Shown here in pieces: positions 1 to 64,000 of a DNA stretch of 64,000 nucleotides (positions are counted from its first letter, which is position 1; each line of letters opens with the position of its first letter). The stretch is from an uncultured virus (IMG/VR IMGVR_UViG_3300007960_000019) (taxonomy: Duplodnaviria > Heunggongvirae > Uroviricota > Caudoviricetes). The stretch lies in the IMG/VR virus record IMGVR_UViG_3300007960_000019; one strand, given 5' to 3'. The notes below the pieces were generated by a model, which saw only the letters and a list, made by a program, of their open reading frames with translations, did not search any database and had not been told where the DNA came from. Made by a program: the position numbers and the translations under genes.

Positions 1-321
1 ACGAACCCGACAATTACTGGTACGGCCATTGAGGATATCTACGCACTCTCTGGCACGACCCCAGCGCTGGAGCCAGACAACGGTTCGATCCAGACATGGA
101 CGCTGACTGGCAATTCAACGCCAACTGATGGCTTCTCGGCAGGTCAGGCGGTCACGCTGATGATTAACGATGGCACCGCCTACACGATCACTTGGCCGAC
201 GATGACTTGGGTCAACAATGGCGGCACTGCACCTACGCTGGCGACATCCGGCTATACTGTGATTGCGCTGTGGAAGGTTTCGACCACCTTGTATGGCGCT
301 CTCGTTGGGGATGGCTCTTGA
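1..321 (+). CDS. C-terminal part of a tail fibre protein (5' truncated by window)
   Basis: Frame 1 is open from base 1 (TNPTITGTAIEDIYALSGTTPALEPDNGSIQTWTL...LVGDGS) to TGA 319-321. It is paralogous to the end of the fibre at 62969-64000. Confidence 0.7.
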   Translation, partial: TNPTITGTAIEDIYALSGTTPALEPDNGSIQTWTLTGNSTPTDGFSAGQAVTLMINDGTAYTITWPTMTWVNNGGTAPTLATSGYTVIALWKVSTTLYGALVGDGS

Positions 322-995
322 TGTTTACGACAGGCAAACTGATGGGCGCTGGCGGGTTTGGTGGTGCCCTTGAAGTTTCATACATCACATCCAGCAACTA
401 TGGCGCATCGACTGGCGGAACGCTAACGATGCCCTCCTGCCAAGATGGTGACATCCTGCTCGTTCTTCAGGCGGCAAATGCCAGTATTAATTCGGGCATC
501 CCCGCCGCCAGATATGGGACTGGGTTCACCTCCATCACAACGCGGGGGGCTCTAACAGAGGGCAGAGGCGAAACTGGGTCAAGAATATGCGCCTCATATA
601 AGGTTGCAGTGGCTGCGGATAGTGGGGCCGCAAAAACTGGGTTTATGAATAGTTATAGGGAGTGGGCAAAAGTTTATGTCTATCGTCCAAGCTACACCGT
701 CTCTTCCGTAAACATCCTTGACGTTGAGGGTGGTGCGACTAGTGGAAATCCGCCAGCATTAACCGCAAATTGCAGCGCCTCGTCTTATCCAACGATTAGC
801 GCAGCGGCGGCTCGTGGCGGCTCCGCAACGACTTGGTCTGTTACACTGACTTCCACTACGCCAACAGCCGATTCTTCATACACAGGCATGTTTGCGCTGG
901 GACAAAATCCGACAGCGACTGATTTCGTGTCGGATGCAAGTGATGGTGGGACAGCGAACATATACTTTTCGTTCTATCTAGAACTTGAACCGTAA
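321..995 (+). CDS. putative tail fibre-associated/virion protein
   Basis: ATG overlaps the upstream stop (TGATG). G/S/T-rich product lying between a fibre and a fibre chaperone. Confidence 0.5.
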   Translation: MFTTGKLMGAGGFGGALEVSYITSSNYGASTGGTLTMPSCQDGDILLVLQAANASINSGIPAARYGTGFTSITTRGALTEGRGETGSRICASYKVAVAADSGAAKTGFMNSYREWAKVYVYRPSYTVSSVNILDVEGGATSGNPPALTANCSASSYPTISAAAARGGSATTWSVTLTSTTPTADSSYTGMFALGQNPTATDFVSDASDGGTANIYFSFYLELEP

Positions 996-1005
996 GGAGA
1001 GACTA

Positions 1006-1494
1006 ATGAGCATACCTTATGTAAAAGTCGTCAACAACCAAGCGACGGCATACCCCTACACCTTCGGTCAACTCCGTAAGGACAACCCGAATGTCTCGTT
1101 CCCCAAGAGCATGCCCTTGGGACGCTTGGCAGAGTGGGGTTTGTTTCCAACCGTTGAAGTAGACGCACCTACGTTCGACGAACAAACGGAGTTTCGTGAG
1201 AAGGACGCACTACCGACATTAGTAAATGGTGTCTGGGAGCGCCGCTGGACAGTTCGTGCTGCGACCGTAGAGGAGCAAGCAGAAGCCACTGAGCGGAAGG
1301 CGGCAGAGGTTCGTGCAGAACGGGACCGTCGGTTAGTTGAGGAAGTTGATAAACTCTCCAACAACCCAATGCGTTGGGCGGATTGGCTCCCTACTCAACA
1401 TACCAAGATTTCTGAACATCGTCAAGCACTTCTCGACGTTCCTCAACAAGCAGGCTTCCCCTACGAAGTTGTGTGGCCTGTTCTGGTGGTCTGA
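1006..1494 (+). CDS. tail fibre assembly chaperone-like protein
   Basis: SD AAGGAGA before ATG 1006. C-terminus VRAERDRRL...HRQALLDVPQQAGFPYEVVWP is typical of phage tail fibre assembly proteins. Confidence 0.7.
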   Translation: MSIPYVKVVNNQATAYPYTFGQLRKDNPNVSFPKSMPLGRLAEWGLFPTVEVDAPTFDEQTEFREKDALPTLVNGVWERRWTVRAATVEEQAEATERKAAEVRAERDRRLVEEVDKLSNNPMRWADWLPTQHTKISEHRQALLDVPQQAGFPYEVVWPVLVV

Positions 1495-2060
1495 TGCTTT
1501 ACTTCCCCGATGCCAACTTGGCTTTTGTTGCAGTTCCTAAAACAGGTAGTACTGCGGTAGAGACTGCGTTTGAGCATTTGTCTGAGGTTAAGCACACCTT
1601 CGGTGATGTGCGGAGTATGCATCGGCCAGCATCTTGGATTAGGAAAACGTATGGCCCCACCGTTGAGATTGTTGGGGTCGTCCGTGAACCAACGAGTTGG
1701 GTGATTAGCAAGTACAGATACCTGTGTAGCGACCTTTTTGAGACTAAGGCAAGTCAAAGGTTGGTTGGTTTTGATAGGTTCATCAAAAAGGTTTTGCGTG
1801 GGGAGAAGCCTTGGCCTGAACCCCTCAAGAACCAGACTGAGTATCTGGACGGCGCTGACACGGTTTTTAGATATGAAGACCTAGACGCTCTAGTGGACTA
1901 CATGGGAGATAGGGTTGGACAGACTGTGGCGTTGCAAAAGGTTAACGTCTCACCCGCCATTGATGTGTCGTTATCGACAGATCAGGTGTCTGCGCTTCGG
2001 TATCACTTCTCTGCGGACTTAAACCTTTACACAGGAACAACCCATTTTAAACCGGAGTAA
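1494..2060 (+). CDS. sulfotransferase family protein
   Basis: FVAVPKTGSTA (PAPS 5'-phosphosulfate-binding loop), VVREP..W.IS.Y and FRYEDL motifs. Confidence 0.7.
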   Translation: MLYFPDANLAFVAVPKTGSTAVETAFEHLSEVKHTFGDVRSMHRPASWIRKTYGPTVEIVGVVREPTSWVISKYRYLCSDLFETKASQRLVGFDRFIKKVLRGEKPWPEPLKNQTEYLDGADTVFRYEDLDALVDYMGDRVGQTVALQKVNVSPAIDVSLSTDQVSALRYHFSADLNLYTGTTHFKPE

Positions 2061-2152
2061 ATAACTAAAAGGCTAGGGCTGTAGAGTAATCTATGGCCCC
2101 GCCCCCTCTTTAAACTCTAAAAATATAACCCTAACCGAAAGGTATCCTCTTA

Positions 2153-2884
2153 ATGGCAAAACGCAAACTTCGTCAAACTTGTCGTGAAACAGCTTATGCC
2201 CGCGAAGAACGCCACGAGCGTCAATTCCGCGAGACTTTTGAGAACCGTTCTCATTTCAACATCCTTCCAAAGAACGAGAAGCAGGATATCCTTATCCGCT
2301 CTATTAAGTGTGCACCTATCACCGTGACCATTGGCTGCGCTGGTACAGGTAAGACTTATTGTTCAGCAGGAACTGTTGCACAGTTGTTTCTAAAAGGCGG
2401 TTATAAGAAGATTGTTTTGACAAGGGCTAACGTACCAACAGGTAAATCTCTCGGTCACTTCCCCGGTAACATTAAAGAAAAGATGACCCCTTGGTTGCTT
2501 CCTATGATGGAAGTACTACGTAAAGCCCTTGGTTCAGGGAAGATGGAGTATATGCTCGCTAAAGAGCAGATTGAGATTCAACCTATTGAGACCATTCGGG
2601 GGCGTTCCTATGAGAACGCTCTCGTACTTGTAGACGAATCACAAAACCTCAATATGGATGAACTTAAGGCTATTACCACACGTATCGGCGAAAATACTAA
2701 GTTGGTTCTTATGGGCGACCCCACTCAGTCCGATGTTAAATATGGTAAAGACTTGATGACTTTCTGCTGGCTCTGCCGTAAGCATGGGCTTGACGTCCCT
2801 GTAATTGAGTTCGGTGTACAAGATATTGTCCGTAGCGACATTGTGGCCGACCTCGTGAAGATGTTTATCGAAGAGAAGGTCTAA
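2153..2884 (+). CDS. phoH: PhoH-like ATPase
   Basis: GCAGTGKT Walker A, LGHFPG, IRGRS, VDESQN, GDPTQSD and DIVRS motifs. Confidence 0.92.
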   Translation: MAKRKLRQTCRETAYAREERHERQFRETFENRSHFNILPKNEKQDILIRSIKCAPITVTIGCAGTGKTYCSAGTVAQLFLKGGYKKIVLTRANVPTGKSLGHFPGNIKEKMTPWLLPMMEVLRKALGSGKMEYMLAKEQIEIQPIETIRGRSYENALVLVDESQNLNMDELKAITTRIGENTKLVLMGDPTQSDVKYGKDLMTFCWLCRKHGLDVPVIEFGVQDIVRSDIVADLVKMFIEEKV

Positions 2885-2892
2885 AAACTGGC

Positions 2893-2958
2893 ACGAGGAG
2901 TAGCCTAGTAGGTTCTGCATGGCAACCCCATCGTAGACTCTACCTCGCTACTCCTCGT
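2893..2958 (+). promoter_or_regulatory. long imperfect intergenic stem-loop (possible RNase III-type processing site)
   Basis: ACGAGGAGTAGC (2893-2904) pairs perfectly with GCTACTCCTCGT (2947-2958); further inner pairings; no U-tract follows. Confidence 0.55.
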
Positions 2959-2985
2959 TGCTCTCTGTAGCACTCTGGAGGGGTT

Positions 2986-3426
2986 ATGTACTACACTGTA
3001 GAAGAGATGTTAACCGCCCTAGATGCGGCGAATAAGACTATTAATCACCGCACTTTTAGTGGCGAATCCTATACTCGTGGTTGGAATGACTGTATGGCTT
3101 TCCTTATCGAATACGATAAAGAGCTACGAGGAACCACTAGAGCCTATGATATTGTAGACTTTGAGTGGAAGAACACAAAAGATTTCATGCTCAAGTTAGC
3201 CCGTAAAGGGGTTTCCTTGAGTCAGTTTGCAGAATATTGCGGATATGAGGTTATCACCAGTAAACGTCCCAAAGCAGGCGATATAGCCTTTGATAATGGG
3301 GCTATGATTAGTGATGGACGAGTCTGGATATCAACAAAAGAAAACAACACTGGTGTAGACTGCTCTAAGCAGATGATGTTTCTCGAACGTAACTTTAAAC
3401 TTATAGCAAGACCACTAAGGGGATGA
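2986..3426 (+). CDS. tail-associated NlpC/P60-like protein
   Basis: Y.RGWNDC..F motif and PKAGDI; located at the start of the tail tip cluster. Confidence 0.6.
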   Translation: MYYTVEEMLTALDAANKTINHRTFSGESYTRGWNDCMAFLIEYDKELRGTTRAYDIVDFEWKNTKDFMLKLARKGVSLSQFAEYCGYEVITSKRPKAGDIAFDNGAMISDGRVWISTKENNTGVDCSKQMMFLERNFKLIARPLRG

Positions 3427-4037
3427 CTATGGCATATTATTATAATGGCGCAAGGATTGTTGTACCGTTCACAATTACCTCTAACGAACCAACTTACCAC
3501 ACAGATACTATCTCTTTGAAGACTCAAAGATCCTCTTATGGGCATCAGCGTTGGGAGCTAAGTTTCACAACAGTTCTCACTGAAGCTGAACAGGTAGACG
3601 GTCTTGTAGCATCAATTCTTGAAGCAAAGACTACGGGTACTATGGTGATGCCTCAACTTGCCAACGTAGTTGCTAATAAAACAATAAGCTCTGATTCTGT
3701 TAATGTTGTAACTAATGCTTCTATTGGGGCTTCCTCTGTCATCCTTTCAGGTACTAGTGTGGTTGGTAAGCTCCCAAAAGGATCCTTCATTAAGTTCAGC
3801 AACCATGATAAGGTTTACATGGTAACATCAGACTGCGAGTTTAACAATGTATCAAACCAAGAGTTAAACATCTATCCAAACCTACGTTCAGATCTGACAG
3901 CCTCTGCTCACTCTATAAAAGCAGGTGATTTATGTACATTCATCTATTACCGAGATATTAATGACATTCAAGGTATTACTTTCATAGATGGTGTCTTGTC
4001 TAATACTGGTACAGTAAACCTAATTGAGGCAGTATAA
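3423..4037 (+). CDS. distal tail protein-like
   Basis: QRWELSF, GSFIKFSNHDKVYMV and IYPNLR patterns; synteny with tail tip genes. Confidence 0.6.
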   Translation: MTMAYYYNGARIVVPFTITSNEPTYHTDTISLKTQRSSYGHQRWELSFTTVLTEAEQVDGLVASILEAKTTGTMVMPQLANVVANKTISSDSVNVVTNASIGASSVILSGTSVVGKLPKGSFIKFSNHDKVYMVTSDCEFNNVSNQELNIYPNLRSDLTASAHSIKAGDLCTFIYYRDINDIQGITFIDGVLSNTGTVNLIEAV

Positions 4038-4597
4038 TGAGAACCTTTAGCACTAACGTACAAAACGTTTTAGACGGGGAGACCATTCAGTTTTTCTACC
4101 TAATCAAGCTTGAGTTTAGTTCTGATTATTTCTTTACAAGTTACAATAGTGACATTCCCTATGATGGTGATACCTATTTATCCGATGGTGGGCTTGTAGA
4201 GTTTGACTCTCCTTCCCTCAACAGTGTCGTAGATAGGGAAGCCTACAAGATTGTCATTGCAGATCAAGTAAATGAAATGCTCTCAGAGTTTCGTCTAGGT
4301 GTTGTTGGTAAAGTAATCGAGGTCCGTGTTGGGTTTCTTGATTCAAATGGTGTCCCTATGACAGACCCCGAAGATGTTATCCTTATCTATCGTGGCTTCG
4401 TAGACTCCCCTTCTGTGTCAAATGACTTTGAGCAGAAGCTTGCAATTATTGAAGGTACTTCTCCAATGTCCGACCTAGATGCTATCAATGATTTCATTTC
4501 TTCTAAAGATGGTATGGACCAAGTATCCGCTACGGATACCTCTTTCGATTCTATCTTTAAGGATAACGAAGTTTTAATCAAGTGGGGTAAAGTATAA
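4037..4597 (+). CDS. minor tail/hub protein
   Basis: YDGDTYL, IYRGFVD and C-terminal IKWG; immediately upstream of the tail tip gene. Confidence 0.6.
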   Translation: MRTFSTNVQNVLDGETIQFFYLIKLEFSSDYFFTSYNSDIPYDGDTYLSDGGLVEFDSPSLNSVVDREAYKIVIADQVNEMLSEFRLGVVGKVIEVRVGFLDSNGVPMTDPEDVILIYRGFVDSPSVSNDFEQKLAIIEGTSPMSDLDAINDFISSKDGMDQVSATDTSFDSIFKDNEVLIKWGKV

Positions 4598-7500
4598 TGG
4601 GCATTGAAACAGCTGTACTTCAGGCTTTGTACTTCTTAGCGTCTGTAGCTTATCAACAAGTGCAGACTGCCAAGCTTAAAAAGAAACAGGACAAAATGAA
4701 GGGCCTGCAGTTTACCCGAATTGGGGAAGCTGCATCAATCCCTCTTGTCTATGGCAGACAACGGCTAGGGGGTATCCAAGTTACTGAGAAGGTAACAAGT
4801 AGTTATACCTCTGCATCAGAAACAGGTTCCAATGTCTTTGATTATGACTTTGGGACAGCCTCACAAACAGGCTCAAAGAACGAGTTTCTGACTACTCAGT
4901 ATGTAATTGCCCGTGAAGGTATCAACCAAGTCAAGTATCTTAAGGTTAATGGTCAAGACTACGACAATGCTAAATCAAAGTTCAATCACCGTATCCGTTG
5001 CTTTACTTCTGGTGGCACAGCGGACCCCGTAGCTACGGCCAATGGTCTACCTTCAACGAACCTCTTCACTAACTGTTCTTTTGCAACAAGCCACTTTAAA
5101 CTAAACAGGGATGAACAAAACTATTCAGGTATTCCTGAAATGGGCTTTCTTGTGGAAGGTAATAAGATCCGCAGTGTAATCCGTAGCGGTACAGCACCTA
5201 ACTACACTTACGCTATGGATACCTCCTACACCTATAGTAACAACCCTGCTTATTGCCTACTGGACTATCTCCTGAATGCAGAGTATGGCAGAGGATTAAC
5301 AGTAGACTACGTGGACCTTGAGTCCTTCTACAATGCTGCCCAGCTATGTGATACTGTTGTGATGTCCGATGCAGCGGTAGGGGGTAAAATGTTCGGTCAA
5401 CCTCGTGTTAACACCGTAGCAACTTATTCAGAGTTACCTTCAACCCTTGAAGAGCAAGCCTACCCTAATGATCTTTGGTTGGCAGAAGATACAGGTCTCT
5501 ACTGGGAGTGGACCGAGAGTGGTGGAACTTGGCAATGGGCTGGAGCCAGCTTTGGTGCTGTACGGGATATCCCACTGTATGAGTGTAACATCGCTATTGA
5601 CACCTCAAGGTCAATCCGAGAGAACATCATAGACATCCTTGGGACAATGGGTCAGGCTGAACTAACCTACACCACAGAGGGAAAATACAAACTCTGCCTA
5701 GCATATCCCACAAATGATACTGAGATGGATGCGTTAATCCCTTCCTCTCTATACTTCAATAAAGATAACATCATCAACGATAGCTTCAATATCTCCTTTC
5801 CTAATGCTCAAGAAAGACTTAATCAGTGTACTGTGCGATTTCTTAATGAGCACAATGACTTCAAGGAAGATACAGCAACATGGCCAACAGTAGGTTCTAC
5901 TCCCTATACTACCTATCTCAGCGAAGATAACGGTGTTAAGCACCATGCTGACATTCCGGGTGTAGGTATTACAGACCCCTATCATGCCCTCGCAAAAGCA
6001 GAGCAGGAAGTTCGTAAATCACGTTCAATCTTTACAGTCTCTTTCACAACCAATAAAGAAGGTCTTGTTCTCGAACCCGGTGATTTTATCAAAGTCACGC
6101 TTGATGAGTCTGACCTTAATGAAGACATCTTCCGTGTTGAATCTATCAAGGTGAATGAAGATTTCTCTGTATCCATCAGTGCATACTTCTATGATTATAA
6201 CACTTTAACTTGGAATATTGCAGATGACGTAGACTACATCATCCCCCCTGACTATGATTATGTAGTTAGTCAACCTACAAATGTATCCTTCACCCCTTCA
6301 GACTCAAACATTTCAGGGTTCACAACAGGTTATGTAAGTTGGACAGCGGCGGATGATATTGCAGTAAGAGACTACGTTGTATACATCTCAACCGATAATA
6401 CTAACTTCTTCGAGCTTGGCACTACGAGGAATACATACTTTGATATCGGCAATGTAATTTCAGGAACCTACTACTTTGGGGTTAGATCTCGTACAGCTCT
6501 TGGTAAGCTGTCTAGTCTAGTAGTATCGGCCTCTAGTTCTGTTCCTGCTACAAATCTCGCGTTTGTTAATCTGCTGATCTTCAAGAGAGCTACCTCTACA
6601 CCATCAACTCCTACGGGTGGTGTCTATAACTGGGAAACGGGGACTATCACAACAGTACCAACTGGTTGGTCTACTACAGTTACTGCAGGTTCAGATCCGC
6701 TGTATGTCTCTACCGTATCTATCAGCACTAACAACCCTGCTGACACAAGCCACGCCATATCTGGTTGGGCTTCTCCAGCGATTTTGGCTCAAAATGGTGT
6801 TGACGGCGTAGATGGCACCGATGGTGCGGATGGTGTTACAGGTAAATCTGTTTATACAGGTGTAATTTATATCAGATCATCTTCAACCCCTGCAGCGCCT
6901 ACAGGTGGTTCTTTCAACTTCGGTACGAATACTCTAACACCGCCTTCTGGGTGGAGCTTAAGTGTACCTTCTGGTAGTAATCCTGTTTACGCAACACGTT
7001 ATGTATTCTCCATCATAGGTGATACAGGTAGCGTTACAGCGGGTACTTGGGTAACACCATTTAAAGTGGCTGAAAATGGTCAAGACGGTTTGGATGGTTC
7101 AGATGGTTTGTCAACGTACAATGCTATTATTTATCGTCGATCATCAACAACACCTTCAACACCTACAGGTGGTAGTTATGACTTCGGAACTAACAACCTA
7201 ACCCCGCCTACTGGGTGGAGTAGGACTATTCCTTCTGGTACAGACCCTGTATACACTACATCTGCTCTAGCAAGTGTAGTTGGTACCACGGGTACAGACA
7301 TAACACTCACTTGGTTTACTCCATACGAGCTCGTAAGGAATGGCGTCAATGGTGTAGATGGCCTGAGAGGTGCTGGTTGGTGGCGTTACGAGGATACTAC
7401 TAATGCTTCTAGCTACTATGCAACCTCTACACAGAGTCGCGTTAATAGTGCATTCTCAACAGCAACTGGAACGTCACCTGTTGAAGATGATCGTTTTATC

Positions 7501-8241
7501 ATTAGCTGTACTGATACCGCTATTGCTTACATCTACTCAAGTGCTAATTGGGTCACTCAAGCGGCGTTCATTGATGGTAATCTGCTTGTAAATGGAACAA
7601 TCACTTCAGATAAAGTTGAAACAGACTTCATCGATGCTTTCAGTATTAATGCGGATAACATCACTACAGGTACACTTGTTGCTAACCGGCTTGCTATCAA
7701 TGGTTCAGTTCTAACTGTGTCAGGGGGTAATCTTACGATCAACTCCAATGGTATCGAGCGTTCCTTTATCCAAGATAATGCGGTCTCTAACGGTGGTTAT
7801 GTTTCTTCTACTGCAAATACCTATGCTAATGACGCTACCACTTCTTCATTCACAGCAGGACTTGCTCTTACCCTAGACCAGTTTTGGAACTTTGGGGTAA
7901 GGGTCGTATATCGGGCTGCTTCCAGAACGTCTACCTACCTCCCAAAACCTGACTACTATAATAATGTAACTTACTACACTAGACCTGTTCTAGACTTGAG
8001 ACAAAAGGTTTCAGGTAGTTGGGGTAGCTGGTCTGAGGCGTATGTCTTCCCAGCGGCTACCGGGGAGTCCTATGTAGAAAAGTTCTACAGTTTTGCTTAC
8101 ATCAATGATATTGATGATGTCGAACTTAGACTACGGTTCGAAGTCTACCTTGGTAATACCTCTCAGGGAGCTCAAGTTAGTGAGTTCTCTACTCTAAACG
8201 TAGATTCAACAACCATTGTAGGGAGGGCCGTTGTGCGATGA
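4597..8241 (+). CDS. central tail tip / host specificity protein (gpJ-like)
   Basis: IPLVYGRQR, YSNNPAYCLLDYL, LEPGDFI, an Fn3-like segment, and three TP..PTGG...P.GWS repeats separated by collagen-like GxDG linkers. Confidence 0.85.
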   Translation: MGIETAVLQALYFLASVAYQQVQTAKLKKKQDKMKGLQFTRIGEAASIPLVYGRQRLGGIQVTEKVTSSYTSASETGSNVFDYDFGTASQTGSKNEFLTTQYVIAREGINQVKYLKVNGQDYDNAKSKFNHRIRCFTSGGTADPVATANGLPSTNLFTNCSFATSHFKLNRDEQNYSGIPEMGFLVEGNKIRSVIRSGTAPNYTYAMDTSYTYSNNPAYCLLDYLLNAEYGRGLTVDYVDLESFYNAAQLCDTVVMSDAAVGGKMFGQPRVNTVATYSELPSTLEEQAYPNDLWLAEDTGLYWEWTESGGTWQWAGASFGAVRDIPLYECNIAIDTSRSIRENIIDILGTMGQAELTYTTEGKYKLCLAYPTNDTEMDALIPSSLYFNKDNIINDSFNISFPNAQERLNQCTVRFLNEHNDFKEDTATWPTVGSTPYTTYLSEDNGVKHHADIPGVGITDPYHALAKAEQEVRKSRSIFTVSFTTNKEGLVLEPGDFIKVTLDESDLNEDIFRVESIKVNEDFSVSISAYFYDYNTLTWNIADDVDYIIPPDYDYVVSQPTNVSFTPSDSNISGFTTGYVSWTAADDIAVRDYVVYISTDNTNFFELGTTRNTYFDIGNVISGTYYFGVRSRTALGKLSSLVVSASSSVPATNLAFVNLLIFKRATSTPSTPTGGVYNWETGTITTVPTGWSTTVTAGSDPLYVSTVSISTNNPADTSHAISGWASPAILAQNGVDGVDGTDGADGVTGKSVYTGVIYIRSSSTPAAPTGGSFNFGTNTLTPPSGWSLSVPSGSNPVYATRYVFSIIGDTGSVTAGTWVTPFKVAENGQDGLDGSDGLSTYNAIIYRRSSTTPSTPTGGSYDFGTNNLTPPTGWSRTIPSGTDPVYTTSALASVVGTTGTDITLTWFTPYELVRNGVNGVDGLRGAGWWRYEDTTNASSYYATSTQSRVNSAFSTATGTSPVEDDRFIISCTDTAIAYIYSSANWVTQAAFIDGNLLVNGTITSDKVETDFIDAFSINADNITTGTLVANRLAINGSVLTVSGGNLTINSNGIERSFIQDNAVSNGGYVSSTANTYANDATTSSFTAGLALTLDQFWNFGVRVVYRAASRTSTYLPKPDYYNNVTYYTRPVLDLRQKVSGSWGSWSEAYVFPAATGESYVEKFYSFAYINDIDDVELRLRFEVYLGNTSQGAQVSEFSTLNVDSTTIVGRAVVR

Positions 8242-8627
8242 TAAGCTATGTAATCTTAGATGAAAACAATTCTGTGGTGTCAGTAGGTAGAGCTAGTCAA
8301 CCCCCAGAAGGGGCAGTTATCGTAGACTTACAGCCAGAGTACGTTCCTAGTCTACTTGGGGGGCGTATCGTAAATGATACGCTCCTACTGCCCGTTGATT
8401 GTGCTACTATCAGCATAGACGGTAGCAATGTAACAATCACGAAAGCCTCAGAACTTTCTAGTTGTGATGTTTTAGTCCTTGATGTCTTCTATGACGAGGA
8501 TATCCTTCGAACTAACCTCACAGACGATTCCTTGAGTTTGAATTTCGAAGACTCTGGCCAGTATCAAGTCCTATGTACTAGTTCTGAAGTGGGATTCAAA
8601 AATGTCTATAGGGAGCTACGACTATGA
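8238..8627 (+). CDS. hypothetical protein (tail region)
   Basis: Translationally coupled ORF (ATGA overlaps at both ends). Confidence 0.5.
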   Translation: MISYVILDENNSVVSVGRASQPPEGAVIVDLQPEYVPSLLGGRIVNDTLLLPVDCATISIDGSNVTITKASELSSCDVLVLDVFYDEDILRTNLTDDSLSLNFEDSGQYQVLCTSSEVGFKNVYRELRL

Positions 8628-9040
8628 CAATCACAATCACACGTAGTGAGCATAGTAAACAGGCAGAACTTGAAAGTATTAAAGTAAAAACCATTGCGGA
8701 GTTCGAAGATAAAATTGGTTCATTAAGAAATAAAATCATGACACCTATCCTCGGACAAGATTATGTGTACCAATCAAAATATGCAGAGGCAATGGAGTTC
8801 ATCAATACGGGTAGCTCCTCGGGTCCATTCTTGACACGAGAAGCCGAGGCTAGAAATGTCGATGTGAACACCATTGTAACAATCGTTTTAAGTAGTAAAC
8901 AAGTAATGGACTCTAACCTCGCTGATTTAGAAGTCTTGAGATTCAACTTCAAAGAAGCTATCAGCAATGTTACTTCCAAACAGGAACTCTCCAATACCCT
9001 CTTGGTTTTTGAAGAGATGCTTCAAACCTATGAAGATTAA
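8624..9040 (+). CDS. tail-associated hypothetical protein
   Basis: GQDYVYQSKYAEA...PFLTREAEARN pattern resembles small proteins found after tail tips. Confidence 0.5.
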   Translation: MTITITRSEHSKQAELESIKVKTIAEFEDKIGSLRNKIMTPILGQDYVYQSKYAEAMEFINTGSSSGPFLTREAEARNVDVNTIVTIVLSSKQVMDSNLADLEVLRFNFKEAISNVTSKQELSNTLLVFEEMLQTYED

Positions 9041-9557
9041 GTATTGCGTTGATCAACTCTCCCAGATACGTCGTCATTGGTACGACATCATCAAGCTTGT
9101 TACAATCCGAGGTTTTAACGATAACTTAAATAGGTTGAAGTTCCTTAGTAAACAAGAGGCTGTCTGTGTTTATGCTTATGATGAAGAGTCTAAAAAAGTA
9201 TTAGGGGTTGTCATCTTTACTTGTATTCTTGACAACTCCGAATACACCCGGAATAAACTGCAAGAACTTAATATTCATCACAAGGAAACTATGCAGAATG
9301 GGTTGATCTTCGTTGATCAAAACTACACCGGATTGGGTATCGCTACAAACCTTTTCGATATTCGAAATAGGGTCGGTTATGATATGGGCTTTCGTTATGT
9401 CATAACCACCCACTTCGAAGGTGCTGCCGGTAGAGATTGGCAGGCTAAGAAACTTAAAACACACTATCTTGACGAGAATATCATTATAGTAAAATTACAA
9501 GAAGGATCTATAAAGAATGGCACCATTACTAACAATCCTAGCACCTATTCTCGGTGA
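9030..9557 (+). CDS. GNAT family acetyltransferase-like protein
   Basis: IFVDQNYTGLGIATNL resembles GNAT motif A (V...Y.G.G.A..L). Confidence 0.6.
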   Translation: MKIKYCVDQLSQIRRHWYDIIKLVTIRGFNDNLNRLKFLSKQEAVCVYAYDEESKKVLGVVIFTCILDNSEYTRNKLQELNIHHKETMQNGLIFVDQNYTGLGIATNLFDIRNRVGYDMGFRYVITTHFEGAAGRDWQAKKLKTHYLDENIIIVKLQEGSIKNGTITNNPSTYSR

Positions 9558-9939
9558 TGTGATCAAGAGAATCATCCCAGACATGGACAAGCGGGCAGAT
9601 ATCGAAAGGGAAGTTAAACTAGCCCTTCTCGAACACACTGAAAGCCTAGAAAGTGTTCGAGGACAAATCATCCTTGCTGAAGCTAAGTCAGAGAGCTGGA
9701 TGACATCAACTTGGCGTCCACTACTAATGCTGATTGTTGTTTGCATCATCGCTTGCAACTATCTTATTTTTCCAATCCTAGGTGTGTTCCTAGAAGGTTT
9801 ACCTATTCTTGAACTCCCAGCCGAGCTTTGGAATCTGCTAACTCTAGGCGTAGGTGGTTACATCGTCGGTAGGTCCGGCGAGAAGATGATCGATAAATGG
9901 ACTGCTCAGTCAGGTAACACAGGAAGGGATGACCGATGA
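9517..9939 (+). CDS. holin (3TM, GTA-type)
   Basis: AEAKSESW...WRP, hydrophobic helices, LGVGGYIVGRS.EK; adjacent to the endolysin. Confidence 0.85.
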   Translation: MAPLLTILAPILGDVIKRIIPDMDKRADIEREVKLALLEHTESLESVRGQIILAEAKSESWMTSTWRPLLMLIVVCIIACNYLIFPILGVFLEGLPILELPAELWNLLTLGVGGYIVGRSGEKMIDKWTAQSGNTGRDDR

Positions 9940-10424
9940 TTAAACTAGGAAAATTGAAATTAACAAGTTTGTTTAAGCAAGTTACCTCAGAATCTAAGCA
10001 AGTTAAGGCTTACCATATTGCTCGTGAGCACTTTGGGTTAAGAGAGATCCGTGGTAATGGTCATGAGCCGAAGATTCTGGAGTTCTTTAATGCTGTAGGA
10101 CACTCTTGGGTAAAAGACGACGAGACTGCTTGGTGCGCAGCTTTTGTCGGAGCTTGTCTTGAAGCAGCAGGTATTGTTAGTTCCCGCCGGTTGAACGCTC
10201 GTTCCTACCTAGAGTGGGGTGACCCTGTGTCCTCACCTAAAGAAGGTGATATTGTAGTATTCTGGCGAGGCTCCCCAAAAGCTGCCACAGGACATGTCGC
10301 ATTTTTCGTCAAGCATAATGACAATGGTGATTTTATTGTTCTAGGCGGAAATCAGTCCGATATGGTAAACGAGCAGGTCTACGCTAAAGAACGTGTTCTT
10401 AGCATTCGTCGTTATCCAGAATAA
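9936..10424 (+). CDS. endolysin, TIGR02594-type NlpC/P60/CHAP-like peptidase
   Basis: DDETAWCAAFV, ARSYLEWG, GDIVVFWRG, GHVAF and LGGNQ motifs. Confidence 0.85.
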   Translation: MIKLGKLKLTSLFKQVTSESKQVKAYHIAREHFGLREIRGNGHEPKILEFFNAVGHSWVKDDETAWCAAFVGACLEAAGIVSSRRLNARSYLEWGDPVSSPKEGDIVVFWRGSPKAATGHVAFFVKHNDNGDFIVLGGNQSDMVNEQVYAKERVLSIRRYPE

Positions 10425-10440
10425 ATACGACGTACTAATG
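10423..10440 (+). promoter_or_regulatory. phage RNAP promoter, class A copy 1
   Basis: AAATACGACGTACTAATG, 13/18 identical to T7 TAATACGACTCACTATAG; repeated five times, always intergenic. Confidence 0.85.
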
Positions 10441-10542
10441 ATAAAGAGGACAGATGTCTGGAAGTTGTAAGCCAGTAATATCTGACTGTCCTCCCAGAGG
10501 GGTTAGTTTTCCTTAAGCTAACCCCTTATTCTTATAGATAAA

Positions 10543-10560
10543 AAATACGACGTACTAATG
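10543..10560 (+). promoter_or_regulatory. phage RNAP promoter, class A copy 2 (upstream of portal)
   Basis: AAATACGACGTACTAATG, exact copy 120 bp after copy 1. Confidence 0.85.
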
Positions 10561-10674
10561 AGGGGTATCCCAAGATAATTCTATAAGGTTAATATTAAGG
10601 ATACCTTAAAGGGTATCTTTAATACTACCCTTGTGTAGTATGTTTTATTAATAATAGATATAGAAAGGTATGTT

Positions 10675-12246
10675 ATGGCTAAACTACGTAAGCCTTCTAA
10701 AGCTGTAAAAAGGTCCGTTTCAGATCCTTCTGATTCTTATCACAGCCTGAAACCCCTGTGGAAAAAATCCCGATCAGTGCTCAACGGGGACGCACATACT
10801 AAAGCTCACGATGAATTTCTCGATGTTTATAATTACAGTAACCTGCTAATTCCTTTTTCTCCTTCTATGACTCAGCAACAGTATGAGTTCTATAAGTCAG
10901 AATCAGAACTACCGGGCCTAACAGCTCAGTACTGCAAGGTGTTGATTAGCGCACTTCTACGTAAGAAGTCATTACTTACACTTCCTGATGGTCTTCCAGA
11001 AGATGCCCTCGATTGGATCGAGAAAGATTTTACAAGTGATGGTCAGTCATTGTTTAACTTCCTCGACAGTGCTATCTGGGAAGAACTTCAAACTTCCCGT
11101 GCTTGGGTTTATGTAGATTATCCCACGTTCTCCGATGAAGAGTTAGAAGGGATGTCTACAGAGGAGCGTATGTCTATCTCCCCTTATCCTGTATTACTAA
11201 AAGCAGAGAACGTCATTAATACACAGATTAAAGTACATCCAGTGACTAAACAGCGTACTCTGACCCGTTTCGTTACGAGGTATATTGCTGAAAACTACTC
11301 TAAGGAAAACCCTTGGCATCCTGATTATGTAGATACTGTTGCTGACCACTACTTAGATGAGGCTGGGCGTTTAGTTATTGACTACTACCAGAAGAAAGAT
11401 CTCACTGGTGAAGTAGAAGTAGTTAATGGTGATGTAACCCAAGACTACAAAGACATGCAGGTAACCGAAGCTGGCTTCGAGAAGTTTAATACGGTATATC
11501 CAACCATGTTTGGTGAACGTGTATGGCGTATCCCTGCGTGGCCCCTAAATGGTCAACTAGAACCTGTAGAGCCTGTACTAATGCCTCTTATTGATAGAGA
11601 AGTGGCGCTATATAACAAGGTATCACGTCGTAACCATCTCCTTTATGGTGCTGCGACTTATACTCCAGTGGTACAGTCTGATATGTCAGATGAAGAATTT
11701 GAGGAGCTAGTTAATGCTGGTCTCGGCACTTGGCTACGTGTTCGTAAAGACGAATCAATTTCTGTTCTTGAAACGCCAACAAGTGCCCTAGCTGACATGG
11801 ATCGAGCAATCCAAACTACTGTTGAAGAGATGGCTAGAATGGGGATCCGTATGCTTTCCCCCGAACAAGCAGCCTCTGGTGTCGCTCTAGAGATTCGTAA
11901 TGCATCCCAGACAGCACAGCTAGGTGCTCTTAATGCTAAGATCTCTTCTACTATGGAAGAAGTTATTGCTTTTATGCTTAACTGGAAGTATGATTCTGAC
12001 TTTAGCGGTAATGATGTTAAGTTCCAACTAAGCTCTGACTTCTCTGCTCTTGTTGGTGGTGAAGGGGCAATGCGTCTCGTCTCAGAATGGTACCAAAGTG
12101 GTATTATTTCTCGTGAGACCTTTATTTCTATTGCGAAATATAACGACTTCTTGCCAATGAACTATGATGATGAGGCGGCGATTCAAGCTATCCAAACTGA
12201 TCCTATCATCAATCAGACTCCTGACGACAACGTTCAAGTGGAGTAA
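10675..12246 (+). CDS. portal protein
   Basis: 523 aa, first gene of the head cluster; SGVALEI and ISRETF motifs resemble siphovirus (DUF4055-like) portals. Confidence 0.8.
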   Translation: MAKLRKPSKAVKRSVSDPSDSYHSLKPLWKKSRSVLNGDAHTKAHDEFLDVYNYSNLLIPFSPSMTQQQYEFYKSESELPGLTAQYCKVLISALLRKKSLLTLPDGLPEDALDWIEKDFTSDGQSLFNFLDSAIWEELQTSRAWVYVDYPTFSDEELEGMSTEERMSISPYPVLLKAENVINTQIKVHPVTKQRTLTRFVTRYIAENYSKENPWHPDYVDTVADHYLDEAGRLVIDYYQKKDLTGEVEVVNGDVTQDYKDMQVTEAGFEKFNTVYPTMFGERVWRIPAWPLNGQLEPVEPVLMPLIDREVALYNKVSRRNHLLYGAATYTPVVQSDMSDEEFEELVNAGLGTWLRVRKDESISVLETPTSALADMDRAIQTTVEEMARMGIRMLSPEQAASGVALEIRNASQTAQLGALNAKISSTMEEVIAFMLNWKYDSDFSGNDVKFQLSSDFSALVGGEGAMRLVSEWYQSGIISRETFISIAKYNDFLPMNYDDEAAIQAIQTDPIINQTPDDNVQVE

Positions 12247-12308
12247 TATTATGCCCTGAGTACGGCAAAAAAACTGCTCACCACACTAACTACTCATGGG
12301 AGTACTAG

Positions 12309-15300
12309 ATGGCTAACGTTAACGATAAAATCTTTGACCGTATTGTAGAGCATATGTCAGATGTAAGACTCTATGAAGAAGGCCAACAAATCCTACAGCG
12401 ACGTATTATTAGACGACACCGTGAGAATTTGACAAAACTTCTGAAGAAGGATATAAGGTCTGATGTTACACGGGAAGTAAATCGATTCGCTAAAGAATTA
12501 AATAGCTCCACTACTAATAGTATTAAGGAGTTCTCAACTTCCCAGATTGATTTCCATACGGACAATCTATACCGTGAAGTTAAAGATTTCTATAAAATGA
12601 GGAAGCCTACTACAAAAGAGCTTCTATCAGAGATTACTGGTACCGGAATGAGGGGTGAGAAATCCCTTTCAGGTAATGTCAGGAATATTGCTTCTGGGGA
12701 ACTTATACGAATCCAGTCAAGGGTAAGGTCTGGTTTGGCTTATAATAAGTCACCAAAAGAGATTATTGCTGATGTCATGAAAACGACTAAGCTGACAGAA
12801 CATCAGGCGTCTACACTGACAAGAACAGCTATTACGTCTACTCAAACAGCAGCACTTAATAAGGTTGTTCAGGAGAACAAAGATGTAATCAAGGGCTATA
12901 TGTTTACGGCAATCTTGGACTCCCGTACAAGCCCTATCTGCTCACACCACAATGGTAAAATCTATGATGTAGATGACAATCGCTTTATGCCACCTCTGCA
13001 TTGGAACTGTCGTTCAAGTTTAGTACCTGTTCTAAAGAGCAAGGAAGAGCTGGCGAATACAGGAAATGATAACATTTCTGTATTTGGTGAACAGCATACA
13101 CTGAAGAACGTTGGTCTTGTAGAACGCAGAGTTGAAAAGTTTAATCCCTCTGTGGTATACCATGAATTCTATGAAGATCCTGAGACTATCGCTTGGGCTA
13201 AGAAAAACAACTTTATTCTGAGGAAGGGCGACCTTAGCTATGCTGAGAAGGATGCTCTTGTTAAGAAGTATGGCGGTGCTACGGAACAATTTCACCGTGA
13301 CCGTGAAGCTTTCATGTATAACCAGATGAAGAATGCTGACAAAAATGTTCGTACTGCTTTTATAATGGGTAACGACCATGCTTTCGATTCAGGTTCTGTT
13401 ATCTTTAAAGATAAGTCCTTCCGTAAGGTAGATTATCGTGGTAAGGTGTTTGAAGCATCTACTCGTATTCAGAAGTCTAAACTGGAGAAGATAGCAGACA
13501 CTTACTTTAATGGGCTATCTGCTAAGATTCAGACTTTCACTGAGTGGCTTCGTAAACAAGACTTCGACACTATGGTGAAGATGCTAGGTAGTGAAGAACG
13601 TGCTAAACTATTTAAAGGTGGTGCACTTGAAGCTCGTGAGTTTATAACACCAAAAGGGACTGTCCTATCTATCCAAGCCCTTCGTGCTCGGGCGAGTAAG
13701 ATAACTTCTGTGTTTCGACCCCGTCAGGTTGTTAAGGATACTAACCTCCGTGTTGAAGCCCGTAATCCAAACTCTCTGCTCAACAACCCTAAACATCAAT
13801 CTGATCTAGAACAACTCTTTATTTCAGATGCAGATGACTACAACTCAGCCTTTGCTCTTACAGATTTCAAAGGTACTAGTCTTGTAGGTAAACAAGCATC
13901 CCGTAGACGAATGAGTAATCAGTTCGATGAACGCAACTTCATTACTGATACCTTTACTGGTGAGGTTCGGAGCAATCTAACTTACGAGCCGGACTTCAAC
14001 CTGTTTCAAGAACGACTAGACTTTATGAAGTCTGCTAAAGACTTGACAAGTGAGCAGAAGGATTTTATTGAGGGTCTAGCTATTAAGCTGACTGACAAAG
14101 TGTCAGTAAATCAGCAAATTGTAGCTGTTGAGAATCTTCGTGTCACTTTCCAGCGATATAATAGCAGTAAGGAGCCTTGGTCTGATCTTGCATCCGTAAT
14201 CCGAGCGGAAAATAGGTTCTCTGTTCAGAACGTATCACGTCTGCTAGATGTTCGTGCAAGGAAACGTGCAGAGTTGTTCGGTGGGTTTGTGTCTACAGGT
14301 GATAAACCTAAGATGCAGATTATGGGTAAGTACTATAATGTAGAAGACCTAGTCAACGATCAGCTATCAAACCAGCGTTTTATCGACAACTGGCGAGCTA
14401 CAGAAGGTACTAAGCTAGCTAAGAAGGTTTACTACAGAGGTCGTGCCCCCATCAATGCGTATACTCAGGCTATCATTCGTAGGTATCCGGATAAGGAAAA
14501 GCTCATTGATAAGATGCTAGATAACGTCATACCGTTCCGTAAACAGTATAAGGCATACCTTAAGTGGAAAAATAAACCGCCTTCTGATGACTGGATTACT
14601 AGGCAAATTGCCAAGTTCCGTGAAGGTGTTCGTCAGATCTATGACTTAGAGTGGCTCTATGCTAAACAGCGTCCGACTTCTAAGCTTATGGACGACAAGG
14701 TTCTTCATACCACTACAAAGGCTCTTAAGCTTGTAGCCTCTGGTCGTGCTACAGATTATGACTCCCTAGCTATCAATATTGGTAAGATGTATCATCAGGA
14801 TCTGGGGGATTTAAATCCACTTGCTACGTATACCTTAAAGGATTACCACAAAGAAGGATCTAAGATTCTGGAGTTTATGCGTGAGCAAAACCTAATCAGG
14901 GTTAGTTTCCGTGGTAAGACTCGTAGAGGTGTGTGGGATGTTGATACAGGTCGAGCGTCAGGTGGTTGGGCTGATATGATTACTCGGGAAGTTCAGGTAA
15001 TTGATAAAACTCTTCTCAAGCTGCAAGAAGCAGAATTGAAGGCTACTTATGCTCGCCGTTTTGGTGTCGTATATGACAGAGATCGGCTTTATGTAAAAGC
15101 AGGTAATAAAGAGTTCTTTGACGCTAGAGGTAACAAAACAGGTATCCCTATTATCTCTGCGGATAAGTACCCTGACTATGATCCTAACCAGATCGATGCT
15201 GAAATGGCAAAGATGATGAATCATGTTACTAGCGTGAACTACCGCGTTGATGACGAGTTCTTCGATTTTATGGATGACGTTGTACGATTCCGTGACCCCC

Positions 15301-17084
15301 GTGGTAACACGAAGTACTATGATGAGCTTAATGAGTTCCGTCATGAAATTATCAATCGCGGTGAAGCTGGTTACGGTTTAATGGCTACTGCTAAGTATCA
15401 TCGCCAAAGAGGTAAATCCTTCAAGACTGATGTGTTTATTGACTCCCGTGGTCGTGTGTACCATCGTGGTTATCTTACACCTACAGGTGGCGAAATGGTT
15501 CGTCCATTCCTGAACTCTGATAAAGCTGTAGCTATACAGATGGCTGATGTTAATGAACTCCGTATCCAGCTTGGGGCGATGATTGGTCCCGGTACTGAGG
15601 CACTAACTCAAAGTGGTCGTCTTGATATCTTTAAGCGCAACGAGTCTAAGATTCTTGAGCTTGCTGGTTTGCTACAAGCTAAGACACAACGTGATCGCCG
15701 TATCCGTGAATTTCTTGAGCACCCTTTGATTAAGGGTCTTGAAGGTAAAGAAGTTCCAAAGATGGCTCGTTTTGCTTTAGAGTATAAGCGTATTCATGAC
15801 CATGTAGGTGGTAACTTCTCTAATACTGCACTATTGAAAACTTATAAAACCCGTTTGATGATCGAGAATGACGCCTCTTCTAGTGGTGCTCAAATTATCG
15901 GTCTATCCACGGGCGATAGGGCCATTGCAGAGGCTTCAAACGTCGTTGCTACAACCCGTAAGAATCGTCTTTATGACCTTGTTGCTCAGGACACAGTTAA
16001 TGACCCAGAGTTCCTAAAGATTCCTGCTCTACGTAATGCAGGCTTGACTTGGGAAGACTTAGCTAAAGGTGCGAAAGCGCAGAACATGGTGACATTCTAC
16101 GGTGCTGGGGAAGCCACAAAGACCGCAAAAATCGCTAATAAAATCTCAGGTATTCTTGAGAAGAAGGGCTATGCTACAATTACTAAAGATAACGTCAATG
16201 AAATACTTCGTATCGTTGACGGTAAAATCAAGACAGCCGATAAACTCGGTGCTAACGCTACAGTCGATTCACTAAAGAGCTTCCGAAGTGAACTGATTGA
16301 AATGGTAAATGGAAATACCCCGGTTGGACGTAACTTACTAACTATGGCGAGAGACCTTCACCCGGATGTAGAAGACTTCGTTCTGAAGGTTTCAAACTCT
16401 CGTGTTGGGCTTGTAGGGCCGAAAGACTTCGAAGAAATTTCAAGGATTATGTCTAAGCACCTCTCTCAACGTGCTCCTGTTACTGACGAATTCATTAACT
16501 TCTGGAAATCAGCAGCTAAAGTATACGTTAAGGAGACCGAGAAGGTGGATATCCCTTGGGTGACGTTTGATGGTAAAGTCATGATGCAAAGATATCGTGG
16601 CAAGAGTCAAACTCGCATTGACTTTACAGACCCAGTTACTGGGCGTAAAATTGCAAACATCTATGAAGGTACTGTTGAGGATGGTTTACTGCGCGGTAAA
16701 CACGCTTTCCAAGATGCTTCTATCGGCCTAGGTGTTAACGGAAACCACAGCAATGACGCTGTGATCGTGCGCAGGTTCCATCTTTGGGGGAGAGATAACG
16801 GAGTGGATACTGGAACCATCCATGACGCTTTTTTCACCAATCTAGCTGACGCACAAAAAGCTAAAGACGCCTTGAGAACCATCTATGCAGATGCTCTTGA
16901 AGGTGACACAATCAGGAAGACTCTCTACGCATGGCGTAAAGAAGGCCTAACTAAATCAGCGTATGACGCTCTCATTGCTGATGCAAAGAAACGTGGTCTT
17001 ATTGACCCACCAAACAAACTAACCCGTGCTGATATCCTTGCCCCTATTAAGGAAGGATACGATTGGTATGGGATTGGTCCTTGA
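12309..17084 (+). CDS. MuF (SPP1 gp7-like) minor head protein fused to a T7-family single-subunit RNA polymerase (putative virion RNAP)
   Basis: N-terminal AILDSRTSPIC...PPLHWNCRS (MuF). C-terminal IDSRGRVY (~aa1045), ENDASSSGAQ (motif A, ~aa1188), KAQNMVTFYG (motif B, ~aa1256), TIHDAF (motif C, ~aa1506). Confidence 0.88.
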   Translation: MANVNDKIFDRIVEHMSDVRLYEEGQQILQRRIIRRHRENLTKLLKKDIRSDVTREVNRFAKELNSSTTNSIKEFSTSQIDFHTDNLYREVKDFYKMRKPTTKELLSEITGTGMRGEKSLSGNVRNIASGELIRIQSRVRSGLAYNKSPKEIIADVMKTTKLTEHQASTLTRTAITSTQTAALNKVVQENKDVIKGYMFTAILDSRTSPICSHHNGKIYDVDDNRFMPPLHWNCRSSLVPVLKSKEELANTGNDNISVFGEQHTLKNVGLVERRVEKFNPSVVYHEFYEDPETIAWAKKNNFILRKGDLSYAEKDALVKKYGGATEQFHRDREAFMYNQMKNADKNVRTAFIMGNDHAFDSGSVIFKDKSFRKVDYRGKVFEASTRIQKSKLEKIADTYFNGLSAKIQTFTEWLRKQDFDTMVKMLGSEERAKLFKGGALEAREFITPKGTVLSIQALRARASKITSVFRPRQVVKDTNLRVEARNPNSLLNNPKHQSDLEQLFISDADDYNSAFALTDFKGTSLVGKQASRRRMSNQFDERNFITDTFTGEVRSNLTYEPDFNLFQERLDFMKSAKDLTSEQKDFIEGLAIKLTDKVSVNQQIVAVENLRVTFQRYNSSKEPWSDLASVIRAENRFSVQNVSRLLDVRARKRAELFGGFVSTGDKPKMQIMGKYYNVEDLVNDQLSNQRFIDNWRATEGTKLAKKVYYRGRAPINAYTQAIIRRYPDKEKLIDKMLDNVIPFRKQYKAYLKWKNKPPSDDWITRQIAKFREGVRQIYDLEWLYAKQRPTSKLMDDKVLHTTTKALKLVASGRATDYDSLAINIGKMYHQDLGDLNPLATYTLKDYHKEGSKILEFMREQNLIRVSFRGKTRRGVWDVDTGRASGGWADMITREVQVIDKTLLKLQEAELKATYARRFGVVYDRDRLYVKAGNKEFFDARGNKTGIPIISADKYPDYDPNQIDAEMAKMMNHVTSVNYRVDDEFFDFMDDVVRFRDPRGNTKYYDELNEFRHEIINRGEAGYGLMATAKYHRQRGKSFKTDVFIDSRGRVYHRGYLTPTGGEMVRPFLNSDKAVAIQMADVNELRIQLGAMIGPGTEALTQSGRLDIFKRNESKILELAGLLQAKTQRDRRIREFLEHPLIKGLEGKEVPKMARFALEYKRIHDHVGGNFSNTALLKTYKTRLMIENDASSSGAQIIGLSTGDRAIAEASNVVATTRKNRLYDLVAQDTVNDPEFLKIPALRNAGLTWEDLAKGAKAQNMVTFYGAGEATKTAKIANKISGILEKKGYATITKDNVNEILRIVDGKIKTADKLGANATVDSLKSFRSELIEMVNGNTPVGRNLLTMARDLHPDVEDFVLKVSNSRVGLVGPKDFEEISRIMSKHLSQRAPVTDEFINFWKSAAKVYVKETEKVDIPWVTFDGKVMMQRYRGKSQTRIDFTDPVTGRKIANIYEGTVEDGLLRGKHAFQDASIGLGVNGNHSNDAVIVRRFHLWGRDNGVDTGTIHDAFFTNLADAQKAKDALRTIYADALEGDTIRKTLYAWRKEGLTKSAYDALIADAKKRGLIDPPNKLTRADILAPIKEGYDWYGIGP

Positions 17085-17179
17085 ACTATTTGTAATAGCC
17101 TATGGACTACCAAACTTAACCGAGTCTGTGACTCTTATATATATATAACTTCAGTCTGTGACTGGAAAGGAAAAAATCA

Positions 17180-17857
17180 ATGAGTGAGAATCTAGAAAAT
17201 CAAGTCGAAGAAACCACTGAAGCCACTGAAGCTGAAGCACCCGAAGCTGAACAAACAGAAGAAACAGCTAAGGCAAAGCCAGCAGATGACATTGAAGCTA
17301 TCGTTGAAGAACGTCTAGCTAAGATGAAGGCTAACATGGACCGCATGGTAAAAGAGCGTGATGAGGCTCTAAAGGCTAAAGCAGAGATCGAAAAGGCTAA
17401 GAAAGACGCTGAGATTGCCCGTATGAAAGAAGAAGGCAAGCTGCAAGAAGCCCTTGAGATGGAACTAGCAGAAGCTAAGGCTAAACTCGAACTATACCAG
17501 AAGGACATCACTTCTCTGCGCCGCGATGGTGCTGTGAATGATGCTCTTGCAGGACTTGAATTCCGCAATGAGAAATCCCGTGAGATGGCTCGTCGTGAGA
17601 TCACTGATGACCTAATTCAAGATGAGCAAGGTATGTGGGTACACAAATCAGGCGCATCAATTAAAGACTTCATTGTTTCTTACTCAAAGAATGAAGACAA
17701 TTCATTCGTGTTCAAAGTTAAATCTAACTCTGGTGCAGGTACTGGCACCCCTGCAGGTGCACCCACAACCGATGTAAAGAAATCCATCGGTGAAATGTCA
17801 ACTCAGGAAATTCTAGCACTTGCCGCTAAGGGTAAGCTAGGTAATTTTGGTTACTAA
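17180..17857 (+). CDS. capsid scaffolding protein
   Basis: Acidic N-terminus, E/K/A-rich coiled coil, SGAG linker; directly upstream of the major capsid gene. Confidence 0.8.
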   Translation: MSENLENQVEETTEATEAEAPEAEQTEETAKAKPADDIEAIVEERLAKMKANMDRMVKERDEALKAKAEIEKAKKDAEIARMKEEGKLQEALEMELAEAKAKLELYQKDITSLRRDGAVNDALAGLEFRNEKSREMARREITDDLIQDEQGMWVHKSGASIKDFIVSYSKNEDNSFVFKVKSNSGAGTGTPAGAPTTDVKKSIGEMSTQEILALAAKGKLGNFGY

Positions 17858-17884
17858 TATAATCCTACATAAAGGAATTAACAA

Positions 17885-19003
17885 ATGGCTATTACAAATA
17901 CTGACTTTCAGAATATCTCTCTAGCTATCTCTGCCTATGCAGATGAGGCTTACACCAATGCAAAGAAGCTAAATGGTACAGGTATCGTTGCTGCTGACCA
18001 GAAAATTGATGTTTCTGGCGAAAACTTCTACGGCCAGTTCCGCTGGTACAAGCCACTATCAGCAACCGTTAACGTTGCCTCACTATCAAGTGCCACTGAC
18101 GGCACCTACACCTCAATCACCACCGACTACGCGAACTTCATCAAGACCGTTCGTACCTTCGGTGCCGAGCAGGTAAACATGCAGGAAGTCGTATCAAAGC
18201 AGGACGGTCTCGCAAAGATCGCTCGTGACTTTGCTGAAGTCCGTGCACAGGACGAGCATGATGCGCTTCTCTCCGTTCTAAAAGGTGTTTCACACTACGA
18301 AGTCGCTCTAGGCGATGCCGGTGGTGTTGGTAATGGTGGTGTTATTGACTTCGATACTGATACAGACGCTTCTGCGACTGGTTTCTTCGTTGATGTGAAC
18401 GCGCTTGGTCTACACGGTGCAGCTGCTACCGGTTCTGGCGACGAGCGTAAGCTTTTCGACTCAAGCGCAATCGGTGCTGCTCGTGGTGAGCGCCTATTCC
18501 GTTCAATCGGTGCTGCCTTCAAGGACTACGAGCCTGACTACATGTACCTCGTAACCTCACCTGAAGTTATGGCAGAAATGCGGGCTGCTAACCTTGTTGA
18601 CCAGTCAAAGGTCACCGATGGCAACCTAGAATTCTCAACCATTTTCGATGGTAAGTTCCGTCTAGTGATGACCCGTGCAAACCAGATGATTGCTGGTGCC
18701 GCTTCTGGCGACCTAAACGCTCGCTCTACAAAGTGTACCTTCGTTATCAAGCCCGGTTCAGTCGCAAACGCGATGATCGGCCTTCCAACCCCCGTTGAAG
18801 TAGATCGTAGTGCTGCTTCTTACACTGGTGGTGGTTCAACCAACGTATGGTATCGCTGGGGCTACGCAATGCACCCAATGGGCTATGACTGGGCTGGTTC
18901 ACAGACAGCCTTCGCAACCAACACCACTCTAGGTACTGGTGCTTCATGGGCTCGTAAGATGGACAGCCTTAACTTTGGTATCCTACCAATCTTCCACGCC
19001 TAA
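17885..19003 (+). CDS. major capsid protein
   Basis: 372 aa after the scaffold, strong SD, biased codon use; PVEVDR...GGG...W...HP.GY.W C-terminal pattern. Confidence 0.85.
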   Translation: MAITNTDFQNISLAISAYADEAYTNAKKLNGTGIVAADQKIDVSGENFYGQFRWYKPLSATVNVASLSSATDGTYTSITTDYANFIKTVRTFGAEQVNMQEVVSKQDGLAKIARDFAEVRAQDEHDALLSVLKGVSHYEVALGDAGGVGNGGVIDFDTDTDASATGFFVDVNALGLHGAAATGSGDERKLFDSSAIGAARGERLFRSIGAAFKDYEPDYMYLVTSPEVMAEMRAANLVDQSKVTDGNLEFSTIFDGKFRLVMTRANQMIAGAASGDLNARSTKCTFVIKPGSVANAMIGLPTPVEVDRSAASYTGGGSTNVWYRWGYAMHPMGYDWAGSQTAFATNTTLGTGASWARKMDSLNFGILPIFHA

Positions 19004-19020
19004 CTTAATAGGAGGAACTA

Positions 19021-19527
19021 ATGGCACTAGTTCTTAATACGAACAGCTATGTGACTGTCGCAGAAGCTGATACTTACTTTGAGACTCGTATTGACAGTGC
19101 TAATTGGACTGACGCTACTGATGAAATCAAAGAACAGGCGCTTGTCACAGCTACACAACTAGTTGATGATAACGCTTGGATTGGTTCTGCTGTTAGTTCC
19201 TCCCAAGCTCTTGCATGGCCTCGCACTTCCGCAATCTACTACGATGACCGACTCGGTCAACAGATTACTATTGCGGAAGACGAGGTTCCATCTCGTGTTA
19301 CAGTGGCTGTATATGAGCAGGCTCTTCACTTGATTAACAATGAAGACCTTCTCTCAGGAACAACTCAAACTTTTGAGAGCATCTCTGTAGGTTCAATCAG
19401 CCTATCAGACTCAAATGGTGACGTTACAAAGACCTCTATTAGACCTTCAGTTGTCATGAAACCTATCCGCCCTTTAATCCGGCGCGGGTCTGGTGGAATG
19501 GGTACAGGGTGGTGGAGGGCTAACTAA
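19021..19527 (+). CDS. head-tail adaptor
   Basis: NSYVTVAEADTYF...QALAWPR motif; position after MCP. Confidence 0.8.
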   Translation: MALVLNTNSYVTVAEADTYFETRIDSANWTDATDEIKEQALVTATQLVDDNAWIGSAVSSSQALAWPRTSAIYYDDRLGQQITIAEDEVPSRVTVAVYEQALHLINNEDLLSGTTQTFESISVGSISLSDSNGDVTKTSIRPSVVMKPIRPLIRRGSGGMGTGWWRAN

Positions 19528-19862
19528 TGTCGCTCACATCTAAAATCAGAGCAGCTGTAAATAAAGCATTCGCAGCTGTCGATGACTTGGTAGTAATTGC
19601 TTCTCTTTCAACAGAGAAAGTATCCTCTTATGACTTCTCATCTCGTGGTGTTGTTTCTACAACAGGACGTCAGACTGTAGAAGTTATTATTGAATCCACT
19701 CAGAAGCCCTCCGGTGATGGTTTTACTACGACCGCTCTTATGAAGTCAGGTATAGACCTGAGTGTCTATGATACCTTAACTGTTGGAAGTATCCGCTACA
19801 ATATCGTTGACTATACTGATAACGGTTTTATTCTAACTGCTATCCTAGTAAGGGAGAAGTAG
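19527..19862 (+). CDS. head closure/stopper protein
   Basis: Size and synteny only. Confidence 0.55.
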   Translation: MSLTSKIRAAVNKAFAAVDDLVVIASLSTEKVSSYDFSSRGVVSTTGRQTVEVIIESTQKPSGDGFTTTALMKSGIDLSVYDTLTVGSIRYNIVDYTDNGFILTAILVREK

Positions 19863-19863
19863 A

Positions 19864-20265
19864 ATGTATGACTTAGTACTAGAAGATATCGAAGGAGTAT
19901 TTGCTAGCGCACCTTGGACTACTAACGGTATCCTAACTGTACCTAGTAATTATCAAGGTACTAAGAATAATGCTAGAGAATATTGCTTGATGACTGTACT
20001 ACCTTCTTCAGGAAGTGACTACGATTACAGCAGAAACAAATTACTATCTGGAACAGTTGCTATAAAGATTTTCGTACCAGCAGGGAGTGGTCAAGGCCGA
20101 CTAATGGCTATCGCTGACCTGCTAAATTCTGTTCTTGAGAATACTACACTAACAAATAACACAAGGCTTGGGAAATCCTATCTACAAGTAGAAGGATTGG
20201 ACGCTGCTAATAAGTCACTTTACAGCGCATCTTATTTTATCCCATTCACACTATACGGAGAATAA
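19864..20265 (+). CDS. tail terminator-like protein
   Basis: G.V.I.IFVPAG.G...IAD.L pattern; precedes the tail tube gene. Confidence 0.65.
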   Translation: MYDLVLEDIEGVFASAPWTTNGILTVPSNYQGTKNNAREYCLMTVLPSSGSDYDYSRNKLLSGTVAIKIFVPAGSGQGRLMAIADLLNSVLENTTLTNNTRLGKSYLQVEGLDAANKSLYSASYFIPFTLYGE

Positions 20266-20268
20266 ACA

Positions 20269-20805
20269 ATGGCTCACATTTCCGCACTAGGTTCAGGTGT
20301 ATATTCCTACCTAGATATGTACACTGGCACACTCGGCACCTACACTACTGCCGCTGGCTGTGCTGCTGAATTCGTAGGTTCAACACCCGGTACTGCTGAT
20401 GCAGATCATGTTCGTATGCCTTCAGTTCGCGAATTTCCATCAGTCGGTACACCTGCAAATATCGTAAACGTTCCAGTTTATGGTCAACCTACCTCTGCGC
20501 AGGTTCAAGGTCAGGCTGACGCACCATCACTGGAACTCACTGTCAACTATGTTGCAGATGACATGACCGCTATCCACGCCCTAGTTGGCCAGCAGGTCCT
20601 CTTTCGTTTCATGATGGCAGCTTCAGCGGTTACTCAGGATGCAGGTGCTGGCTCAACCCTCGCTGTTGATAATACTGAGTTCTACTTTGTTGGTAAGATC
20701 GAGGCTATCCTTGTCAACCCTTCACTAAGCGATTCTATTACTGCTAACGTTACTCTTTCTACACAGTCAGAGTTCTACGGTCCAGCAACAATCGCTGCGT
20801 CATAA
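20269..20805 (+). CDS. major tail tube protein
   Basis: FPSVGTPANIVNVPVYG...QGQADAPSLELTVNYV; synteny. Confidence 0.75.
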   Translation: MAHISALGSGVYSYLDMYTGTLGTYTTAAGCAAEFVGSTPGTADADHVRMPSVREFPSVGTPANIVNVPVYGQPTSAQVQGQADAPSLELTVNYVADDMTAIHALVGQQVLFRFMMAASAVTQDAGAGSTLAVDNTEFYFVGKIEAILVNPSLSDSITANVTLSTQSEFYGPATIAAS

Positions 20806-20861
20806 CAGCTATATCTACAGGGGGATCTATTCAGGTCCCCCTACCTATCAGAGAGAATCAT

Positions 20862-21101
20862 ATGGATACTAATCCACCATTCAGTAAAACTTATGTGATG
20901 CGAACCACCTTTCGGCATATGCGTCGTAGTGTAGATATTAGCATCCGAAAAACATTCGAGCGATTTAAGGACTTCGATCAAGACTCCGCTACAGGGAAAG
21001 AGATTATTGAAACCCTATCCACCCTGCATACGGTGCGGAAAATGCTTGATGACTTCCAAGCTCATAACCCAAATTTATTTACAGAAAAAGATAAAGAGTA
21101 A
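20862..21101 (+). CDS. hypothetical protein
   Basis: ORF with SD between tail tube and chaperone genes. Confidence 0.5.
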   Translation: MDTNPPFSKTYVMRTTFRHMRRSVDISIRKTFERFKDFDQDSATGKEIIETLSTLHTVRKMLDDFQAHNPNLFTEKDKE

Positions 21102-21113
21102 TCGGAGAATACT

Positions 21114-21410
21114 ATGAAACATCTAGTTGGAAAAGTACAAACCAAGAAGGTCCCATTCATGGGCGATGAAGTGGAGATTCGGAAACTTCCTGTTCACGAC
21201 ATCATGGAGCTTCAGGAAGAAATCAAGAAGTCACAGAAGAAGAATGATCACATGGGTCTCCTGTTCCATGTTCTAAAAGTATCAGTAATTGGTGCAGATG
21301 AACTAACTAAAGAGGAATTTGAGACCTTTCCACCCTCAGATCTAAATGAGCTAGCAGAAGCTGTTCTAGAATACTGCGGTCTGTCAGATAAGAGTGCAGC
21401 GGGAAACTAA
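21114..21410 (+). CDS. tail assembly chaperone (gpG-like)
   Basis: Lies between tail tube and tape measure; ends in slippery G GGA AAC TAA. Confidence 0.75.
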   Translation: MKHLVGKVQTKKVPFMGDEVEIRKLPVHDIMELQEEIKKSQKKNDHMGLLFHVLKVSVIGADELTKEEFETFPPSDLNELAEAVLEYCGLSDKSAAGN

Positions 21411-21751
21411 CTGAGCAGGATGAAACGATCTATGAGATCGCTTATCATCTTGGTATGCCTGTTTACAAGATAATGACGGAAATGCCATATGACGAGTTAA
21501 AGAATTGGTCGGAGTTTTTTAGAAGGAGACCACCCGGTTTCCGAGAGGACTACCGGACTCTCCTTATTATGAAAACCTTCGGGTTTAAAGGAAAAGGAAG
21601 AGATGTCTTTCCGTCTATTAAGGTTGTTGAAGATCAAGAATCCGCTAAACAACAAGCGGGGGTTGTTCTACCCAAGGGTAAATTCCTCGAACATATGATC
21701 AATGCAGTAGGCGGTGATGACTCGGGTTGGAAACCAAACTGGAGAAAATGA
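21401..21751 (+). CDS. tail assembly chaperone extension (gpGT-like), made by -1 frameshift at GGGAAAC 21401-21407
   Basis: The -1 frame is open from the slippery site (GKLTEQDETIYEIAYHLGMPV...) into ORF 21455-21751, as in lambda G/GT. Confidence 0.8.
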   Translation, partial: GKLTEQDETIYEIAYHLGMPVYKIMTEMPYDELKNWSEFFRRRPPGFREDYRTLLIMKTFGFKGKGRDVFPSIKVVEDQESAKQQAGVVLPKGKFLEHMINAVGGDDSGWKPNWRK

Positions 21752-22065
21752 TGGCAGAACTAGTATCTTTAGATGTAGTCAACTTCAAACAAGAACTAGC
21801 CCGTATTGAAAAGGAAGCTATTGAGCTTGCCAACAGTGATATTGAGTTACAAGCTGAGTACGCCACTAATCAACTCCGAGTAGTAACACCTGTAGACACT
21901 GGTGAAGCTCGAAGTGGGTGGGAGCTTGAGAAGTATGGCAACAACTTAACTATCGTCAACGATGTAGAGCACGTCGTATATCTTAATAATGGTCACAGTA
22001 AGCAGGCACCTAAGTACTTTATTGAACAAGTCCTGCAGACAATTGGTCTTATTACCCCTAAATAA
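21748..22065 (+). CDS. HK97 gp10-like tail completion protein
   Basis: TPVDTGEARSGW and N.V..V.YLN.GHSKQAP..F motifs. Confidence 0.8.
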   Translation: MMAELVSLDVVNFKQELARIEKEAIELANSDIELQAEYATNQLRVVTPVDTGEARSGWELEKYGNNLTIVNDVEHVVYLNNGHSKQAPKYFIEQVLQTIGLITPK

Positions 22066-22072
22066 TAAAGCA

Positions 22073-22124
22073 AGCCCCCTGATGGCCCTCATTATCCGAG
22101 GTTTAGCTATTAGGGGGCTTTTTT
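22073..22124 (+). terminator. intrinsic terminator
   Basis: AGCCCCCT...AGGGGGCT stem followed by a T-run. Confidence 0.6.
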
Positions 22125-22139
22125 AATTTTGGAGGTAAC

Positions 22140-25100
22140 ATGCAAAAAGGTGTTGAAATCCGGGTACGTGCAGACACGTCCCAAGCAAAGAAACAAATCA
22201 AGAGCCTAGAACAATCTGTTGCTGGGCTTGAATCGACTGCCAGTAAGGTTGCAGGGGCTTTTAAGGCACTAGCTGTTACTATCACAGGTTTGCAAATTGG
22301 TAAGAAACTATCAGGAGCATCTGACACCTTACTAGAGATGGAGAACCGTCTAGCCCTTGTTGTTGGTCGGGGTAAGGAACTCTCTTCTACTCTTGAGCGG
22401 ATGTACAGGGTGGCAGAGAGGACGCGACAGCCTGTAAAAGTTGTAACTGATACTTTTAACAGGTTAGGTCTTGCACTAGATGGTACGGGCAGAAGCACAA
22501 AGCAACTACTAATTGCAACAGAAGCTATCCAACAAGCGGCTCAAATCTCTGGTGCATCCGCAACTACTGCTGAACAAGCTATCATCCAGCTTGGTCAGGG
22601 TCTAGCTTCAGGCCAACTACGTGGCGAAGAACTCAACTCGGTACTTGAAGGTATGCCACGACTTGCGCGAGCTATCGCCGAAGGTATGGGCGTTCCCTTT
22701 GGGAAACTAAGGGAGCTTGCAAAGGACGGAAAGCTAGAGGCTGAAACTATCTTCGAGGCTATCCTCTCTCAGTCTGAAAAACTTGCATTTGAGTTCTCTA
22801 CTCTTGAAGCCACTACACGTAGTTTAGCAATTGTATTTGGTGGGGAGTTCACCAGAGCACTAAGTATTCTAGACAAAGAGCTAGGCTTTGGTAAGAATAT
22901 GAGGGAACAACTCTTTATAGGTATTGAGGCCCTAAAGGTATTTAACGCTAACTTCTCTATTTGGGTTTCACTACTCAAGGCGAATATTACATTAGCTCTA
23001 AATGATCTTACCTTCTTTAAACTCCGTATGCGTGAGATTTTAGCTAGTATCTTTACTAAAGAAGGTATTAATACAGAAGCATTTGTAGACGAGCTTTTTG
23101 TTAACCCGTTTAATTCCGTAAAGGCTAAAATCGAAGAAGTATGGTCTGGTATTAACCTACCATCACTAGATCTTGCTTCAAAGATCCCCACATTTGAGTC
23201 TATTAGCTCAAATCTGATTAGTCTTAAAGACGGTGTTATCGGTGTATTCAAGGAGATCTGGGACAGGATTACAGGGCAATCTCTTTGGACTGGTATCTTT
23301 GATCCTGCTCACATGGAACCCGGCCAAACCCTCGCTGTCGGCTCCTCTCTAACTAAATACTTCGAAACACCTCTTAGAAATCTAGAGACTTTCAAGAATA
23401 GCATCATCGCTAAATTTAAAGAGATCAATAAAGACGCAACCGTGGCTTGGGAGAAGATTTGGACCGGGCTAACAACAAAAACTATCTCGACAGAGACAGG
23501 CCCAGAGGCCGTTGATACTGCCTTCGGACGTAGCATTGATTTAGCTAGTGATCAGCTAGAACGCGCCAAGAACGAACTTAAGAAAGTCTATGAGGATATT
23601 CTTACCGACACCATCGAGACACCCCGTGGTCCAAGGGTCGTTGATTCAGCTCTAGTAAAAACGCTAAAGGACATTCGTGACTACAGTGGGCAAATATCCG
23701 AAACGACACTATCAGGTCTTGCCGCTGCAATTAATGCCTTAGCTAATGCACCTGCTATCAAACTAGGTACTATCCTACTATCATCAGCCTTCACTAAAAC
23801 TAAAGAAAGTATTCTAAGTTTCGGCGCAGATATAGAAGAGTTCAAAACTAGTATCTCTAATTGGTTTAAGGAAAACGAAGCTGCGATCAGTGCATCTATC
23901 TCAATCGCCTTAGCTGCTGCTATTAAGTTTGGTGCTAAGAAGACCCTAATTGTCGGGGCGATCCTCGGGCTATTTAGCTTTAACGCGGATGAGGTTTTAA
24001 ATGATGAAGAGCTACAAGCTTCCTTAGAAAACCTAGGCGCTGGTTATGTGCAACTACTTAAAAGCGTATTCACTACTGACCCCGGAAGTACTCTCATGGA
24101 AGGGCTTAGAGATACTCTAGCAGCCTTTGGCAGAGGTATTAATAAAGAGATCTTTGGCGAAAACTTCACAACAGACACTCAAGATGCACTCGCTGGGGCG
24201 ATTGGAGCAATTACGGTTGCTGCTGTCCTGACTACTGGTGCGCGGGAAGCTCTAAAAGCTCTAGGTGTAGCGATTGCAAAGGTAATTATGGGTACAACCA
24301 TAGCTACAGAGCTTGCAGCTGGCTTGGCAATCGGTTTGGCTTCTATGAAGATGGCTCCGAATTCTTTACTAGGGACAGCGGCAGGAAATGTTGGTATCGC
24401 CCTTGGTCAGCTAATAGGGAAGTCGGCAGGGGCAGCAGCAACAGGTTTAGTTGTAGGGGTTGCTGTCGATATTATTGTACCTGATGAAGCATTCAATGGC
24501 CTCGGTGGAGCAATTGATAACGTAATCGGAGGTGCGGCCTTTGGTGCCCAACTAGGTGCCGCATTTGGACCTTATGGGGTAGCTGGAGGGGCGATCGCAG
24601 GTGGGCTAGCTGGTGCTATTTATGCGGCTGTAACAGACCCTAAAGTTGCTTCTGGTTTTAAGCAGATCTTCAGGGGGCTAAGAGAAGCCCTATACACGTT
24701 GCTTAACACAGTAGGCGTTGTATCCGATAAGACTCTTATAGAGACTCGTATCTCTGATAAAGCGGCAGATATCACAGTCCTAGAGTCGCAAATCACTCAA
24801 GCTCAACAGGAAGGTTCTGGTGCTGGACCTGTAGAAATAGCTAAGCTGAAGAATGCTAGGTTTGATCTAGAGAAGGAATTATTCCTGCTTAGTGAGAGTC
24901 TAAAAGAGCTTAATAATGCTGAGTATGTCGCACTCGCTGCAGAGGCCGCTGAAAAACAAAAAGCAGCTAATGATTTTATTGATCGTTTTATAACGGGATC
25001 TAAGGAACTTGTTGAAGGTATAGAAACACAGGACGAAGCACTCCTTGCAATTTTTGAAATCCAAAACGATATTAACAGTATTCTCCGACAGGTGGAAAGT

Positions 25101-26282
25101 GGCACCCGGACACTAGATGCACAACAATTAGCCTTTCTTAGATCTCTAAAAGAGTTAACCGATGGAATTGAAACCCAAACTGACAAATTGGCTAACCTAG
25201 GCCAAATCACAAGCAAACTTAATGATGGTGTTTATCCTACTGAAAACTTCACTGCGAGAGTTACTGCCCAAGCCTCCGGTGGCTATATATCAGGACCCGG
25301 TGGTCCCACTGAAGACCTGATCCCAGCGATGCTTTCCAATGGTGAGTATGTTATTAAGGCTTCTTCTGTCAAAAAGTTCGGGTCAGGTTTCCTTGACAAG
25401 ATCAACAGTGGGATAATGCCACAATTCTTTTCCCCAGGTGGTCTAGTATCTCCCTATGATGAGAGTCTTAAGCAACTGAAGCGTGACTTGAGGGGGTTGG
25501 AGGATCTAGGGGCTACCGAAAGAGTTGCCGCTACAATCGCTCAGATTTCTGCACTAGAATCTGCCCGTGCAAACTGGTTCGAGCAACAAGATACTGATGT
25601 GGAGCTTGAAGACCCTTCTGCCGGGACAGTCAGTGATGGAAAATCTAAAAAATCTGGAAAGACTGCCGCAGAGAGCTTCTATGAAAACTTCAAGAGCGGG
25701 TTTAGTAGTAGCCTGTCACAGTTCCTAAAGGATGGTGATCTGAAGGGATTTATCACTGGAATTCTAGACAGCTTCACCAGTAACATCATAGACTCCTTCG
25801 TTGATGGATTCACCAAGAGCCTCTTTGGGGAGGGTAAACTCCTAAAAGATCTTTTCTCCAAGACAGCTTCTTTTGGTGAAAGCATAGCAAAGACAGCAAC
25901 AAGCGGGAGTTCACAAGGTATGCAAGGTTTCTTATCCTTTCTCCTAGGTTCCGGTGGACAAGGTGGGCTATTCAGTTCAATCTTTGGCATGTCCTTCGGG
26001 TCTTGGCTTGGCTTCTCCTCTGGTGGTATCGTGCCAATGACACCTTATGCACAAGCTGGTAAGGACTCAGTTCCCGCTATGCTAACACCGGGCGAGATGG
26101 TTGTACCTGCAAATCAGATTAACAAGTTTATGAATGGATCTACTGCCACACAGCAGCAGGTTTATAACATCAACATCACAGGCGATATCTCCCGGCAGAC
26201 CCGTGCCGAGATTGTTAAGATGATTCCTCAAATCACTACAGGTGTTAACTCTTACAACTACGAGCAAAACTACCGTCGATAA
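22140..26282 (+). CDS. tail tape measure protein
   Basis: QLGQGLASGQLRGEELNSVLEGMP tape-measure motif, helical G/A-rich body, two GG...D.IPAML..GE.V motifs. Confidence 0.92.
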   Translation: MQKGVEIRVRADTSQAKKQIKSLEQSVAGLESTASKVAGAFKALAVTITGLQIGKKLSGASDTLLEMENRLALVVGRGKELSSTLERMYRVAERTRQPVKVVTDTFNRLGLALDGTGRSTKQLLIATEAIQQAAQISGASATTAEQAIIQLGQGLASGQLRGEELNSVLEGMPRLARAIAEGMGVPFGKLRELAKDGKLEAETIFEAILSQSEKLAFEFSTLEATTRSLAIVFGGEFTRALSILDKELGFGKNMREQLFIGIEALKVFNANFSIWVSLLKANITLALNDLTFFKLRMREILASIFTKEGINTEAFVDELFVNPFNSVKAKIEEVWSGINLPSLDLASKIPTFESISSNLISLKDGVIGVFKEIWDRITGQSLWTGIFDPAHMEPGQTLAVGSSLTKYFETPLRNLETFKNSIIAKFKEINKDATVAWEKIWTGLTTKTISTETGPEAVDTAFGRSIDLASDQLERAKNELKKVYEDILTDTIETPRGPRVVDSALVKTLKDIRDYSGQISETTLSGLAAAINALANAPAIKLGTILLSSAFTKTKESILSFGADIEEFKTSISNWFKENEAAISASISIALAAAIKFGAKKTLIVGAILGLFSFNADEVLNDEELQASLENLGAGYVQLLKSVFTTDPGSTLMEGLRDTLAAFGRGINKEIFGENFTTDTQDALAGAIGAITVAAVLTTGAREALKALGVAIAKVIMGTTIATELAAGLAIGLASMKMAPNSLLGTAAGNVGIALGQLIGKSAGAAATGLVVGVAVDIIVPDEAFNGLGGAIDNVIGGAAFGAQLGAAFGPYGVAGGAIAGGLAGAIYAAVTDPKVASGFKQIFRGLREALYTLLNTVGVVSDKTLIETRISDKAADITVLESQITQAQQEGSGAGPVEIAKLKNARFDLEKELFLLSESLKELNNAEYVALAAEAAEKQKAANDFIDRFITGSKELVEGIETQDEALLAIFEIQNDINSILRQVESGTRTLDAQQLAFLRSLKELTDGIETQTDKLANLGQITSKLNDGVYPTENFTARVTAQASGGYISGPGGPTEDLIPAMLSNGEYVIKASSVKKFGSGFLDKINSGIMPQFFSPGGLVSPYDESLKQLKRDLRGLEDLGATERVAATIAQISALESARANWFEQQDTDVELEDPSAGTVSDGKSKKSGKTAAESFYENFKSGFSSSLSQFLKDGDLKGFITGILDSFTSNIIDSFVDGFTKSLFGEGKLLKDLFSKTASFGESIAKTATSGSSQGMQGFLSFLLGSGGQGGLFSSIFGMSFGSWLGFSSGGIVPMTPYAQAGKDSVPAMLTPGEMVVPANQINKFMNGSTATQQQVYNINITGDISRQTRAEIVKMIPQITTGVNSYNYEQNYRR

Positions 26283-26303
26283 AATTGTACGGGCTTTGTA
26301 ATC

Positions 26304-26326
26304 GAGAAATTGGAGCATCTATAATG
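26304..26326 (+). promoter_or_regulatory. candidate early promoter, class B copy 1
   Basis: GAGAAATTGGAGCATCTATAATG; shares GCATCTATAATG with 26697-26708. Confidence 0.4.
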
Positions 26327-26629
26327 GAGAAATGGAAAAAGCTCTTTATTCATAAAAATGGTAAGTTATACTGGAAAGCTGCCCGTGGCCGACAAGCTGC
26401 GGGTGGCGAAGCTGGTACTAACCACGGTGATGGGTACAAGACAGTCCGCATCAACGGGAAAGCTCACTACGTACACCGGATTATCAAGGAAATATCCACT
26501 GGTAAAAAGGTACGCGGTGAGGTAGACCACAAGGACCGCAAGCGGTCTAACAACAAACCGAGTAACTTGAAGAAAGCTACTCGATCACAAAACAATAAGA
26601 ACCGCAAATCATGGAAGCGGTCAAAATGA
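26324..26629 (+). CDS. HNH endonuclease (HNH_3-like)
   Basis: YVHRII...VDHKDRKRSNNKPSNL...T.SQN..N. Confidence 0.85.
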   Translation: MEKWKKLFIHKNGKLYWKAARGRQAAGGEAGTNHGDGYKTVRINGKAHYVHRIIKEISTGKKVRGEVDHKDRKRSNNKPSNLKKATRSQNNKNRKSWKRSK

Positions 26630-26634
26630 CAACT

Positions 26635-26662
26635 GGGATTCCCTTCGGGGAGTCCCTTTTTT
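26635..26662 (+). terminator. intrinsic terminator with UUCG tetraloop
   Basis: GGGATTCCC-TTCG-GGGAGTCCC followed by TTTTTT. Confidence 0.85.
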
Positions 26663-26684
26663 ATCAAAAATGGATCAAAAAAGT

Positions 26685-26708
26685 GAGAAAATTAAGGCAT
26701 CTATAATG
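26685..26708 (+). promoter_or_regulatory. candidate early promoter, class B copy 2
   Basis: GAGAAAATTAAGGCATCTATAATG just after a terminator and ~37 nt before an SD-led ATG (26745); no recognisable -35 box. Confidence 0.45.
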
Positions 26709-26744
26709 ATACAACAGTATCAGTCAGCAACAATGGAGTTTCCC

Positions 26745-26930
26745 ATGCTGGACAAGGTTCGTTCGTTCTTCTACAACAATATCGGGATACACTTTGATGG
26801 TGTATTCTGGTATAATCTTGTTGTAGAGTCTGATGAAGCTTATGACAAGCTCTTAGCCGACTATGATGCTCTTGAAAAAGAGTACCTAGAGGTTAAGGCA
26901 CAACTGATCAGGCTTCTGTCTGAGCAGTGA
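26745..26930 (+). CDS. small early hypothetical protein
   Basis: GGAG SD before ATG 26745. Confidence 0.5.
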   Translation: MLDKVRSFFYNNIGIHFDGVFWYNLVVESDEAYDKLLADYDALEKEYLEVKAQLIRLLSEQ

Positions 26931-27000
26931 ACTACTATTACCTCCGCCCTTCGGGGCGGGGGCTAAGAATTTAACTTTTTTTTTCGCTAGAAAGGAGTCC

Positions 27001-27339
27001 GTGATGGAACAAGTACTTGTCAGGTACTACAGGGGTTGCTCCCTCAAAGAAGCTGTCGACCTTAAAATTGCCATTGATGATGGTAACTTTAAGGCTCGGC
27101 GTTCTCATACTTGGTGGACTGACTCTTTCGAGAAAGCCGCCATGTATGCTCGCCGACATGGTAATGGTGCTGTGGTGGTGGTTGAAATGGATGAACAGCC
27201 GAAGGGCATTCAGAACTATTTCAGCGTTGGCCTCGGCGATTCCGCTGCGACCACTATTCGCCAGTGGAAACTTCCCACTGACTACTTCGTCGGAACTTTT
27301 AGTTGCACTGCCGAAGAAGTGAAGATCGAAGTAGTGTGA
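27001..27339 (+). CDS. small protein with ADP-ribosyltransferase-like motif spacing
   Basis: YYRG ... WWTDS...AAMYA ... GAVVVVE; SD AAGGAG. Confidence 0.4.
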   Translation: MMEQVLVRYYRGCSLKEAVDLKIAIDDGNFKARRSHTWWTDSFEKAAMYARRHGNGAVVVVEMDEQPKGIQNYFSVGLGDSAATTIRQWKLPTDYFVGTFSCTAEEVKIEVV

Positions 27340-27419
27340 GAGATACCCCACCCCTTCGGGGGTTGGGGTTCCTCTAAGCCCTATTTTTTTCGTAGCATCA
27401 CAAAGTAAAGGACACTCTA

Positions 27420-28058
27420 ATGGAAAACCTTAAGGCTACACTTGAAGCTCATATTAAATGGTTAAACGGTGAAGAAGGTGGTGAGAGGGCTAACCTCACT
27501 GGGGCTGACCTCTCTGGAGCTGACCTCTTCGAGGCTAACCTCTGTTTGGCTAACCTCGCTGAGGCTAACCTCGCTGGGGCTGACCTCTCTGTGGCTGAAC
27601 TCTTCGGGGCTTCCCTCCGTGATGCTAACCTCACTGGAGCTGACCTCTCTGGTGCTAACCTCCGCCGGGCTAAACTCACTGGGGCTAAACTCACTGGGGC
27701 TGACCTCTTCGAGGCTAACCTCCGTTTGGCTTCCCTCACTGGGGCTAACCTCGTTGGGGCTGACCTCCGCCGGGCTGACCTCTCTGGGGCTAACCTCACT
27801 GGGGCTGACCTATGTGGGGCTTACCTACATGGGGCTTACCTACGTGGGGCTGACCTCACTGGGTCTAACTTCTTTGAGGCTAGCCTCTTTGAGGTTAACC
27901 TCCGTGAAGCTAACCTCCGTGAGGCTGACCTCACTGAGGCTGACCTCCGTTGGGCTGACCTACGGGGGGCTTCCCTCACTAGGGCTGACCTCTCTGGGGC
28001 TGACCTCCGTTGGACTAACCTCACTGGGGCTGACCTTAATGGGGTTAAAAATGAATAA
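27420..28058 (+). CDS. pentapeptide repeat protein
   Basis: About 37 tandem A(D/N)LxG-type repeats after the N-terminal LEAHIKWL.GE.GGERANL; 15-bp periodicity in the DNA. Confidence 0.95.
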   Translation: MENLKATLEAHIKWLNGEEGGERANLTGADLSGADLFEANLCLANLAEANLAGADLSVAELFGASLRDANLTGADLSGANLRRAKLTGAKLTGADLFEANLRLASLTGANLVGADLRRADLSGANLTGADLCGAYLHGAYLRGADLTGSNFFEASLFEVNLREANLREADLTEADLRWADLRGASLTRADLSGADLRWTNLTGADLNGVKNE

Positions 28059-28069
28059 AGGATTATGCT

Positions 28070-28300
28070 ATGATCTGGTCTTTTACTCTCGGGTTTACAA
28101 TAAGGGTGCTTATAATAGTTTTGACAGCAGCTGTACTGGGAAAAAAACTAGGGACACCACACCCGATATTCGGGCTAGCTGCCGTCTACTATTTCTATAC
28201 TAAAGAGGGGTCTACAGACCCTATGTTCATGCTGGGGTTTATGATTGTTGACTTCCTCCCTCTGCTAGCTAGTCGGGGAGGAAAAGAAAAGAGTAGATAA
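28070..28300 (+). CDS. small membrane protein
   Basis: Hydrophobic ORF with SD AAGGA. Confidence 0.45.
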   Translation: MIWSFTLGFTIRVLIIVLTAAVLGKKLGTPHPIFGLAAVYYFYTKEGSTDPMFMLGFMIVDFLPLLASRGGKEKSR

Positions 28301-28750
28301 GAACTTCACCCATATGCTAACGAAAAGAGGAATATACGATGTACGACTACGATGTTTTCGTGGAGTTTATGATGTCTTGGAAACACTATGAGACTACTGA
28401 TTTTGTAGATCCCTTTTTCTGTGTAGATGGGGAATACTGTAATAGTGGTCTAGAAATTATCTACTAAGAATGACACTAGAACCAATATAGCTGTGTCTGA
28501 CTTTAGTAAAGATTGCTTTTGGTACCAACCCAGTAATATTGTCGAATGACATAGAAAGGAAATAAGAGAATGGCAAAGAAAGACCTAACCTTCGCCTCAT
28601 TGGTTGAACAAATTGATGCCAAATGGGGACACACCTATCTGGACCCCGGTGAGGATCTTCTTGCTGTAGAAATCAATGAGATTTTCGACAGCCTTGAAGA
28701 TATGATCAATACTGAGCAAGACAACTGATCTTACATAAGGACAAAACAAA

Positions 28751-28978
28751 ATGCGTAACCACAAACTCGCTGACGATTACTTTCCCTCCAGCTACACCCT
28801 CAAAGAAGGTTCTCCTTACCGGCATATTGACAACCGTGATCGCGTAGTTGCAGCCTCTTTGGTTGTGAACAAAACATTCACGATCAAGGAAACAGCTTAC
28901 CGCTACGGCTGTTGTGAAAACACTATCCGCAATTGGATCAAAACACTGGACAACAACAATCCACACATGGACGGTTAA
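28751..28978 (+). CDS. small helix-turn-helix protein
   Basis: TIKETAYRYGCCENTIRNWIK HTH pattern. Confidence 0.7.
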   Translation: MRNHKLADDYFPSSYTLKEGSPYRHIDNRDRVVAASLVVNKTFTIKETAYRYGCCENTIRNWIKTLDNNNPHMDG

Positions 28979-29169
28979 GAACATATTAGATTGTCGCCCC
29001 CGCCCTTCGGGGCGGGGTTACTTATCCTTCCTATTTTTTTTTAAAGGAGTTAACATGATGACAATATACCTCTTGGCGCTGCTAATCGCAACGCTAAAGG
29101 GCTAAGTTTGTCATCACTCAAACCTCACAAAGGAATACATACGTATACTGTCCGCAAGAGGAGTGATAA

Positions 29170-31353
29170 TTGAATTACCTAGAAGAAATGACGAGAAACA
29201 TCTATGAAAGACAGAAGTTTCTAATTGGAATAAACGGGGAACCAGATAAAAGGAACAAAGCATGGGTTTTACATGATAAAGACCCTCGCGAATTGCTAGT
29301 AGCATCCTACGGGCATGTAATTTCAAGTATCGAGAGAGCTGCAACCTTAACACAAATGACTAACAGTGTCGGTAAGTGCATAGATCGAAGGTTACAACTA
29401 CGACTAGACGAGCAGTCTATTGTGCACGTTGGTTTCTTTATTCTAGTTGCCTACTTTGAGTCTAAGATATTAAGGTTCTTCTGTAAGCACCAAAAGAAAA
29501 AGGGCAAACGTTCTAAGTTTCCAGTGTACATGGTAGGTGTAAAAAACCTTGAGGCATTAAACTCAATCATGGATATGGTTGAGGAAGACAACGTAAGTCT
29601 ATTTCCCTCTAAACAACCTCTCGCTGACTGGGGTAACAGCTTCTACCATGAACAGCTGAAAATCCCATTTATTAAGAATGCTCATGTTAATGCCATAACA
29701 AGGGCGAAAACAAATGACATGTCTTACTTAAAAAGTGTTCTTAATAAGCTACAACGTACTGGGTGGCGCATCAATAAACCTGTTTTTGATGCTTTCGAAG
29801 CTTGTTTAAATTCTCCAGTAAGTCCTTTCAAGTTCAGCAAAGAGATTGATCCTGAGAAAAGGGCATCCTTACTTGTAGAAGTTAGCGCTATCTATAAACT
29901 TTCTATCAAAAATATCGATAACCCCTTCTACCACCTATATAACCTTGACTTCCGTGGTAGGATTTACCCCAACACTGCCTTTCTACATGAGCAATCGTCT
30001 GATAACGCAAAGGGTCTTCTTCTTTTAGATGAACCTGTAAAGCTCGGAAAAGAAGGTAGTTACTGGCTAGCTGTACATACTGCAAACGTATGGGGTAACG
30101 ATAAGGTTTCTCTAGACGATAGAGTACAGTGGGTAGACGATAATATGGATGATATTCTCCTCTATGCATCTGACCCTATGAAGTACATTGGCTGGATGGA
30201 TGCGGAGAAACCATTCTGCTTCCTAGCTTGCTGTTATGAGTGGTCCATGTTGTCCAACTGGAATGGTGATGGTTATGCAATTGAGGATTTTCCATCATGT
30301 CTACCGGTATACATTGACGGTTCGAATAATGGTGTACAACACTTGGTTGCAATGTCTAAAGATGAAGGGATTGCACCTCTCGTGAATCTAGTGCCACAGG
30401 AACTTCCCGGCGACGTTTATATGTTCATCGCAGAACATACTATGGAAAACGTTCAGAGAGATCTAGCAGAGCTGGACCCTAAGCTTGTTAACATGTTTGA
30501 CGAGATCCACCCTACATTAGTTGAGCTTCGTAAAGATGTCGCCAAGTATGTACCGGGGACCGAGTTGTATACTTCAGCTAAAAAACGACTCAGCGAGTTT
30601 GGCAACTCATGTCACGATAATAAGAGTAAGCTAGGTCCTGTCTTTTGGTCTAAAGTCACTGATAAAAAGATTTGGAGGAAAACTGTTAAACGCCCAACTA
30701 TGACTCTTGGCTATGGTGGTACTCAGTTTGGCATGGTGGATATGGTTGATACTGACACCGAGGGGCTTTCTGAGTACCTCCGGCATAAAGACAAATCTTG
30801 GTCTGCTTATCTTGGACGACGTATCTACGACACTTGCTATGAAGAGTTAAAGGGACCTGCTGCCCTACTCAAGATGTTCGTAAAACTAGCGGAGCAAGAA
30901 AACGAAAAAGATACACCTATCACCTTTGACCAGATTGTCACAGGTTTCCCCTTCGTACACTCTTACAGGGAACCCGAGACTAAAGTGGTGCGACTAAACT
31001 ACCAAGGGCAACGACTAGAACTAAGGATTGAAGTCTGGAAAGAAGCAACCTTGAAAAAGTCTAAACAAAAGACTGGTGCAGCTCCTAATATAGTACATAG
31101 TGTAGATGCAGTCCATCTGAGTATGTTTGTAAATGATGCTCCATACCCTGTTACAGTGGTGCATGACTCCTTTGGCTGTCATGCAGGTAACATGGACAAG
31201 GCTTTCCATGATGTAAGGCTTAAATTCATAGAACTTTATGAAATGGATCCTCTGGAATACATTTTATCCCAGATGGATGCGATACACCTGATCCCAGAAA
31301 AAGGAAAACTGAATGTGCACGAGATCCTCGATTCCGATTACGCTTTTGCTTGA
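29170..31353 (+). CDS. T7/T3-like single-subunit DNA-directed RNA polymerase
   Basis: LDFRGRIY, IDGSNNGVQH (A), RKTVKRPTMTLGYG (B), PNIVHSVDA, VVHDSFG (C); TTG start with GAGGAG SD. Confidence 0.95.
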   Translation: MNYLEEMTRNIYERQKFLIGINGEPDKRNKAWVLHDKDPRELLVASYGHVISSIERAATLTQMTNSVGKCIDRRLQLRLDEQSIVHVGFFILVAYFESKILRFFCKHQKKKGKRSKFPVYMVGVKNLEALNSIMDMVEEDNVSLFPSKQPLADWGNSFYHEQLKIPFIKNAHVNAITRAKTNDMSYLKSVLNKLQRTGWRINKPVFDAFEACLNSPVSPFKFSKEIDPEKRASLLVEVSAIYKLSIKNIDNPFYHLYNLDFRGRIYPNTAFLHEQSSDNAKGLLLLDEPVKLGKEGSYWLAVHTANVWGNDKVSLDDRVQWVDDNMDDILLYASDPMKYIGWMDAEKPFCFLACCYEWSMLSNWNGDGYAIEDFPSCLPVYIDGSNNGVQHLVAMSKDEGIAPLVNLVPQELPGDVYMFIAEHTMENVQRDLAELDPKLVNMFDEIHPTLVELRKDVAKYVPGTELYTSAKKRLSEFGNSCHDNKSKLGPVFWSKVTDKKIWRKTVKRPTMTLGYGGTQFGMVDMVDTDTEGLSEYLRHKDKSWSAYLGRRIYDTCYEELKGPAALLKMFVKLAEQENEKDTPITFDQIVTGFPFVHSYREPETKVVRLNYQGQRLELRIEVWKEATLKKSKQKTGAAPNIVHSVDAVHLSMFVNDAPYPVTVVHDSFGCHAGNMDKAFHDVRLKFIELYEMDPLEYILSQMDAIHLIPEKGKLNVHEILDSDYAFA

Positions 31354-31557
31354 GGTAGGTGACACCTTGAGGCTTTCGTCCTTTGACGAACTTCCAAACT
31401 CCTCTTTCAAGATTGAAAATATTTACGAAGACGGCATTACAGGGCTGTGTCACTTTGACGGAGACGACTTCCCTGAATATGGCGAGCTTTATGTAGATGA
31501 CTTCTACTTGATCTATGAAGTTCGAAAGAACCGTAATCATAAGAAATAAATAGAGAA

Positions 31558-31575
31558 TAATACGACGTACTAATG
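31558..31575 (+). promoter_or_regulatory. phage RNAP promoter, class A copy 3 (upstream of SSB)
   Basis: TAATACGACGTACTAATG, 14/18 identical to the T7 consensus. Confidence 0.85.
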
Positions 31576-31634
31576 ACCAAAGGGATCACCTAGGTCTTAT
31601 ACACTATAGAGAACATACCAAAAGGAACAATATT

Positions 31635-32162
31635 ATGGCTATTCTAAAAAATGTAGAAATCTTCTTTGCTAAGCTTGACCCGAAGCGTCCTAACAGTAAA
31701 TTTAACTCTGAGAACCCCTCTTGGGAGATCCAAATTCGTTCACGCGATAAGAAAGTAGCTCAGTCATGGAAAGAACTAAAACTAAACGTAAAGGCTGATG
31801 AAGATGATAATGGTCTTTTCTATAAAGTGAATCTAAAGAAAAAGTCCAAGAAGCGTGATGGTGAACCACAGCAACCGGTAACGATCGTAGACGGTCAGCT
31901 GAATCCTCTAGACCCAAATACAATCGGGAATGGATCCGTTGCTAACGTGCGTGTATTCCAGTACGAATACGAGGTTGGTGGTCAGAAGAAAACAGCATCT
32001 ATGCTGATGGCTGTTCAAGTGACTAAACTCTTCGAGTATACCCCTAAACCTCGTGAGGATGAGTTCGAGATGACGGATACAGAGGTTGTCAAGCTAGCGG
32101 ATAACCAGATCATTGATGAAGATGATGTCAGCTTCGACCAAGATGATAACATTGACTTCTGA
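31635..32162 (+). CDS. single-stranded DNA-binding protein (T7 gp2.5-like)
   Basis: IGNGSVANV, L.AVQV..L.EY, acidic tail ending in F. Confidence 0.8.
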   Translation: MAILKNVEIFFAKLDPKRPNSKFNSENPSWEIQIRSRDKKVAQSWKELKLNVKADEDDNGLFYKVNLKKKSKKRDGEPQQPVTIVDGQLNPLDPNTIGNGSVANVRVFQYEYEVGGQKKTASMLMAVQVTKLFEYTPKPREDEFEMTDTEVVKLADNQIIDEDDVSFDQDDNIDF

Positions 32163-32178
32163 TAACTAAAACAACAAC

Positions 32179-32207
32179 GGGAATCCCTTCGGGGGGTTCC
32201 CATTTTT
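32179..32207 (+). terminator. intrinsic terminator with UUCG tetraloop
   Basis: GGGAATCCCTTCGGGGGGTTCCC followed by ATTTTT. Confidence 0.75.
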
Positions 32208-32254
32208 ATTGACCTTGGTGGTGGTGATATAAAACCCGAAAGGAAGTACTTAAT

Positions 32255-32692
32255 ATGAAAAACTTCACATATTGTGCCGGACCTATGGAAGACTGCACTG
32301 AAGAGCACATGAAGTCGTGGAGAGAGCACGCTACTTCTCGGCTAGGCTTTATGGGGATTGATACGCTTGACCCAACTCGTCGAGTAAGCTTTCATGACCA
32401 ACTTCAGCCACATCTACAAGATATCACTAAGACAATGAATACTTGCAAACGTATTTTCAAGACCGATATGCAAGATATCGCCAACTCTAGAGTAGTTCTT
32501 GCGGATGTGCGTCGGTCTTCTGGCCGTGGTACGGGGACGGCTATGGAACTCATGTTTGCACATATGAAGAACAAGATTATCATCCTGTGGTGTGATGAAG
32601 GTGACCATATCCACCCATTCTACGAATCGATTGCGACTGAAAAGCACTTTGACTTAGATGACGCCATTGAAGCAGTAGCGGAGTACTACTAA
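32255..32692 (+). CDS. nucleoside 2-deoxyribosyltransferase / dNMP N-glycosidase-like protein
   Basis: Y.AGPM...WRE, D..DI..S.VVLA, GT.MEL..A motifs. Confidence 0.75.
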   Translation: MKNFTYCAGPMEDCTEEHMKSWREHATSRLGFMGIDTLDPTRRVSFHDQLQPHLQDITKTMNTCKRIFKTDMQDIANSRVVLADVRRSSGRGTGTAMELMFAHMKNKIIILWCDEGDHIHPFYESIATEKHFDLDDAIEAVAEYY

Positions 32693-32896
32693 TGAACATT
32701 GTAAAGATTCGCATCGATGACGTTCATGACCTGATTCTGACCCAGTCTCGGGAATCTTCAGGTGCAGACTATGGTTATACAACTAAAACAGAAGCAGTAA
32801 TCTGTGGCCCAGAAGGTCCCTACGCTTCTGCAGTTAAGGAGCTAAAGAACACAAAGGAACTAGCAGAATATATCCTTCACTACTTTGGGGATTGAC

Positions 32897-33295
32897 ATGT
32901 CCAATCCAACTATGACCATGAGCATGACTAAAGTCTACCGTGAAAACCAAGGAGTACGGAAGGGGCGCGATAAAGGTCAATACATTCTTTACCACATCTT
33001 CTGCCCAACAAAGCACAGAGGTATCCACCAAGGTTATATTGGCGTATCCCGACTAAGCCTAGAAGGTGTTCGTAAGCGTTACGAATATGAACTCATTGAA
33101 GCGATGGACCCTAATCACATCCGTAAAGTGAGACATGTACATAAGATGATGAAACAGTTCGGATGGGATATCAGAGTTCTCGCAACGGGCCTAACAAAAG
33201 AGAAGGCTTATGAACTAGAGAGGGCGCTACGACCTGAACAGAATACAGGTGGTAAAGACCGCTATAACTGGAACATTGCTAAAGGAGGGTTGTAA
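32897..33295 (+). CDS. GIY-YIG-like nuclease domain protein
   Basis: LYHI...GYIGVS...R...A.ELE..LRP...WN...GG. Confidence 0.55.
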   Translation: MSNPTMTMSMTKVYRENQGVRKGRDKGQYILYHIFCPTKHRGIHQGYIGVSRLSLEGVRKRYEYELIEAMDPNHIRKVRHVHKMMKQFGWDIRVLATGLTKEKAYELERALRPEQNTGGKDRYNWNIAKGGL

Positions 33296-33817
33296 ATTAT
33301 GCCTTCATTGAACCTGCGAAAAACTTACAAGTATGTGGACTCTTGCTCAGATCTTGATGAGTGGGTCACTGTAGGTGAGTTTGAGATTTTATGGAAAGAA
33401 AGAGTGGATACAGACAAAGATGGCTACGAATACTGGGCCAACGAGTATCTTATCAAAGTAAGCTCTGATAGTAGTGTTGACGAGGTAATTGCTGCACTTA
33501 AAAGCGAATTTACGTATTGGGGTTGCCACCATGATTACGACTGCTGTGGTTGCCCACTGCTTAGTGTCAGCAATATCACCAAGGTAAGCGAAGACAACTA
33601 CTACCTAGTGCAAACAGGATCAAGGAACTACTGATATGGATCTATACAAAGTTCAAACTATCGATGAGCATGGGTATTGGGAGACTGCCGATTACTCGTT
33701 TAATGAGAAGGTTGCAATCAAGTCGTTTGACTATTTCTTTGAGACAGGAACACCTGTTCGACTTGTAAAGGAGGTCATGATCATGGAGTATGTAGATGGG
33801 AAAATACGGTACCAGAA

Positions 33818-34285
33818 ATGAACATATTCTTTCTCGACTATGACACTAAGAAGTGCGCAGAGAGCCACATAGACAAGCATGTGGTCAAGATGATTCTAGA
33901 GTATGCCCAGCTAATGTCCACGGCACACCGTGTACTAGACGGCTCAGAGAATGAGACTCTGTATAAGTCTACACATATGAACCACCCCTGTGGTATATGG
34001 ATTCGTGAAGACAAAGCTAACTATGACTATGTGTACTCCCTCTTCCTAGACCTTTGTGATGAGTATCGTGTTCGTTATGGGAAGACACACCTAACAGAAA
34101 CTAAGCTAAAAGATCTGCTTCTTGAAGCCCCAAGGAACATGCCGGATAATGGTATGACTTGGCCAGCTCAAGCAATGCCAGAAGAATATCGGAGTGAAGA
34201 CCCTGTAGACGCTTACCGTGCCTACTATAAGGGTTCAAAGGCAGAGATTGCTACTTGGAAAACCAAACAACCGGAGTGGTGGTAA
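33818..34285 (+). CDS. pyrimidine dimer DNA glycosylase / endonuclease V-like protein
   Basis: MNIFFLD...DKHVVKMILEYAQL, TH.NHPC..W and AYRAYY motifs. Confidence 0.8.
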   Translation: MNIFFLDYDTKKCAESHIDKHVVKMILEYAQLMSTAHRVLDGSENETLYKSTHMNHPCGIWIREDKANYDYVYSLFLDLCDEYRVRYGKTHLTETKLKDLLLEAPRNMPDNGMTWPAQAMPEEYRSEDPVDAYRAYYKGSKAEIATWKTKQPEWW

Positions 34286-34465
34286 TGACGAAACTTAATT
34301 ATGAAGAACTAAAAGACGTAGAGTTGATAAAGGACCTCGTTGAAGAACGCGCAGCTATTCTCGAATACGACGCTGGTTATTCTAGGTCTGCTGCAAATAA
34401 CCTATCAGCTAGAATGTATGGTTTCGAAAGCTACGAAGATTATATTGACTTTGTGCGGAGGCGCT

Positions 34466-35056
34466 ATGATGAAGAATAATCGGGTTGTGAGTCGGTTAAT
34501 GATTGAGGAGAACATTAAATCACTTGTGGATTGTGGGTGGTCAGAATGGAACATCTCCGATGGGAAAATGCCTCCCAAGGGTCCCGTATCTTACATCCTT
34601 TATAATGAACTGCCAATTAGCGACGAAATAGCATCGGCAATCGGCGTCGAGGAAGCCTCTAGACTGAACTGGTTTTTACCAGCGGAGGCGTGTAATAGAA
34701 TCGCTCTATTTAAGGAGTTAAATGACGTGAAATCTGAATACGGAGAATACGGTGAGAACAACGGCCCTCTTAAGCCGTTTGATGAAGAAGCCTATTGGGC
34801 AGCTCAACATCAAAAGACTACTCAAGATGCTGTGAACCCTAAACATTACAAGGAAATCCTACCGGGATATGAGTATTTCGATATTATGGATCATGTCCTT
34901 ATCGGCTGGGAGGGTAGCCAAGCTCATGCTCTTGGTCAAGCCTACAAGTATATCATGAGGCTCGGTAAGAAGGATGACCCAGTCCAAGAGCTAGATAAGG
35001 CTATCTGGTATCTTAACCGTCTTAAAGAAGATATTAAAAATAAGGGGAAACTCTAA
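34466..35056 (+). CDS. DUF3310 domain protein (T7 gp1.7-like)
   Basis: DAVNPKHY...KYIMRLGKKD...ELDKAIWYL. Confidence 0.75.
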   Translation: MMKNNRVVSRLMIEENIKSLVDCGWSEWNISDGKMPPKGPVSYILYNELPISDEIASAIGVEEASRLNWFLPAEACNRIALFKELNDVKSEYGEYGENNGPLKPFDEEAYWAAQHQKTTQDAVNPKHYKEILPGYEYFDIMDHVLIGWEGSQAHALGQAYKYIMRLGKKDDPVQELDKAIWYLNRLKEDIKNKGKL

Positions 35057-35756
35057 TGCTTAACATTGACGAGATTAACGAATGGGATGAATATAACAAA
35101 CTTGAAATCAAAAAGTCTGGACACTTCCTACTTTCCGCTGTAAACAGCATGGATATCGCACTTAAGCATCTGAAAACAACAATGAACATTGAAAGTTCAA
35201 TGCTGGATGTTATTTATGAGGATCTAGCAAACACACGAGATGCTCTCAATCGTTTCTGTGTAGCTAATGATTTGTACGGGCTATATCACGGAGATGAGTG
35301 GCCAGATTTCGTAGATGGAGAACTTTGATGTCTGAGGTATATGGATACTACTCTGGAAATGAGATTACAGTGCATTTTACAGCAACTGCTTATGAAAATG
35401 ACTACGGTGTAAGGGGGTCACCTGTCTGGCTGGAATATGAAGATTTCCGCATCGATAGTCTAGAAATCCTAGGGGTTGACGTAAATCCTGATACCCTGCC
35501 CGGACCTCTAGTTGCAGCAATTCTTGAGCTAGTGGATGAAGTTGAGTTTTGTGAAGTAGATTTTGGATGACTACTACAGGAGATACTATGAACATTTACT
35601 TTAGACACATCAAGAAGATGGCAGAGGCTTACAGGTCACACCACCCTCTAGTAACTATCCGACAGGCTGTGCATGAGGCGAGCATGTCTTATGATCTTTA
35701 TAAAGAGGCTGAAGCTGAAATCATTCTCTCAGATATGTATGACGAGAGGTGAATAG

Positions 35757-37556
35757 ATGGCACATAGAGTGCTAGTAGCAGATATTGAGGCAGACAATCT
35801 CCTTGATAACATTACGAAGGTACACTGCGCTGGATGTATAGACGTTGATACAGGGGAAGAATTCTTCTTCCGACCACACGAAATTGATAAGTTTCTAGCT
35901 AAGTTGGACGAAGCCCAGATCATTGTATTCCATAACGCTATGGGGTATGACCTACCAGCTCTAAAGAAGGTGTACGGGTGGGAGCACAAGGGCACTCAAC
36001 AATGCACCAAGGTTATGTCTCAAGTACTAAATTACCGTCGCTTTGGTTTTGGTCATTCTCTTAAGCAGTGGGGGAATTTCTTTAAGGACTACAAGGGCGA
36101 CTATGACGGTGGCTGGGAAGAGTTCAACGAAGATATGTTTGAGTACATGAAACAAGACATTCGACTTGGTGTTAAGGTATATAACTATCTCGTAGCTGAA
36201 CTCAAGAACTACATTAAGAGGAGTGGCTCCAAGTCGATTCTATCTGCACTCCGTAATGAGATGTCTATGGATGCTATAATGGTCAAACAATGCCAGAATG
36301 GCTGGCAGTTTGATGTAGAGGGTGCTAAGAAACTTCTAAGTGATATCGAGAAAAGAACCAAGGAAATTGAAGAATTAATCAACCCTCAACTTCCTGCAAG
36401 AATTAAGGCAGTGGATAATGAGTCGAAAAAGCCGAAGTTTACAAAAATTGGAAAGCCTGTTAGCTGGATGCGTAATTGGTTTCAGCTTAGTGATGAGTGC
36501 TCTGTTGATACTTGCCCTATCTGGGGAGAATTCTCCCGTATTGAAATTATTACTGGGGATATCGGCAATACTGATACTGTTAAGAAGCTTCTTTATACTC
36601 TGGGGTGGAAGCCGGACGAGTGGAACTGGAAAAAGGTCAATGGAGAGTTCGTCAAGGTCTCCCCAAAACTCACGGATAGTTCACTGGAACCACTCGGAGA
36701 AGTAGGTTCCGCTCTTTCAGAGTACTATACTCTACGTTCTCGCAAATCAATCTTAGAAGGGTGGTTTCCACATGTTGATGCTAATGGTCGTCTTCACGGT
36801 GATGTTTTTAATATTGGAACTCCAACCTTCCGACAGACACACAAGATTATCGCCAACCTCCCTTCAGGAAAGGCTGTATTGGGGAAAGAGTTCCGTGAGC
36901 TATTCATCACAAGACCGGGCTATAAGCTTGTATCTGCTGACTCTGCGGCCTGTCAGCTACGTCTGCTAGCTCATTACTTGAAAGACGACGAATTCACACA
37001 TACTATCCTAGAAGGTGATATCCACCAGAAGAATGCAGATATTCTTGGTTGTTCTCGCAACACAGCTAAGCCTTTCATCTTTGCTTTCCTTTACGGGGCA
37101 GGTGGTAAGAAGCTTGGCAGTATCCTTGGTGTTAGTGAACGTGAGGGTAATAGAAAGAAGAACGACTACCTAAACTCTCTACCCTTCTTAAAGAAGTTAA
37201 TTGAGAGTGTTCAGAATATCGTGGAAGTTCAGGGGTACATCCCCGGTCTAGACGATAGGCCAATTCATGCAGAGTCTGCGCATAAAGCCTTGAACTATCT
37301 TATCCAAGGTGCAGAGGCTGTGGTTATGAAGTATACTGTAGTAATGATTGAAGAAGAACTTGAGAAGGCTGGTCTGGATGCCTCTATCCTGCTGTTCTAT
37401 CACGACGAAGTCACTTATGAAGTTCGTGAAGACCAAGCTGAAGAAGCTCAGGCTATCATCCTCCGCTGTTTTGAAGAGGCACCTAAGAAGCTAGGTGTGG
37501 AGATCATGACATGCGGTGACTGCAAAATCGGAAATGACTATTACGAGGTACACTAA
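35757..37556 (+). CDS. family A DNA polymerase (T7-like) with 3'-5' exonuclease
   Basis: ADIEAD, HNAMGYD, YMKQD (exonuclease); SADSAACQLR, RNTAKPFIFAFLYG, YHDE (polymerase A/B/C). Confidence 0.95.
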   Translation: MAHRVLVADIEADNLLDNITKVHCAGCIDVDTGEEFFFRPHEIDKFLAKLDEAQIIVFHNAMGYDLPALKKVYGWEHKGTQQCTKVMSQVLNYRRFGFGHSLKQWGNFFKDYKGDYDGGWEEFNEDMFEYMKQDIRLGVKVYNYLVAELKNYIKRSGSKSILSALRNEMSMDAIMVKQCQNGWQFDVEGAKKLLSDIEKRTKEIEELINPQLPARIKAVDNESKKPKFTKIGKPVSWMRNWFQLSDECSVDTCPIWGEFSRIEIITGDIGNTDTVKKLLYTLGWKPDEWNWKKVNGEFVKVSPKLTDSSLEPLGEVGSALSEYYTLRSRKSILEGWFPHVDANGRLHGDVFNIGTPTFRQTHKIIANLPSGKAVLGKEFRELFITRPGYKLVSADSAACQLRLLAHYLKDDEFTHTILEGDIHQKNADILGCSRNTAKPFIFAFLYGAGGKKLGSILGVSEREGNRKKNDYLNSLPFLKKLIESVQNIVEVQGYIPGLDDRPIHAESAHKALNYLIQGAEAVVMKYTVVMIEEELEKAGLDASILLFYHDEVTYEVREDQAEEAQAIILRCFEEAPKKLGVEIMTCGDCKIGNDYYEVH

Positions 37557-38349
37557 TGACTAAACTCATCAACAATCACGTTATCTTCTCTTTTGACAAC
37601 CCATACCAAATTCACACTGCAGCACAATTCTATCGGTATCTAGACACACTTTTAGCAATGGGCTACCTTAATTACACTCCACAGCTAGGTAAGGGTTACT
37701 ACAAAGGTGTCATTGAACCTTGTGTAATGATGGACTACAATGACTTCATGGAACATGTCCGGCATGTTGACTGGATTGACAACCAAGAGTCATTCCTTGT
37801 TCTAAACCCCCGGAATCCCCGCACTATCGCTATGCAGGGTACTCTGCTGTATGCTAACGATGATGAGGAATACCTTGGGGATTGGGAGGAAGTTTCTCAT
37901 ATAGAAGCAATGATTAAATGTGAGGGTTGGACTTACCTTGACGGAAAATACTATACCTGCTCTTGATGACTTCCACACGGAGGTCTTCATAGAGTTTATC
38001 CGTAGCGGGTATATAAACGATGACTCAATCCAGAACTATCTGGGTTGGGTTCAAGACTGGTATCATGCAAACAAAGAGGAAATCCTAAAATGACTGTTAC
38101 TGTTTCTCTTGAAACCTACATCCTTAACGAATTTGACCGTTTCTTTCTTAATACTAAGTTCGAGGGCATCCACATTAACCATGACCTGAAGTCACACCTT
38201 GATGACCTTGAGCATCGAATTCTTGAGTGTGCTTCTCAGGAACATACTTCCGAGATGGAACAAGCTCGCGAGGAGGCTTTCGAGGCCGGTTATGAATCAG
38301 GGTTTTATGAAGGTGAAATTGAGGGTTATGACCGTGGCCTTGATGCGGG

Positions 38350-38758
38350 CTACGACCAAGCAATCGAAGATTATGACATCGAAGTTTAATATGGAGGACA
38401 CTAGAATGATTGGCTACAAACTGTTCCGCAAGATGAAAGATGGTTATGCACCCTTGTTCATCAACAAGACACAACGCCTTCAGGCTGGTGTCGAATATCC
38501 CTATGAAGACAAACCTACTAAAGGCTTTGCACATCGTCCGGGTTGGCATGTATGTTCAAAGATGGATGCCCCTCACCTGAAAAAAGAGGGTACTAATCGT
38601 GTATGGTGTAAAGTAGAGTTCACTAATATGCAGACTGTGAATCGTCCTGCAACACAGGGCGGTATCTGGTATCTTGGCTCAACCATGAAAATACTTGAAG
38701 AGGTGGGTAAATAAGTGAAGAACTACGACCAAGCAATCGAAGATTATGATATCGAGGT
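38350..38758 (+). repeat. 36-bp direct repeat (38350-38385 and 38723-38758) flanking ORF 38406-38714
   Basis: CTACGACCAAGCAATCGAAGATTATGA(C/T)ATCGA(A/G)GT, two mismatches between copies. Confidence 0.85.
38406..38714 (+). CDS. hypothetical phage protein
   Basis: GGAGG SD; GYKLFR...PLFIN...GFAHRPGWH.C...APHL. Confidence 0.65.
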   Translation: MIGYKLFRKMKDGYAPLFINKTQRLQAGVEYPYEDKPTKGFAHRPGWHVCSKMDAPHLKKEGTNRVWCKVEFTNMQTVNRPATQGGIWYLGSTMKILEEVGK

Positions 38759-41269
38759 GTGATGTACAATGAATATTGAAATGTATCAAGAAGGTGTTTT
38801 CTGGGTGGTATGGCTTCGCGAGAAGGATACTTTCCTTAAGTTTGACCATAAGGAAGAAGCTAACGACTTCATAGTAGCTTATCTGAAAGGGGAATAAGAT
38901 GTTCACGATTGAACTCGATACCGACCGTGGTCACGGAATAACAATCACTACACTCGATAACTCAGGTGTAAATGATGATGTAGAAGTCATCTTGTATGAT
39001 GACCAAGTGTTTGTTCGTCAGTTTGACGAGTTTGATGGCTCTCAGATGATTATCATGTCTGTACAACAAATGAAAGACATCGTGGCTGCTATGAGCCTAC
39101 CTGAAGGGGCTTACTATCAATCAACTTCGCTGAAAGGTGGAAGAAATGAGTGATTATGTATATAGAGTTACTATTGCCTTATCAATGCTATTCAATGTTA
39201 TTTTAGGTGGTCCACTTGGTCAAACCCTCTCAGCACGACAATATGATCTTTATCGACGTGGTAAGCCTAATATGTCTAAAGCTGTTGATATGGTTCTAGG
39301 TAAGGGTCATTGTCTTGAATGCTGGGTTTGGTGGAGGCTACGGAAATGGTGAGAAATAGTAAGACTGAAATTTTTGAAGAGCTAACTTCTGTTGAAAGAA
39401 CTTAAAGAGCTGGAGGACGATTATGAGTGACTACAAACAAACACGAGACGCAGCAGGTATCATCACCTCTCGCTTCTCTAACATGCTGAAGAACCTACAG
39501 GAAGACTACGAGGAAGAGATTGTTGTCGTATCCCTGATGAGGTATTACGAGCTGTGTGCTAAACCAGACAAGATTGACAACACGGTTAATGAATACATTG
39601 ACCCTGATGAAGACCTGCTCTGGGCTATTGAACGAGTGCTGGAAGACTATATGACAAAGGTAGACTTCAATGACTGGCTTATGACACGATATGGAGGAAA
39701 GCGTGATGGTAAATGATGTTACAGTCACCTTAGACATCTGGACATTTGAAGAAATGGCTGACCGGATCGAAGAGTTGGAAGAGGTTCTAAAGGAAGTGGA
39801 TCAATGGGCCGAGGAACTAGGTGTGTATGCTGACCCACACTCTAAGCCTGCACCTATCTTCATCAAAGTAAGGGAGGTTCTCAATGGACGAGATGGACGA
39901 GTTTGAGGCTGAACTTGAAGCCTACAGGGCACAGGGTAGGCTGACCCTAGAAGAAATCAAACTAGAAACAGATGAACTTGGTATCTGGTTATTAGTTGGA
40001 GACAAACAGGCTGGTCATGTAAGTTGGTATGAGTTTACTAGACATATTCAACAACAACTACTGCAAGAGAAGTTCCTACTGGTTCTTGCCAAACTTGATG
40101 AAGAGGATGGATTGCTATGAAAGTAACGGATGTACTTGCAAACGTACTACAGACTAATGCAGCCGCAGAGATTATGAACGAGTTAGTTCTTGCTACTCTT
40201 ATTAGCTCTCGTGATACTTGTGTCGAAGCACGAGATAGGCTTGATGCTATTATCATTTTTCGTGACCTAAAACCACATGAAGAAGAAGACTGGGCATGTC
40301 TAGTTCAAGACATTCAAGCTCTTAATCGTGTAATTGAATACTACGGGGGATGACAAAATGTATACCCCTGACAACTGGGTTATTATTAAGCTAAACGGAC
40401 CTGACCCACACTACCGTGTTCTTGCTGGTTGGTCTGGTGGTTATACAACAGGCGACTCTTGGCGATTAAATAGCGGAATTACCCACCATGAGTTTGATGG
40501 TGACTATTGGTATTTCAAAGGCAGTACTGGTAGCTGTTATAAATGTTATGTAGCTAGCTATGAAATTAAAATGAATATTGCTCATGTCTGGGCAAAGCTA
40601 CAAAAACTTAATGGCGATAAGGTTGAACTGCTTGAAGATCAAGCGTGGACCAAAGAAGATTGGGATTGGATTATAAAATGAGTCATTGGCACTATCAATT
40701 GATGAAGCACTCGGCTGGTGAGACTTACGTCTACTACGCTATCCATGAATACTATGAAATGGAAGATGGTGGTGGCTGGACAGAAAACCCCGTAAATGTA
40801 ACTGGTGATAGCATTGAAGACGTTAAAAAGGCACTTATGCTTATGCTACACGACATCGACAAACACGGAGTAAAAGACTATGAGTGATGAGCTACTAATC
40901 AAGTTTGTAGAAGAAAGAGTACATGGGGATGGTTCCGCTACTTACACATTTGACATGAATGATGACATGCACCATCTATGTGGTGAGCTAGGTCTAAAGC
41001 TACTACTGTATTGTGGTATGTTGAATAGATCACCTGAGTATGTCTTCGAGCTACTAGGGGAAGAAATTGATTCAATGCTGGCAAGGCACAAGGGGAACGG
41101 GGATGAAGTTCATTCACCAGACTGAGGATGGTACGAAGATTGAATATGAACTCACTGGTTGGATGCCACTTGATGAGGTACTCCAAGAGTTTCAGAACTT
41201 CCTTCGTGCTTGTGGCTATGTAATTGACTACAACACAGTATTAGATATTGTAGAAATGGAGGGACAACA

Positions 41270-41563
41270 ATGAGCAAGACTAAGGTTTACGAAGAAATGA
41301 CTTCCGCATTCGAATACCAAGGAACCTCGGAGGCTGTCCTTATGGCTGGTCTCTCCTCGGAGGTTGGTGAGGTGCTTGCAGAGTGGCTCAAGGAGGAGCG
41401 ACTTGACCGTCACTATGGAGACCGTACTGAAGAGCTATTAGATGAGCTCTCCGACGTTCTTTGGTATGTCTCTCGCATTGCTGCGCGTAGGGGGACAGAC
41501 CTACATGCGTTAATGCGCCGTAACATCATCAAACTAGAAGAGAGAGAACTGAATGGCAAATAA
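41270..41563 (+). CDS. MazG-like NTP pyrophosphohydrolase
   Basis: GLSSEVGEV...DELSDVLWYV...N..KL..R. Confidence 0.85.
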   Translation: MSKTKVYEEMTSAFEYQGTSEAVLMAGLSSEVGEVLAEWLKEERLDRHYGDRTEELLDELSDVLWYVSRIAARRGTDLHALMRRNIIKLEERELNGK

Positions 41564-41969
41564 CTGGGATGATATGTACATGAAGATGGCTTACTGTGCA
41601 GCACACGCAAGTAAAGCCAAGAGGCGTCAGGTGGGAGCTATTGCTGTCAAGGATGGTAACATCATCGGTATCGGTATTAACGGTACACCATCAGGTTGGA
41701 TTACTAATGATGACACAGACCCTGATACAGGACATACCTGTGATACAGTACTACACGCCGAGGAAAACCTTGTAGCCAAAATGGCACGGAGTGGCACGAG
41801 TAGTGTAGGGGCTACGGTTTACTGTACCACGGCACCCTGTCTTAAATGTTCTAGGCTCTTGGCACAGTCTGGCATCTCTCGTGTAGTCTACTATGAACCT
41901 TATAGTGATGAGTCTGGTCTTGTCATGATGTCAATTCTTGGAATCGAAGTGGAGAAGTTCGATGGCTGA
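41553..41969 (+). CDS. dCMP deaminase
   Basis: RRQVGA, G.NGTPSG, LHAEEN and APCLKC motifs. Confidence 0.9.
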   Translation: MANNWDDMYMKMAYCAAHASKAKRRQVGAIAVKDGNIIGIGINGTPSGWITNDDTDPDTGHTCDTVLHAEENLVAKMARSGTSSVGATVYCTTAPCLKCSRLLAQSGISRVVYYEPYSDESGLVMMSILGIEVEKFDG

Positions 41970-42186
41970 TTACTACTATCTTAGCAAAGCAGGTAACGTT
42001 GTTGAGTGCTACGGTGAGGTATGTGATAATAGTAACTTTGAAGTTGTATGCGGTGATGAATGGAATGATTGGACATGTTTGGGTTGTAGTGCAGACGATT
42101 GGGAGGCCGTATGTCGATATGTCGAAAAACGAACACCCGATGTGCTTGAAATCTGTGCTTGCTAAGTTAAAGAAACTGTTAAAGTA

Positions 42187-42204
42187 AAATACGACGACCT
42201 AATG
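42187..42204 (+). promoter_or_regulatory. phage RNAP promoter, class A variant copy 4 (upstream of exonuclease)
   Basis: AAATACGACGACCTAATG, two substitutions relative to the other copies; intergenic. Confidence 0.75.
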
Positions 42205-42246
42205 ACTAAATGGGTCCGTTAAATATAATTATTAAGGAGGTCTATT

Positions 42247-42957
42247 ATGACCTTAGCAATCTATGATGGAGATGCACTTCTATATCAGGCTATCTGGGGA
42301 AATGAAAACCTAGAAGATGCTAAGTCTAAGTTTTCATCTATTTTTGATGAATTACAAGAATCAGTATTTGCCTCTGATCACTGCATGGCCCTCGGAGGAC
42401 CAAACAATTTTCGTTTAGTTCTTCATCCCGGTTATAAGGGACACAGGAAGAAGAACAATAAGCCTGATTGGTTTGATGACCTCAAACTATGGGCTTCAGA
42501 ACTTCCCGGTAGCCACTTATGTGATGGTTATGAAGCAGATGACCAAGTGCGTATCTGGGCTTTAGAGGCTGATAAGGCAGGTGTTAATCGTGTTGTTATC
42601 ACAGAAGACAAAGACCTAGACTGCATCCCCGGATGGCACTTCAAACCTCGTGCTCGTGTATTGTATGAGGTAGAAGAAAGCTATGCAGAATACTTTTACT
42701 GGAAACAGGTTCTTATGGGTGATAGTACGGATGCTATTCCGGGAATCCCGCGTTGTGGACCCGTTAAGGCTGACAAGCTATTCCACGGGCTTACTGAACA
42801 CAAAGACCTGAAAGCTGCTGTATGTAGGGCTTACCATGACTATTATGGAGAAGATGGTTATAATGCCTTGATCTGGAATGGTCGATTGATCCATATCTGG
42901 CGTCATATGAATGACCACTTTAGTATCTCTAGGGAACGTTACGATGCCTCAATCTGA
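42247..42957 (+). CDS. 5'-3' exonuclease (T7 gp6/FEN-like)
   Basis: DGDALLY, YKGHR, EADD, DKDL, GDSTDAIPGIP..GP..A. Confidence 0.9.
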   Translation: MTLAIYDGDALLYQAIWGNENLEDAKSKFSSIFDELQESVFASDHCMALGGPNNFRLVLHPGYKGHRKKNNKPDWFDDLKLWASELPGSHLCDGYEADDQVRIWALEADKAGVNRVVITEDKDLDCIPGWHFKPRARVLYEVEESYAEYFYWKQVLMGDSTDAIPGIPRCGPVKADKLFHGLTEHKDLKAAVCRAYHDYYGEDGYNALIWNGRLIHIWRHMNDHFSISRERYDASI

Positions 42958-43402
42958 TATTGGACATTGGAAGTGTTCTTTCGAGTTTGAACCTAGCAAG
43001 TGGTTCGGCTTCTTGTATTGTATTCAGAATACTGTAACTAACCAGTTCTATCTTGGAAAAAAGCAATTCAGGAATATGGGCAAGAAGTCTTCAAAACACT
43101 ATGGTAAAGAGATGAGCTGGAGAACTTATACTGGCTCATCAACTCACCTGAATAATGACATTAAGAAGTATGGGCATGATAAGTTCAAGTTCGTAATCAT
43201 TGATGTTTACAAAACAAGGAGTGGCCTTTCATACGCTGAAGCCTTCGTTCAAATGCTTGTTGAATGTATGACAACCTACTTAGAAGATGGTAAGACGCCT
43301 CGTTGGTATAATCGACAAGTGGCAGCTATTCGCTTTGTAACCAAGGAGACTCCTACCGAGCGTACTAGGAACTTTATCAAGAATGTAAAAAGGAAGTATT
43401 AA
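42944..43402 (+). CDS. GIY-YIG family endonuclease
   Basis: GFLYCI.N......YLGKK...W..Y.GSS...E...WYN. Confidence 0.75.
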   Translation: MPQSDIGHWKCSFEFEPSKWFGFLYCIQNTVTNQFYLGKKQFRNMGKKSSKHYGKEMSWRTYTGSSTHLNNDIKKYGHDKFKFVIIDVYKTRSGLSYAEAFVQMLVECMTTYLEDGKTPRWYNRQVAAIRFVTKETPTERTRNFIKNVKRKY

Positions 43403-43576
43403 TGTATAACCTATCTATTGCGCTATACTGGTCTAAGTTAGTAGCCCTACTACTCGGGTTAGCTAACGCTTTAGAAGTGATCCCCGGTAATCCACTTTCT
43501 AGTGTAATCCTGTTTTTGCTTTTCCAAGAGCTTTCAGAGTTATTCATGATAGTACACATTAAAGGATCAACAAATA

Positions 43577-45229
43577 ATGGGACGGATAGTAAATAAAAAC
43601 CAACCATGCGAGAAATGTGGAAGTAGTGACGCCAAGCAAGTCTACGAGGACAATTCTGCATTTTGCTTCTCATGTAGGTCTAACTACCCAGCTCCGAGAG
43701 AAGGTAGAACTATGAAACAAGAAGACTTCGAAGCGGTAGAAGACGACTCTTGGCTTTCCGTTACGGAGATTGCGTCAGAGTACCCTACTCGTGGTTTTAA
43801 GGAACGTAACATCTATAAACAAGTCGCCGAACATTACGGTGTAAAGGTGTCTTATGACCTTGATGGTGTTATTGATACCCACTACTACCCTTACTGTATA
43901 AAAGATGCTATTGTAGGTTATAAGATTCGTAAGCTGCCTAAAGAGTTTACCTCCGTGGGTAAAGTCCGGGGTGGTCTCTTCGGTATGCAGAACTACAACG
44001 GTGGTAAGCGACTTGTTATCACTGAAGGTGAGCTTGATGCTATGGCAGTTCAGTCTGCTTGGTATAAAAAATATAAGACCTTCTACCCTGTCGTGTCACT
44101 TCGTTCAGCGTCCTCTGTCAAAGATCTAATCGAACTACGTGACTGGGTTCGTAACTTTAACGAAGTAATCCTGTGGATGGACAAGGATGATGCTGGTGAA
44201 ACTGCGCTAAAGGAAGCTGCCCGTATCATCGGTTATGACAAAATCAAGGTTGTTCGTACGGCTGAGAAGGATGCTTGTGACCTGTGGATCAAGGAACCAG
44301 ATAAGGTTCTTACTTCCATTTATGATGCTACCAGCTTCACACCTGCTGGTATCTTAACTAAGGATCAACTCTGGTCTCAACTAGAAAAGTATAATGAGAT
44401 TGAGTCGGTGCCTTATCCACCCTTTATGACAGGCCTAAATGAAAAGCTAAAGGGGATGCGCTTCGGCGAGATTACTCTCTGGACTAGTGGTACAGGTAGT
44501 GGTAAGTCGACGCTCCTTCGGGAGATCGCTGTACATCTACTTCAAACGACTGAGGACAAGGTAGGTATCGTATCTCTAGAAGAAAGCCCCGCCGAGACAG
44601 CCCGTAAGATGGCTGGTATGGCTATTAATCGAAACCCTGCAAAAGAGGAAATTTCGCTAGATGAACTTAAAGTTGGTTATGACAAACTTTTTGGTAGTGA
44701 TCGCGTACTTGTCTTGGACCATCAAGGTAGTATCAGTGACGGTTCTATTATGGACTTTTTGGAGTATATGTGCCTTTCTGGAGCTAAGTACATCTTTGTT
44801 GACCACATTACAATCTTGGCTTCGGAAGGAGCAGAAGGTCTTACTGGAAACGAAGCCGTGGACCTGATTATGAACCAACTACTACGTTTGGTCAAGAAAT
44901 ACAATGTATGGATTGGCTTGATCAGTCACCTTCGAAAGACTGATAATAAGGGTAAATCCTTTGAAGAAGGGAAGCTCCCCTCTCTAGATGACATCCGTGG
45001 TTCAGGTTCTATTAAGCAGATTTCGATGGATGTAATTGCCTTCGCCCGTGACGTAGGTTCAGATAGCCACGAAGAGCGTAACACTATCGTGACAAAGGTC
45101 CTGAAGTGCCGTTATACAGGTCTTACAGGGCCTAGCGGTAGCCTTAAATACGATTTCGATACAGGACGCCTCTCGGCGGGTCCTGATTACACCGGAGAAA
45201 ACTATGATCAAGGGTTCCAGCGAGTATGA
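43577..45229 (+). CDS. primase-helicase (T7 gp4-like)
   Basis: Zn finger CEKC...CFSC, TOPRIM ITEGELDA / D.D.AG, helicase SGTGSGKST, VDHI, SHL and RGSGSIKQ. Confidence 0.95.
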   Translation: MGRIVNKNQPCEKCGSSDAKQVYEDNSAFCFSCRSNYPAPREGRTMKQEDFEAVEDDSWLSVTEIASEYPTRGFKERNIYKQVAEHYGVKVSYDLDGVIDTHYYPYCIKDAIVGYKIRKLPKEFTSVGKVRGGLFGMQNYNGGKRLVITEGELDAMAVQSAWYKKYKTFYPVVSLRSASSVKDLIELRDWVRNFNEVILWMDKDDAGETALKEAARIIGYDKIKVVRTAEKDACDLWIKEPDKVLTSIYDATSFTPAGILTKDQLWSQLEKYNEIESVPYPPFMTGLNEKLKGMRFGEITLWTSGTGSGKSTLLREIAVHLLQTTEDKVGIVSLEESPAETARKMAGMAINRNPAKEEISLDELKVGYDKLFGSDRVLVLDHQGSISDGSIMDFLEYMCLSGAKYIFVDHITILASEGAEGLTGNEAVDLIMNQLLRLVKKYNVWIGLISHLRKTDNKGKSFEEGKLPSLDDIRGSGSIKQISMDVIAFARDVGSDSHEERNTIVTKVLKCRYTGLTGPSGSLKYDFDTGRLSAGPDYTGENYDQGFQRV

Positions 45230-45770
45230 AGACTAATTATATGACAGAAAATGAACTTGTCTATATTAGCCTCATTATGCAACTACTAATAGATGGCAAG
45301 GCTAATCTGAACAACCTTAGCCCCGGTGTAAAAGGATTCTTAGAAGGAGTCATTAAGGAACACAACAGGGATCCCGAAGAAGAACTAAACTTTAACCTAT
45401 ACCATTATGCAACAGTAGCTTTTAACCAAGATAAAGAAGGAATGAACTAGTGAAAAAACTAAACGTTGAGCTAGACCCTAAGTTCGAGAAGGCTTGGGAG
45501 TATGTAAATAATAAGATGTACAATATCAAAAGTGTCGAGGACGTTAAGTTCTTTCTCTTTGAAAAACCAAGCATGGCCGTCCGATGGACAGCTGAAGAGC
45601 GTGAGTTCATGCTAGATGCTTGGTATGTAATTAAAACAGGTACTTGTTCACCAGAGAATAAGATGGTGCATGAGTCAGAAGAAGAAGTCGAAGAAGTTGT
45701 CAAAGATAGCCCCGAGTATACATCAAAGACAAAAAAGAAACGCAAAACTAAAAAATAATAAGAGGTTACT

Positions 45771-47516
45771 ATGACTGTAGAGAACGGAAATAAAATGGCT
45801 AACACATACTACGAAGGGCCTAAGCTGCCTATTTCCATCGAAATTGATGAAATAAAATACCGAGATGGGGATGAAACCTTTGACGGTAAGATTCGACGAC
45901 TAGCTCGTTCGATGTCTGATAATGCTGAACACGAAATGGAGTTGCAAGAGATTTTCGGTAATCTTCGTTTCCTGCCTGCAGGTCGTGTTCAGAATGCTAT
46001 GGGTTCGCGTAAAATCACTAGTGCATATAATTGCTTTGTATCAGGTGAAATCGAAGACTCAATGGATGCGATTATGACCCGTGCTGCGGAAGCTGCCGAG
46101 ACAATGCGTCGTGGAGGTGGTATTGGCTATGACTTCTCTAAGCTACGACCAAAAGGGGCTTTGATTAAATCTCTACAGTCCAAAGCCTCTGGTCCCGTTA
46201 GCTTTATGGGTATCTATGATGCTGTATGTCAAACTATTGCATCATCAGGTCATCGCCGTGGTGCTCAAATGGGGGTTCTCCGTGTAGACCACCCAGATAT
46301 CTTTGAGTTCCTACGAGCAAAACGAAATTCAGACAAGCTTACAGGATTTAACGTGTCTGTCGGTGTTACTGACCTCTTTATGGAGACACTTAAGAAAGAC
46401 GACGACAGCTTCGACTTAGTATTCGACGGTGTTGTCTATCGTACAGTATCTGCTCGTGAGCTATGGGACGAGATTATGCTGTCTACTTGGGATTGGGCTG
46501 AACCCGGTGTCTTATTCATTGACTGTATTAACTCTCAAAACAACCTATGGTATATCGAAACTATCGGTACAACAAATCCGTGCGGCGAACAACCACTTCC
46601 GCCAAATGGTGCTTGTCTTCTAGGCTCATTCAATGTTGTTTCTTACCTAGAAAAGAAGGGTGATGCATGGGTATTTGATTATACTAAGTTCAAAGCAGAT
46701 ATCCCTCATATTGTCCGTGCTATGGATAATGTTATTGACCGTACCATTTATCCACTTAAGGCTCAAGAAGATGAAGCTAAATCAAAGCGGCGTATGGGGC
46801 TTGGTCTAACAGGTGCTGCAAACGCAGGTGAGATGCTCGGCTTCAAGTATGGCTCCGAGGAATTCCTTGAGTGGCTGGAAGGTATTCTTAAACTACTTCG
46901 TAACGGCACTTACCGTGCTTCTTCCGACTTGGCTGCTGAAAAAGGAGCTTTCCCTCTTTGGGACGCTAAATGGCTAGACTCTGGTTTTGCTAAGACACTA
47001 CCATACCGTCTCCGTAAGCGAATCAAAGAGCAGGGTATGCGTAACTCTCACCTAACATCTATTGCGCCTACTGGTACTATTAGCTTGGTAGCTGAGAATG
47101 TGTCTAGTGGTATTGAGCCTGTGTTCTCTCACTACTACGACCGCACTATCCAAACCTTCGAAGGTCCAAAAGTAGAACGAGTATCTGATTTTGCTTATCG
47201 TAATGGCGTGAAAGGTGTTACTGCGAATGAGCTATCTGTCAAAGACCATGTTGCGGTATTGGCTCTATGCCAACACTATGTTGATAGTGCTGTAAGTAAA
47301 ACCTGTAACGTCGGTGATGATGTCACCTTTGAAGAGTTCAAGGATGTTTACTACAATGCTTGGGAACTAGGCTGCAAAGGTATTACAACATTCCGAGCAG
47401 CAGGTAAGCGTTATGGTATCCTCAATGAAGTGAAGGAAGAAGCAACCGAAGAAGAAGAAGGTGCGGAAGCTTGCTTTATTGACCCAGTAACAGGTCAAAA
47501 GGGGTGTAGTCTGTAA
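45771..47516 (+). CDS. nrdJ: class II (adenosylcobalamin-dependent) ribonucleotide reductase
   Basis: PAGR, NCFV, RRGAQM, TNPCGEQPL, CLLGS, IAPTGTIS; no beta subunit gene in the window. Confidence 0.85.
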   Translation: MTVENGNKMANTYYEGPKLPISIEIDEIKYRDGDETFDGKIRRLARSMSDNAEHEMELQEIFGNLRFLPAGRVQNAMGSRKITSAYNCFVSGEIEDSMDAIMTRAAEAAETMRRGGGIGYDFSKLRPKGALIKSLQSKASGPVSFMGIYDAVCQTIASSGHRRGAQMGVLRVDHPDIFEFLRAKRNSDKLTGFNVSVGVTDLFMETLKKDDDSFDLVFDGVVYRTVSARELWDEIMLSTWDWAEPGVLFIDCINSQNNLWYIETIGTTNPCGEQPLPPNGACLLGSFNVVSYLEKKGDAWVFDYTKFKADIPHIVRAMDNVIDRTIYPLKAQEDEAKSKRRMGLGLTGAANAGEMLGFKYGSEEFLEWLEGILKLLRNGTYRASSDLAAEKGAFPLWDAKWLDSGFAKTLPYRLRKRIKEQGMRNSHLTSIAPTGTISLVAENVSSGIEPVFSHYYDRTIQTFEGPKVERVSDFAYRNGVKGVTANELSVKDHVAVLALCQHYVDSAVSKTCNVGDDVTFEEFKDVYYNAWELGCKGITTFRAAGKRYGILNEVKEEATEEEEGAEACFIDPVTGQKGCSL

Positions 47517-47719
47517 ATATTATCAAATGGAGACATGTATTAATGAAATCACATCGTTATAAGACAAAGTACGGTATTCACCCAACCCTAGAAATCACTG
47601 CAAAGCTCCTAGGAATTAGTATTGAACGAGCAGAGGATTCTATTATCCGAAACACTGGTGAAATTAAGGTAGTATCTCTATAACTATAGCCTGAATAAGA
47701 TTCCAAACAACCAGAGGAA

Positions 47720-48427
47720 ATGGAAATGTTTAAGAACATTATTACAACTGTCGCCATCTTTACTGGCTCCACTATTGGGGCTTTTAGTGAGGTAATTGAC
47801 TATATGGAACACTCAATGTACGGTGAGGTGGTTCTATTCGCGGGTAAGATTGAAGAAGGATCTTCTGATCGCCTAGAGGTGTTCCTCACTACTCATCCTA
47901 CTGCAAAATCAATCATTCTTGTGTCACCGGGCGGTTCTAGCGAAGAGGGATATAAAATCGCTGAAGTCCTATCAGATCATAGTATGACTGCTATTGTACC
48001 TGACGGTTACACCTGTCTGAGTGCCTGTGCAGTCGGGTTTATTGGGGCAAATAACCATGTTGTAGATGGTATCCTTGGTTTCCATAATGCGTTTCTATCT
48101 GATTCTGGCCTCTTTTTGGCTGACCTCCATGAAGCTCTGGGGGGTTCCTCTAAAACAGCTCTAATCCTATTTGGTCAGTACCTTGGTGCAAAGTCAACGG
48201 TATTCTTTATTAAGAGTGGCTTTGAGCTGGAGCTTCCGATCATTATCGCCGGGTTCACTAACCCTAGTACTTTCCTCGTATTCACGTCTACCGAGGAGCT
48301 ATACCAGTTTAAAGCAGCTACTAGTAATATTGGCAGCTACACTGTTAGTAATGATTTCATTGATTTTATCTGGATTCAGGATCACCTGTGGGGATCTGAG
48401 AAACTTTCAGAGTATGAAAAGGATTAA
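47720..48427 (+). CDS. exported ClpP/crotonase-fold-like protein
   Basis: N-terminal signal-like segment; L.SPGG...G, CLSAC...F.G and LGFH motifs. Confidence 0.55.
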   Translation: MEMFKNIITTVAIFTGSTIGAFSEVIDYMEHSMYGEVVLFAGKIEEGSSDRLEVFLTTHPTAKSIILVSPGGSSEEGYKIAEVLSDHSMTAIVPDGYTCLSACAVGFIGANNHVVDGILGFHNAFLSDSGLFLADLHEALGGSSKTALILFGQYLGAKSTVFFIKSGFELELPIIIAGFTNPSTFLVFTSTEELYQFKAATSNIGSYTVSNDFIDFIWIQDHLWGSEKLSEYEKD

Positions 48428-48431
48428 ACCC

Positions 48432-48875
48432 ATGAACACTGCCCGCTTTTGGAAGTTTTGGACAGTAGAAGTACTTTTACTAGCAGCCCTAGCGATTGCT
48501 CTTGTATACTATGACGTATACACATTCCTGCTTGACAACGATTTCACTTATATTTCGATTGTCAACCTAACTATCCTAACCCTTAGCTCTTTTTGGGTTG
48601 GATTCGATATCGCCAACGGAAGGACCAAGGGTCGTGATACTCAGTGGTTCCTAGCAGATTCTGTCCTATCTTTAGGAATGGTAGGGACCCTTTTTGGGTT
48701 CCTTATCGTCCTGTACTCAACCTTTCATGGGATTGATGTTGGAGATACTGAATCTATGAAAAAGGCAATTGAGACTCTAGCTAGCGGAATGGGTACCGCA
48801 TTGATTACCTCTCTTGTTGGCCTGATCGCTTCTATCGTGATGAAGCTCCAACTTGTAATTCTTGAGGAACACTAA
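48432..48875 (+). CDS. MotA/TolQ/ExbB proton channel family protein
   Basis: LGMVGTLFGF...GMGTALITSLVGL. Confidence 0.8.
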   Translation: MNTARFWKFWTVEVLLLAALAIALVYYDVYTFLLDNDFTYISIVNLTILTLSSFWVGFDIANGRTKGRDTQWFLADSVLSLGMVGTLFGFLIVLYSTFHGIDVGDTESMKKAIETLASGMGTALITSLVGLIASIVMKLQLVILEEH

Positions 48876-48877
48876 CC

Positions 48878-49465
48878 ATGAGGAAGTACTCAAGCAATCT
48901 TGCATTTGTGGATCTACTTTTCAATCTTCTGGTAGGTTTTACATCTCTGTTAATTCTTGCTTTCCTCATGATCAACCCTATCTCGAAGACAGGTGAGGTG
49001 ACACCCCCTGTTAAAGCCTTTGTGGAAATTAAATGGGACTCGGAGAGTATCAGGGATATTGATCTTTTTGTAAGGGGTCCTGACGGTAATGTAGTATTTT
49101 ATGGTAATAAGGACGGGGCTTTCATGATCCTAGATCGTGATGACTTGGGCCTTTCTAATGACTCGTATCAGGTAAATGGTAAGAAAGTAATCATCAAGCG
49201 TAACTACGAGATTACTAACTTTACAGATCTACCTCCCGGAGAGTACGTAATCGCTGTATTCTACTTCTCTGCTATCGGTGAACCACTAGATGTAGATTTC
49301 AGTATTCGGACAGTTTCTCCTCACCATGTGGTTTACGAGGGTACTGTTGAGGGGTTGACCCCGAGGAAAGAGGTTACTGTCGTATCCTTTGTGGTAGATG
49401 AAATGGGAAACATCTCTGACCTAAATACAGAGTTGCAAATCCCAATTACAGGGAGAAAAAGGTAA
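48878..49465 (+). CDS. ExbD/MotB-like single-TM partner with YfaP-like periplasmic domain
   Basis: AFVDLLFNLL TM with conserved Asp; W....DIDL.V..PDG, LDRDD, NYE and PGEY. Confidence 0.65.
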   Translation: MRKYSSNLAFVDLLFNLLVGFTSLLILAFLMINPISKTGEVTPPVKAFVEIKWDSESIRDIDLFVRGPDGNVVFYGNKDGAFMILDRDDLGLSNDSYQVNGKKVIIKRNYEITNFTDLPPGEYVIAVFYFSAIGEPLDVDFSIRTVSPHHVVYEGTVEGLTPRKEVTVVSFVVDEMGNISDLNTELQIPITGRKR

Positions 49466-49894
49466 ATGGCTATCGTAACAGTACTTTGGTGCTTTGTTGC
49501 GCTATCGATGATCACTCTCACATACACTTCTGAAACCTACAGGATCATCAAACTCATTGCACTTCCAGTTTTTCTAATTGCTTCTTTAGTGTCTTACATC
49601 TTTTATCTAGAAGACCGAGGAAATCCTTCTGTAGGATACATCCCGGAAAACTCACAGTATGTTTTCCACCGGGTTACTAACGAGGAGACTATTGTGATCT
49701 GGATTACAACAGAAAAAGGAGACAGGCTCTATGTCATTCCCTACTCACGGGAGTCCGCGAAAGAACTAGAGGGGGCAAGGGAGAAGTCCGAGGAAGGGGA
49801 ACTTCAACGGGTAGAAAACAAAGGAGATAACTCTCAAGTGAAAACTGATGATTGGGAACCTCCTGATCAAAGTGGTCCGCCAAACAAGGGATGA
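49466..49894 (+). CDS. membrane protein
   Basis: Two N-terminal hydrophobic helices; coupled to the upstream gene. Confidence 0.55.
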   Translation: MAIVTVLWCFVALSMITLTYTSETYRIIKLIALPVFLIASLVSYIFYLEDRGNPSVGYIPENSQYVFHRVTNEETIVIWITTEKGDRLYVIPYSRESAKELEGAREKSEEGELQRVENKGDNSQVKTDDWEPPDQSGPPNKG

Positions 49895-50877
49895 TCTCTA
49901 TGTTCAATTTCTTCAAAACTAAAGAATGGTTTATCTGGTCTTGGGGTGGTGCAGCTGTAATTGTTGCATCACTTTGGTTTCAAGTTCAGCTAGACGTAGC
50001 TATTAATGAGTGGTTCGGCGGTTTCTACGATCTCATACAAACTGCGCTCAGCGGTGAAAGCTCCGTGACTATGGGAGAGTATATCACAGGTTTACTTAGC
50101 TTTGGTAAACTCGCAGGGGTTTATATCGCTGTAGCCTTATCCATTTCTTTCTTTACATCGCATTGGCTATTCCGGTGGCGTACTTCTATGGTTCAGAGGT
50201 ACCATGAACTGTTCGATAAAGCTCGTCATATCGAGAATGCTAGCCAAAGGGTTCAAGAAGATACTGTTAAGTTCTCTAGGATCATGGAAGGTTTAGGTAC
50301 CTCCTTCGTAGAAGCTATCATGATTCTTGTCGCCTTCTTCCCTATCCTAATGGGGTTGTCCTCTGGTCTTCAAGTTATGTTCTTCGGGGAGTGGGAGTAT
50401 GGTCTTGTATCTGCTGCCATTTTATGGTCTGTCGGTATTACTATTGTCCTTCTTGTTGTAGGACAGCTACTACGACTAGTTAGTATCGAGTATGACATTC
50501 AGGCTCGTGAAGCTTCTTACCGTAAGCTTCTTGTTATTGCTGAAGACGATGTTACTATTCGGCCTAAGCGTCTAAATGAACTCTTCGCGGAGGTCCGCTC
50601 TATTCACTTTAAGAACTATGCTAGGTATGCATGGTTTAATGTGGCTCGGTTATCATGCCTTCAAGCTAACGTTCTAGTTGGTTACGTTGTCCTAGGTCCA
50701 GCCATCGTAGCAGGTTCTATCACCTTAGGGGTAATGCAACAAATTCTAAGGGCTTTCGGTAAAGTTGAAGGTTCGCTAATGTACCTGTTCAAGTCTTGGT
50801 CAACTATCATCGAACTAATCTCTGTTTACAAACGTCTCAAGGAGTTTGAGAATGCAATTTATGAAAAAACTATCTGA
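49891..50877 (+). CDS. SbmA/BacA-like peptide transporter
   Basis: V.INEW.G.FYDLIQ.AL, SHWLFRWRTSM, IENASQRVQEDT.KF and ELISVYKRL..FE motifs. Confidence 0.88.
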   Translation: MISMFNFFKTKEWFIWSWGGAAVIVASLWFQVQLDVAINEWFGGFYDLIQTALSGESSVTMGEYITGLLSFGKLAGVYIAVALSISFFTSHWLFRWRTSMVQRYHELFDKARHIENASQRVQEDTVKFSRIMEGLGTSFVEAIMILVAFFPILMGLSSGLQVMFFGEWEYGLVSAAILWSVGITIVLLVVGQLLRLVSIEYDIQAREASYRKLLVIAEDDVTIRPKRLNELFAEVRSIHFKNYARYAWFNVARLSCLQANVLVGYVVLGPAIVAGSITLGVMQQILRAFGKVEGSLMYLFKSWSTIIELISVYKRLKEFENAIYEKTI

Positions 50878-51481
50878 AACCGAAGAAGAAGAAGAGACCA
50901 ATACCACCCCTAAACCTGAAGAAGTGAAGATGCCTCCCTTTGGAGAGGTTATTAGGAATAATGGTTTTCTCCGACTCTCAGGAGAGTTTGATAAAGATAA
51001 CATCGATCCTATTGTAACGAGTATTTACGACTACAACTTAATGGATGAGGAGGTTCGTCCAGAACGACTAACACTCATTATTAACAGCCCCGGTGGACGA
51101 GTAGACTACTGCAAGATGCTACTGGATGCAATGTGGATGTCTGACATTCCTGTTGATACTCTGGCCTCTGGTATTGCTATGTCTTGCGGTGTAATTACCC
51201 TGATGGCTGGTGCCCACCGTATGGCTACCCAGAACAGTGAGATTATGTCACACCAGTACGCAGGAGGTACAAGGGGTAAGGAACATGAGATCTACGGACG
51301 TATGCGTTCACATGAGATCATGTCCCGTTGGATTGAGGATCATTACAAATCCTGCACAGGACTAAGCCGGAAGAAGATCCGGAAAGAACTTCTATCACCA
51401 ACAGACTTCTTCATGACAGCAAAGGAAGCGAAGAAGTACAACATCATTGATGAAGTTATCAAAACTAAAAGGAACGTATAG
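50861..51481 (+). CDS. ClpP-like protease subunit
   Basis: IINSPGG, G.AMSCG (Ser), MSHQ (His), DFFMTAKEAKKY.IID (Asp). Confidence 0.85.
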   Translation: MKKLSETEEEEETNTTPKPEEVKMPPFGEVIRNNGFLRLSGEFDKDNIDPIVTSIYDYNLMDEEVRPERLTLIINSPGGRVDYCKMLLDAMWMSDIPVDTLASGIAMSCGVITLMAGAHRMATQNSEIMSHQYAGGTRGKEHEIYGRMRSHEIMSRWIEDHYKSCTGLSRKKIRKELLSPTDFFMTAKEAKKYNIIDEVIKTKRNV

Positions 51482-51779
51482 ATGGAAAAATTTGTTGGGA
51501 TGGCTGGGTATGTTATCGGTTATACAGTCGCTATTGCACTCAAGCTAGCCTACCTATGGGCAGGCATCCAAGTACTTCAGTATTTTAATCTAATCTAAGA
51601 GGCTATAACAATGTCAGATATCGAACTAGACCTAGAAGATATTACGGAAAACCTATTCGCAGACTTCGTGAATAACTATGAGTTAGACCCTGAAGGGTCG
51701 ATTAATGATATGCTCTTTGAGTTCTTCGCAGAAGGATTCATTGCAGCATTGAATATGGCTGAAGAATACGGAGAAAACG

Positions 51780-52184
51780 ATGGGTCGGAGGAAGAAGAAG
51801 AAGATTCTTCGGGAGATCACGAAGAAACTTGAAGAACACGAGCCGGTGTTCCGGGCGAGAATTGTAGCTGCTATCGTTCATAAAGGCAAGATAGTATCTT
51901 TTGGTAAAAACCAAAACAAGACTCACCCGGACGCGGCCTTCTATAGTAAACATGATGAGGCTATCTACCTTCATGCGGAGGTGGACGCTATCAATAAAGC
52001 CAAAAAGAAACTCAGTGCAGAAGAACTATCAAGCTCTAGTACTGAGCTTTACATAGTTAGGATGAAACAAAATGGAACTCTGGGACTATCTCTTCCTTGT
52101 AGCGGTTGTAGCCGTTGCATTAGTGATCACGGTATTGACAGAGTAGTCTACTCTAATAGCTACGGAGAAATGGAATGTATTTAA
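51780..52184 (+). CDS. second cytidine/deoxycytidylate deaminase-family protein
   Basis: A.IV..G.IVS.G.N..KTHP, LHAEVDAI and PCSGC motifs. Confidence 0.8.
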   Translation: MGRRKKKKILREITKKLEEHEPVFRARIVAAIVHKGKIVSFGKNQNKTHPDAAFYSKHDEAIYLHAEVDAINKAKKKLSAEELSSSSTELYIVRMKQNGTLGLSLPCSGCSRCISDHGIDRVVYSNSYGEMECI

Positions 52185-52381
52185 TTATTGGTAGGGAGAA
52201 CTGCCCCTACTGTAAACTAGCTCAGAACCACTTAGAGTCAAGGAAGGTCCCTTATATCTATAAAGATATTACTGATGTAGTGTGGAAAGAACTTCTAGTT
52301 AAAGACATAGAGGCTAAAACAGTACCTCAGATCTTCCGGCTAGTCGGTGGGTATGATGAACTATTAGAGGTAGTATGGTAG
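52175..52381 (+). CDS. glutaredoxin
   Basis: CPYC, TVPQIF and GGYDEL motifs. Confidence 0.9.
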   Translation: MYLIIGRENCPYCKLAQNHLESRKVPYIYKDITDVVWKELLVKDIEAKTVPQIFRLVGGYDELLEVVW

Positions 52382-52806
52382 TGAACGCAGAAGATAATAA
52401 ACGAAAACCGGGGCGACCTAAAGGTTCTAAAGACCCCCGTAAGATCAAGCTAAAACCCTCCCCGAAGACAGCTAAGGAGGACTACGCCAAGTACTATAGT
52501 GAGCTAGGTATAGTCGCTATCTATGGTGTAGATGACTTCACTAAAGAACTACTCTTCTACATGTGGAATGACCCGTCTCAAGAATTCGTGGCCTGTGACC
52601 CTGTCGAGCAACACCTAGCAAACCTAACCCGAGAGGTTGGTAATAGGGCTAATTCAATGTACAGGTATACCGCAGTACACCACTCTGGGTTTATTGAGTC
52701 AGGCTATTATCCTGTAGTCGTTGTATCAAAGAAGTATAAAGAGAAAGTAATGGAACTACCTAATCCACATTCTGTAAAGATTATCTGTCTGGAAGACTAC
52801 AAATGA
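52375..52806 (+). CDS. hypothetical protein with AT-hook-like N-terminus
   Basis: RKPGRPKGSK. Confidence 0.5.
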   Translation: MVVNAEDNKRKPGRPKGSKDPRKIKLKPSPKTAKEDYAKYYSELGIVAIYGVDDFTKELLFYMWNDPSQEFVACDPVEQHLANLTREVGNRANSMYRYTAVHHSGFIESGYYPVVVVSKKYKEKVMELPNPHSVKIICLEDYK

Positions 52807-53085
52807 CCGAGTACTTTGTCCCACTGAACCCTAACAAAGAACCCTTTTGGGTTAAAATCGAACTACAGTACGATGACTACCTACTTCTTGAGTCTGGACA
52901 GAAGCTCTACTGGCATACCAACTACAAGTACTATCGTGGTTACATCGATGGTGTAGAGGGGTATATCGTCTAAATTAACTAACCGTCCTCACTTATGCTC
53001 CTTAATAGGGGTGTAGGTGGGGGCGGTTAGGGACCCCCTTTTATTTTTTTTTGTAGACAAAACTATCATAAAAATAAGGGGTAAA

Positions 53086-53103
53086 AAATACGACGTACTA
53101 ATG
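53086..53103 (+). promoter_or_regulatory. phage RNAP promoter, class A copy 5 (start of late/packaging region)
   Basis: AAATACGACGTACTAATG after a hairpin and T-tract. Confidence 0.85.
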
Positions 53104-53361
53104 ATGATGATACATCCGGTGTAAGGCATCGTTAATAGCCCTCAATAGAGACCTGTCAAGGACTACTATAGCTAAAATAGTCTGCTATTACCATAAGCGA
53201 CTAACCCTCTTTGTACATAAGAGGTGGACCCCGACTGGTATGCCCCTAAGTAACTTCGAGGAGTTATGTTACCTAGGTTAAGTTGAAACTCCCCCCCTCA
53301 CAACATGAGGCCCTAGCTCAGGGGTCTTTATAGTAGTCCTTGATGTGACTTATTAGAGGCT
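53103..53361 (+). ncRNA. candidate structured non-coding RNA or leader
   Basis: No long ORF; 16-bp helix 53155-53170/53329-53344 extended by AGCC/GGCT ends, a 5' hairpin, and several internal hairpins. Confidence 0.55.
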
Positions 53362-53403
53362 CCTTAATAATAATAATAAAGAAACTTATAAGGGGAATGC
53401 GTT

Positions 53404-53676
53404 ATGTTTTTACACTATATCGATATATTACCTTTTGTTATAGCATTAGGTATCCTATTAATCGGTCCCTCTTATATTACACCAGAGAGGCCACTTAGTA
53501 TTCTTGTTGTTCTTACTTCAGCAGTCTTTATTCTAGCGCAGTCTTCATGGTTTACAGCCTTCATTAATGGTGATGAATGGGGTCGTGATTGGGCTAACTT
53601 AGTCTGGTTTTTCTTTAACTCTCTAACAATGGTGATTTTCGTATGTATTATCCGTTCCAATTCTTGTCAAAAGTAG
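53404..53676 (+). CDS. small membrane protein
   Basis: Three hydrophobic segments. Confidence 0.55.
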   Translation: MFLHYIDILPFVIALGILLIGPSYITPERPLSILVVLTSAVFILAQSSWFTAFINGDEWGRDWANLVWFFFNSLTMVIFVCIIRSNSCQK

Positions 53677-54128
53677 TAACCCTTGCAGCTGAGTACGAAG
53701 CAGCATTACATGTTAATCGTGACCCTAGTGTCAGCTTAGAAAAACCTTACCTAAAGTACGAGGTATTTGGGAGAGCCGTAGAGCAGGCTTCTGGCTTCGC
53801 TTTATTGTTGGTAGCTTATACTTTCTCTCTCAGCAGTCGTTACGTGGGTTCTTCTTCATTCTTAGATCTTGACCATACACTCTTAGCTATCCTTGCTTTT
53901 GTAATTGCTTTTGGACAGATAGTCTATAGTAAACTCGTTACAAGGTTAATCATGACGATGATTGCTTCTAGCTTTTGGCTCTCTATTGCTATTCAGAAGT
54001 TCGTTGAGCTAGGGGATTGGAACATTGCCACTTCTGCTAGTGTGTCATTCGCTGTGTTTAATTTCTATGTGTACGGTTACGTATATAACCTGTATAAAAC
54101 TACGGGTTACCAACAATGGAAAAACTGA
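53643..54128 (+). CDS. membrane protein
   Basis: Multiple hydrophobic segments; start uncertain. Confidence 0.5.
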   Translation: MYYPFQFLSKVVTLAAEYEAALHVNRDPSVSLEKPYLKYEVFGRAVEQASGFALLLVAYTFSLSSRYVGSSSFLDLDHTLLAILAFVIAFGQIVYSKLVTRLIMTMIASSFWLSIAIQKFVELGDWNIATSASVSFAVFNFYVYGYVYNLYKTTGYQQWKN

Positions 54129-54322
54129 TACTTGATGTTTTACCAATTGGACTTGGTGTGTTCGTTGTAGTTGCTTCAGCAGGGTTGCTCGGTGTGTTCC
54201 GTTCAGTGGCCCTGTCTAAGCAAGCCTATAATGAAACTGTAGAGTCATTGAAGACTCAGATTGATGTCATTAAGCAAGAAAATGCCCTTCTTAAATTACG
54301 TATAGCTGAACTTGAGAAATAA
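54116..54322 (+). CDS. single-TM coiled-coil protein
   Basis: N-terminal TM followed by a heptad-rich C-terminus. Confidence 0.55.
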   Translation: MEKLILDVLPIGLGVFVVVASAGLLGVFRSVALSKQAYNETVESLKTQIDVIKQENALLKLRIAELEK

Positions 54323-54393
54323 GTCCGAAGTGGGACTATTTGGGTCTTGTAGTTAGGTCTAAAGTGGGACTAAAGCAGGTCCAATATGGGACT
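54322..54393. repeat. three 16-nt hairpin repeats RGTCY-N6-GGACT upstream of terminase small subunit
   Basis: AGTCC gaagtg GGACT; GGTCT aaagtg GGACT; GGTCC aatatg GGACT. Confidence 0.7.
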
Positions 54394-54511
54394 ATTAATG
54401 TGATTATTTTTAAGGGTTTATCTTTGAGTTTTTTATAATAATCACGAAGAATTGTCTTTTTATCTAAATGGAATTGTATCAACTGTCAATCAAGTCATTA
54501 AGGAGGTCCCT

Positions 54512-54844
54512 ATGACAGAAAAACGCGGAGGTAAACGCGAAGGCTCAGGGAGACCTCGTGGATCGCGCAATATATACTCACAAGACTCTGTAAAGAAGCT
54601 TGAGGAACTCGGCTTCGATCCCATAGAGATGCTTGTAGATAAATATCAAGAAATCCAGACAGCTCTTACCGATGGTTCTGTAAGGGTTGGATCCGGGGCT
54701 TATGCCCAACTACTCGCCACTCAAGCCCAGATTGTTAACAACCTTATGAGGTACGGGTATAGACAAGTGCCGGAGAAACAAGAGGTCTCTGTTGAAAATA
54801 AGAAACCTATTGCTGTTACTCTTACAGGTAGGAAAAAGGAATGA
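54512..54844 (+). CDS. terminase small subunit
   Basis: RGGKREGSGRPRGSRN N-terminus; AAGGAGG SD; overlaps the terminase large subunit start. Confidence 0.7.
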   Translation: MTEKRGGKREGSGRPRGSRNIYSQDSVKKLEELGFDPIEMLVDKYQEIQTALTDGSVRVGSGAYAQLLATQAQIVNNLMRYGYRQVPEKQEVSVENKKPIAVTLTGRKKE

Positions 54845-56172
54845 CTGAAGTCGTACTACATGAAGGGCAATCTGATGTTATCAATGATTTGTTTGTAGAG
54901 AATGTATGTCGTTATGCTGTAGTTAACGCAAGCAGAGGATTTGGTAAGAGTTATCTGGCGGCTACTGCTGCCTTGCTGGCTGCACAAGAACTTATGGACC
55001 TCCCCGCTGATGTCCCTAACAAGAACGTTGCGATTATTGCCCCTACTTATCAACAAACAGTGGACATCTATTACCCTCTTCTAGCCTACCAGCTAGGTTT
55101 AGAGGACTATGCCGAGAAGTCTTCTCGTGCTGCTGGAAACTTTTGGCTACCTAACAATGTACAACTAAAGCTCTGGTCCTATGAAGCATCTCAGCGAATG
55201 CGGGGGACTGGTCAGTACTTCGTGGTGGCTGATGAGGTAACATCTTGGAGGGGCGCTGGTATGAACCTCAAGGAGTCTTGGGAGTCCATTATTCAACCCT
55301 GTGTGTCGACCCGCTGGTCACGTCAGAATGCTGAGTCCTTCGGGGCTAACCCCGGAAGGGCACTTATTATCAGTACACCTAGTGGTTACGATTACTTCTA
55401 TGAGATGTACAATAGACAGGACTACGACGATGATTGGAAGTCCTACTATTTCACTTATAAGGACTCTCCTTTTCTTGATGAAGAAGAGATTGAGAGGGTG
55501 AAACTCACACTAGACCCTTTGAAGTTCGCTAGAGAATACACAGCTAGCTTTGAGGATTCAGGGAATAGTGTGTTTTATTGCTTCGACAGAGAGAAGCATA
55601 TTGATAAAAGTCTACCTTATTTTGAAGACCGAGAGGACGTTCATGTCGCTGTGGACTTCAATATTGGTGTGATGGCTTCTGTTATTTTTGCCATTCGTGG
55701 TAATCAAGTACATATTCTAGACGAGATGCAGGGACACCCTGATACAGAGACTCTTGCTAGAGCACTTGTGGAGAAGTACAAAGGTCATAGGATTATTTCC
55801 TACCCTGACCCTTCTGGACGTGCTCGTAAGAGTTCTGCTGCTGTAGGTCGCACTGACTTCAGTATTCTAGAGTCTGCTAAGATTATCACTAGAGCGCATA
55901 ACAAAGCACCACCTATTGTAGATAGCGTTGCTGCTGTTAACAAGAAACTTATGAATGCAAAAGGTGATGTCGATTTGCTTATCCATCCGAAGTGTGTAAA
56001 CACTATCAAATCCATTGAACGAACCCAGTGGGTCGAGTCTAATCCTGATACAGCTACTATCTGTAAAAAGGAAGGTGTCGAACACTGGAGTGACGGTCTT
56101 CGTTATGCTATTGAATACCTCTTCCCTATCAGGGCAGGTACTGCTGTGACGAAACGTGGGTTTGTTTTCTGA
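54841..56172 (+). CDS. terL: terminase large subunit
   Basis: ASRGFGKS, VVADE, ISTP.G..YFY, VDFN, DPSG and H..DGLRY motifs. Confidence 0.92.
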   Translation: MTEVVLHEGQSDVINDLFVENVCRYAVVNASRGFGKSYLAATAALLAAQELMDLPADVPNKNVAIIAPTYQQTVDIYYPLLAYQLGLEDYAEKSSRAAGNFWLPNNVQLKLWSYEASQRMRGTGQYFVVADEVTSWRGAGMNLKESWESIIQPCVSTRWSRQNAESFGANPGRALIISTPSGYDYFYEMYNRQDYDDDWKSYYFTYKDSPFLDEEEIERVKLTLDPLKFAREYTASFEDSGNSVFYCFDREKHIDKSLPYFEDREDVHVAVDFNIGVMASVIFAIRGNQVHILDEMQGHPDTETLARALVEKYKGHRIISYPDPSGRARKSSAAVGRTDFSILESAKIITRAHNKAPPIVDSVAAVNKKLMNAKGDVDLLIHPKCVNTIKSIERTQWVESNPDTATICKKEGVEHWSDGLRYAIEYLFPIRAGTAVTKRGFVF

Positions 56173-56199
56173 AACTACATTTAAATAAGGAATAAAAAA

Positions 56200-56643
56200 A
56201 TGGCAATTATGGATCGAATTCGTAATGCGAAGAAAGCAGTGTACAACTTTACATCCGCACGTAAGGCTGCTCTAATGAAGGCGATTAAGGCTTCTGCTGC
56301 CGCTCGTAAAGTTAAGAGTGCAGCTGGCACTGTAAAGCGCGGTGTCTCAAAAGCACAAATCAAGGCTAATCGTGTAGTGAACCGTGTAACTGGCTCCAAG
56401 ACTTCAGCCCTTAAGAAGCGTCAGCAGGCTAAGGCCACCGTTAAGGGTGCTGTTAAGGGTGCTGTCAAATCAGTACGGAGTACCGTAGGTAAGGTGGAAG
56501 CACGTGGCGGTGTCGCTGCTAAGGTTATCAAGAAGGCTGGCTACTCACAGCGCACTGCTGGTAAGGGTACTAAAAAGGCTCGTGGAAGTAGGGTCCAACG
56601 TGGTCTAAGGAAGACCATCAATCGGCTAAGGAAACAAGGGTAA
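56200..56643 (+). CDS. highly basic K/R/A-rich histone H1-like protein
   Basis: Dominated by K, R, A, G and V with only two acidic residues; TSARKAALMKAIKASAAAR. Confidence 0.6.
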   Translation: MAIMDRIRNAKKAVYNFTSARKAALMKAIKASAAARKVKSAAGTVKRGVSKAQIKANRVVNRVTGSKTSALKKRQQAKATVKGAVKGAVKSVRSTVGKVEARGGVAAKVIKKAGYSQRTAGKGTKKARGSRVQRGLRKTINRLRKQG

Positions 56644-56811
56644 TCCATTGGGTGTACTATCGAAACTAGCAAAAGTTGCCTAATTGCAGCTGATCACTAC
56701 AAAGACAAGCTTCTTGAGAAGTATAAACCCAAGAAGGGTTAATAAACAACGAGGAGGTCCCTAACGGGGCTTCCTCCCACTAACCATCTTAGTAATTATC
56801 AGGAGAACATT

Positions 56812-57108
56812 ATGGCTAATAAGGTCTCAAAGCTAACAGACCCTTCTGGGAATTACTCAGGGGGTTATACTTCTGACATTTATAAATGTTCAGCTAATAA
56901 CAACTCAAACAACAACACACAGCGAGGTGTTATCCAAGTACATATAGACTCTGGTGAGGTATATCTCCAGATGCGTCTATTAAGTGATTGTCCTTGGTTC
57001 ACTGCTCGTAAGTACACTTCTAGTATTGTAGAAGAAATGGTGCTTGCTGGAGAAATCCGTATTGTTGCAACTAACAAAGCAGAAGCTTGGGTCGCCGAGC
57101 TACTTTAA
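56812..57108 (+). CDS. hypothetical protein (late region)
   Basis: AGGAG SD; follows a hairpin. Confidence 0.55.
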   Translation: MANKVSKLTDPSGNYSGGYTSDIYKCSANNNSNNNTQRGVIQVHIDSGEVYLQMRLLSDCPWFTARKYTSSIVEEMVLAGEIRIVATNKAEAWVAELL

Positions 57109-57120
57109 GGAAAATCAAAT

Positions 57121-57705
57121 ATGACTATGATTACAGATGGCACTGGCACTGGTGTCAAGGCAAAAGTAAACTCTGAGAATAAGCTTCTTGTAGAATCAGT
57201 AACAGAAACTGCATTCGAGAATCAAGCAGAAGAGGGTAATGCCTTCAACCTAAACACTGAAGATATCGTCCTAGATGGTGGTATTTCTGGTGAACAAGGA
57301 CTTCTCTATATAAAGAATAACGAGAGTTCAGACCTAGAAATTGTTGGTTGGTTTATTGGTATCCGGGATGCTGACCGTACAGGTGCTACCTCTGATACGA
57401 ACCTATTTAAGCTTATTGCTAACCCCACTGGTGGTACTCTTATTAGTGATGCTTCAGAAGCCGCTGTAGCTAACCGTAACCTTGGCTCACCCCGTGTCTT
57501 TGATGTTACCGCTTATAAAGCCTCTGGTGATGGTAAGACAGTAACTGGTGGTGAGGCTACACTACTATACCAATACCATACAGCAGGTCGTATCTTCGGG
57601 ACGGTTACCTTTACCATTCCTCGTGGTTCTTCTTTGGCTATTTTAGTTAATACCTATGGTGCTAACATGACACTCTATACAGGGTTTACTGGGTACCTAG
57701 CATAA
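57121..57705 (+). CDS. putative virion protein
   Basis: N-terminus similar to that of the gene at 57929; beta-rich composition. Confidence 0.5.
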   Translation: MTMITDGTGTGVKAKVNSENKLLVESVTETAFENQAEEGNAFNLNTEDIVLDGGISGEQGLLYIKNNESSDLEIVGWFIGIRDADRTGATSDTNLFKLIANPTGGTLISDASEAAVANRNLGSPRVFDVTAYKASGDGKTVTGGEATLLYQYHTAGRIFGTVTFTIPRGSSLAILVNTYGANMTLYTGFTGYLA

Positions 57706-57928
57706 TGTCAAGAGATAATGTCTTCACAAACATGATTCCTCTGGGTCCTGAAACGGCATCATCAGAGGAAACTGTTTCCAATATTGACGAGTATGGTCGT
57801 ACGTTACAGTTCACCATGCTTATCGAGATTCTTCGTGAACTCAAGATAATGAACATGCACTTGGCTTCTATGTCCGAAGAGAAGATTCTTCGTGATGACA
57901 TTGAGCTACAAATAGGAGAAGAATAACC

Positions 57929-58522
57929 ATGATTATCGAATCAGGTATCGGTAATGGTAAGATGGCTGCGGTAGATGGTGATAATCGCCTCCTAACAGCC
58001 TCCTTTAACATTCCCTTTCAACATCTAGTCGCTAAGGACTATGCTAAGACTTTCCAAGTGTGGGGTGAAGCCACCCTAGCCTCTGGTACTGTAACACCAC
58101 TACACATTAAGAACACCTCACAGGACTCTGTACAGGTTATCACTTACATTCGTTGGCAGATTATCGATGAAGCTAACGGTACAGCACTACCTAATGTTTC
58201 TAACTACATGTAGTTTGGTTATGGTGCCGCCTATGCATCTGGTGGTACTGTTGTTACCCCTGTTAACATGACCTCAAGCTCCTCTGTGATTTCTTCTGTG
58301 TCTGCCTTCCAAGGTAATCCAACACTATCAGGTACTCCTACTGTGTTTGACCGTCATTACCCTAAATCAGAGGGTGACATGTATAGCTACAACAAAGAAG
58401 GTGCTGCTCTACTAATCCCCGGCTCCGCTTTCACAGCACAATACACAGGAGACCACACAGCAGGTAAAGTATACTGTCGTTTAAGCTTCTTAGAAGTTAA
58501 CCTAGACAATTATAGTGGGTAA
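57929..58522 (+). pseudogene. putative virion protein gene interrupted by a single in-frame TAG (58211-58213)
   Basis: ORFs 57929-58213 and 58268-58522 are in the same frame, and the gap reads FGYGAAYASGGTVVTPVN without other stops. Confidence 0.6.
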
Positions 58523-58527
58523 TTGCT

Positions 58528-59622
58528 ATGAGTGTCAAAACAAAGATTATTGGTGGTGATAGTGGTAAGCTAGAAGCTCATGTGTATAAAGCAGATAGCC
58601 CATTCCATAAGCTACATCCGGGGTTGGTTACTTATAACCACCCTGTAGACCGTAAGACTATCACTACCGGATTCTTTACCAATGATACTTACGGTGCTGA
58701 CCAGAACCAAGCAGCAACCACCCCTGAAACAGTCACAGTAGTCCATAATGGTGGAGATACTGTTGCCTTCACAGCAACTAACGTCTCTGGTAACCGTTAT
58801 GTGTTTGACTCTACAGACTTTGCTAATAGTGGTACTGCCAGTATTGACGCTTCAGGTACGCGTAATGGCGATATTGCTAGTTTTGTATGGCCTGTAGGTG
58901 GTTCAGATTTATTAGTATCTAGCTATGACTCTTTAGATGGTTATATCTACATCACTTCATGGCCTGCTAACGGCAACAAAGACTTCTTAATACAGCTATA
59001 TCTAGATAGCGCCCCTATTGGTGTGGCTATCCCCCTTAGTACTTATGTGGATACGAATAACCACGATGTTTGGCAGTTATTCTCTACCCCTATGACAGCC
59101 TTCCAATCTGCTTCACCTAGCTTCGATGAGATTCGAATTCAGACAGTAGATGCTGGTCAAGGAAATGCCCCTAGTATCTATCTTGATGACCTTCAGTTGG
59201 TATCTGCTGGACAGTCTCGTAGTATCTTCTATAACTACTGTGCGCAACCCGGTGAGCTTATTGAAGTAAGAAAGATTAAGTGGATTGCTGCTGTTACTAA
59301 GCTGAAAGTCGAGTATGATGAGTTCTTTGGTATCAGTCAGCTAACCAATGGCTATACACTGTCATTTAAAAGGAATGGTTCTACACTATCACAGTACTTC
59401 TCTAAAGACTTCTATGATATGCTACAGTTCCCCAATGTCCACTTAGATACATGGGAAGGGTCTACGGAGACAATCTATCAGCTAACGATGGAAATTCCGG
59501 AAGAGCATTACATCCTTAATGGTACTCTTGAAGAATGTATCGAGTTGTCTGTTCGTGATGACCTATCAAGCTTAATTCGCTTTAGGGCTTCTGTACAGGG
59601 TGCTTTAATCACCAAATGGTAA
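58528..59622 (+). CDS. putative virion protein with carbohydrate-binding-like domain
   Basis: WQLFSTPM..F and IYLDDLQLV jelly-roll-like pattern. Confidence 0.45.
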   Translation: MSVKTKIIGGDSGKLEAHVYKADSPFHKLHPGLVTYNHPVDRKTITTGFFTNDTYGADQNQAATTPETVTVVHNGGDTVAFTATNVSGNRYVFDSTDFANSGTASIDASGTRNGDIASFVWPVGGSDLLVSSYDSLDGYIYITSWPANGNKDFLIQLYLDSAPIGVAIPLSTYVDTNNHDVWQLFSTPMTAFQSASPSFDEIRIQTVDAGQGNAPSIYLDDLQLVSAGQSRSIFYNYCAQPGELIEVRKIKWIAAVTKLKVEYDEFFGISQLTNGYTLSFKRNGSTLSQYFSKDFYDMLQFPNVHLDTWEGSTETIYQLTMEIPEEHYILNGTLEECIELSVRDDLSSLIRFRASVQGALITKW

Positions 59623-59705
59623 AGAAATAACACTAGGGAGTCCTTTATGGGGCTTCCTCAACAACAACTCTAATAAGCCCAACCGAGGTTCGGCAAGGAG
59701 GAAAT

Positions 59706-60155
59706 ATGGCACGTTCACGAATTAACTCTCGCTCAAAAGACCTTATCAGCGATGATGGTGCAGTTCTTGTATCTCTCGTAGAAGGCGAGCAAATTCAAAT
59801 GGATATTACACTAAGCTGGCTGACTAACCTCACAGGCTATACCTTAACAGCTAAAATTGTTGAGGCCGACATGGCAGGTGCAGTAGATGAGGATGGCTAC
59901 CCTACTGGTGTCAAGGCAGGTGGCGTAGTAACAACTCTTGATATCCTTGATGCTACCGTTACTGACAATACATTTAAAATCGTTATTCCAGAAGACCTTA
60001 TCGACTCATGGACTACACAGCCTTCCCCCGAAGCACCTACTTATGGGTGGATTGGGCTTGAAGTTCGTGATACAGGTGTTGGTAATGCACAACTTATCTG
60101 GAAACCTTTTCGTGGTCTTGTAGAAGTACTTTACAGCCCTTCTGAGGAGGTCTGA
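59706..60155 (+). CDS. baseplate/fibre-anchoring protein-like
   Basis: NLTGYT..AKI...RGLVEV..SP pattern; precedes the fibres. Confidence 0.5.
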   Translation: MARSRINSRSKDLISDDGAVLVSLVEGEQIQMDITLSWLTNLTGYTLTAKIVEADMAGAVDEDGYPTGVKAGGVVTTLDILDATVTDNTFKIVIPEDLIDSWTTQPSPEAPTYGWIGLEVRDTGVGNAQLIWKPFRGLVEVLYSPSEEV

Positions 60156-60157
60156 GT

Positions 60158-61459
60158 ATGACTTACAAGGTAACAGCTAAGAACGACAAGATTTCAATTA
60201 ATGTTACCACTACTGATAACAATGTAAATATCGTATCACCAAACCACTCTGTATCTCTATCCCGTACAGGTGGACAGGGTGCTAAAGGTGATTCTATCAC
60301 TGATGTTTATGTAACAGAGGGTATCCTCTATGTTGAGGTATCTAACAGCGCGGGAGATGTTGTTGATACAATCAATGCAGGAGACTTTTCTGAGATAATC
60401 CGTGCTAATATTGTTGTTGGAAACCTATCAGATGTGACAATCTCTGGGTTGTCTACTGACCAAATCTTAAGATACAACAGTGTATCAGGTGATTGGGAAA
60501 ACTACTCACTTACTGACGATTTCTATACAGAAACAGAAGTGGACTCACTACTGTCTGGTAAGTCAGATGTTGGCCATACCCATGACGATCGCTACTATAC
60601 TGAAACAGAAGTAAACTCTTTGCTCGCAGGTAAAGAGAACGCCGATGCTACTATCCTTAAAGATGCAGATATCGGTGTTACTGTTCAAGCTTATGACGCT
60701 ACTCTTCTTAATGATGCTGATATTGGTGTCACTGTTCAGGGTTACGATGCAACTATCCTCAAGGATGCTGATATTGGTGTCACTGTTCAGGGTTACGATG
60801 CAACTATCCTCAAGGATGCTGATATTGGCTCAACAGTGCAAGCTTATGATGCAGGTTTAACAAGCATTGCGGGTCTACCTACAATCGCTGACAAGATGCT
60901 CTATACCACTGGTACAGACACTTGGTCAACAACCTCTCTAACAAGCTACATCAGGACCCTACTTGATGATCCTGACGCAGTTACTGCTCGTAGCACTCTT
61001 GGGTTAGTTATTGGTGCAGACGTACAAGCTTATGACCCTAATAACGTCGTAGATGCTGACTATGTTCATACCGATAACAACTTTACAGACTCATTGAGAA
61101 GTAAACTCATTGGTGTAGAATCAGGTGCTACAGCTGACCAGATCGCTTCCGAGGTTCCATTCCTTAATACAGACTCTGGGTTAATAGCTACAGACGTTCA
61201 AGAAGCTATCGACGAGGTAGTCGTACTTATAGAGTCTACTACTCTTGGAGATCTATCTGATGTAGCAGATACCGCCTCAATCACAGGCGAAACTGTAATG
61301 TTTGATTCCACAAGTCATACTTGGGTAACACGAAAAGCAACAACAAACGATATTTCTGATATTGACAACACTAACAAAGCCGATGGAGCGGTATTAGTGT
61401 ATAGCTCAACAAGCCAGAAATATGAGTCAAATGTATATTTACAAGGAGGTAGCTTCTAA
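60158..61459 (+). CDS. tail fibre protein
   Basis: HTHDDRYYTETE, four 17-aa DATILKDADIGVTVQ(A/G)Y repeats (~60640-60850), ARSTLGL. Confidence 0.75.
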   Translation: MTYKVTAKNDKISINVTTTDNNVNIVSPNHSVSLSRTGGQGAKGDSITDVYVTEGILYVEVSNSAGDVVDTINAGDFSEIIRANIVVGNLSDVTISGLSTDQILRYNSVSGDWENYSLTDDFYTETEVDSLLSGKSDVGHTHDDRYYTETEVNSLLAGKENADATILKDADIGVTVQAYDATLLNDADIGVTVQGYDATILKDADIGVTVQGYDATILKDADIGSTVQAYDAGLTSIAGLPTIADKMLYTTGTDTWSTTSLTSYIRTLLDDPDAVTARSTLGLVIGADVQAYDPNNVVDADYVHTDNNFTDSLRSKLIGVESGATADQIASEVPFLNTDSGLIATDVQEAIDEVVVLIESTTLGDLSDVADTASITGETVMFDSTSHTWVTRKATTNDISDIDNTNKADGAVLVYSSTSQKYESNVYLQGGSF

Positions 61460-62910
61460 TGGCAACCAAAATTATTCTAAAGAAGTCTACCACAGGTGGC
61501 TCAGCCCCCTTAAGCGGTGACTTAGATGTAGGCGAACTAGCCGTAAACCTAGCTGACCGTAAGATCTATGCTAAGAACGGCGGCGGGACTATTATCACAC
61601 TAAATGGTGCTTATGTTGATTCAACAGCACCGGGGAACCCTCAAGAGGGCGACTTATGGTATGACTCTACAAACAATACTCTAAAGTCATACAATGGATC
61701 TGTTTGGGCAGGTGCAGGCTACTCAACGCTAGGTGCTCTTGAAGATGTGACAATCGATACTATTGCTTCTGGGGAAATCCTTAAGTGGAACGGTTCTGCA
61801 TGGGTTAATAATACACTTGCTGAAGCAGGTATCCAACCAGCTGGCTCTTATGCAAGTGCCACACATACCCATTCTATTTCTGATGTGACAGGTCTACAGA
61901 CCGCGCTTGATGGAAAATCATCAACATCTCATAACCACACCCTAGACTCTCTAAGCGATACTACTATTACTTCTATCGCTTCAGGCGAGCTTCTAAAATG
62001 GAATGGCACAGCTTGGGTTAATAACACTATTGCAGAAGCTGGTATTCAACCCGCTGGTAGCTATGCTGCAGCTTCCCATACACACACTTTAGACTCCTTG
62101 AGTAACACAACAATCACCTCTATTGCTTCAGGGGAAATCCTCAAGTGGGATGGTACAGCTTGGGTTAACAATACTCTCGCAGAAGCTGGTATTGCTGCCT
62201 CTTCTCATACACATGCACTAAGTGCTATCACTGATGTAACAGCTACTGCTGCCGAGGTTAACGTTCTTGATGGCATTACTGCAACAACCGCTGAGTTGAA
62301 CTATACTGACGGTGTTACTTCAAACATCCAAACTCAGTTGAACGGAAAGGCTTCAACAAGTCATAACCACACCCTAGACTCTCTAAGCGATACTACAATC
62401 ACAGCCAACTCTTCGGGTGAAATCCTAAAGTGGAACGGTACTGCTTGGGTGAATAATACACTGGCAGAGGCAGGTATCCAACCTGCAGGTTCTTATCTAA
62501 CCTCCGAGAGTGATACTCTGGCGACTGTTACTGCCCGTGGTGCTACTACTTCTAACGCCATTGGTATTACTAATAATACCGCATCTTCCTCCACAAGTAC
62601 AGGTGCTCTAACGGTAACAGGTGGTGTCGGTATTGGGGGTGCCCTCAATGTTGGTGGTAACACTATCATCACTGGTAACTTGACTGTTAACGGTACAACA
62701 ACTACAGTTAACTCTAATACTGTCAACATTGGCGACAACATTATTGTTCTTAACGCTGATGAAACAGGTGTCCCTTCTCAAGATGGTGGTATTGAAATTG
62801 AACGTGGTACTTCTTCTAATGTATCTTTCCTTTGGGTTGAAGCTTCTGACCACTGGTCACTTGGCAACCAAACCCTTGCGGATGTTACATTGGATGGGGG
62901 TTCCTACTAA
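61459..62910 (+). CDS. tail fibre protein
   Basis: MATKIILKKS...GELAVNLADRKIY N-terminal domain; four GE.LKW.G.AWVNNT.AEAGI repeats with HxH metal-binding motifs. Confidence 0.8.
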   Translation: MATKIILKKSTTGGSAPLSGDLDVGELAVNLADRKIYAKNGGGTIITLNGAYVDSTAPGNPQEGDLWYDSTNNTLKSYNGSVWAGAGYSTLGALEDVTIDTIASGEILKWNGSAWVNNTLAEAGIQPAGSYASATHTHSISDVTGLQTALDGKSSTSHNHTLDSLSDTTITSIASGELLKWNGTAWVNNTIAEAGIQPAGSYAAASHTHTLDSLSNTTITSIASGEILKWDGTAWVNNTLAEAGIAASSHTHALSAITDVTATAAEVNVLDGITATTAELNYTDGVTSNIQTQLNGKASTSHNHTLDSLSDTTITANSSGEILKWNGTAWVNNTLAEAGIQPAGSYLTSESDTLATVTARGATTSNAIGITNNTASSSTSTGALTVTGGVGIGGALNVGGNTIITGNLTVNGTTTTVNSNTVNIGDNIIVLNADETGVPSQDGGIEIERGTSSNVSFLWVEASDHWSLGNQTLADVTLDGGSY

Positions 62911-62968
62911 TACCCTTGGGGCGTCCCTCTATAGGGGCGTCCCTCCTCACACATAGGAGAAAAGCCCA

Positions 62969-64000
62969 ATGGCAACCAAGATTATTCATAAAAAGTCTTC
63001 AACAGCTTCCAGCGTACCTGCTTCAGCTAGTTTGGAGCCGGGGGAGCTAGCTGTAAACCTAGCCGATAAGAAAATTTATACAAAGACTACCGGTGGTACT
63101 GTAATTGAGCTTGCTGATGGTGCTAAGCTAGCAGGTATCGAAGCTGGGGCAACCGCTGATCAAACGGCCTCTGAGATTCTAACTGCGATTTTGACCGTTG
63201 ATGGTTCCGGTTCTGGTCTTGATGCTGACACCCTTGACGGCCAACATGCGTCTGCCTTCCTAACAGGGAACCAGACTATTACTCTGTCGGGTGACTTAAC
63301 AGGTTCTGGCACCACTTCGATCAACGCACAGATCGCAGCCAACGTGGTCGGGGCGGATGAGTTGAACGTAACAGGCAACGGTACTACATCACAATACCTT
63401 CGTAGTGACGGTGATGGGAGCTTCACATGGGAAACCCCACCAGACACTAACACTACCTATAGTGCTGGTAACGGTATTAGCCTCTCAGGGACTACATTCA
63501 GTGTAGCCGCCGGGACAGGTCTTACACAAGATGCCTCTGGTCTATCTGTAACAGCTAACGGTATTGGTGCTACTCAGCTTAATGTTGTTGGCGATGGTAC
63601 TACTTCTCAGTATCTCCGTAGTGATGGTGATGGTTCGTTCACTTGGGATACACCTACAGACACTACCTACAGTGCTGGTAATGGTATCAGTCTCTCAGGG
63701 ACAACCTTTAGTGTAGCTGCTGGTGGTGGTCTTACTCAAGACGCCAGTGGTCTGTCACACTCCGACACGTCCACTCAGGCAAGTGTCGACAACTCCGGTG
63801 CAACTGTCATTCAAGACGTGACTCTGGATACCTATGGCCACGTCACCGCACTTGGCAGTGCTACACTGACGGCTTCGACGGTAGGTGCTGTTGCTGCAAG
63901 TTCCGGCTCTGCTACGAACCTGACGTTAGTAGGAACGCCCGTCGAAGACATCTACACTGTCACTGGCACAACTCCCGTTCTGGAGCCTGACAACGGTTCT
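62969..64000 (+). CDS. tail fibre protein (3' truncated by window)
   Basis: AGGAG SD; MATKIIHKKS...GELAVNLADKKIY, SGLDADTLDG, duplicated YLRSDGDGSF.W/TYSAGNGISLSGTTF; frame open to the window end. Confidence 0.8.
   Translation, partial: MATKIIHKKSSTASSVPASASLEPGELAVNLADKKIYTKTTGGTVIELADGAKLAGIEAGATADQTASEILTAILTVDGSGSGLDADTLDGQHASAFLTGNQTITLSGDLTGSGTTSINAQIAANVVGADELNVTGNGTTSQYLRSDGDGSFTWETPPDTNTTYSAGNGISLSGTTFSVAAGTGLTQDASGLSVTANGIGATQLNVVGDGTTSQYLRSDGDGSFTWDTPTDTTYSAGNGISLSGTTFSVAAGGGLTQDASGLSHSDTSTQASVDNSGATVIQDVTLDTYGHVTALGSATLTASTVGAVAASSGSATNLTLVGTPVEDIYTVTGTTPVLEPDNGS

Follow-up and report, generated by a model that had tools for sequence, protein, structure and literature searches.

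Among described phages, DSS3_VP1 and DSS3_PM1 (Naomviridae, Noahvirus) come nearest to the DNA analysed here, a stretch of 64,000 nt (IMG/VR IMGVR_UViG_3300007960_000019) that is called the window throughout. Both have a window-like gene order on one strand and encode a free T7-like RNA polymerase (RNAP) together with a second RNAP fused to a MuF head domain (MuF-RNAP), which is about 60% identical to that of the window over the aligned part and 66% over the polymerase domain. In the database records this protein bears no annotation other than head morphogenesis or minor head protein. In the founding paper, the main text does not contain the term 'RNA polymerase', and 'promoter' and 'transcription' are used once, about an intron (PMC8323127).

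Further phages invite comparison. T7 (Autographiviridae) resembles the window in its RNAP homologue, its promoter (13/17 positions), the tandem promoters directly after the RNAP gene, and the use of one enzyme for replication and structural operons. However, the window represents a siphovirus of about 64 kb, its RNAP has 727 instead of 883 amino acids, a second, head-fused RNAP is present, and its early promoter is not readily recognised as one of the sigma-70 type.

In N4 (Schitoviridae), the virion RNAP gp50 acts first, followed by RNAPII and then by the host RNAP, which is used for the late genes, and the early promoters are DNA hairpins upstream of +1. An earlier note on the window had proposed an N4-like cascade built from two T7-family enzymes. 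The logic holds, in that a virion-borne T7-family polymerase would be followed by a second one, but membership does not: N4 is a podovirus, and the window has no giant stand-alone vRNAP, no upstream hairpin promoter (its conserved hairpin lies at +1) and no visible third stage served by the host RNAP. In the passages of PMC5512222 on gp50, the protein is stand-alone, with domains for injection and encapsidation and with a metallopeptidase fused to it, and is not a MuF fusion.

The Thermus phage P23-45 is, like the window, a siphovirus with an RNAP fused to a structural protein: according to the relevant parts of PMC10770324, its tape-measure-fused virion RNAP transcribes the first genes, including that of a second, free phage RNAP, and two distinct DNA motifs direct the two enzymes. 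As described there, the two enzymes are homologous to the two-barrel RNAPs of cells, with the tape measure as fusion partner, whereas the RNAPs of the window are single-subunit T7-type enzymes and the partner is a MuF head protein. Host-independent transcription by virion and non-virion RNAPs is also described, in the sections of PMC5449584, PMC9209446 and PMC7598289 concerned, for the Bacillus phage AR9 and the phiKZ-like jumbo phages, but with multisubunit enzymes and genomes above 200 kb; the genome of AR9 contains uracil, as is stated for cultured Naomviridae in the pertinent part of PMC8323127. In the literature searched, no description was found of a relay between a free and a MuF-fused T7-type RNAP.

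Genome organization

Judged from its sequence, the window covers most of the genome of a siphophage that is Naomviridae-like and syntenic with the roseophage DSS3_VP1, an assignment made because the gene order matches those of DSS3_VP1 and DSS3_PM1. The shared order runs from terminase, PhoH, tail, lysin, portal, a large 'head morphogenesis' protein, capsid and tape measure through small genes to RNAP and replication. Every gene lies on one strand, the non-coding share is about 4%, and the tRNA of DSS3_VP1 and DSS3_PM1 is absent from the window. The source of the window is freshwater metagenomes.

Class A promoters and the free RNA polymerase

The following features are relevant to the first promoter class:

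10423..10441, plus strand: class A copy 1, exact match, predicted +1 G 10440; upstream member of a tandem pair ahead of the portal operon
10440..10536, plus strand: candidate 97-nt structured RNA from copy 1, with a terminator-like hairpin (10498-10526) and a T-rich tail at its end
10543..10561, plus strand: class A copy 2, exact match, predicted +1 G 10560; heads the portal to tape-measure genes (portal, MuF-RNAP, scaffold, capsid, tail tube, tape measure)
19006..19023, plus strand: weak class A look-alike, three mismatches; overlaps the RBS and start codon of ORF 19021
29170..31353, plus strand: free T7-like RNA polymerase gene, 727 aa (PF00940, E 7e-77); proposed class A reader
31558..31576, plus strand: class A copy 3, exact match, predicted +1 G 31575; between the RNAP and SSB genes, heads the first replication operon (gp2.5-like SSB through DNA polymerase)
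32179..32210, plus strand: intrinsic terminator after the SSB gene
42187..42205, plus strand: class A copy 4, variant with two mismatches, predicted +1 G 42204; heads exonuclease, primase-helicase and RNR genes
53086..53104, plus strand: class A copy 5, exact match, predicted +1 G 53103; heads terminase, fibre, tail and lysis genes

The motif WAATACGACGTACTAATG occurs exactly at 10423, 10543, 31558 and 53086 and with two mismatches at 42187. Allowing up to three mismatches, six matches were found versus 0.12 expected, a number reached in 0/100 shuffles. With the next A included, a scan of both strands for the resulting 18-mer gave four sites at zero mismatches, one at two, one at four and three at five, and the gap between two and four mismatches therefore leaves five clear copies. 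The look-alike at 19006, which the earlier note did not list, is probably a chance match. All five copies lie in non-coding DNA, that at 10423 sharing two bases with the CHAP lysin stop codon, and the mismatch scan of the window revealed none in the early block at 26.3-31.4 kb. Thus, the claims that near-T7 promoters at these five positions are intergenic, lie on the plus strand and head operons, and that the early block is devoid of them, proved correct. So did the assertion that a copy follows the 727-aa RNAP gene by about 200 bp, as in T7: the distance is 205 bp, while the T7 record has AATACGACTCACTATAG at 10 and 85 bp past its RNAP gene, a sequence with which the 17-mer of the window is identical at 13/17 positions.

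Several copies have notable surroundings. The tandem pair before the portal gene is common to DSS3_VP1 and the genomes G002 and G004. The candidate RNA from copy 1 has an MFE of -35.8 kcal/mol (z -4.99), equalled by 0/200 shuffles. The variant at 42187 is also found in the near-identical fragment G001, and the copy at 53086 comes after a hairpin and T-run, with a leader of about 300 nt downstream.

The free RNAP is homologous to T7 RNAP (E 2e-53), contains HDSFG and ends in ...DYAFA; it is 46.7% identical to the RNAP of DSS3_VP1 and DSS3_PM1 and has 320 homologous clusters at E <= 1e-50. Relatives of the window carry a repeated intergenic plus-strand motif at matching spots: twice in tandem ahead of the portal gene, once between RNAP and SSB and once before the exonuclease operon; DSS3_VP1 and DSS3_PM1 likewise have class A sites at matching places, including a cluster before the portal gene. 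The RNAP-SSB spacer contains a promoter-like site in 65/71 related loci. The seven nucleotides from -12 to -6 form a lineage-specific core, with 19 distinct cores among 39 distinct promoter/loop pairs; for example, DSS3_VP1 has ...GGGTGCGTTAAAGA versus ...CGACGTACTAATGA in the window, and the specificity loops of the two RNAPs differ, too. This loop is among the more variable stretches of the free RNAP (entropy 1.83 versus 1.19 for the domain, n = 116). Promoter distance and loop distance were correlated (partial Mantel r 0.554, reached by 0/2000 permutations) after control for the remaining RNAP C-terminus, shared ancestry being a factor that affects all covariation and conservation statistics given here. 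Because the syntenic promoter core covaries with the specificity loop, the assignment of class A to the 727-aa RNAP, already made in the earlier note, is well supported by comparison.

The MuF-RNAP fusion

The second polymerase is encoded in the late head operon:

12309..17084, plus strand: MuF-RNAP fusion gene, 1591 aa, with an N-terminal MuF/SPP1-gp7 head domain and a C-terminal T7-type RNA polymerase; proposed virion RNAP

PF04233 matches residues 135-238 and PF00940 residues 1177-1548, and PHROG places the protein in its head morphogenesis and RNA polymerase families. The T7 motifs A, B and C (palm) and the RGRVY stretch have counterparts in it, and the catalytic motifs are intact. An AF2 model (pLDDT 87) has the T7 RNAP fold, with T7 RNAP as best PDB match (E 4e-16) and further matches to mitochondrial RNAPs; N4 mini-vRNAP is not among the Foldseek matches listed for this model within ranks 1-50, all of which are T7 or mitochondrial RNAPs. 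From motifs and model, it is credible that the protein is an active T7-type polymerase.

The protein has 480 homologous clusters, and in each relative compared its conservation exceeds that of the free RNAP. It is present in 12/16 long contigs that bear the class B element described below, and in 4/4 of those at least 90% complete. The passages of PMC5512222 devoted to MuF domains describe them as parts of the phage head to which effectors are fused, and delivery of these effectors into the host as probable. A role of the MuF-RNAP as a virion enzyme is thus plausible.

The class B element and the reading of the early block

The region between the tape-measure and free RNAP genes contains:

26283..26299, plus strand: third conserved early-region motif, AATTGTACGGGCTTTGT, directly 3' of the tape-measure stop codon
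26303..26326, plus strand: partial class B look-alike, the exact 12-mer GCATCTATAATG with a degenerate upstream box; overlaps the RBS and ATG (26324) of the HNH endonuclease gene
26635..26662, plus strand: intrinsic terminator (hairpin and T-run) at the end of the late/HNH transcript, directly ahead of class B
26677..26709, plus strand: predicted class B promoter, full copy: A-run, GTGAGA box, spacer and GCATCTATAAT, predicted +1 G 26708
26707..26722, plus strand: hairpin at the predicted class B transcript 5' end, TGATAC-AACA-GTATCA
26733..29105, plus strand: small genes of the early block, including a pentapeptide-repeat protein (27420-28058) and a small HTH protein (28751-28978)

Class B is a two-box motif of about 33 nt, of which the window has one full copy, situated directly past the tape-measure gene and a terminator at the head of the early block. 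The layout of terminator followed by class B is found in many relatives. About 32 nt are common to the window and DSS3_VP1 at the syntenic spot (the core and its place are the same in DSS3_PM1), and class B also occupies this spot in G002, G003 and G004. In the five longer genomes it is confined to the interval between tape measure and RNAP, except for one partial copy in DSS3_VP1. A wider collection comprised 120 sites (97 distinct) in 80 viral contigs and was near-invariant, 17 bases being conserved by construction as the collection pattern fixes them; the bases left free by the pattern are likewise conserved. Among loci with enough flank, a tape-measure homologue lies upstream in 44/64 and an RNAP homologue downstream in 40/51, never in reversed order or on the reversed strand.

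Since the early block lacks class A and is headed by class B, another enzyme, present from the start of infection, must read it, which supports the earlier note on this point. Two candidates are to be considered for class B, the MuF-RNAP and the host RNAP. The latter is a real candidate and the main rival: every class B site contains a perfect TATAAT, which could serve as a -10 box, with an A-rich stretch upstream. In a T7-style scheme, host sigma-70 RNAP would read class B and make the free RNAP, which would read class A, and the MuF-RNAP would be employed otherwise, in pulling in the DNA, in priming or for a minor transcript. The early genes of T7 are indeed transcribed by the host RNAP, and the best sigma-70-like match of the region (10/12; TTGTAA and TATAAT at 18 nt) is the partial copy at 26303-26326. 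However, no TTGACA-like box is present 16-18 nt upstream of the full copy in the window, and the full copies lack a -35-like hexamer at this distance; in a sub-case of the scheme, a phage factor on the upstream GTGAGA box would substitute for the -35 contact. Furthermore, the early region shows no enrichment of sigma-70-like sites (13 versus 10.3 expected), and class B is conserved over about 30 consecutive positions, far beyond the need of a sigma-70 promoter, in phages from freshwater and marine sources with 38-47% G+C and proteins that are 30-70% identical.

The hairpin also bears on the choice of enzyme. In class B, 54/97 sites have a hairpin of 5 bp or more from offset -1 and 46/97 from offset 0, compared to 1-8/97 for most other offsets, and the stems vary between phages with pairing kept; in class A, it begins exactly at the predicted +1 G in 33/39 sites. 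In both classes, a covarying hairpin from the G after TAAT fits a +1 placed as in T7 promoters and not as in sigma-70 promoters: in class B it starts at the T/G right after TATAAT, whereas a sigma-70 start about 7 nt further downstream would cut it. Lastly, under the T7-style scheme the head-fused RNAP, conserved and catalytically intact as it is, would have no template, and we regard this scheme as unlikely. The comparisons thus support class B as an early promoter-like element that is conserved throughout the family.

It would also be conceivable, with a clearly smaller probability, that an injected MuF-RNAP reads other signals, and that class B serves the host RNAP or another purpose. One such signal could be AATTGTACGGGCTTTGT (17 nt), which is conserved at 40 sites in 28/80 related loci, 36/40 on the plus strand, often with an RBS and ATG directly after it, but is absent from DSS3_VP1, G003 and G004, all of which have a MuF-RNAP. 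The N4 virion RNAP uses hairpin promoters, and the early block contains three elements of GC-hairpin, spacer and long T-run (about 26944-26981, 27349-27390 and 28998-29042), which recur in the early blocks of many relatives; these hairpins, however, have stable RNA-type tetraloops and follow genes, as processing or termination sites do. No early element other than class B was found in all five genomes compared. That the repeats are not promoters at all, but regulator binding sites, packaging or replication signals or remnants of mobile elements, is very improbable. The partly palindromic class A would fit such a reading, but it matches the T7 promoter at 13/17 positions and covaries with the specificity loop, every copy is intergenic, on the coding strand and at the head of an operon, hairpins begin at the predicted +1, and terminators precede several copies.

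A proposed relay of two T7-type polymerases

We therefore consider it rather probable that two single-subunit T7-family enzymes act in a two-step relay, the MuF-RNAP on class B and the free RNAP on class A. In the first step, the MuF-RNAP, synthesized late from class A promoters and packaged via its MuF/SPP1-gp7 domain into the head, would enter the next cell with the DNA and start at class B (26677-26709, +1 G 26708). The transcript would span the early block (26.7-31.5 kb), in which the gene for the free 727-aa RNAP is the last. In the second step, the free RNAP would recognise the five class A copies (AATACGACGTACTAATG, with the final G as +1) and drive the replication and nucleotide operons (31558, 42187) and the structural and lysis operons (53086, 10423/10543). 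The late operons include the MuF-RNAP gene, so that the loop would be closed. Transcripts of both classes would start with a short hairpin from +1.

The MuF-RNAP would be injected, and its reading of class B is inferred from parsimony and parallel conservation. The specificity-loop counterpart of the MuF-RNAP is more conserved than the domain average (0.91 versus 1.11), in line with an invariant promoter. EBPR siphovirus 1 counts against the relay: its MuF-RNAP is distant (34%), but the first 50 kb of its 54.5-kb partial record yielded neither the class B motif nor a homologue of the free RNAP, and the annotation of the remainder shows none either. As far as can be seen from the sequence, the window gives no sign of a need for the host RNAP or of a late stage served by it, and the cascade would be wholly phage-encoded. 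If this is true, the phage may need little from its host to carry out its entire gene programme.

Genome organization and affiliation of the window phage

The credible genes of the window are all located on the + strand according to the ORF list, and scans against Pfam and PHROG yielded the following gene map:

53.4-64 kb, then 0-10.4 kb, + strand: terminase, fibres, PhoH, distal tail and host-specificity proteins, holin, CHAP lysin
10.7-26.3 kb, + strand: portal, 1591-aa fusion of a MuF head protein and an RNA polymerase (MuF-RNAP), scaffold, capsid, tail genes, tape measure
26.3-31.5 kb, + strand: HNH gene, small genes, pentapeptide-repeat protein, 727-aa RNA polymerase (free RNAP)
31.6-52.8 kb, + strand: SSB, nucleotide metabolism, family A DNA polymerase, exonuclease, primase-helicase, RNR, others

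Module for module, this gene order agrees with that of the cultured Naomviridae roseophages DSS3_VP1 and DSS3_PM1, with which the gene content is also shared. The protein identities are 25-75%, and the window phage therefore probably belongs to a different genus or a sister group. No near-identical cultured phage was found by a near-DNA search of the phage collection; freshwater metagenome runs contain DNA that is near-identical to the window. Neither tRNAs nor Rfam families were found within the window.

Cultured Naomviridae carry dU in place of dT in their virion DNA, according to the main text of the founding paper (PMC8323127). The window encodes a MazG-like pyrophosphohydrolase beside a dCMP deaminase (41270-41969) and a second dCMP deaminase (51780-52184), and no thymidylate synthase was detected among the ORFs scanned. 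This gene set fits a dU-containing genome, for which these would be candidate genes; despite this, ordinary freshwater DNA metagenomes cover the phage well. The stretch 48171-51481 encodes cargo that is unusual in a phage, namely a MotA/ExbB-like protein, a ClpP-like protease and a full-length SbmA/BacA-like inner-membrane transporter (E 2e-123). The fibre genes (60643-63756 and 1-86) contain several internal tandem or dispersed repeats with 51-nt, 147-nt and 210-nt spacing, and nucleotides 1-86 resemble 63914-63999 at 73%; these are repeated fibre domains and not a terminal repeat.

Two polymerases of the T7 family

The 727-aa protein is, by sequence, unambiguously a T7-family RNA polymerase. 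It matches PF00940 with an E-value of 7e-77 and T7 RNAP itself with 2e-53, the palm motifs DGSNNGVQH and HDSFG and the C-terminal ...AFA being aligned, and its nearest relative is the RNAP of DSS3_VP1/DSS3_PM1 (46.7% identity).

The gene for MuF-RNAP directly follows the portal gene in the head operon. Its product contains a MuF/SPP1-gp7 domain (PF04233, residues 135-238, E 8e-16), has a PHROG head morphogenesis match (E 9e-48) and is thus a head protein of the MuF/SPP1 gp7 type. A weaker PF00940 match (E 1e-7) covers residues 1177-1548, and counterparts of the T7 motifs (IDSRGRVY, ENDASSSGAQII, MVTFYGAG and IHDAF) are invariant in 20 homologues of 44-77% identity. The AlphaFold model of residues 950-1591 is confident (pLDDT 87, pTM 0.83), and in a Foldseek search of the PDB it retrieved T7 RNAP as the top match (E 4e-16, TM 0.59-0.62), followed by mitochondrial RNAPs. 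Profile, catalytic motifs and fold thus all place the C-terminal part in the T7 family.

Homologues of MuF-RNAP form 480 clusters at E <= 1e-3, almost all of 1450-1600 aa with both domains, and those of the free RNAP form 320 clusters at E <= 1e-50. The names given to the MuF-RNAP clusters are limited to 'SPP1 gp7 family head morphogenesis protein' and 'minor capsid protein'. Among the cultured phages of the collection, only DSS3_VP1/PM1 (66%) and, as a distant form (34%), EBPR siphovirus 1 have the polymerase domain of MuF-RNAP; in the latter, the gene is split by an HNH gene (L231, 29081-29761). In DSS3_VP1, the MuF-RNAP is a protein of 1463 aa annotated as 'head morphogenesis'.

The two enzymes differ in conservation. 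Identities to the compared relatives are 65, 72, 58 and 60% for MuF-RNAP versus 52.5, 49.9, 41.8 and 46.7% for the free RNAP. The specificity loop of the free RNAP is more variable than its whole polymerase domain (entropy 1.83 versus 1.19, 116 homologues), and the counterpart of this loop in MuF-RNAP is more conserved than the domain average (0.91 versus 1.11). An attempt to map the loop of the free RNAP onto the promoter-contacting residues of T7 RNAP was abandoned, since the HMMER alignment and a 2-residue shift give different equivalences; because of this ambiguity, no residue-to-base assignment is proposed.

MuF-RNAP is a candidate for a virion polymerase that would be injected with the DNA, as suggested by the fusion to MuF and the position in the late operon. 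In the main text of PMC8323127, 'mass spectrometry' is used only for nucleoside analysis and 'proteom' occurs only in proteome-tree contexts.

Class A promoters and their probable cognate polymerase

The earlier note had described a T7-like 18-mer promoter motif (class A), and the copies proved to be real: four are exact (10423, 10543, 31558 and 53086) and one, at 42187, has two mismatches. As had been claimed, all five are intergenic and on the + strand, in a window that is ~96% coding according to the ORF list; none lies within 26.3-31.4 kb, the early block, and the copy at 31558 follows the stop codon of the 727-aa RNAP by 205 bp, close to the proposed ~200 bp. In the T7 record, AATACGACTCACTATAG is found 10 and 85 bp past the RNAP gene. 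The likeness to T7 was also borne out, as class A shares 13 of 17 positions with the promoter taken from that record and has the same layout, i.e. an AT-rich upstream part, a specificity part and a TA-rich stretch before the +1 G. The motif is repeated on the coding strand before operons, with five copies.

At most three mismatches are found in six matches, compared with 0.12 expected from shuffles. A census of the 18-mer including the next A gave four sites with no mismatch and one with two, and then, beyond a gap, one site with four and three with five mismatches. A match at 19006 was rejected as a sixth promoter; it covers the RBS and start codon of the ORF at 19021 and is probably due to chance.

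Related phages have their own versions of the motif, in which AATA... and T(A/T)A(A/T)GA are kept and the part between them varies. DSS3_VP1 contains a + strand intergenic repeat of its own, ending in ...CGTTAAAGA, with clusters before the portal gene and after the RNAP gene. The long environmental relatives G002, G003 and G004 have a tandem pair before the portal gene, one site between the RNAP and SSB genes and one before the exonuclease operon, with a core that is specific to each lineage. Among the free-RNAP lineages are the CGACGTAC and CCTGACGT types.

Which polymerase reads class A was addressed with 80 viral contigs encoding relatives of the free RNAP, obtained by an alignment query (a search with the single RNAP protein had returned two identical fragments only). 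The C-terminus of the RNAP and the SSB gene could both be located in 71 of the 80 contigs, and in 65 of these 71 the spacer between them contains an AATA(C/G)-N7-T(A/T)A(A/T)GA site. Removal of duplicates left 39 distinct promoter/loop pairs, in which the 7-nt core takes 19 forms. Where the specificity loops are similar, the cores are identical or almost so, and where the loops differ, the cores differ too; the correlation between promoter distance and loop distance is r 0.81 over the 39 pairs. A partial Mantel test controlling for the rest of the RNAP C-terminus, which removes shared ancestry only in part, gave r 0.554, a value reached by none of 2000 permutations. Such a one-to-one pattern over many lineages is expected of cognate pairs and supports the earlier assignment of class A to the 727-aa enzyme. 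On this covariation, class A is very probably read by the free RNAP.

The +1 had been placed at the final G of the motif, and in 33 of the 39 sites this G is the first base of a hairpin of 4 bp or more, versus 1-14 of 39 at other offsets, in support of that placement.

A probable second promoter class in the early block

It had also been proposed that the early block is served by a separate enzyme and promoter. This agrees with the absence of class A from the block and with the identification, just past the tape-measure gene, of a second motif (class B). The 12-mer GCATCTATAATG occurs twice in the window (26315 and 26697) and three times in DSS3_VP1. The full window copy, at 26677-26709, has ~32 nt in common with two DSS3_VP1 copies in the syntenic place just past the tape-measure gene, and these are arranged as an A-run, then GTGAGA and AAA, a short stretch that varies, G(C/T)ATCTATAAT and GA. 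The copy at 26303-26326 is partial and overlaps the RBS and start codon of an HNH endonuclease gene (26324-26629), which lies between the tape-measure gene and the full copy. Homing endonucleases seem to target this transcription machinery, given this HNH gene near class B and the one that splits the MuF-RNAP gene of EBPR siphovirus 1.

In the window, G002, G003, G004 and DSS3_VP1, class B sites are on the + strand and only between the tape-measure and free-RNAP genes, with one partial DSS3_VP1 copy as the sole exception. An exact 23-mer search of viral contigs revealed 10 loci, and a two-box pattern with a free 10-nt spacer revealed 119 stretches, from which 80 loci were fetched. These contain 120 sites, which amount to 97 different ones when the 102-nt context is compared. 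Bases outside the search pattern are conserved as well, namely the upstream A-run, the AAA after GTGAGA, the G(C/T) before ATC and the G following TATAAT. Of the 64 loci that extend at least 1.5 kb upstream of class B, 44 carry a tape-measure homologue on that side, and of the 51 that extend at least 3.4 kb downstream, 40 carry a free-RNAP homologue there; in none of the 80 loci is either gene in reversed order or on the other strand relative to class B. Many sites are preceded by a hairpin plus T-run terminator, in the window at 26635-26662. That class B is an early promoter is well supported by this conservation and placement.

Two other explanations were dismissed. Leaderless translation from the ATG within TATAATG was rejected because early stop codons follow in relatives. 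A clustering of contig ends at class B, which would have hinted at fixed genome ends, was considered and dropped: truncations occur on both sides of the motif and probably reflect assembly breaks at repeats, and in the two records with terminal repeats, class B is found at very different distances from the ends. The near-invariant motif could serve to recognize such genomes in metagenomic data and to determine their orientation.

Predicted start point and probable reader of class B

In 54 of the 97 sites the last T of TATAAT is the first base of a hairpin of 5 bp or more, and in 46 the next G is; at most other offsets, such a hairpin starts in 1-8 of 97. Stem sequences vary from phage to phage and stay complementary (GATAC/GTATC, GATAAA/TTTATC, GAACGA/TCGTTC and others), and the loops have 3 to 8 nt, a variability that argues against a protein operator. 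The same arrangement at the predicted 5' end is common to class A and class B, and an RNA hairpin beginning at the G fits a predicted T7-type start, i.e. a TA-rich stretch followed by the +1 G.

Because the gene for the free RNAP lies downstream of class B, the reader must be present at the start of infection, so that it would be either the host RNAP or a virion protein. Host RNAP could be suggested by the TATAAT hexamer, which all sites contain without mismatch, in part because the search pattern included it, but the full copies have no -35-like box at 16-18 nt. In the full copy GTGAGA is 13 nt from TATAAT, and 26677-26709 falls outside the sigma-70-like sites; a TTGTAA at 18 nt is present in the partial copy only. 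In addition, a sigma-70 start ~7 nt past the hexamer would fall within the hairpin, which argues against it, and the ~30 positions kept across marine and freshwater phages of 38-47% G+C, with proteins 30-70% identical, are much more than a host promoter requires. Reading by host RNAP is the less likely alternative.

MuF-RNAP is favoured because it is the only other polymerase encoded, its gene is in the late head operon beside the portal gene, the counterpart of its specificity loop is more conserved than the domain average, and its sequence is better conserved than that of the free RNAP in all the relatives compared. Furthermore, MuF domains are head components, and fusions to them are thought to be delivered into the host, as stated in the available part of PMC5512222. 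The pairing of a conserved enzyme with an invariant promoter, and of a variable enzyme with variable promoters, would form a coherent, if correlative, picture. On balance, class B is probably read by MuF-RNAP.

Alternatively, MuF-RNAP might read an element of the early block other than class B. This alternative was kept mainly because of two further elements. The first is a 17-nt motif, AATTGTACGGGCTTTGT, located at 26283-26299 directly past the tape-measure stop codon. Of the 80 related loci, 28 contain it, at 40 sites of which 36 are on the + strand. Many of the sites are ~20 nt in front of class B or ~500 nt behind it, and an RBS and ATG frequently come next; the motif was not found in DSS3_VP1, G003 or G004. 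It might act in termination or pausing, be bound by a regulator or be a third promoter. The second element is a composite in which a GC-rich hairpin, in many cases with the loop CTTCGG, is separated by a spacer of 11-17 nt from a run of 7-14 T just before the next RBS, with three examples in the early block of the window:

26944-26981: hairpin/T-run composite
27349-27390: hairpin/T-run composite
28998-29042: hairpin/T-run composite

In relatives, composites account for 23 of the 36 distinct long T-runs downstream of class B and are often right before the free-RNAP gene. As the T-run is displaced, they are not canonical terminators. The elements of the early block may serve termination, processing or pausing.

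Other features of the early block and leaders

The early gene at 27420-28058 encodes a 212-aa protein that consists almost wholly of pentapeptide repeats (Pfam E 8e-64). Pentapeptide-repeat proteins can mimic DNA, and the product may therefore be a candidate for host takeover or anti-restriction.

The 97-nt stretch between the tandem class A copies before the portal gene (10440-10536) forms two strong hairpins (-35.8 kcal/mol, z -4.99); owing to this folding and a terminator-like hairpin at its end, it could be a small RNA. The tandem promoters of G002 also have a hairpin between them. The class A copy heading the terminase operon is preceded by a hairpin and a long T-run and is followed by an ORF-less leader of ~300 nt (53104-53403), which has no Rfam match and could be a packaging signal or a structured RNA.

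Comparison with known systems

The earlier note had proposed an N4-like cascade. The logic, a virion RNAP followed by a second phage RNAP, would be shared with N4 and also with jumbo phages; the features of the N4 virion polymerase gp50 were not found. N4 early promoters are DNA hairpins upstream of the +1, whereas class B is a linear two-box motif with a conserved hairpin at the +1. N4 gp50 is a giant protein that stands alone, with the polymerase in its centre and a zincin-like peptidase region fused to it (available part of PMC5512222), in contrast to the 1591-aa MuF-RNAP, in which Pfam finds MuF and RNAP domains only. The closest siphovirus precedent is P23-45, in which a tape-measure-fused RNAP transcribes the gene of the second phage RNAP (available part of PMC10770324). 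The proposed relay of the window differs from those of P23-45, N4 and jumbo phages in that both enzymes are of the T7-type single-subunit family and the candidate virion enzyme is fused to MuF. AR9, as far as described in the text available, is a notable parallel with two phage RNAPs, because its DNA contains uracil as does that of cultured Naomviridae (main text of PMC8323127).

EBPR siphovirus 1 is distantly related and has genes for a portal, a split MuF-RNAP, a capsid protein and a tape measure. The first 50 kb of its record, which is partial and has 54.5 kb, yielded neither class B nor a free-RNAP homologue, and no free RNAP is annotated in the remaining 4.5 kb. It could represent a one-polymerase form, or the region could be missing from the partial record; for this reason its use as an outgroup was dropped and no absence was concluded.

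The main text of PMC8323127 never mentions RNA polymerase and uses 'promoter' and 'transcription' once only, about an intron; both RNA polymerase and promoters are also unmentioned in the available text of the 2025 single-particle paper. In the literature searched, the only paper retrieved for MuF together with single-subunit or virion RNAPs was PMC5512222, and its available part places virion RNAPs in N4-like phages only. A MuF-fused T7-type virion RNAP together with a free T7-like RNAP in siphoviruses had no prior description in the article texts searched. Relays of a virion and a non-virion RNAP are already known from N4, jumbo phages and P23-45, and the novelty would lie in the MuF-fused T7-type version.

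Implications

A tentative reading, which for now we hold to be possible and not the most probable, is that Naomviridae-like phages, which abound in water, transcribe their whole genome independently of the host via two T7-type enzymes. A capsid-docked 'ignition' polymerase would recognize a single ~33-nt promoter that is almost invariant throughout the group, and the free polymerase and its promoter would have diversified into at least 19 mutually distinct enzyme/promoter pairs. If this is true, these phages hold a large natural set of orthogonal RNAP/promoter pairs, and if the enzymes also prefer uracil-containing promoters, they would be a single-subunit counterpart of the AR9 system. Predictions for the DSS3 phages in culture are the exact +1 positions, early transcription that resists rifampicin, and the presence of MuF-RNAP in virions. 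From the covarying loop/promoter pairs, specificity determinants could be mapped and orthogonal expression parts could be drawn.

The proposed two-polymerase relay of the T7 type would be widespread in environmental phages. The MuF-RNAP group is large, with its 480 clusters beside the 320 of the free RNAP, and it is ecologically relevant because marine Naomiviridae are abundant, as reported in the available part of PMC12669031.

Follow-up and report, generated by a model that had tools for sequence, protein, structure and literature searches.

A MuF minor head protein with a T7-like RNA polymerase as C-terminal cargo: a candidate virion RNA polymerase in a group of mostly marine phages

The window analyzed here, a stretch of 64,000 nucleotides from an uncultured virus of the Caudoviricetes (IMG/VR record IMGVR_UViG_3300007960_000019), contains two genes for T7-like single-subunit RNA polymerases (RNAPs). 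One is free-standing, and the other forms the C-terminal part of a 1591-aa protein encoded by a single plus-strand ORF with an ATG start, which lies within the late structural operon, after the portal gene (portal end at 12246, fusion start at 12309) and ahead of the scaffold and major head protein genes (Table 1). Among the 60 ORFs scanned, no second member of the MuF or minor-head families was found.

Table 1. Coordinates of the genes, protein modules and candidate regulatory elements discussed in the text.
Feature	Position	Strand	Remarks
Candidate middle/late T7-style promoter, copy 1	10424-10441	+	AATACGACGTACTAATGA; upstream of portal and fusion genes
Candidate middle/late promoter, copy 2	10544-10561	+	upstream of portal gene
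Portal protein gene	10675-12246	+	523 aa; phrog_145, E 6.9e-46
MuF-RNAP fusion gene	12309-17084	+	1591 aa plus stop; PF04233 + PF00940 architecture
MuF / SPP1-gp7-type minor head domain	12309-13058	+	aa 1-250; Pfam PF04233 at aa 135-238
Low-confidence linker	13074-13463	+	aa 256-385; mostly missing in homologues of ~1460 aa
Conserved middle module	13476-14288	+	small domain aa 390-465, helical domain aa 480-660
T7-like single-subunit RNAP module	14334-17081	+	aa 676-1591; includes N-terminal-domain equivalent
DSRGR (T/DxxGR motif)	15441-15455	+	aa 1045-1049; aligned to T7 D-W-R-G-R
Motif A, NDASSSG	15867-15887	+	aa 1187-1193; catalytic Asp1188; aligned to T7 FDGSCSG
Motif B, LAKGAKAQNMVTFYG	16059-16103	+	aa 1251-1265; Lys1256, Tyr1264; canonical Arg replaced
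Motif C, IHDAFF	16818-16835	+	aa 1504-1509; catalytic Asp1506; aligned to T7 IHDSFG
Scaffold gene	17180-17857		after fusion gene
Major head protein gene	17885-19003		after scaffold gene
Partial copy of early element	26303-26327	+	GCATCTATAATG; overlaps start of HNH endonuclease ORF
Full early promoter-like element with hairpin	26677-26721	+	A-tract, GTGAGAAAA, N5, GCATCTATAAT; conserved in DSS3_VP1 and metagenomic relatives
Free-standing T7-like RNAP gene	29170-31353	+	727 aa; C-terminus ...DYAFA
Candidate middle/late promoter, copy 3	31559-31576	+	right after free RNAP gene, ahead of SSB and replication genes
Candidate middle/late promoter, copy 4	42188-42205	+	2 mismatches; ahead of exonuclease gene
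Primase-helicase gene	43577-45229		
ClpP-family protease gene	50846-51481		
Candidate middle/late promoter, copy 5	53087-53104	+	ahead of block containing large terminase

The product of the fusion gene is a MuF minor head protein with a complete T7-like RNAP as its C-terminal cargo. At the N-terminus, the segments LDSRTSPIC (aa 203-211) and PPLHWNCRS (aa 228-236) fall within a match to Pfam Phage_Mu_F (E 8.1e-16; 59.2 bits, cut-off 29.6) that spans profile positions 3-111 of 112, and the C-terminal part matches Pfam RNA_pol (PF00940) over aa 1177-1548 (E 9.7e-8; 31.7 bits, cut-off 22). In the PHROGs collection, the protein matches phrog_241 (head morphogenesis; E 9e-48) and phrog_414 (RNA polymerase; E 6.6e-26), with a weak additional match to phrog_2166, the 'N4-like RNA polymerase' (E 1.5e-4), while phrog_14819, a family of unknown function, covers aa 401-459 inside the middle module. 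Since both Pfam matches exceed their curated cut-offs and are joined by PHROG matches, the MuF and RNAP motifs are not chance resemblances. These searches bear out what the original prediction had read from the letters, namely a gene in the MuF/gp7 slot between portal and scaffold, a MuF signature at aa 203-236, and the single-subunit RNAP motifs in their proper order between aa 1045 and 1509. The divergence it had pointed out in motif B is likewise real: Ala1252, 12 residues before the Tyr, stands where T7 RNAP has the canonical Arg (Arg627), and Lys1253, one residue on, is shared by 90% or more of the 36 homologues aligned. The fused RNAP also ends in ..DWYGIGP rather than in a FAFA-type C-terminus, whereas the free RNAP ends in YAFA.

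Structure prediction agrees with this division. Most of aa 1-250 was modeled by AlphaFold2 (AF2) with pLDDT above 90, and a Foldseek search of the viral structure collection BFVD with the MuF part returned 86 matches at E<=0.001. Of the 50 listed, those with a name are for the most part minor capsid or head morphogenesis proteins of phages, as expected if this segment is the MuF domain that had been proposed. One BFVD match, a protein of 1192 aa from Xanthomonas phage Xp12, is named NAD(+)--protein-arginine ADP-ribosyltransferase. The linker contains two stretches with pLDDT below 50 (aa 256-289 and 345-383). When the N-terminal 690-aa model was compared with the PDB, no Foldseek match was obtained at E<=0.001, and a wide VIA search returned generic helical bundles only (best Z 10.9); aa 386-676 had no usable match in the ESM Atlas.

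The C-terminal ~915 aa are modeled as a near-complete T7-like single-subunit RNAP fold. The AF2 model of aa 392-1591 (mean pLDDT 83.4, pTM 0.75) has T7 RNAP as its top Foldseek match (3e2e, E 7.8e-20), and the family profile retrieves T7 RNAP from the PDB with E 5.4e-17. By VIA-align, model residues 289-1198 superpose on residues 37-882 of T7 RNAP (8dh5_M; Z 32.0, rmsd 7.7, 590 residues aligned), and a beta-hairpin is predicted where T7 RNAP has its specificity loop. The right-hand fold that the original prediction anticipated is recovered in the model with palm, fingers, thumb and N-terminal domain, and the second half of that expectation, both catalytic Asp residues in the palm, is indicated by the sequence alignment. 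Against the analogy with N4, the enzyme is structurally much nearer to the T7 and yeast mitochondrial (Z 28.8) RNAPs than to the N4 mini-vRNAP (2po4; Z 17.9, rmsd 4.3, 517 residues aligned).

The fusion is not peculiar to this virus. A search returned 351 homologous proteins at E<=0.001. At the 50% level there are 149 representatives, with full-length matches aligning from about residue 260-280 onward, and in IMG/VR no fewer than 559 stretches code for a relative. Most of the 120 homologues listed are ~1450-1600 aa long and contain both PF04233 and PF00940, so that the search for proteins of the same architecture proposed with the original prediction was answered in the affirmative. In an alignment of 36 homologues (20-77% identity), R1049, D1188, K1256, Y1264, D1483 and D1506 of the RNAP are invariant in all 36 sequences, as are L203, D204, T207, C211, P228, H231, C234, R235 and S236 of the MuF domain and W413 and Q417 in the small domain of the middle module. 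The active site thus appears to be under selection, and from these invariant residues the fused RNAP is predicted to be catalytically intact. It is hardly credible, in our judgment, that the RNAP module is an inactive relic retained as a structural or DNA-binding component of the head, as the altered motif B and the modest RNA_pol score could be taken to suggest, given that both catalytic Asp residues, the Lys and Tyr of motif B and the Arg of DxxGR persist down to 20% identity and that the entire T7-like fold is kept with high model confidence.

A large group of phages, most of them marine, is marked by the conserved MuF-RNAP fusion. The dU-DNA roseophages DSS3_VP1 and DSS3_PM1 (Naomviridae) belong to this group, and in them the gene is annotated as a minor head protein only. 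Both are non-pathogenic models in culture on Ruegeria pomeroyi. The DSS3_VP1 protein has 1463 aa, its match covers 92% of the query, and the gene order around it is the same as in the window. A distant relative, EBPR siphovirus 1 (28% identity), has a split version of the fusion, with the break inside the RNAP, beside an HNH gene, and not at the MuF-RNAP junction. The record nearest to the window is a 24-kb fragment without the fusion gene, and positions 10000-20000 of the window gave no megablast match in the phage collection. The fusion is undescribed in the literature searched, which included PMC8323127, PMC12697855, PMC12669031, 10.1101/2025.10.29.685362, PMC9855967 and PMC11934525, with subscription journals and supplements outside that scope. 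A term search of three Naomviridae papers found neither 'RNA polymerase' nor 'RNAP', and the main text of the isolate paper contains no virion proteomics.

The free RNAP belongs clearly to the same enzyme class (phrog_414, E 7.8e-128; Pfam RNA_pol, E 7.4e-77). A recent duplication of the free RNAP as the origin of the fused one was rejected, as BLASTP detected motif-level similarity only (best E 0.009). An 18-mer that we propose as the candidate T7-style promoter of the free RNAP occurs five times on the plus strand at two or fewer mismatches, against 0.03 copies expected by shuffling. All five copies are intergenic, and none lies within 26.3-31.4 kb. The 300 nt ahead of the portal gene in relatives likewise contain duplicated motifs, but different ones. 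The fused RNAP modules of the window and DSS3_VP1 are 62% identical, the region of the specificity loop being well conserved, and their free RNAPs 47%; the late promoters differ between relatives.

A second candidate promoter class heads the short early region in which the free RNAP gene lies. A motif of ~36 nt, common to the window, DSS3_VP1 and their relatives, is found directly 3' of a terminator-like hairpin that closes the tail operon, and is followed by the hairpin GATAC-AACA-GTATC, which starts at the G after TATAAT. The partial copy over the HNH start has the same layout in three relatives. In all 35 loci with a match to the free RNAP, the motif precedes that gene on the same strand, and in 54 of 54 loci it follows the tape-measure gene. 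Of 126 unique instances, 71 have a perfect stem of at least 5 bp that begins exactly at the G next to TATAAT (0.5% of shuffles), with 10 different, covarying stem sequences, and the other 55 have none; these position and instance counts are biased toward the motif, because the loci were largely fetched by the motif itself and some overlap on one contig. The hairpin could act as a DNA-level operator instead of a 5' RNA stem. The motif was absent from the 45 kb examined of EBPR siphovirus 1. That it marks fusion-bearing phages only was not borne out: of the long records in which the motif was matched, 3 of 13 encode the fused RNAP, which was not detectable in the other 10, most of them with a single match. 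We attribute these other records to chance single matches of the 16-base pattern and to incomplete contigs; one of them, with an estimated completeness of 65%, has four copies of the motif.

Many phages with a T7-like RNAP, including T7 and Xp10, use the host RNAP for their early genes. Because the element has a perfect TATAAT with an upstream A-tract, recognition by a host sigma-70 holoenzyme is possible. On that account, the host would transcribe the early region from TATAAT elements and the free RNAP the rest, with the fused RNAP, packaged or not, as an auxiliary, back-up or late-phase enzyme; GC-rich, terminator-like hairpins with T-runs that separate the early genes would fit such transcription. 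Several observations count against it. Neither a TTGACA-like hexamer 16-18 nt upstream nor a TG extension was seen in the instances inspected, and conservation is contiguous over ~36 nt, including the 'spacer' GCATC. The covarying stem begins 1 nt past TATAAT, so that a sigma-70 start would fall inside it. Sites matching the sigma-70 consensus are near expectation between 20.5 and 32 kb (19 versus 16.7). Under host transcription, moreover, a head protein would have an invariant active site for which no role is left, and we hold this explanation to be unlikely, if far from negligible. In sequence, the early element resembles promoters of the T7 type more than sigma-70 promoters. It has TAATGA in common with the late 18-mer, and in both candidate classes a G follows the final TA(A)T. 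When four intergenic stretches were scanned for short inverted repeats, no convincing N4-style hairpin promoters emerged; GC-rich hairpins with TTCG loops in the early region were rejected as such, being followed by T-runs and resembling terminators.

Precedents exist for parts of the arrangement. SPP1 gp7 is reported to be targeted into procapsids via the portal in a few copies, and delivery at infection has been proposed for gp7-like proteins with C-terminal toxins (PMC6316719); MuF fusions to effector domains are also described (PMC5512222). The cargoes named there are toxins, RNases (PBECR), 2H phosphoesterases and RelA/SpoT domains (PMC6316719; PMC5512222). With SPP1 gp7, Mu F and such fusions, the present protein shares the N-terminal domain, the portal-adjacent gene and the layout with C-terminal cargo; the literature searched contained no case of a complete RNA polymerase carried as MuF cargo.

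The logic proposed here is that of N4 gp50 (Schitoviridae). Gp50 is a protein of ~3,500 aa from podoviruses that has its own N-terminal injection and C-terminal encapsidation regions, is not known to contain MuF and uses hairpin promoters. In the window, by contrast, a MuF carrier occurs in a siphovirus-type structural module, and the polymerase is nearer to T7. At 1591 aa, with MuF at the N-terminus, the RNAP at the extreme C-terminus and T7 RNAP as the closer structural module, the fusion protein falls outside the N4-like vRNAP family, though it may work like a member of it. The N4 vRNAP, as summarized in PMC5512222, is a late-encoded single-subunit enzyme of the T7 superfamily that is encapsidated and injected to transcribe early genes, after which a second phage RNAP transcribes the middle genes; according to the same paper, virion RNAP modules of the N4 kind are confined to N4-like phages or prophages (PMC5512222). 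The likeness to T7 RNAP extends over the fold (T7 37-882), DxRGR and motifs A, B and C. T7-like RNAPs are free-standing enzymes that are not known as virion components and are made early from host promoters, whereas the fused enzyme lies in a late operon, is preceded by head-protein sequence of ~675 aa and has neither the motif B Arg nor the FAFA-type C-terminus. In PBS2/AR9 and phiKZ-like phages, a packaged RNAP transcribes early genes and a second is made after infection, and the PBS2/AR9 genome contains dU. Those enzymes are multisubunit and beta/beta'-like, with a fold unrelated to that of the single-subunit fused RNAP, and dU is known for relatives of the window phage only.

An RNAP is thus fused to a head protein of the kind that rides on the portal, and the virus therefore probably brings a transcription enzyme of its own into the cell. 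Late in infection, the T7-style promoters ahead of the portal gene would drive synthesis of the fusion protein, whose MuF domain would dock on the portal, so that a few copies would be enclosed per procapsid. At the next infection, the protein would exit the capsid along with the DNA, and the fused RNAP would start at the full early element, initiating at the G after TATAAT, and express the short early region, which ends in the free RNAP gene. The free RNAP would then take over at the 18-nt promoters (copies 3, 4, 5, 1 and 2) for the replication, packaging and structural genes. Such a two-polymerase cascade would have little or no need of the host RNA polymerase, which would suit relatives with dU in place of dT. 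A protein of 180 kDa would have to pass the siphovirus tail, and delivery of MuF cargo is itself a proposal.

We lean slightly toward this model, in which the MuF-fused RNAP is packaged, ejected and reads the early element. The original prediction of MuF as a packaging and ejection tag agrees with the domains and their architecture, the status of the gene as the only MuF gene among the 60 ORFs, its late operon, the invariant residues, the second RNAP with promoters of its own and the separate early element; packaging, injection and the promoter assignment we infer by analogy with SPP1 gp7, MuF-cargo fusions and N4. Counted in favor of the model is that the fused RNAP and the early element are kept across relatives while the free RNAP and the late promoters diverge; counted against it are the motif B without the canonical Arg and the C-terminus without a FAFA-type end.

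Transcription-driven genome entry, established for T7 and N4, raises the further question of whether the fusion is packaged and ejected mainly for a mechanical task, the genome being pulled in by transcription, or for replication priming. The predicted fold is that of a full-length T7-like RNAP. In SPP1, gp7 supports the onset of infection, and of the virions without it only ~25% can infect (PMC6316719). The phage has its own primase-helicase, however, and a pulling role is an addition more than an alternative to the preferred model, because it is compatible with early gene expression and would need a promoter likewise; as the main task, we judge it improbable. We also doubt strongly that the fusion stays behind in the producing cell, with MuF localizing the RNAP at procapsids or at replication and packaging centers, or with processing that releases the RNAP to act there. 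Its candidate late-type promoters, the disordered ~130-aa linker as a possible cleavage site between MuF and the remainder, and the ClpP-family protease gene would be in keeping with this, but the late promoters are already served by the free RNAP, and we know of no role for transcription at procapsids. Hundreds of relatives, furthermore, keep the fusion intact, and the split in EBPR siphovirus 1 is not where such processing would separate the two parts.

The virion-RNAP strategy is already known, mainly from unrelated N4-type phages, and the carrier arrangement is what is new. Virion-packaged RNAPs are known from few lineages, namely N4-like, crAss-like and phiKZ/PBS2-like phages, and each has informed the understanding of transcription, genome ejection and the evasion of host control. 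We regard it as an even call that a virion RNAP arose independently in an entire, abundant family of Naomviridae-like marine siphophages, some of which have dU-DNA, by attachment of a complete T7-type enzyme to the MuF protein at the portal. In this reading, the enzyme would pass through the long non-contractile tail and start at a family-wide early promoter of ~36 nt, and together with the free RNAP it would make the whole infection independent of host RNAP. If the model is correct, the tethering of a T7-type enzyme to MuF would add a third solution of simple structure, and the enzyme would be the first virion RNAP of a siphovirus, as well as the first enzyme-sized, functionally defined MuF cargo, and it would give the long-standing proposal of MuF cargo delivery a concrete, testable case. 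The two candidate promoter classes provide handles for in vitro work, and orthogonal pairs of single-subunit RNAPs and promoters may be of use in biotechnology. For the phages themselves, the fused enzyme could explain how the first genes are transcribed in a globally distributed group, some members of which have dU-substituted DNA.

The fusion gene is one open reading frame of 1591 codons with an ATG start, and its product belongs, by sequence and fold, both to the MuF/gp7 family and to the T7-like RNA polymerase (RNAP) family. The existence of a MuF-RNAP fusion as such is a near certainty. The MuF signatures and polymerase motifs named in the original prediction all lie where it had placed them (see table). 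The two proposed domains were likewise recovered, with Pfam Phage_Mu_F matching aa 135-238 (E 8.1e-16, above the curated threshold) and RNA_pol (PF00940) matching aa 1177-1548 (E 9.7e-8; 31.7 bits vs a cut-off of 22), and PHROGs returned phrog_241, head morphogenesis (E 9e-48), together with phrog_414, RNA polymerase (E 6.6e-26). Single-sequence phmmer against PDB reached T7 RNAP at E 1e-3, a match that rose to E 5.4e-17 with a profile of 36 family members, in which DxRGR, motif A, and motif C align with T7 RNAP residue by residue.

Two overlapping AlphaFold2 models built with family alignments cover residues 392-1591 (mean pLDDT 83.4, pTM 0.75) and 1-690 (mean pLDDT 80.1). The C-terminal part models as a T7-like RNAP, with T7 RNAP 3e2e as best Foldseek match (E 7.8e-20), and in VIA-align the polymerase model matched T7 RNAP 8dh5_M (Z 32.0, with 590 residues aligned at rmsd 7.7; model 289-1198 vs T7 37-882), followed by the yeast and human mitochondrial RNAPs (Z up to 28.8), whereas N4 mini-vRNAP ranked clearly lower (2po4, Z 17.9, rmsd 4.3, 517 aligned). 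By these matches, the predicted MuF cargo is a near-complete T7-type enzyme that extends beyond the palm-and-fingers core and has its own counterpart of T7's N-terminal domain. Its function would resemble that of N4 gp50, but the fusion falls outside the gp50 family, since architecture and closest structural relatives differ. The predicted MuF part gave no informative match in PDB and 86 matches in BFVD (E<=0.001); those with names among the 50 listed are mostly head morphogenesis or minor capsid proteins of phages, and one match is a protein of Xanthomonas phage Xp12 (1192 aa) that bears the name ADP-ribosyltransferase; structure searches assigned no function to the middle module (aa 390-660).

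Coordinates of features in the fusion protein (aa) and in the window (nt)
Feature	Position	Strand	Remark
MuF domain	aa 1-250		helical-plus-sheet; confident in AlphaFold2 model
MuF signature LDSRTSPIC	aa 203-211		
MuF signature PPLHWNCRS	aa 228-236		
Linker	aa 256-385		low-confidence (AlphaFold2); mostly absent in ~1460-aa homologues
Small conserved domain	aa 390-465		W413, Q417 invariant
Helical domain	aa 480-660		confident in AlphaFold2 model
Polymerase	aa 676 to end		AlphaFold2 model
DxRGR motif, DSRGR	aa 1045-1049		
Motif A, NDASSSG	aa 1187-1193		
Motif B, LAKGAKAQNMVTFYG	aa 1251-1265		
Motif C, IHDAFF	aa 1504-1509		
18-mer copy	10424-10441	+	5' of portal and fusion genes
18-mer copy	10544-10561	+	5' of portal and fusion genes
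18-mer copy	31559-31576	+	directly behind free RNAP gene
18-mer copy	42188-42205	+	2 mismatches; ahead of exonuclease gene
18-mer copy	53087-53104	+	ahead of terminase block
Early element	26677-26721	+	A-tract, GTGAGAAAA, five variable bases, GCATCTATAAT, then G and hairpin GATAC-AACA-GTATC
Early element, partial copy	26303-26327	+	overlaps start of HNH ORF
TTCG-loop hairpins	26635-26656, 26940-26985, 27345-27390, 28994-29045, 32178-32205		GC-rich; between early genes
Portal gene	10675-12246	+	
Fusion gene	12309-17084	+	
Tape-measure gene	22140-26282	+	
HNH endonuclease gene	26285-26629		directly 3' of tape measure
Pentapeptide-repeat protein gene	27420-28058		Pfam E 8e-64; 29 tandem 15-nt repeats
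Free RNAP gene	29170-31353	+	
SegE-like GIY-YIG homing endonuclease gene	42911-43402		between exonuclease and primase-helicase genes
MotA/ExbB-like match	48171-48875		weak
SbmA/BacA-family transporter gene	49891-50877		Pfam E 2e-123
ClpP-family protease gene	50846-51481		
Large terminase gene	54841-56172	+	
Tail-fibre repeated modules	1-86 and 63914-63999; 60643-62490		

Across 36 full-length homologues (20-77% identity to the window protein), the invariant columns of the RNAP part include R1049 of DxRGR, D1188 of motif A, K1256 and Y1264 of motif B, D1483, and D1506 of motif C, and those of the MuF signature are L203, D204, T207, C211, P228, H231, C234, R235, and S236. Motif B does lack the canonical Arg, as had been noted: Ala1252 stands where T7 has Arg627, and the Lys behind it, K1253, is shared by at least 90% of the sequences. 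The C-terminus (...DWYGIGP) is also unlike that of T7, which is of the FAFA type.

By gene content the window represents most of a phage genome, incomplete because both its ends fall inside the tail-fibre region, and all its sizeable genes lie on the + strand. Tail fibre and tail genes, holin, lysin, and portal precede the fusion, which sits, as proposed, in the MuF/gp7 slot between portal and scaffold; major head protein, connector proteins, tape measure, and HNH endonuclease follow, then a short block of small genes, the second RNAP, and beyond it SSB, DNA polymerase, exonuclease, primase-helicase, ribonucleotide reductase, and large terminase. No second MuF or minor head family match was found among 60 window ORFs scanned, and the fusion is therefore the phage's own MuF protein rather than an additional one. 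The free RNAP has 727 aa (Pfam E 7.4e-77; C-terminus ...DYAFA) and resembles the fused one only in the motifs; a free RNAP is also encoded in three of five longer related contigs checked, the other two being fragments estimated to be 41% and 71% complete. Gene order in roseophage DSS3_VP1 is identical, free 'RNA polymerase' gene included. The pentapeptide-repeat protein of the early block is possibly a DNA mimic or anti-defence protein, and the transporter, the protease, and the MotA/ExbB-like match represent unusual auxiliary genes.

Homologues with the same architecture, whose existence was to be checked, are numerous: at E<=0.001 a word-indexed search returned 351 proteins, and the majority of the 120 listed have ~1450-1600 aa with PF04233 and PF00940, while an exhaustive search of 1.84 billion representatives returned 149 at the same threshold, the full-length matches starting to align at their own residue 260-280, right behind the MuF domain. 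At least 559 IMG/VR stretches encode a relative. Among named phages, full-length matches are confined to two Naomviridae with 59% identity, DSS3_VP1 and DSS3_PM1, and to EBPR siphovirus 1 (28.5%); the DSS3 records annotate the gene as 'minor head protein-like protein' or 'head morphogenesis', and 'RNA polymerase' and 'RNAP' are absent from the text of three Naomviridae papers (PMC8323127, PMC12697855, PMC12669031). In EBPR siphovirus 1 (L005 20046-25419) an HNH endonuclease gene divides the fused gene into gp47 and gp49, and many metagenomic homologues of ~1140-1180 aa (P0126, P0130, P0135, P0137, and others) end near window residue 1261, within motif B, where separate ~330-aa proteins begin; these split and shortened forms suggest that the catalytic site harbours a mobile intron or homing element. 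A 42%-identical homologue (L075, G020:C1:4275-5771) has a 1794-codon frame with three in-frame TAA codons; the gene may be broken or interrupted by an intervening element, or the stop codon may be reassigned.

Two promoter-like classes occur in the window, one middle/late and one early. The 18-mer of the middle/late class, AATACGACGTACTAATGA, is present in five copies (0.03 expected), all intergenic and on the + strand, with none in 26.3-31.4 kb, and resembles T7-group promoters in its AT-rich 5' part, variable core, and TA(A)T followed by G. DSS3_VP1 has a repeated motif of its own (ATAGG(G/T)T(G/A)CGTTAAAGAGG-like), with copies 5' of the portal gene included, and 7 of 23 related contigs carry a duplicated motif of at least 12 nt 5' of that gene, differing in sequence among them.

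The early element directly follows the terminator-like hairpin (26635-26656) closing the tail operon, varies little between diverged relatives, and is present in every related contig seen to extend into that region: nearly base-identical in DSS3_VP1, with two copies right behind the tape-measure gene, at 34540-34590 and 34990-35040 in L001, and in four copies in G002, three in G004, two each in L018 and L038, and one in L030. Three of the TTCG-loop hairpins have a T-run only after a 13-16-nt spacer, which is unusual for intrinsic terminators. The likely start codon of the HNH gene overlaps the partial element, an arrangement common to the relatives L015, L018, and L038 and absent in DSS3_VP1. 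Scanning IMG/VR for GAGA-N8-GCATCTATAATG found 119 stretches, from which 79 loci were taken for neighbourhood analysis; in these motif-selected loci, some of which overlap on one contig, a tape-measure and/or free-RNAP homologue lies beside the motif in 61/79, the motif lies 5' of, and on the same strand as, the free RNAP gene in 35/35 (distance 836-3897 nt), and it is 3' of the tape-measure gene in 54/54. Fifteen of the 18 loci with neither neighbour have a single match. Of 13 long records with the motif, only 3 encode the fused RNAP; in a collection of this very large size, chance should produce single matches to a pattern of 16 bases.

A T7-type polymerase is favoured over sigma-70 holoenzyme as the reader of this element. 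The host RNA polymerase is still a credible rival, for which a perfect TATAAT and an A-tract speak; against it, the conserved positions are contiguous over ~36 nt, including GCATC in what would be the sigma-70 'spacer', and neither a TTGACA-like hexamer 16-18 nt 5' of TATAAT nor a TG extension is seen in the instances printed. A generic sigma-70 scan of the region (20.5-32 kb) gave chance level (19 sites vs 16.7 expected). The element also ends in TAATGA, as does this phage's late 18-mer, and the G right behind TATAAT is the first base of a covarying stem: a perfect stem of at least 5 bp starts there in 71 of 126 unique instances, compared with 0.5% of shuffled sequences, in ten stem sequences (e.g., GATAC/GTATC, GATATA/TATATC, GATAAA/TTTATC, and GAACGA/TCGTTC) with loops of varying length. 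This covariation suggests a stem-loop at the extreme 5' end of the transcript, which would put the start at that G, in agreement with a T7-type enzyme and not with a sigma-70 start ~7 nt beyond. That the stem is instead an operator is a weaker alternative. In 55/126 instances there is no such perfect stem. Between the two T7-type enzymes, the fused RNAP is the better candidate early reader, because the free RNAP gene lies 3' of the element and cannot make its own first transcript, because the element is common to relatives with differing late promoters, and because the fused module is 62% identical between window and DSS3_VP1 with a well-conserved specificity-loop region, whereas the free RNAPs are only 47% identical and diverged in the loop region.

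The fusion would accordingly be a late product, synthesised alongside the portal from the 18-mer promoters, and its MuF domain would dock on the portal so that a few molecules are enclosed per capsid; for SPP1 gp7, portal binding and carriage into procapsids in few copies have been shown (PMC6316719). At infection it would exit with the DNA, presumably unfolded, refold, and transcribe the early block (~26.7-31.4 kb), which encodes small proteins, the pentapeptide-repeat protein, and the free RNAP, and the latter would in turn drive the replication, packaging, and structural genes. The original prediction of a virion RNAP stood in its gene-level part and gained from genomic context; packaging, ejection, and promoter choice are what we infer, and we give the full scheme slightly better than even chances.

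MuF proteins with cargo and virion RNAPs are each known already: a survey of polyvalent and MuF-fused proteins lists other MuF cargoes and states that virion RNAP modules of the N4-like kind are confined to N4-like phages or prophages (PMC5512222). For the combination of MuF with a full T7-type RNAP in a siphovirus-type genome, no description was found in the open-access literature searched, supplements aside. DSS3_VP1 is a relative with dU-DNA (PMC8323127, PMC12697855). The window encodes two dCMP-deaminase-family proteins and one of the nucleoside 2-deoxyribosyltransferase family (41553-41969, 51780-52184, and 32255-32692), and the HD/YfbR-type dTMP phosphatase family had no match among 29 window ORFs scanned, which bears on whether the window phage itself has dU. 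The dU phages PBS2 and AR9 have two multisubunit RNAP sets, and a self-sufficient polymerase cascade in the dU-DNA relatives would parallel that arrangement.
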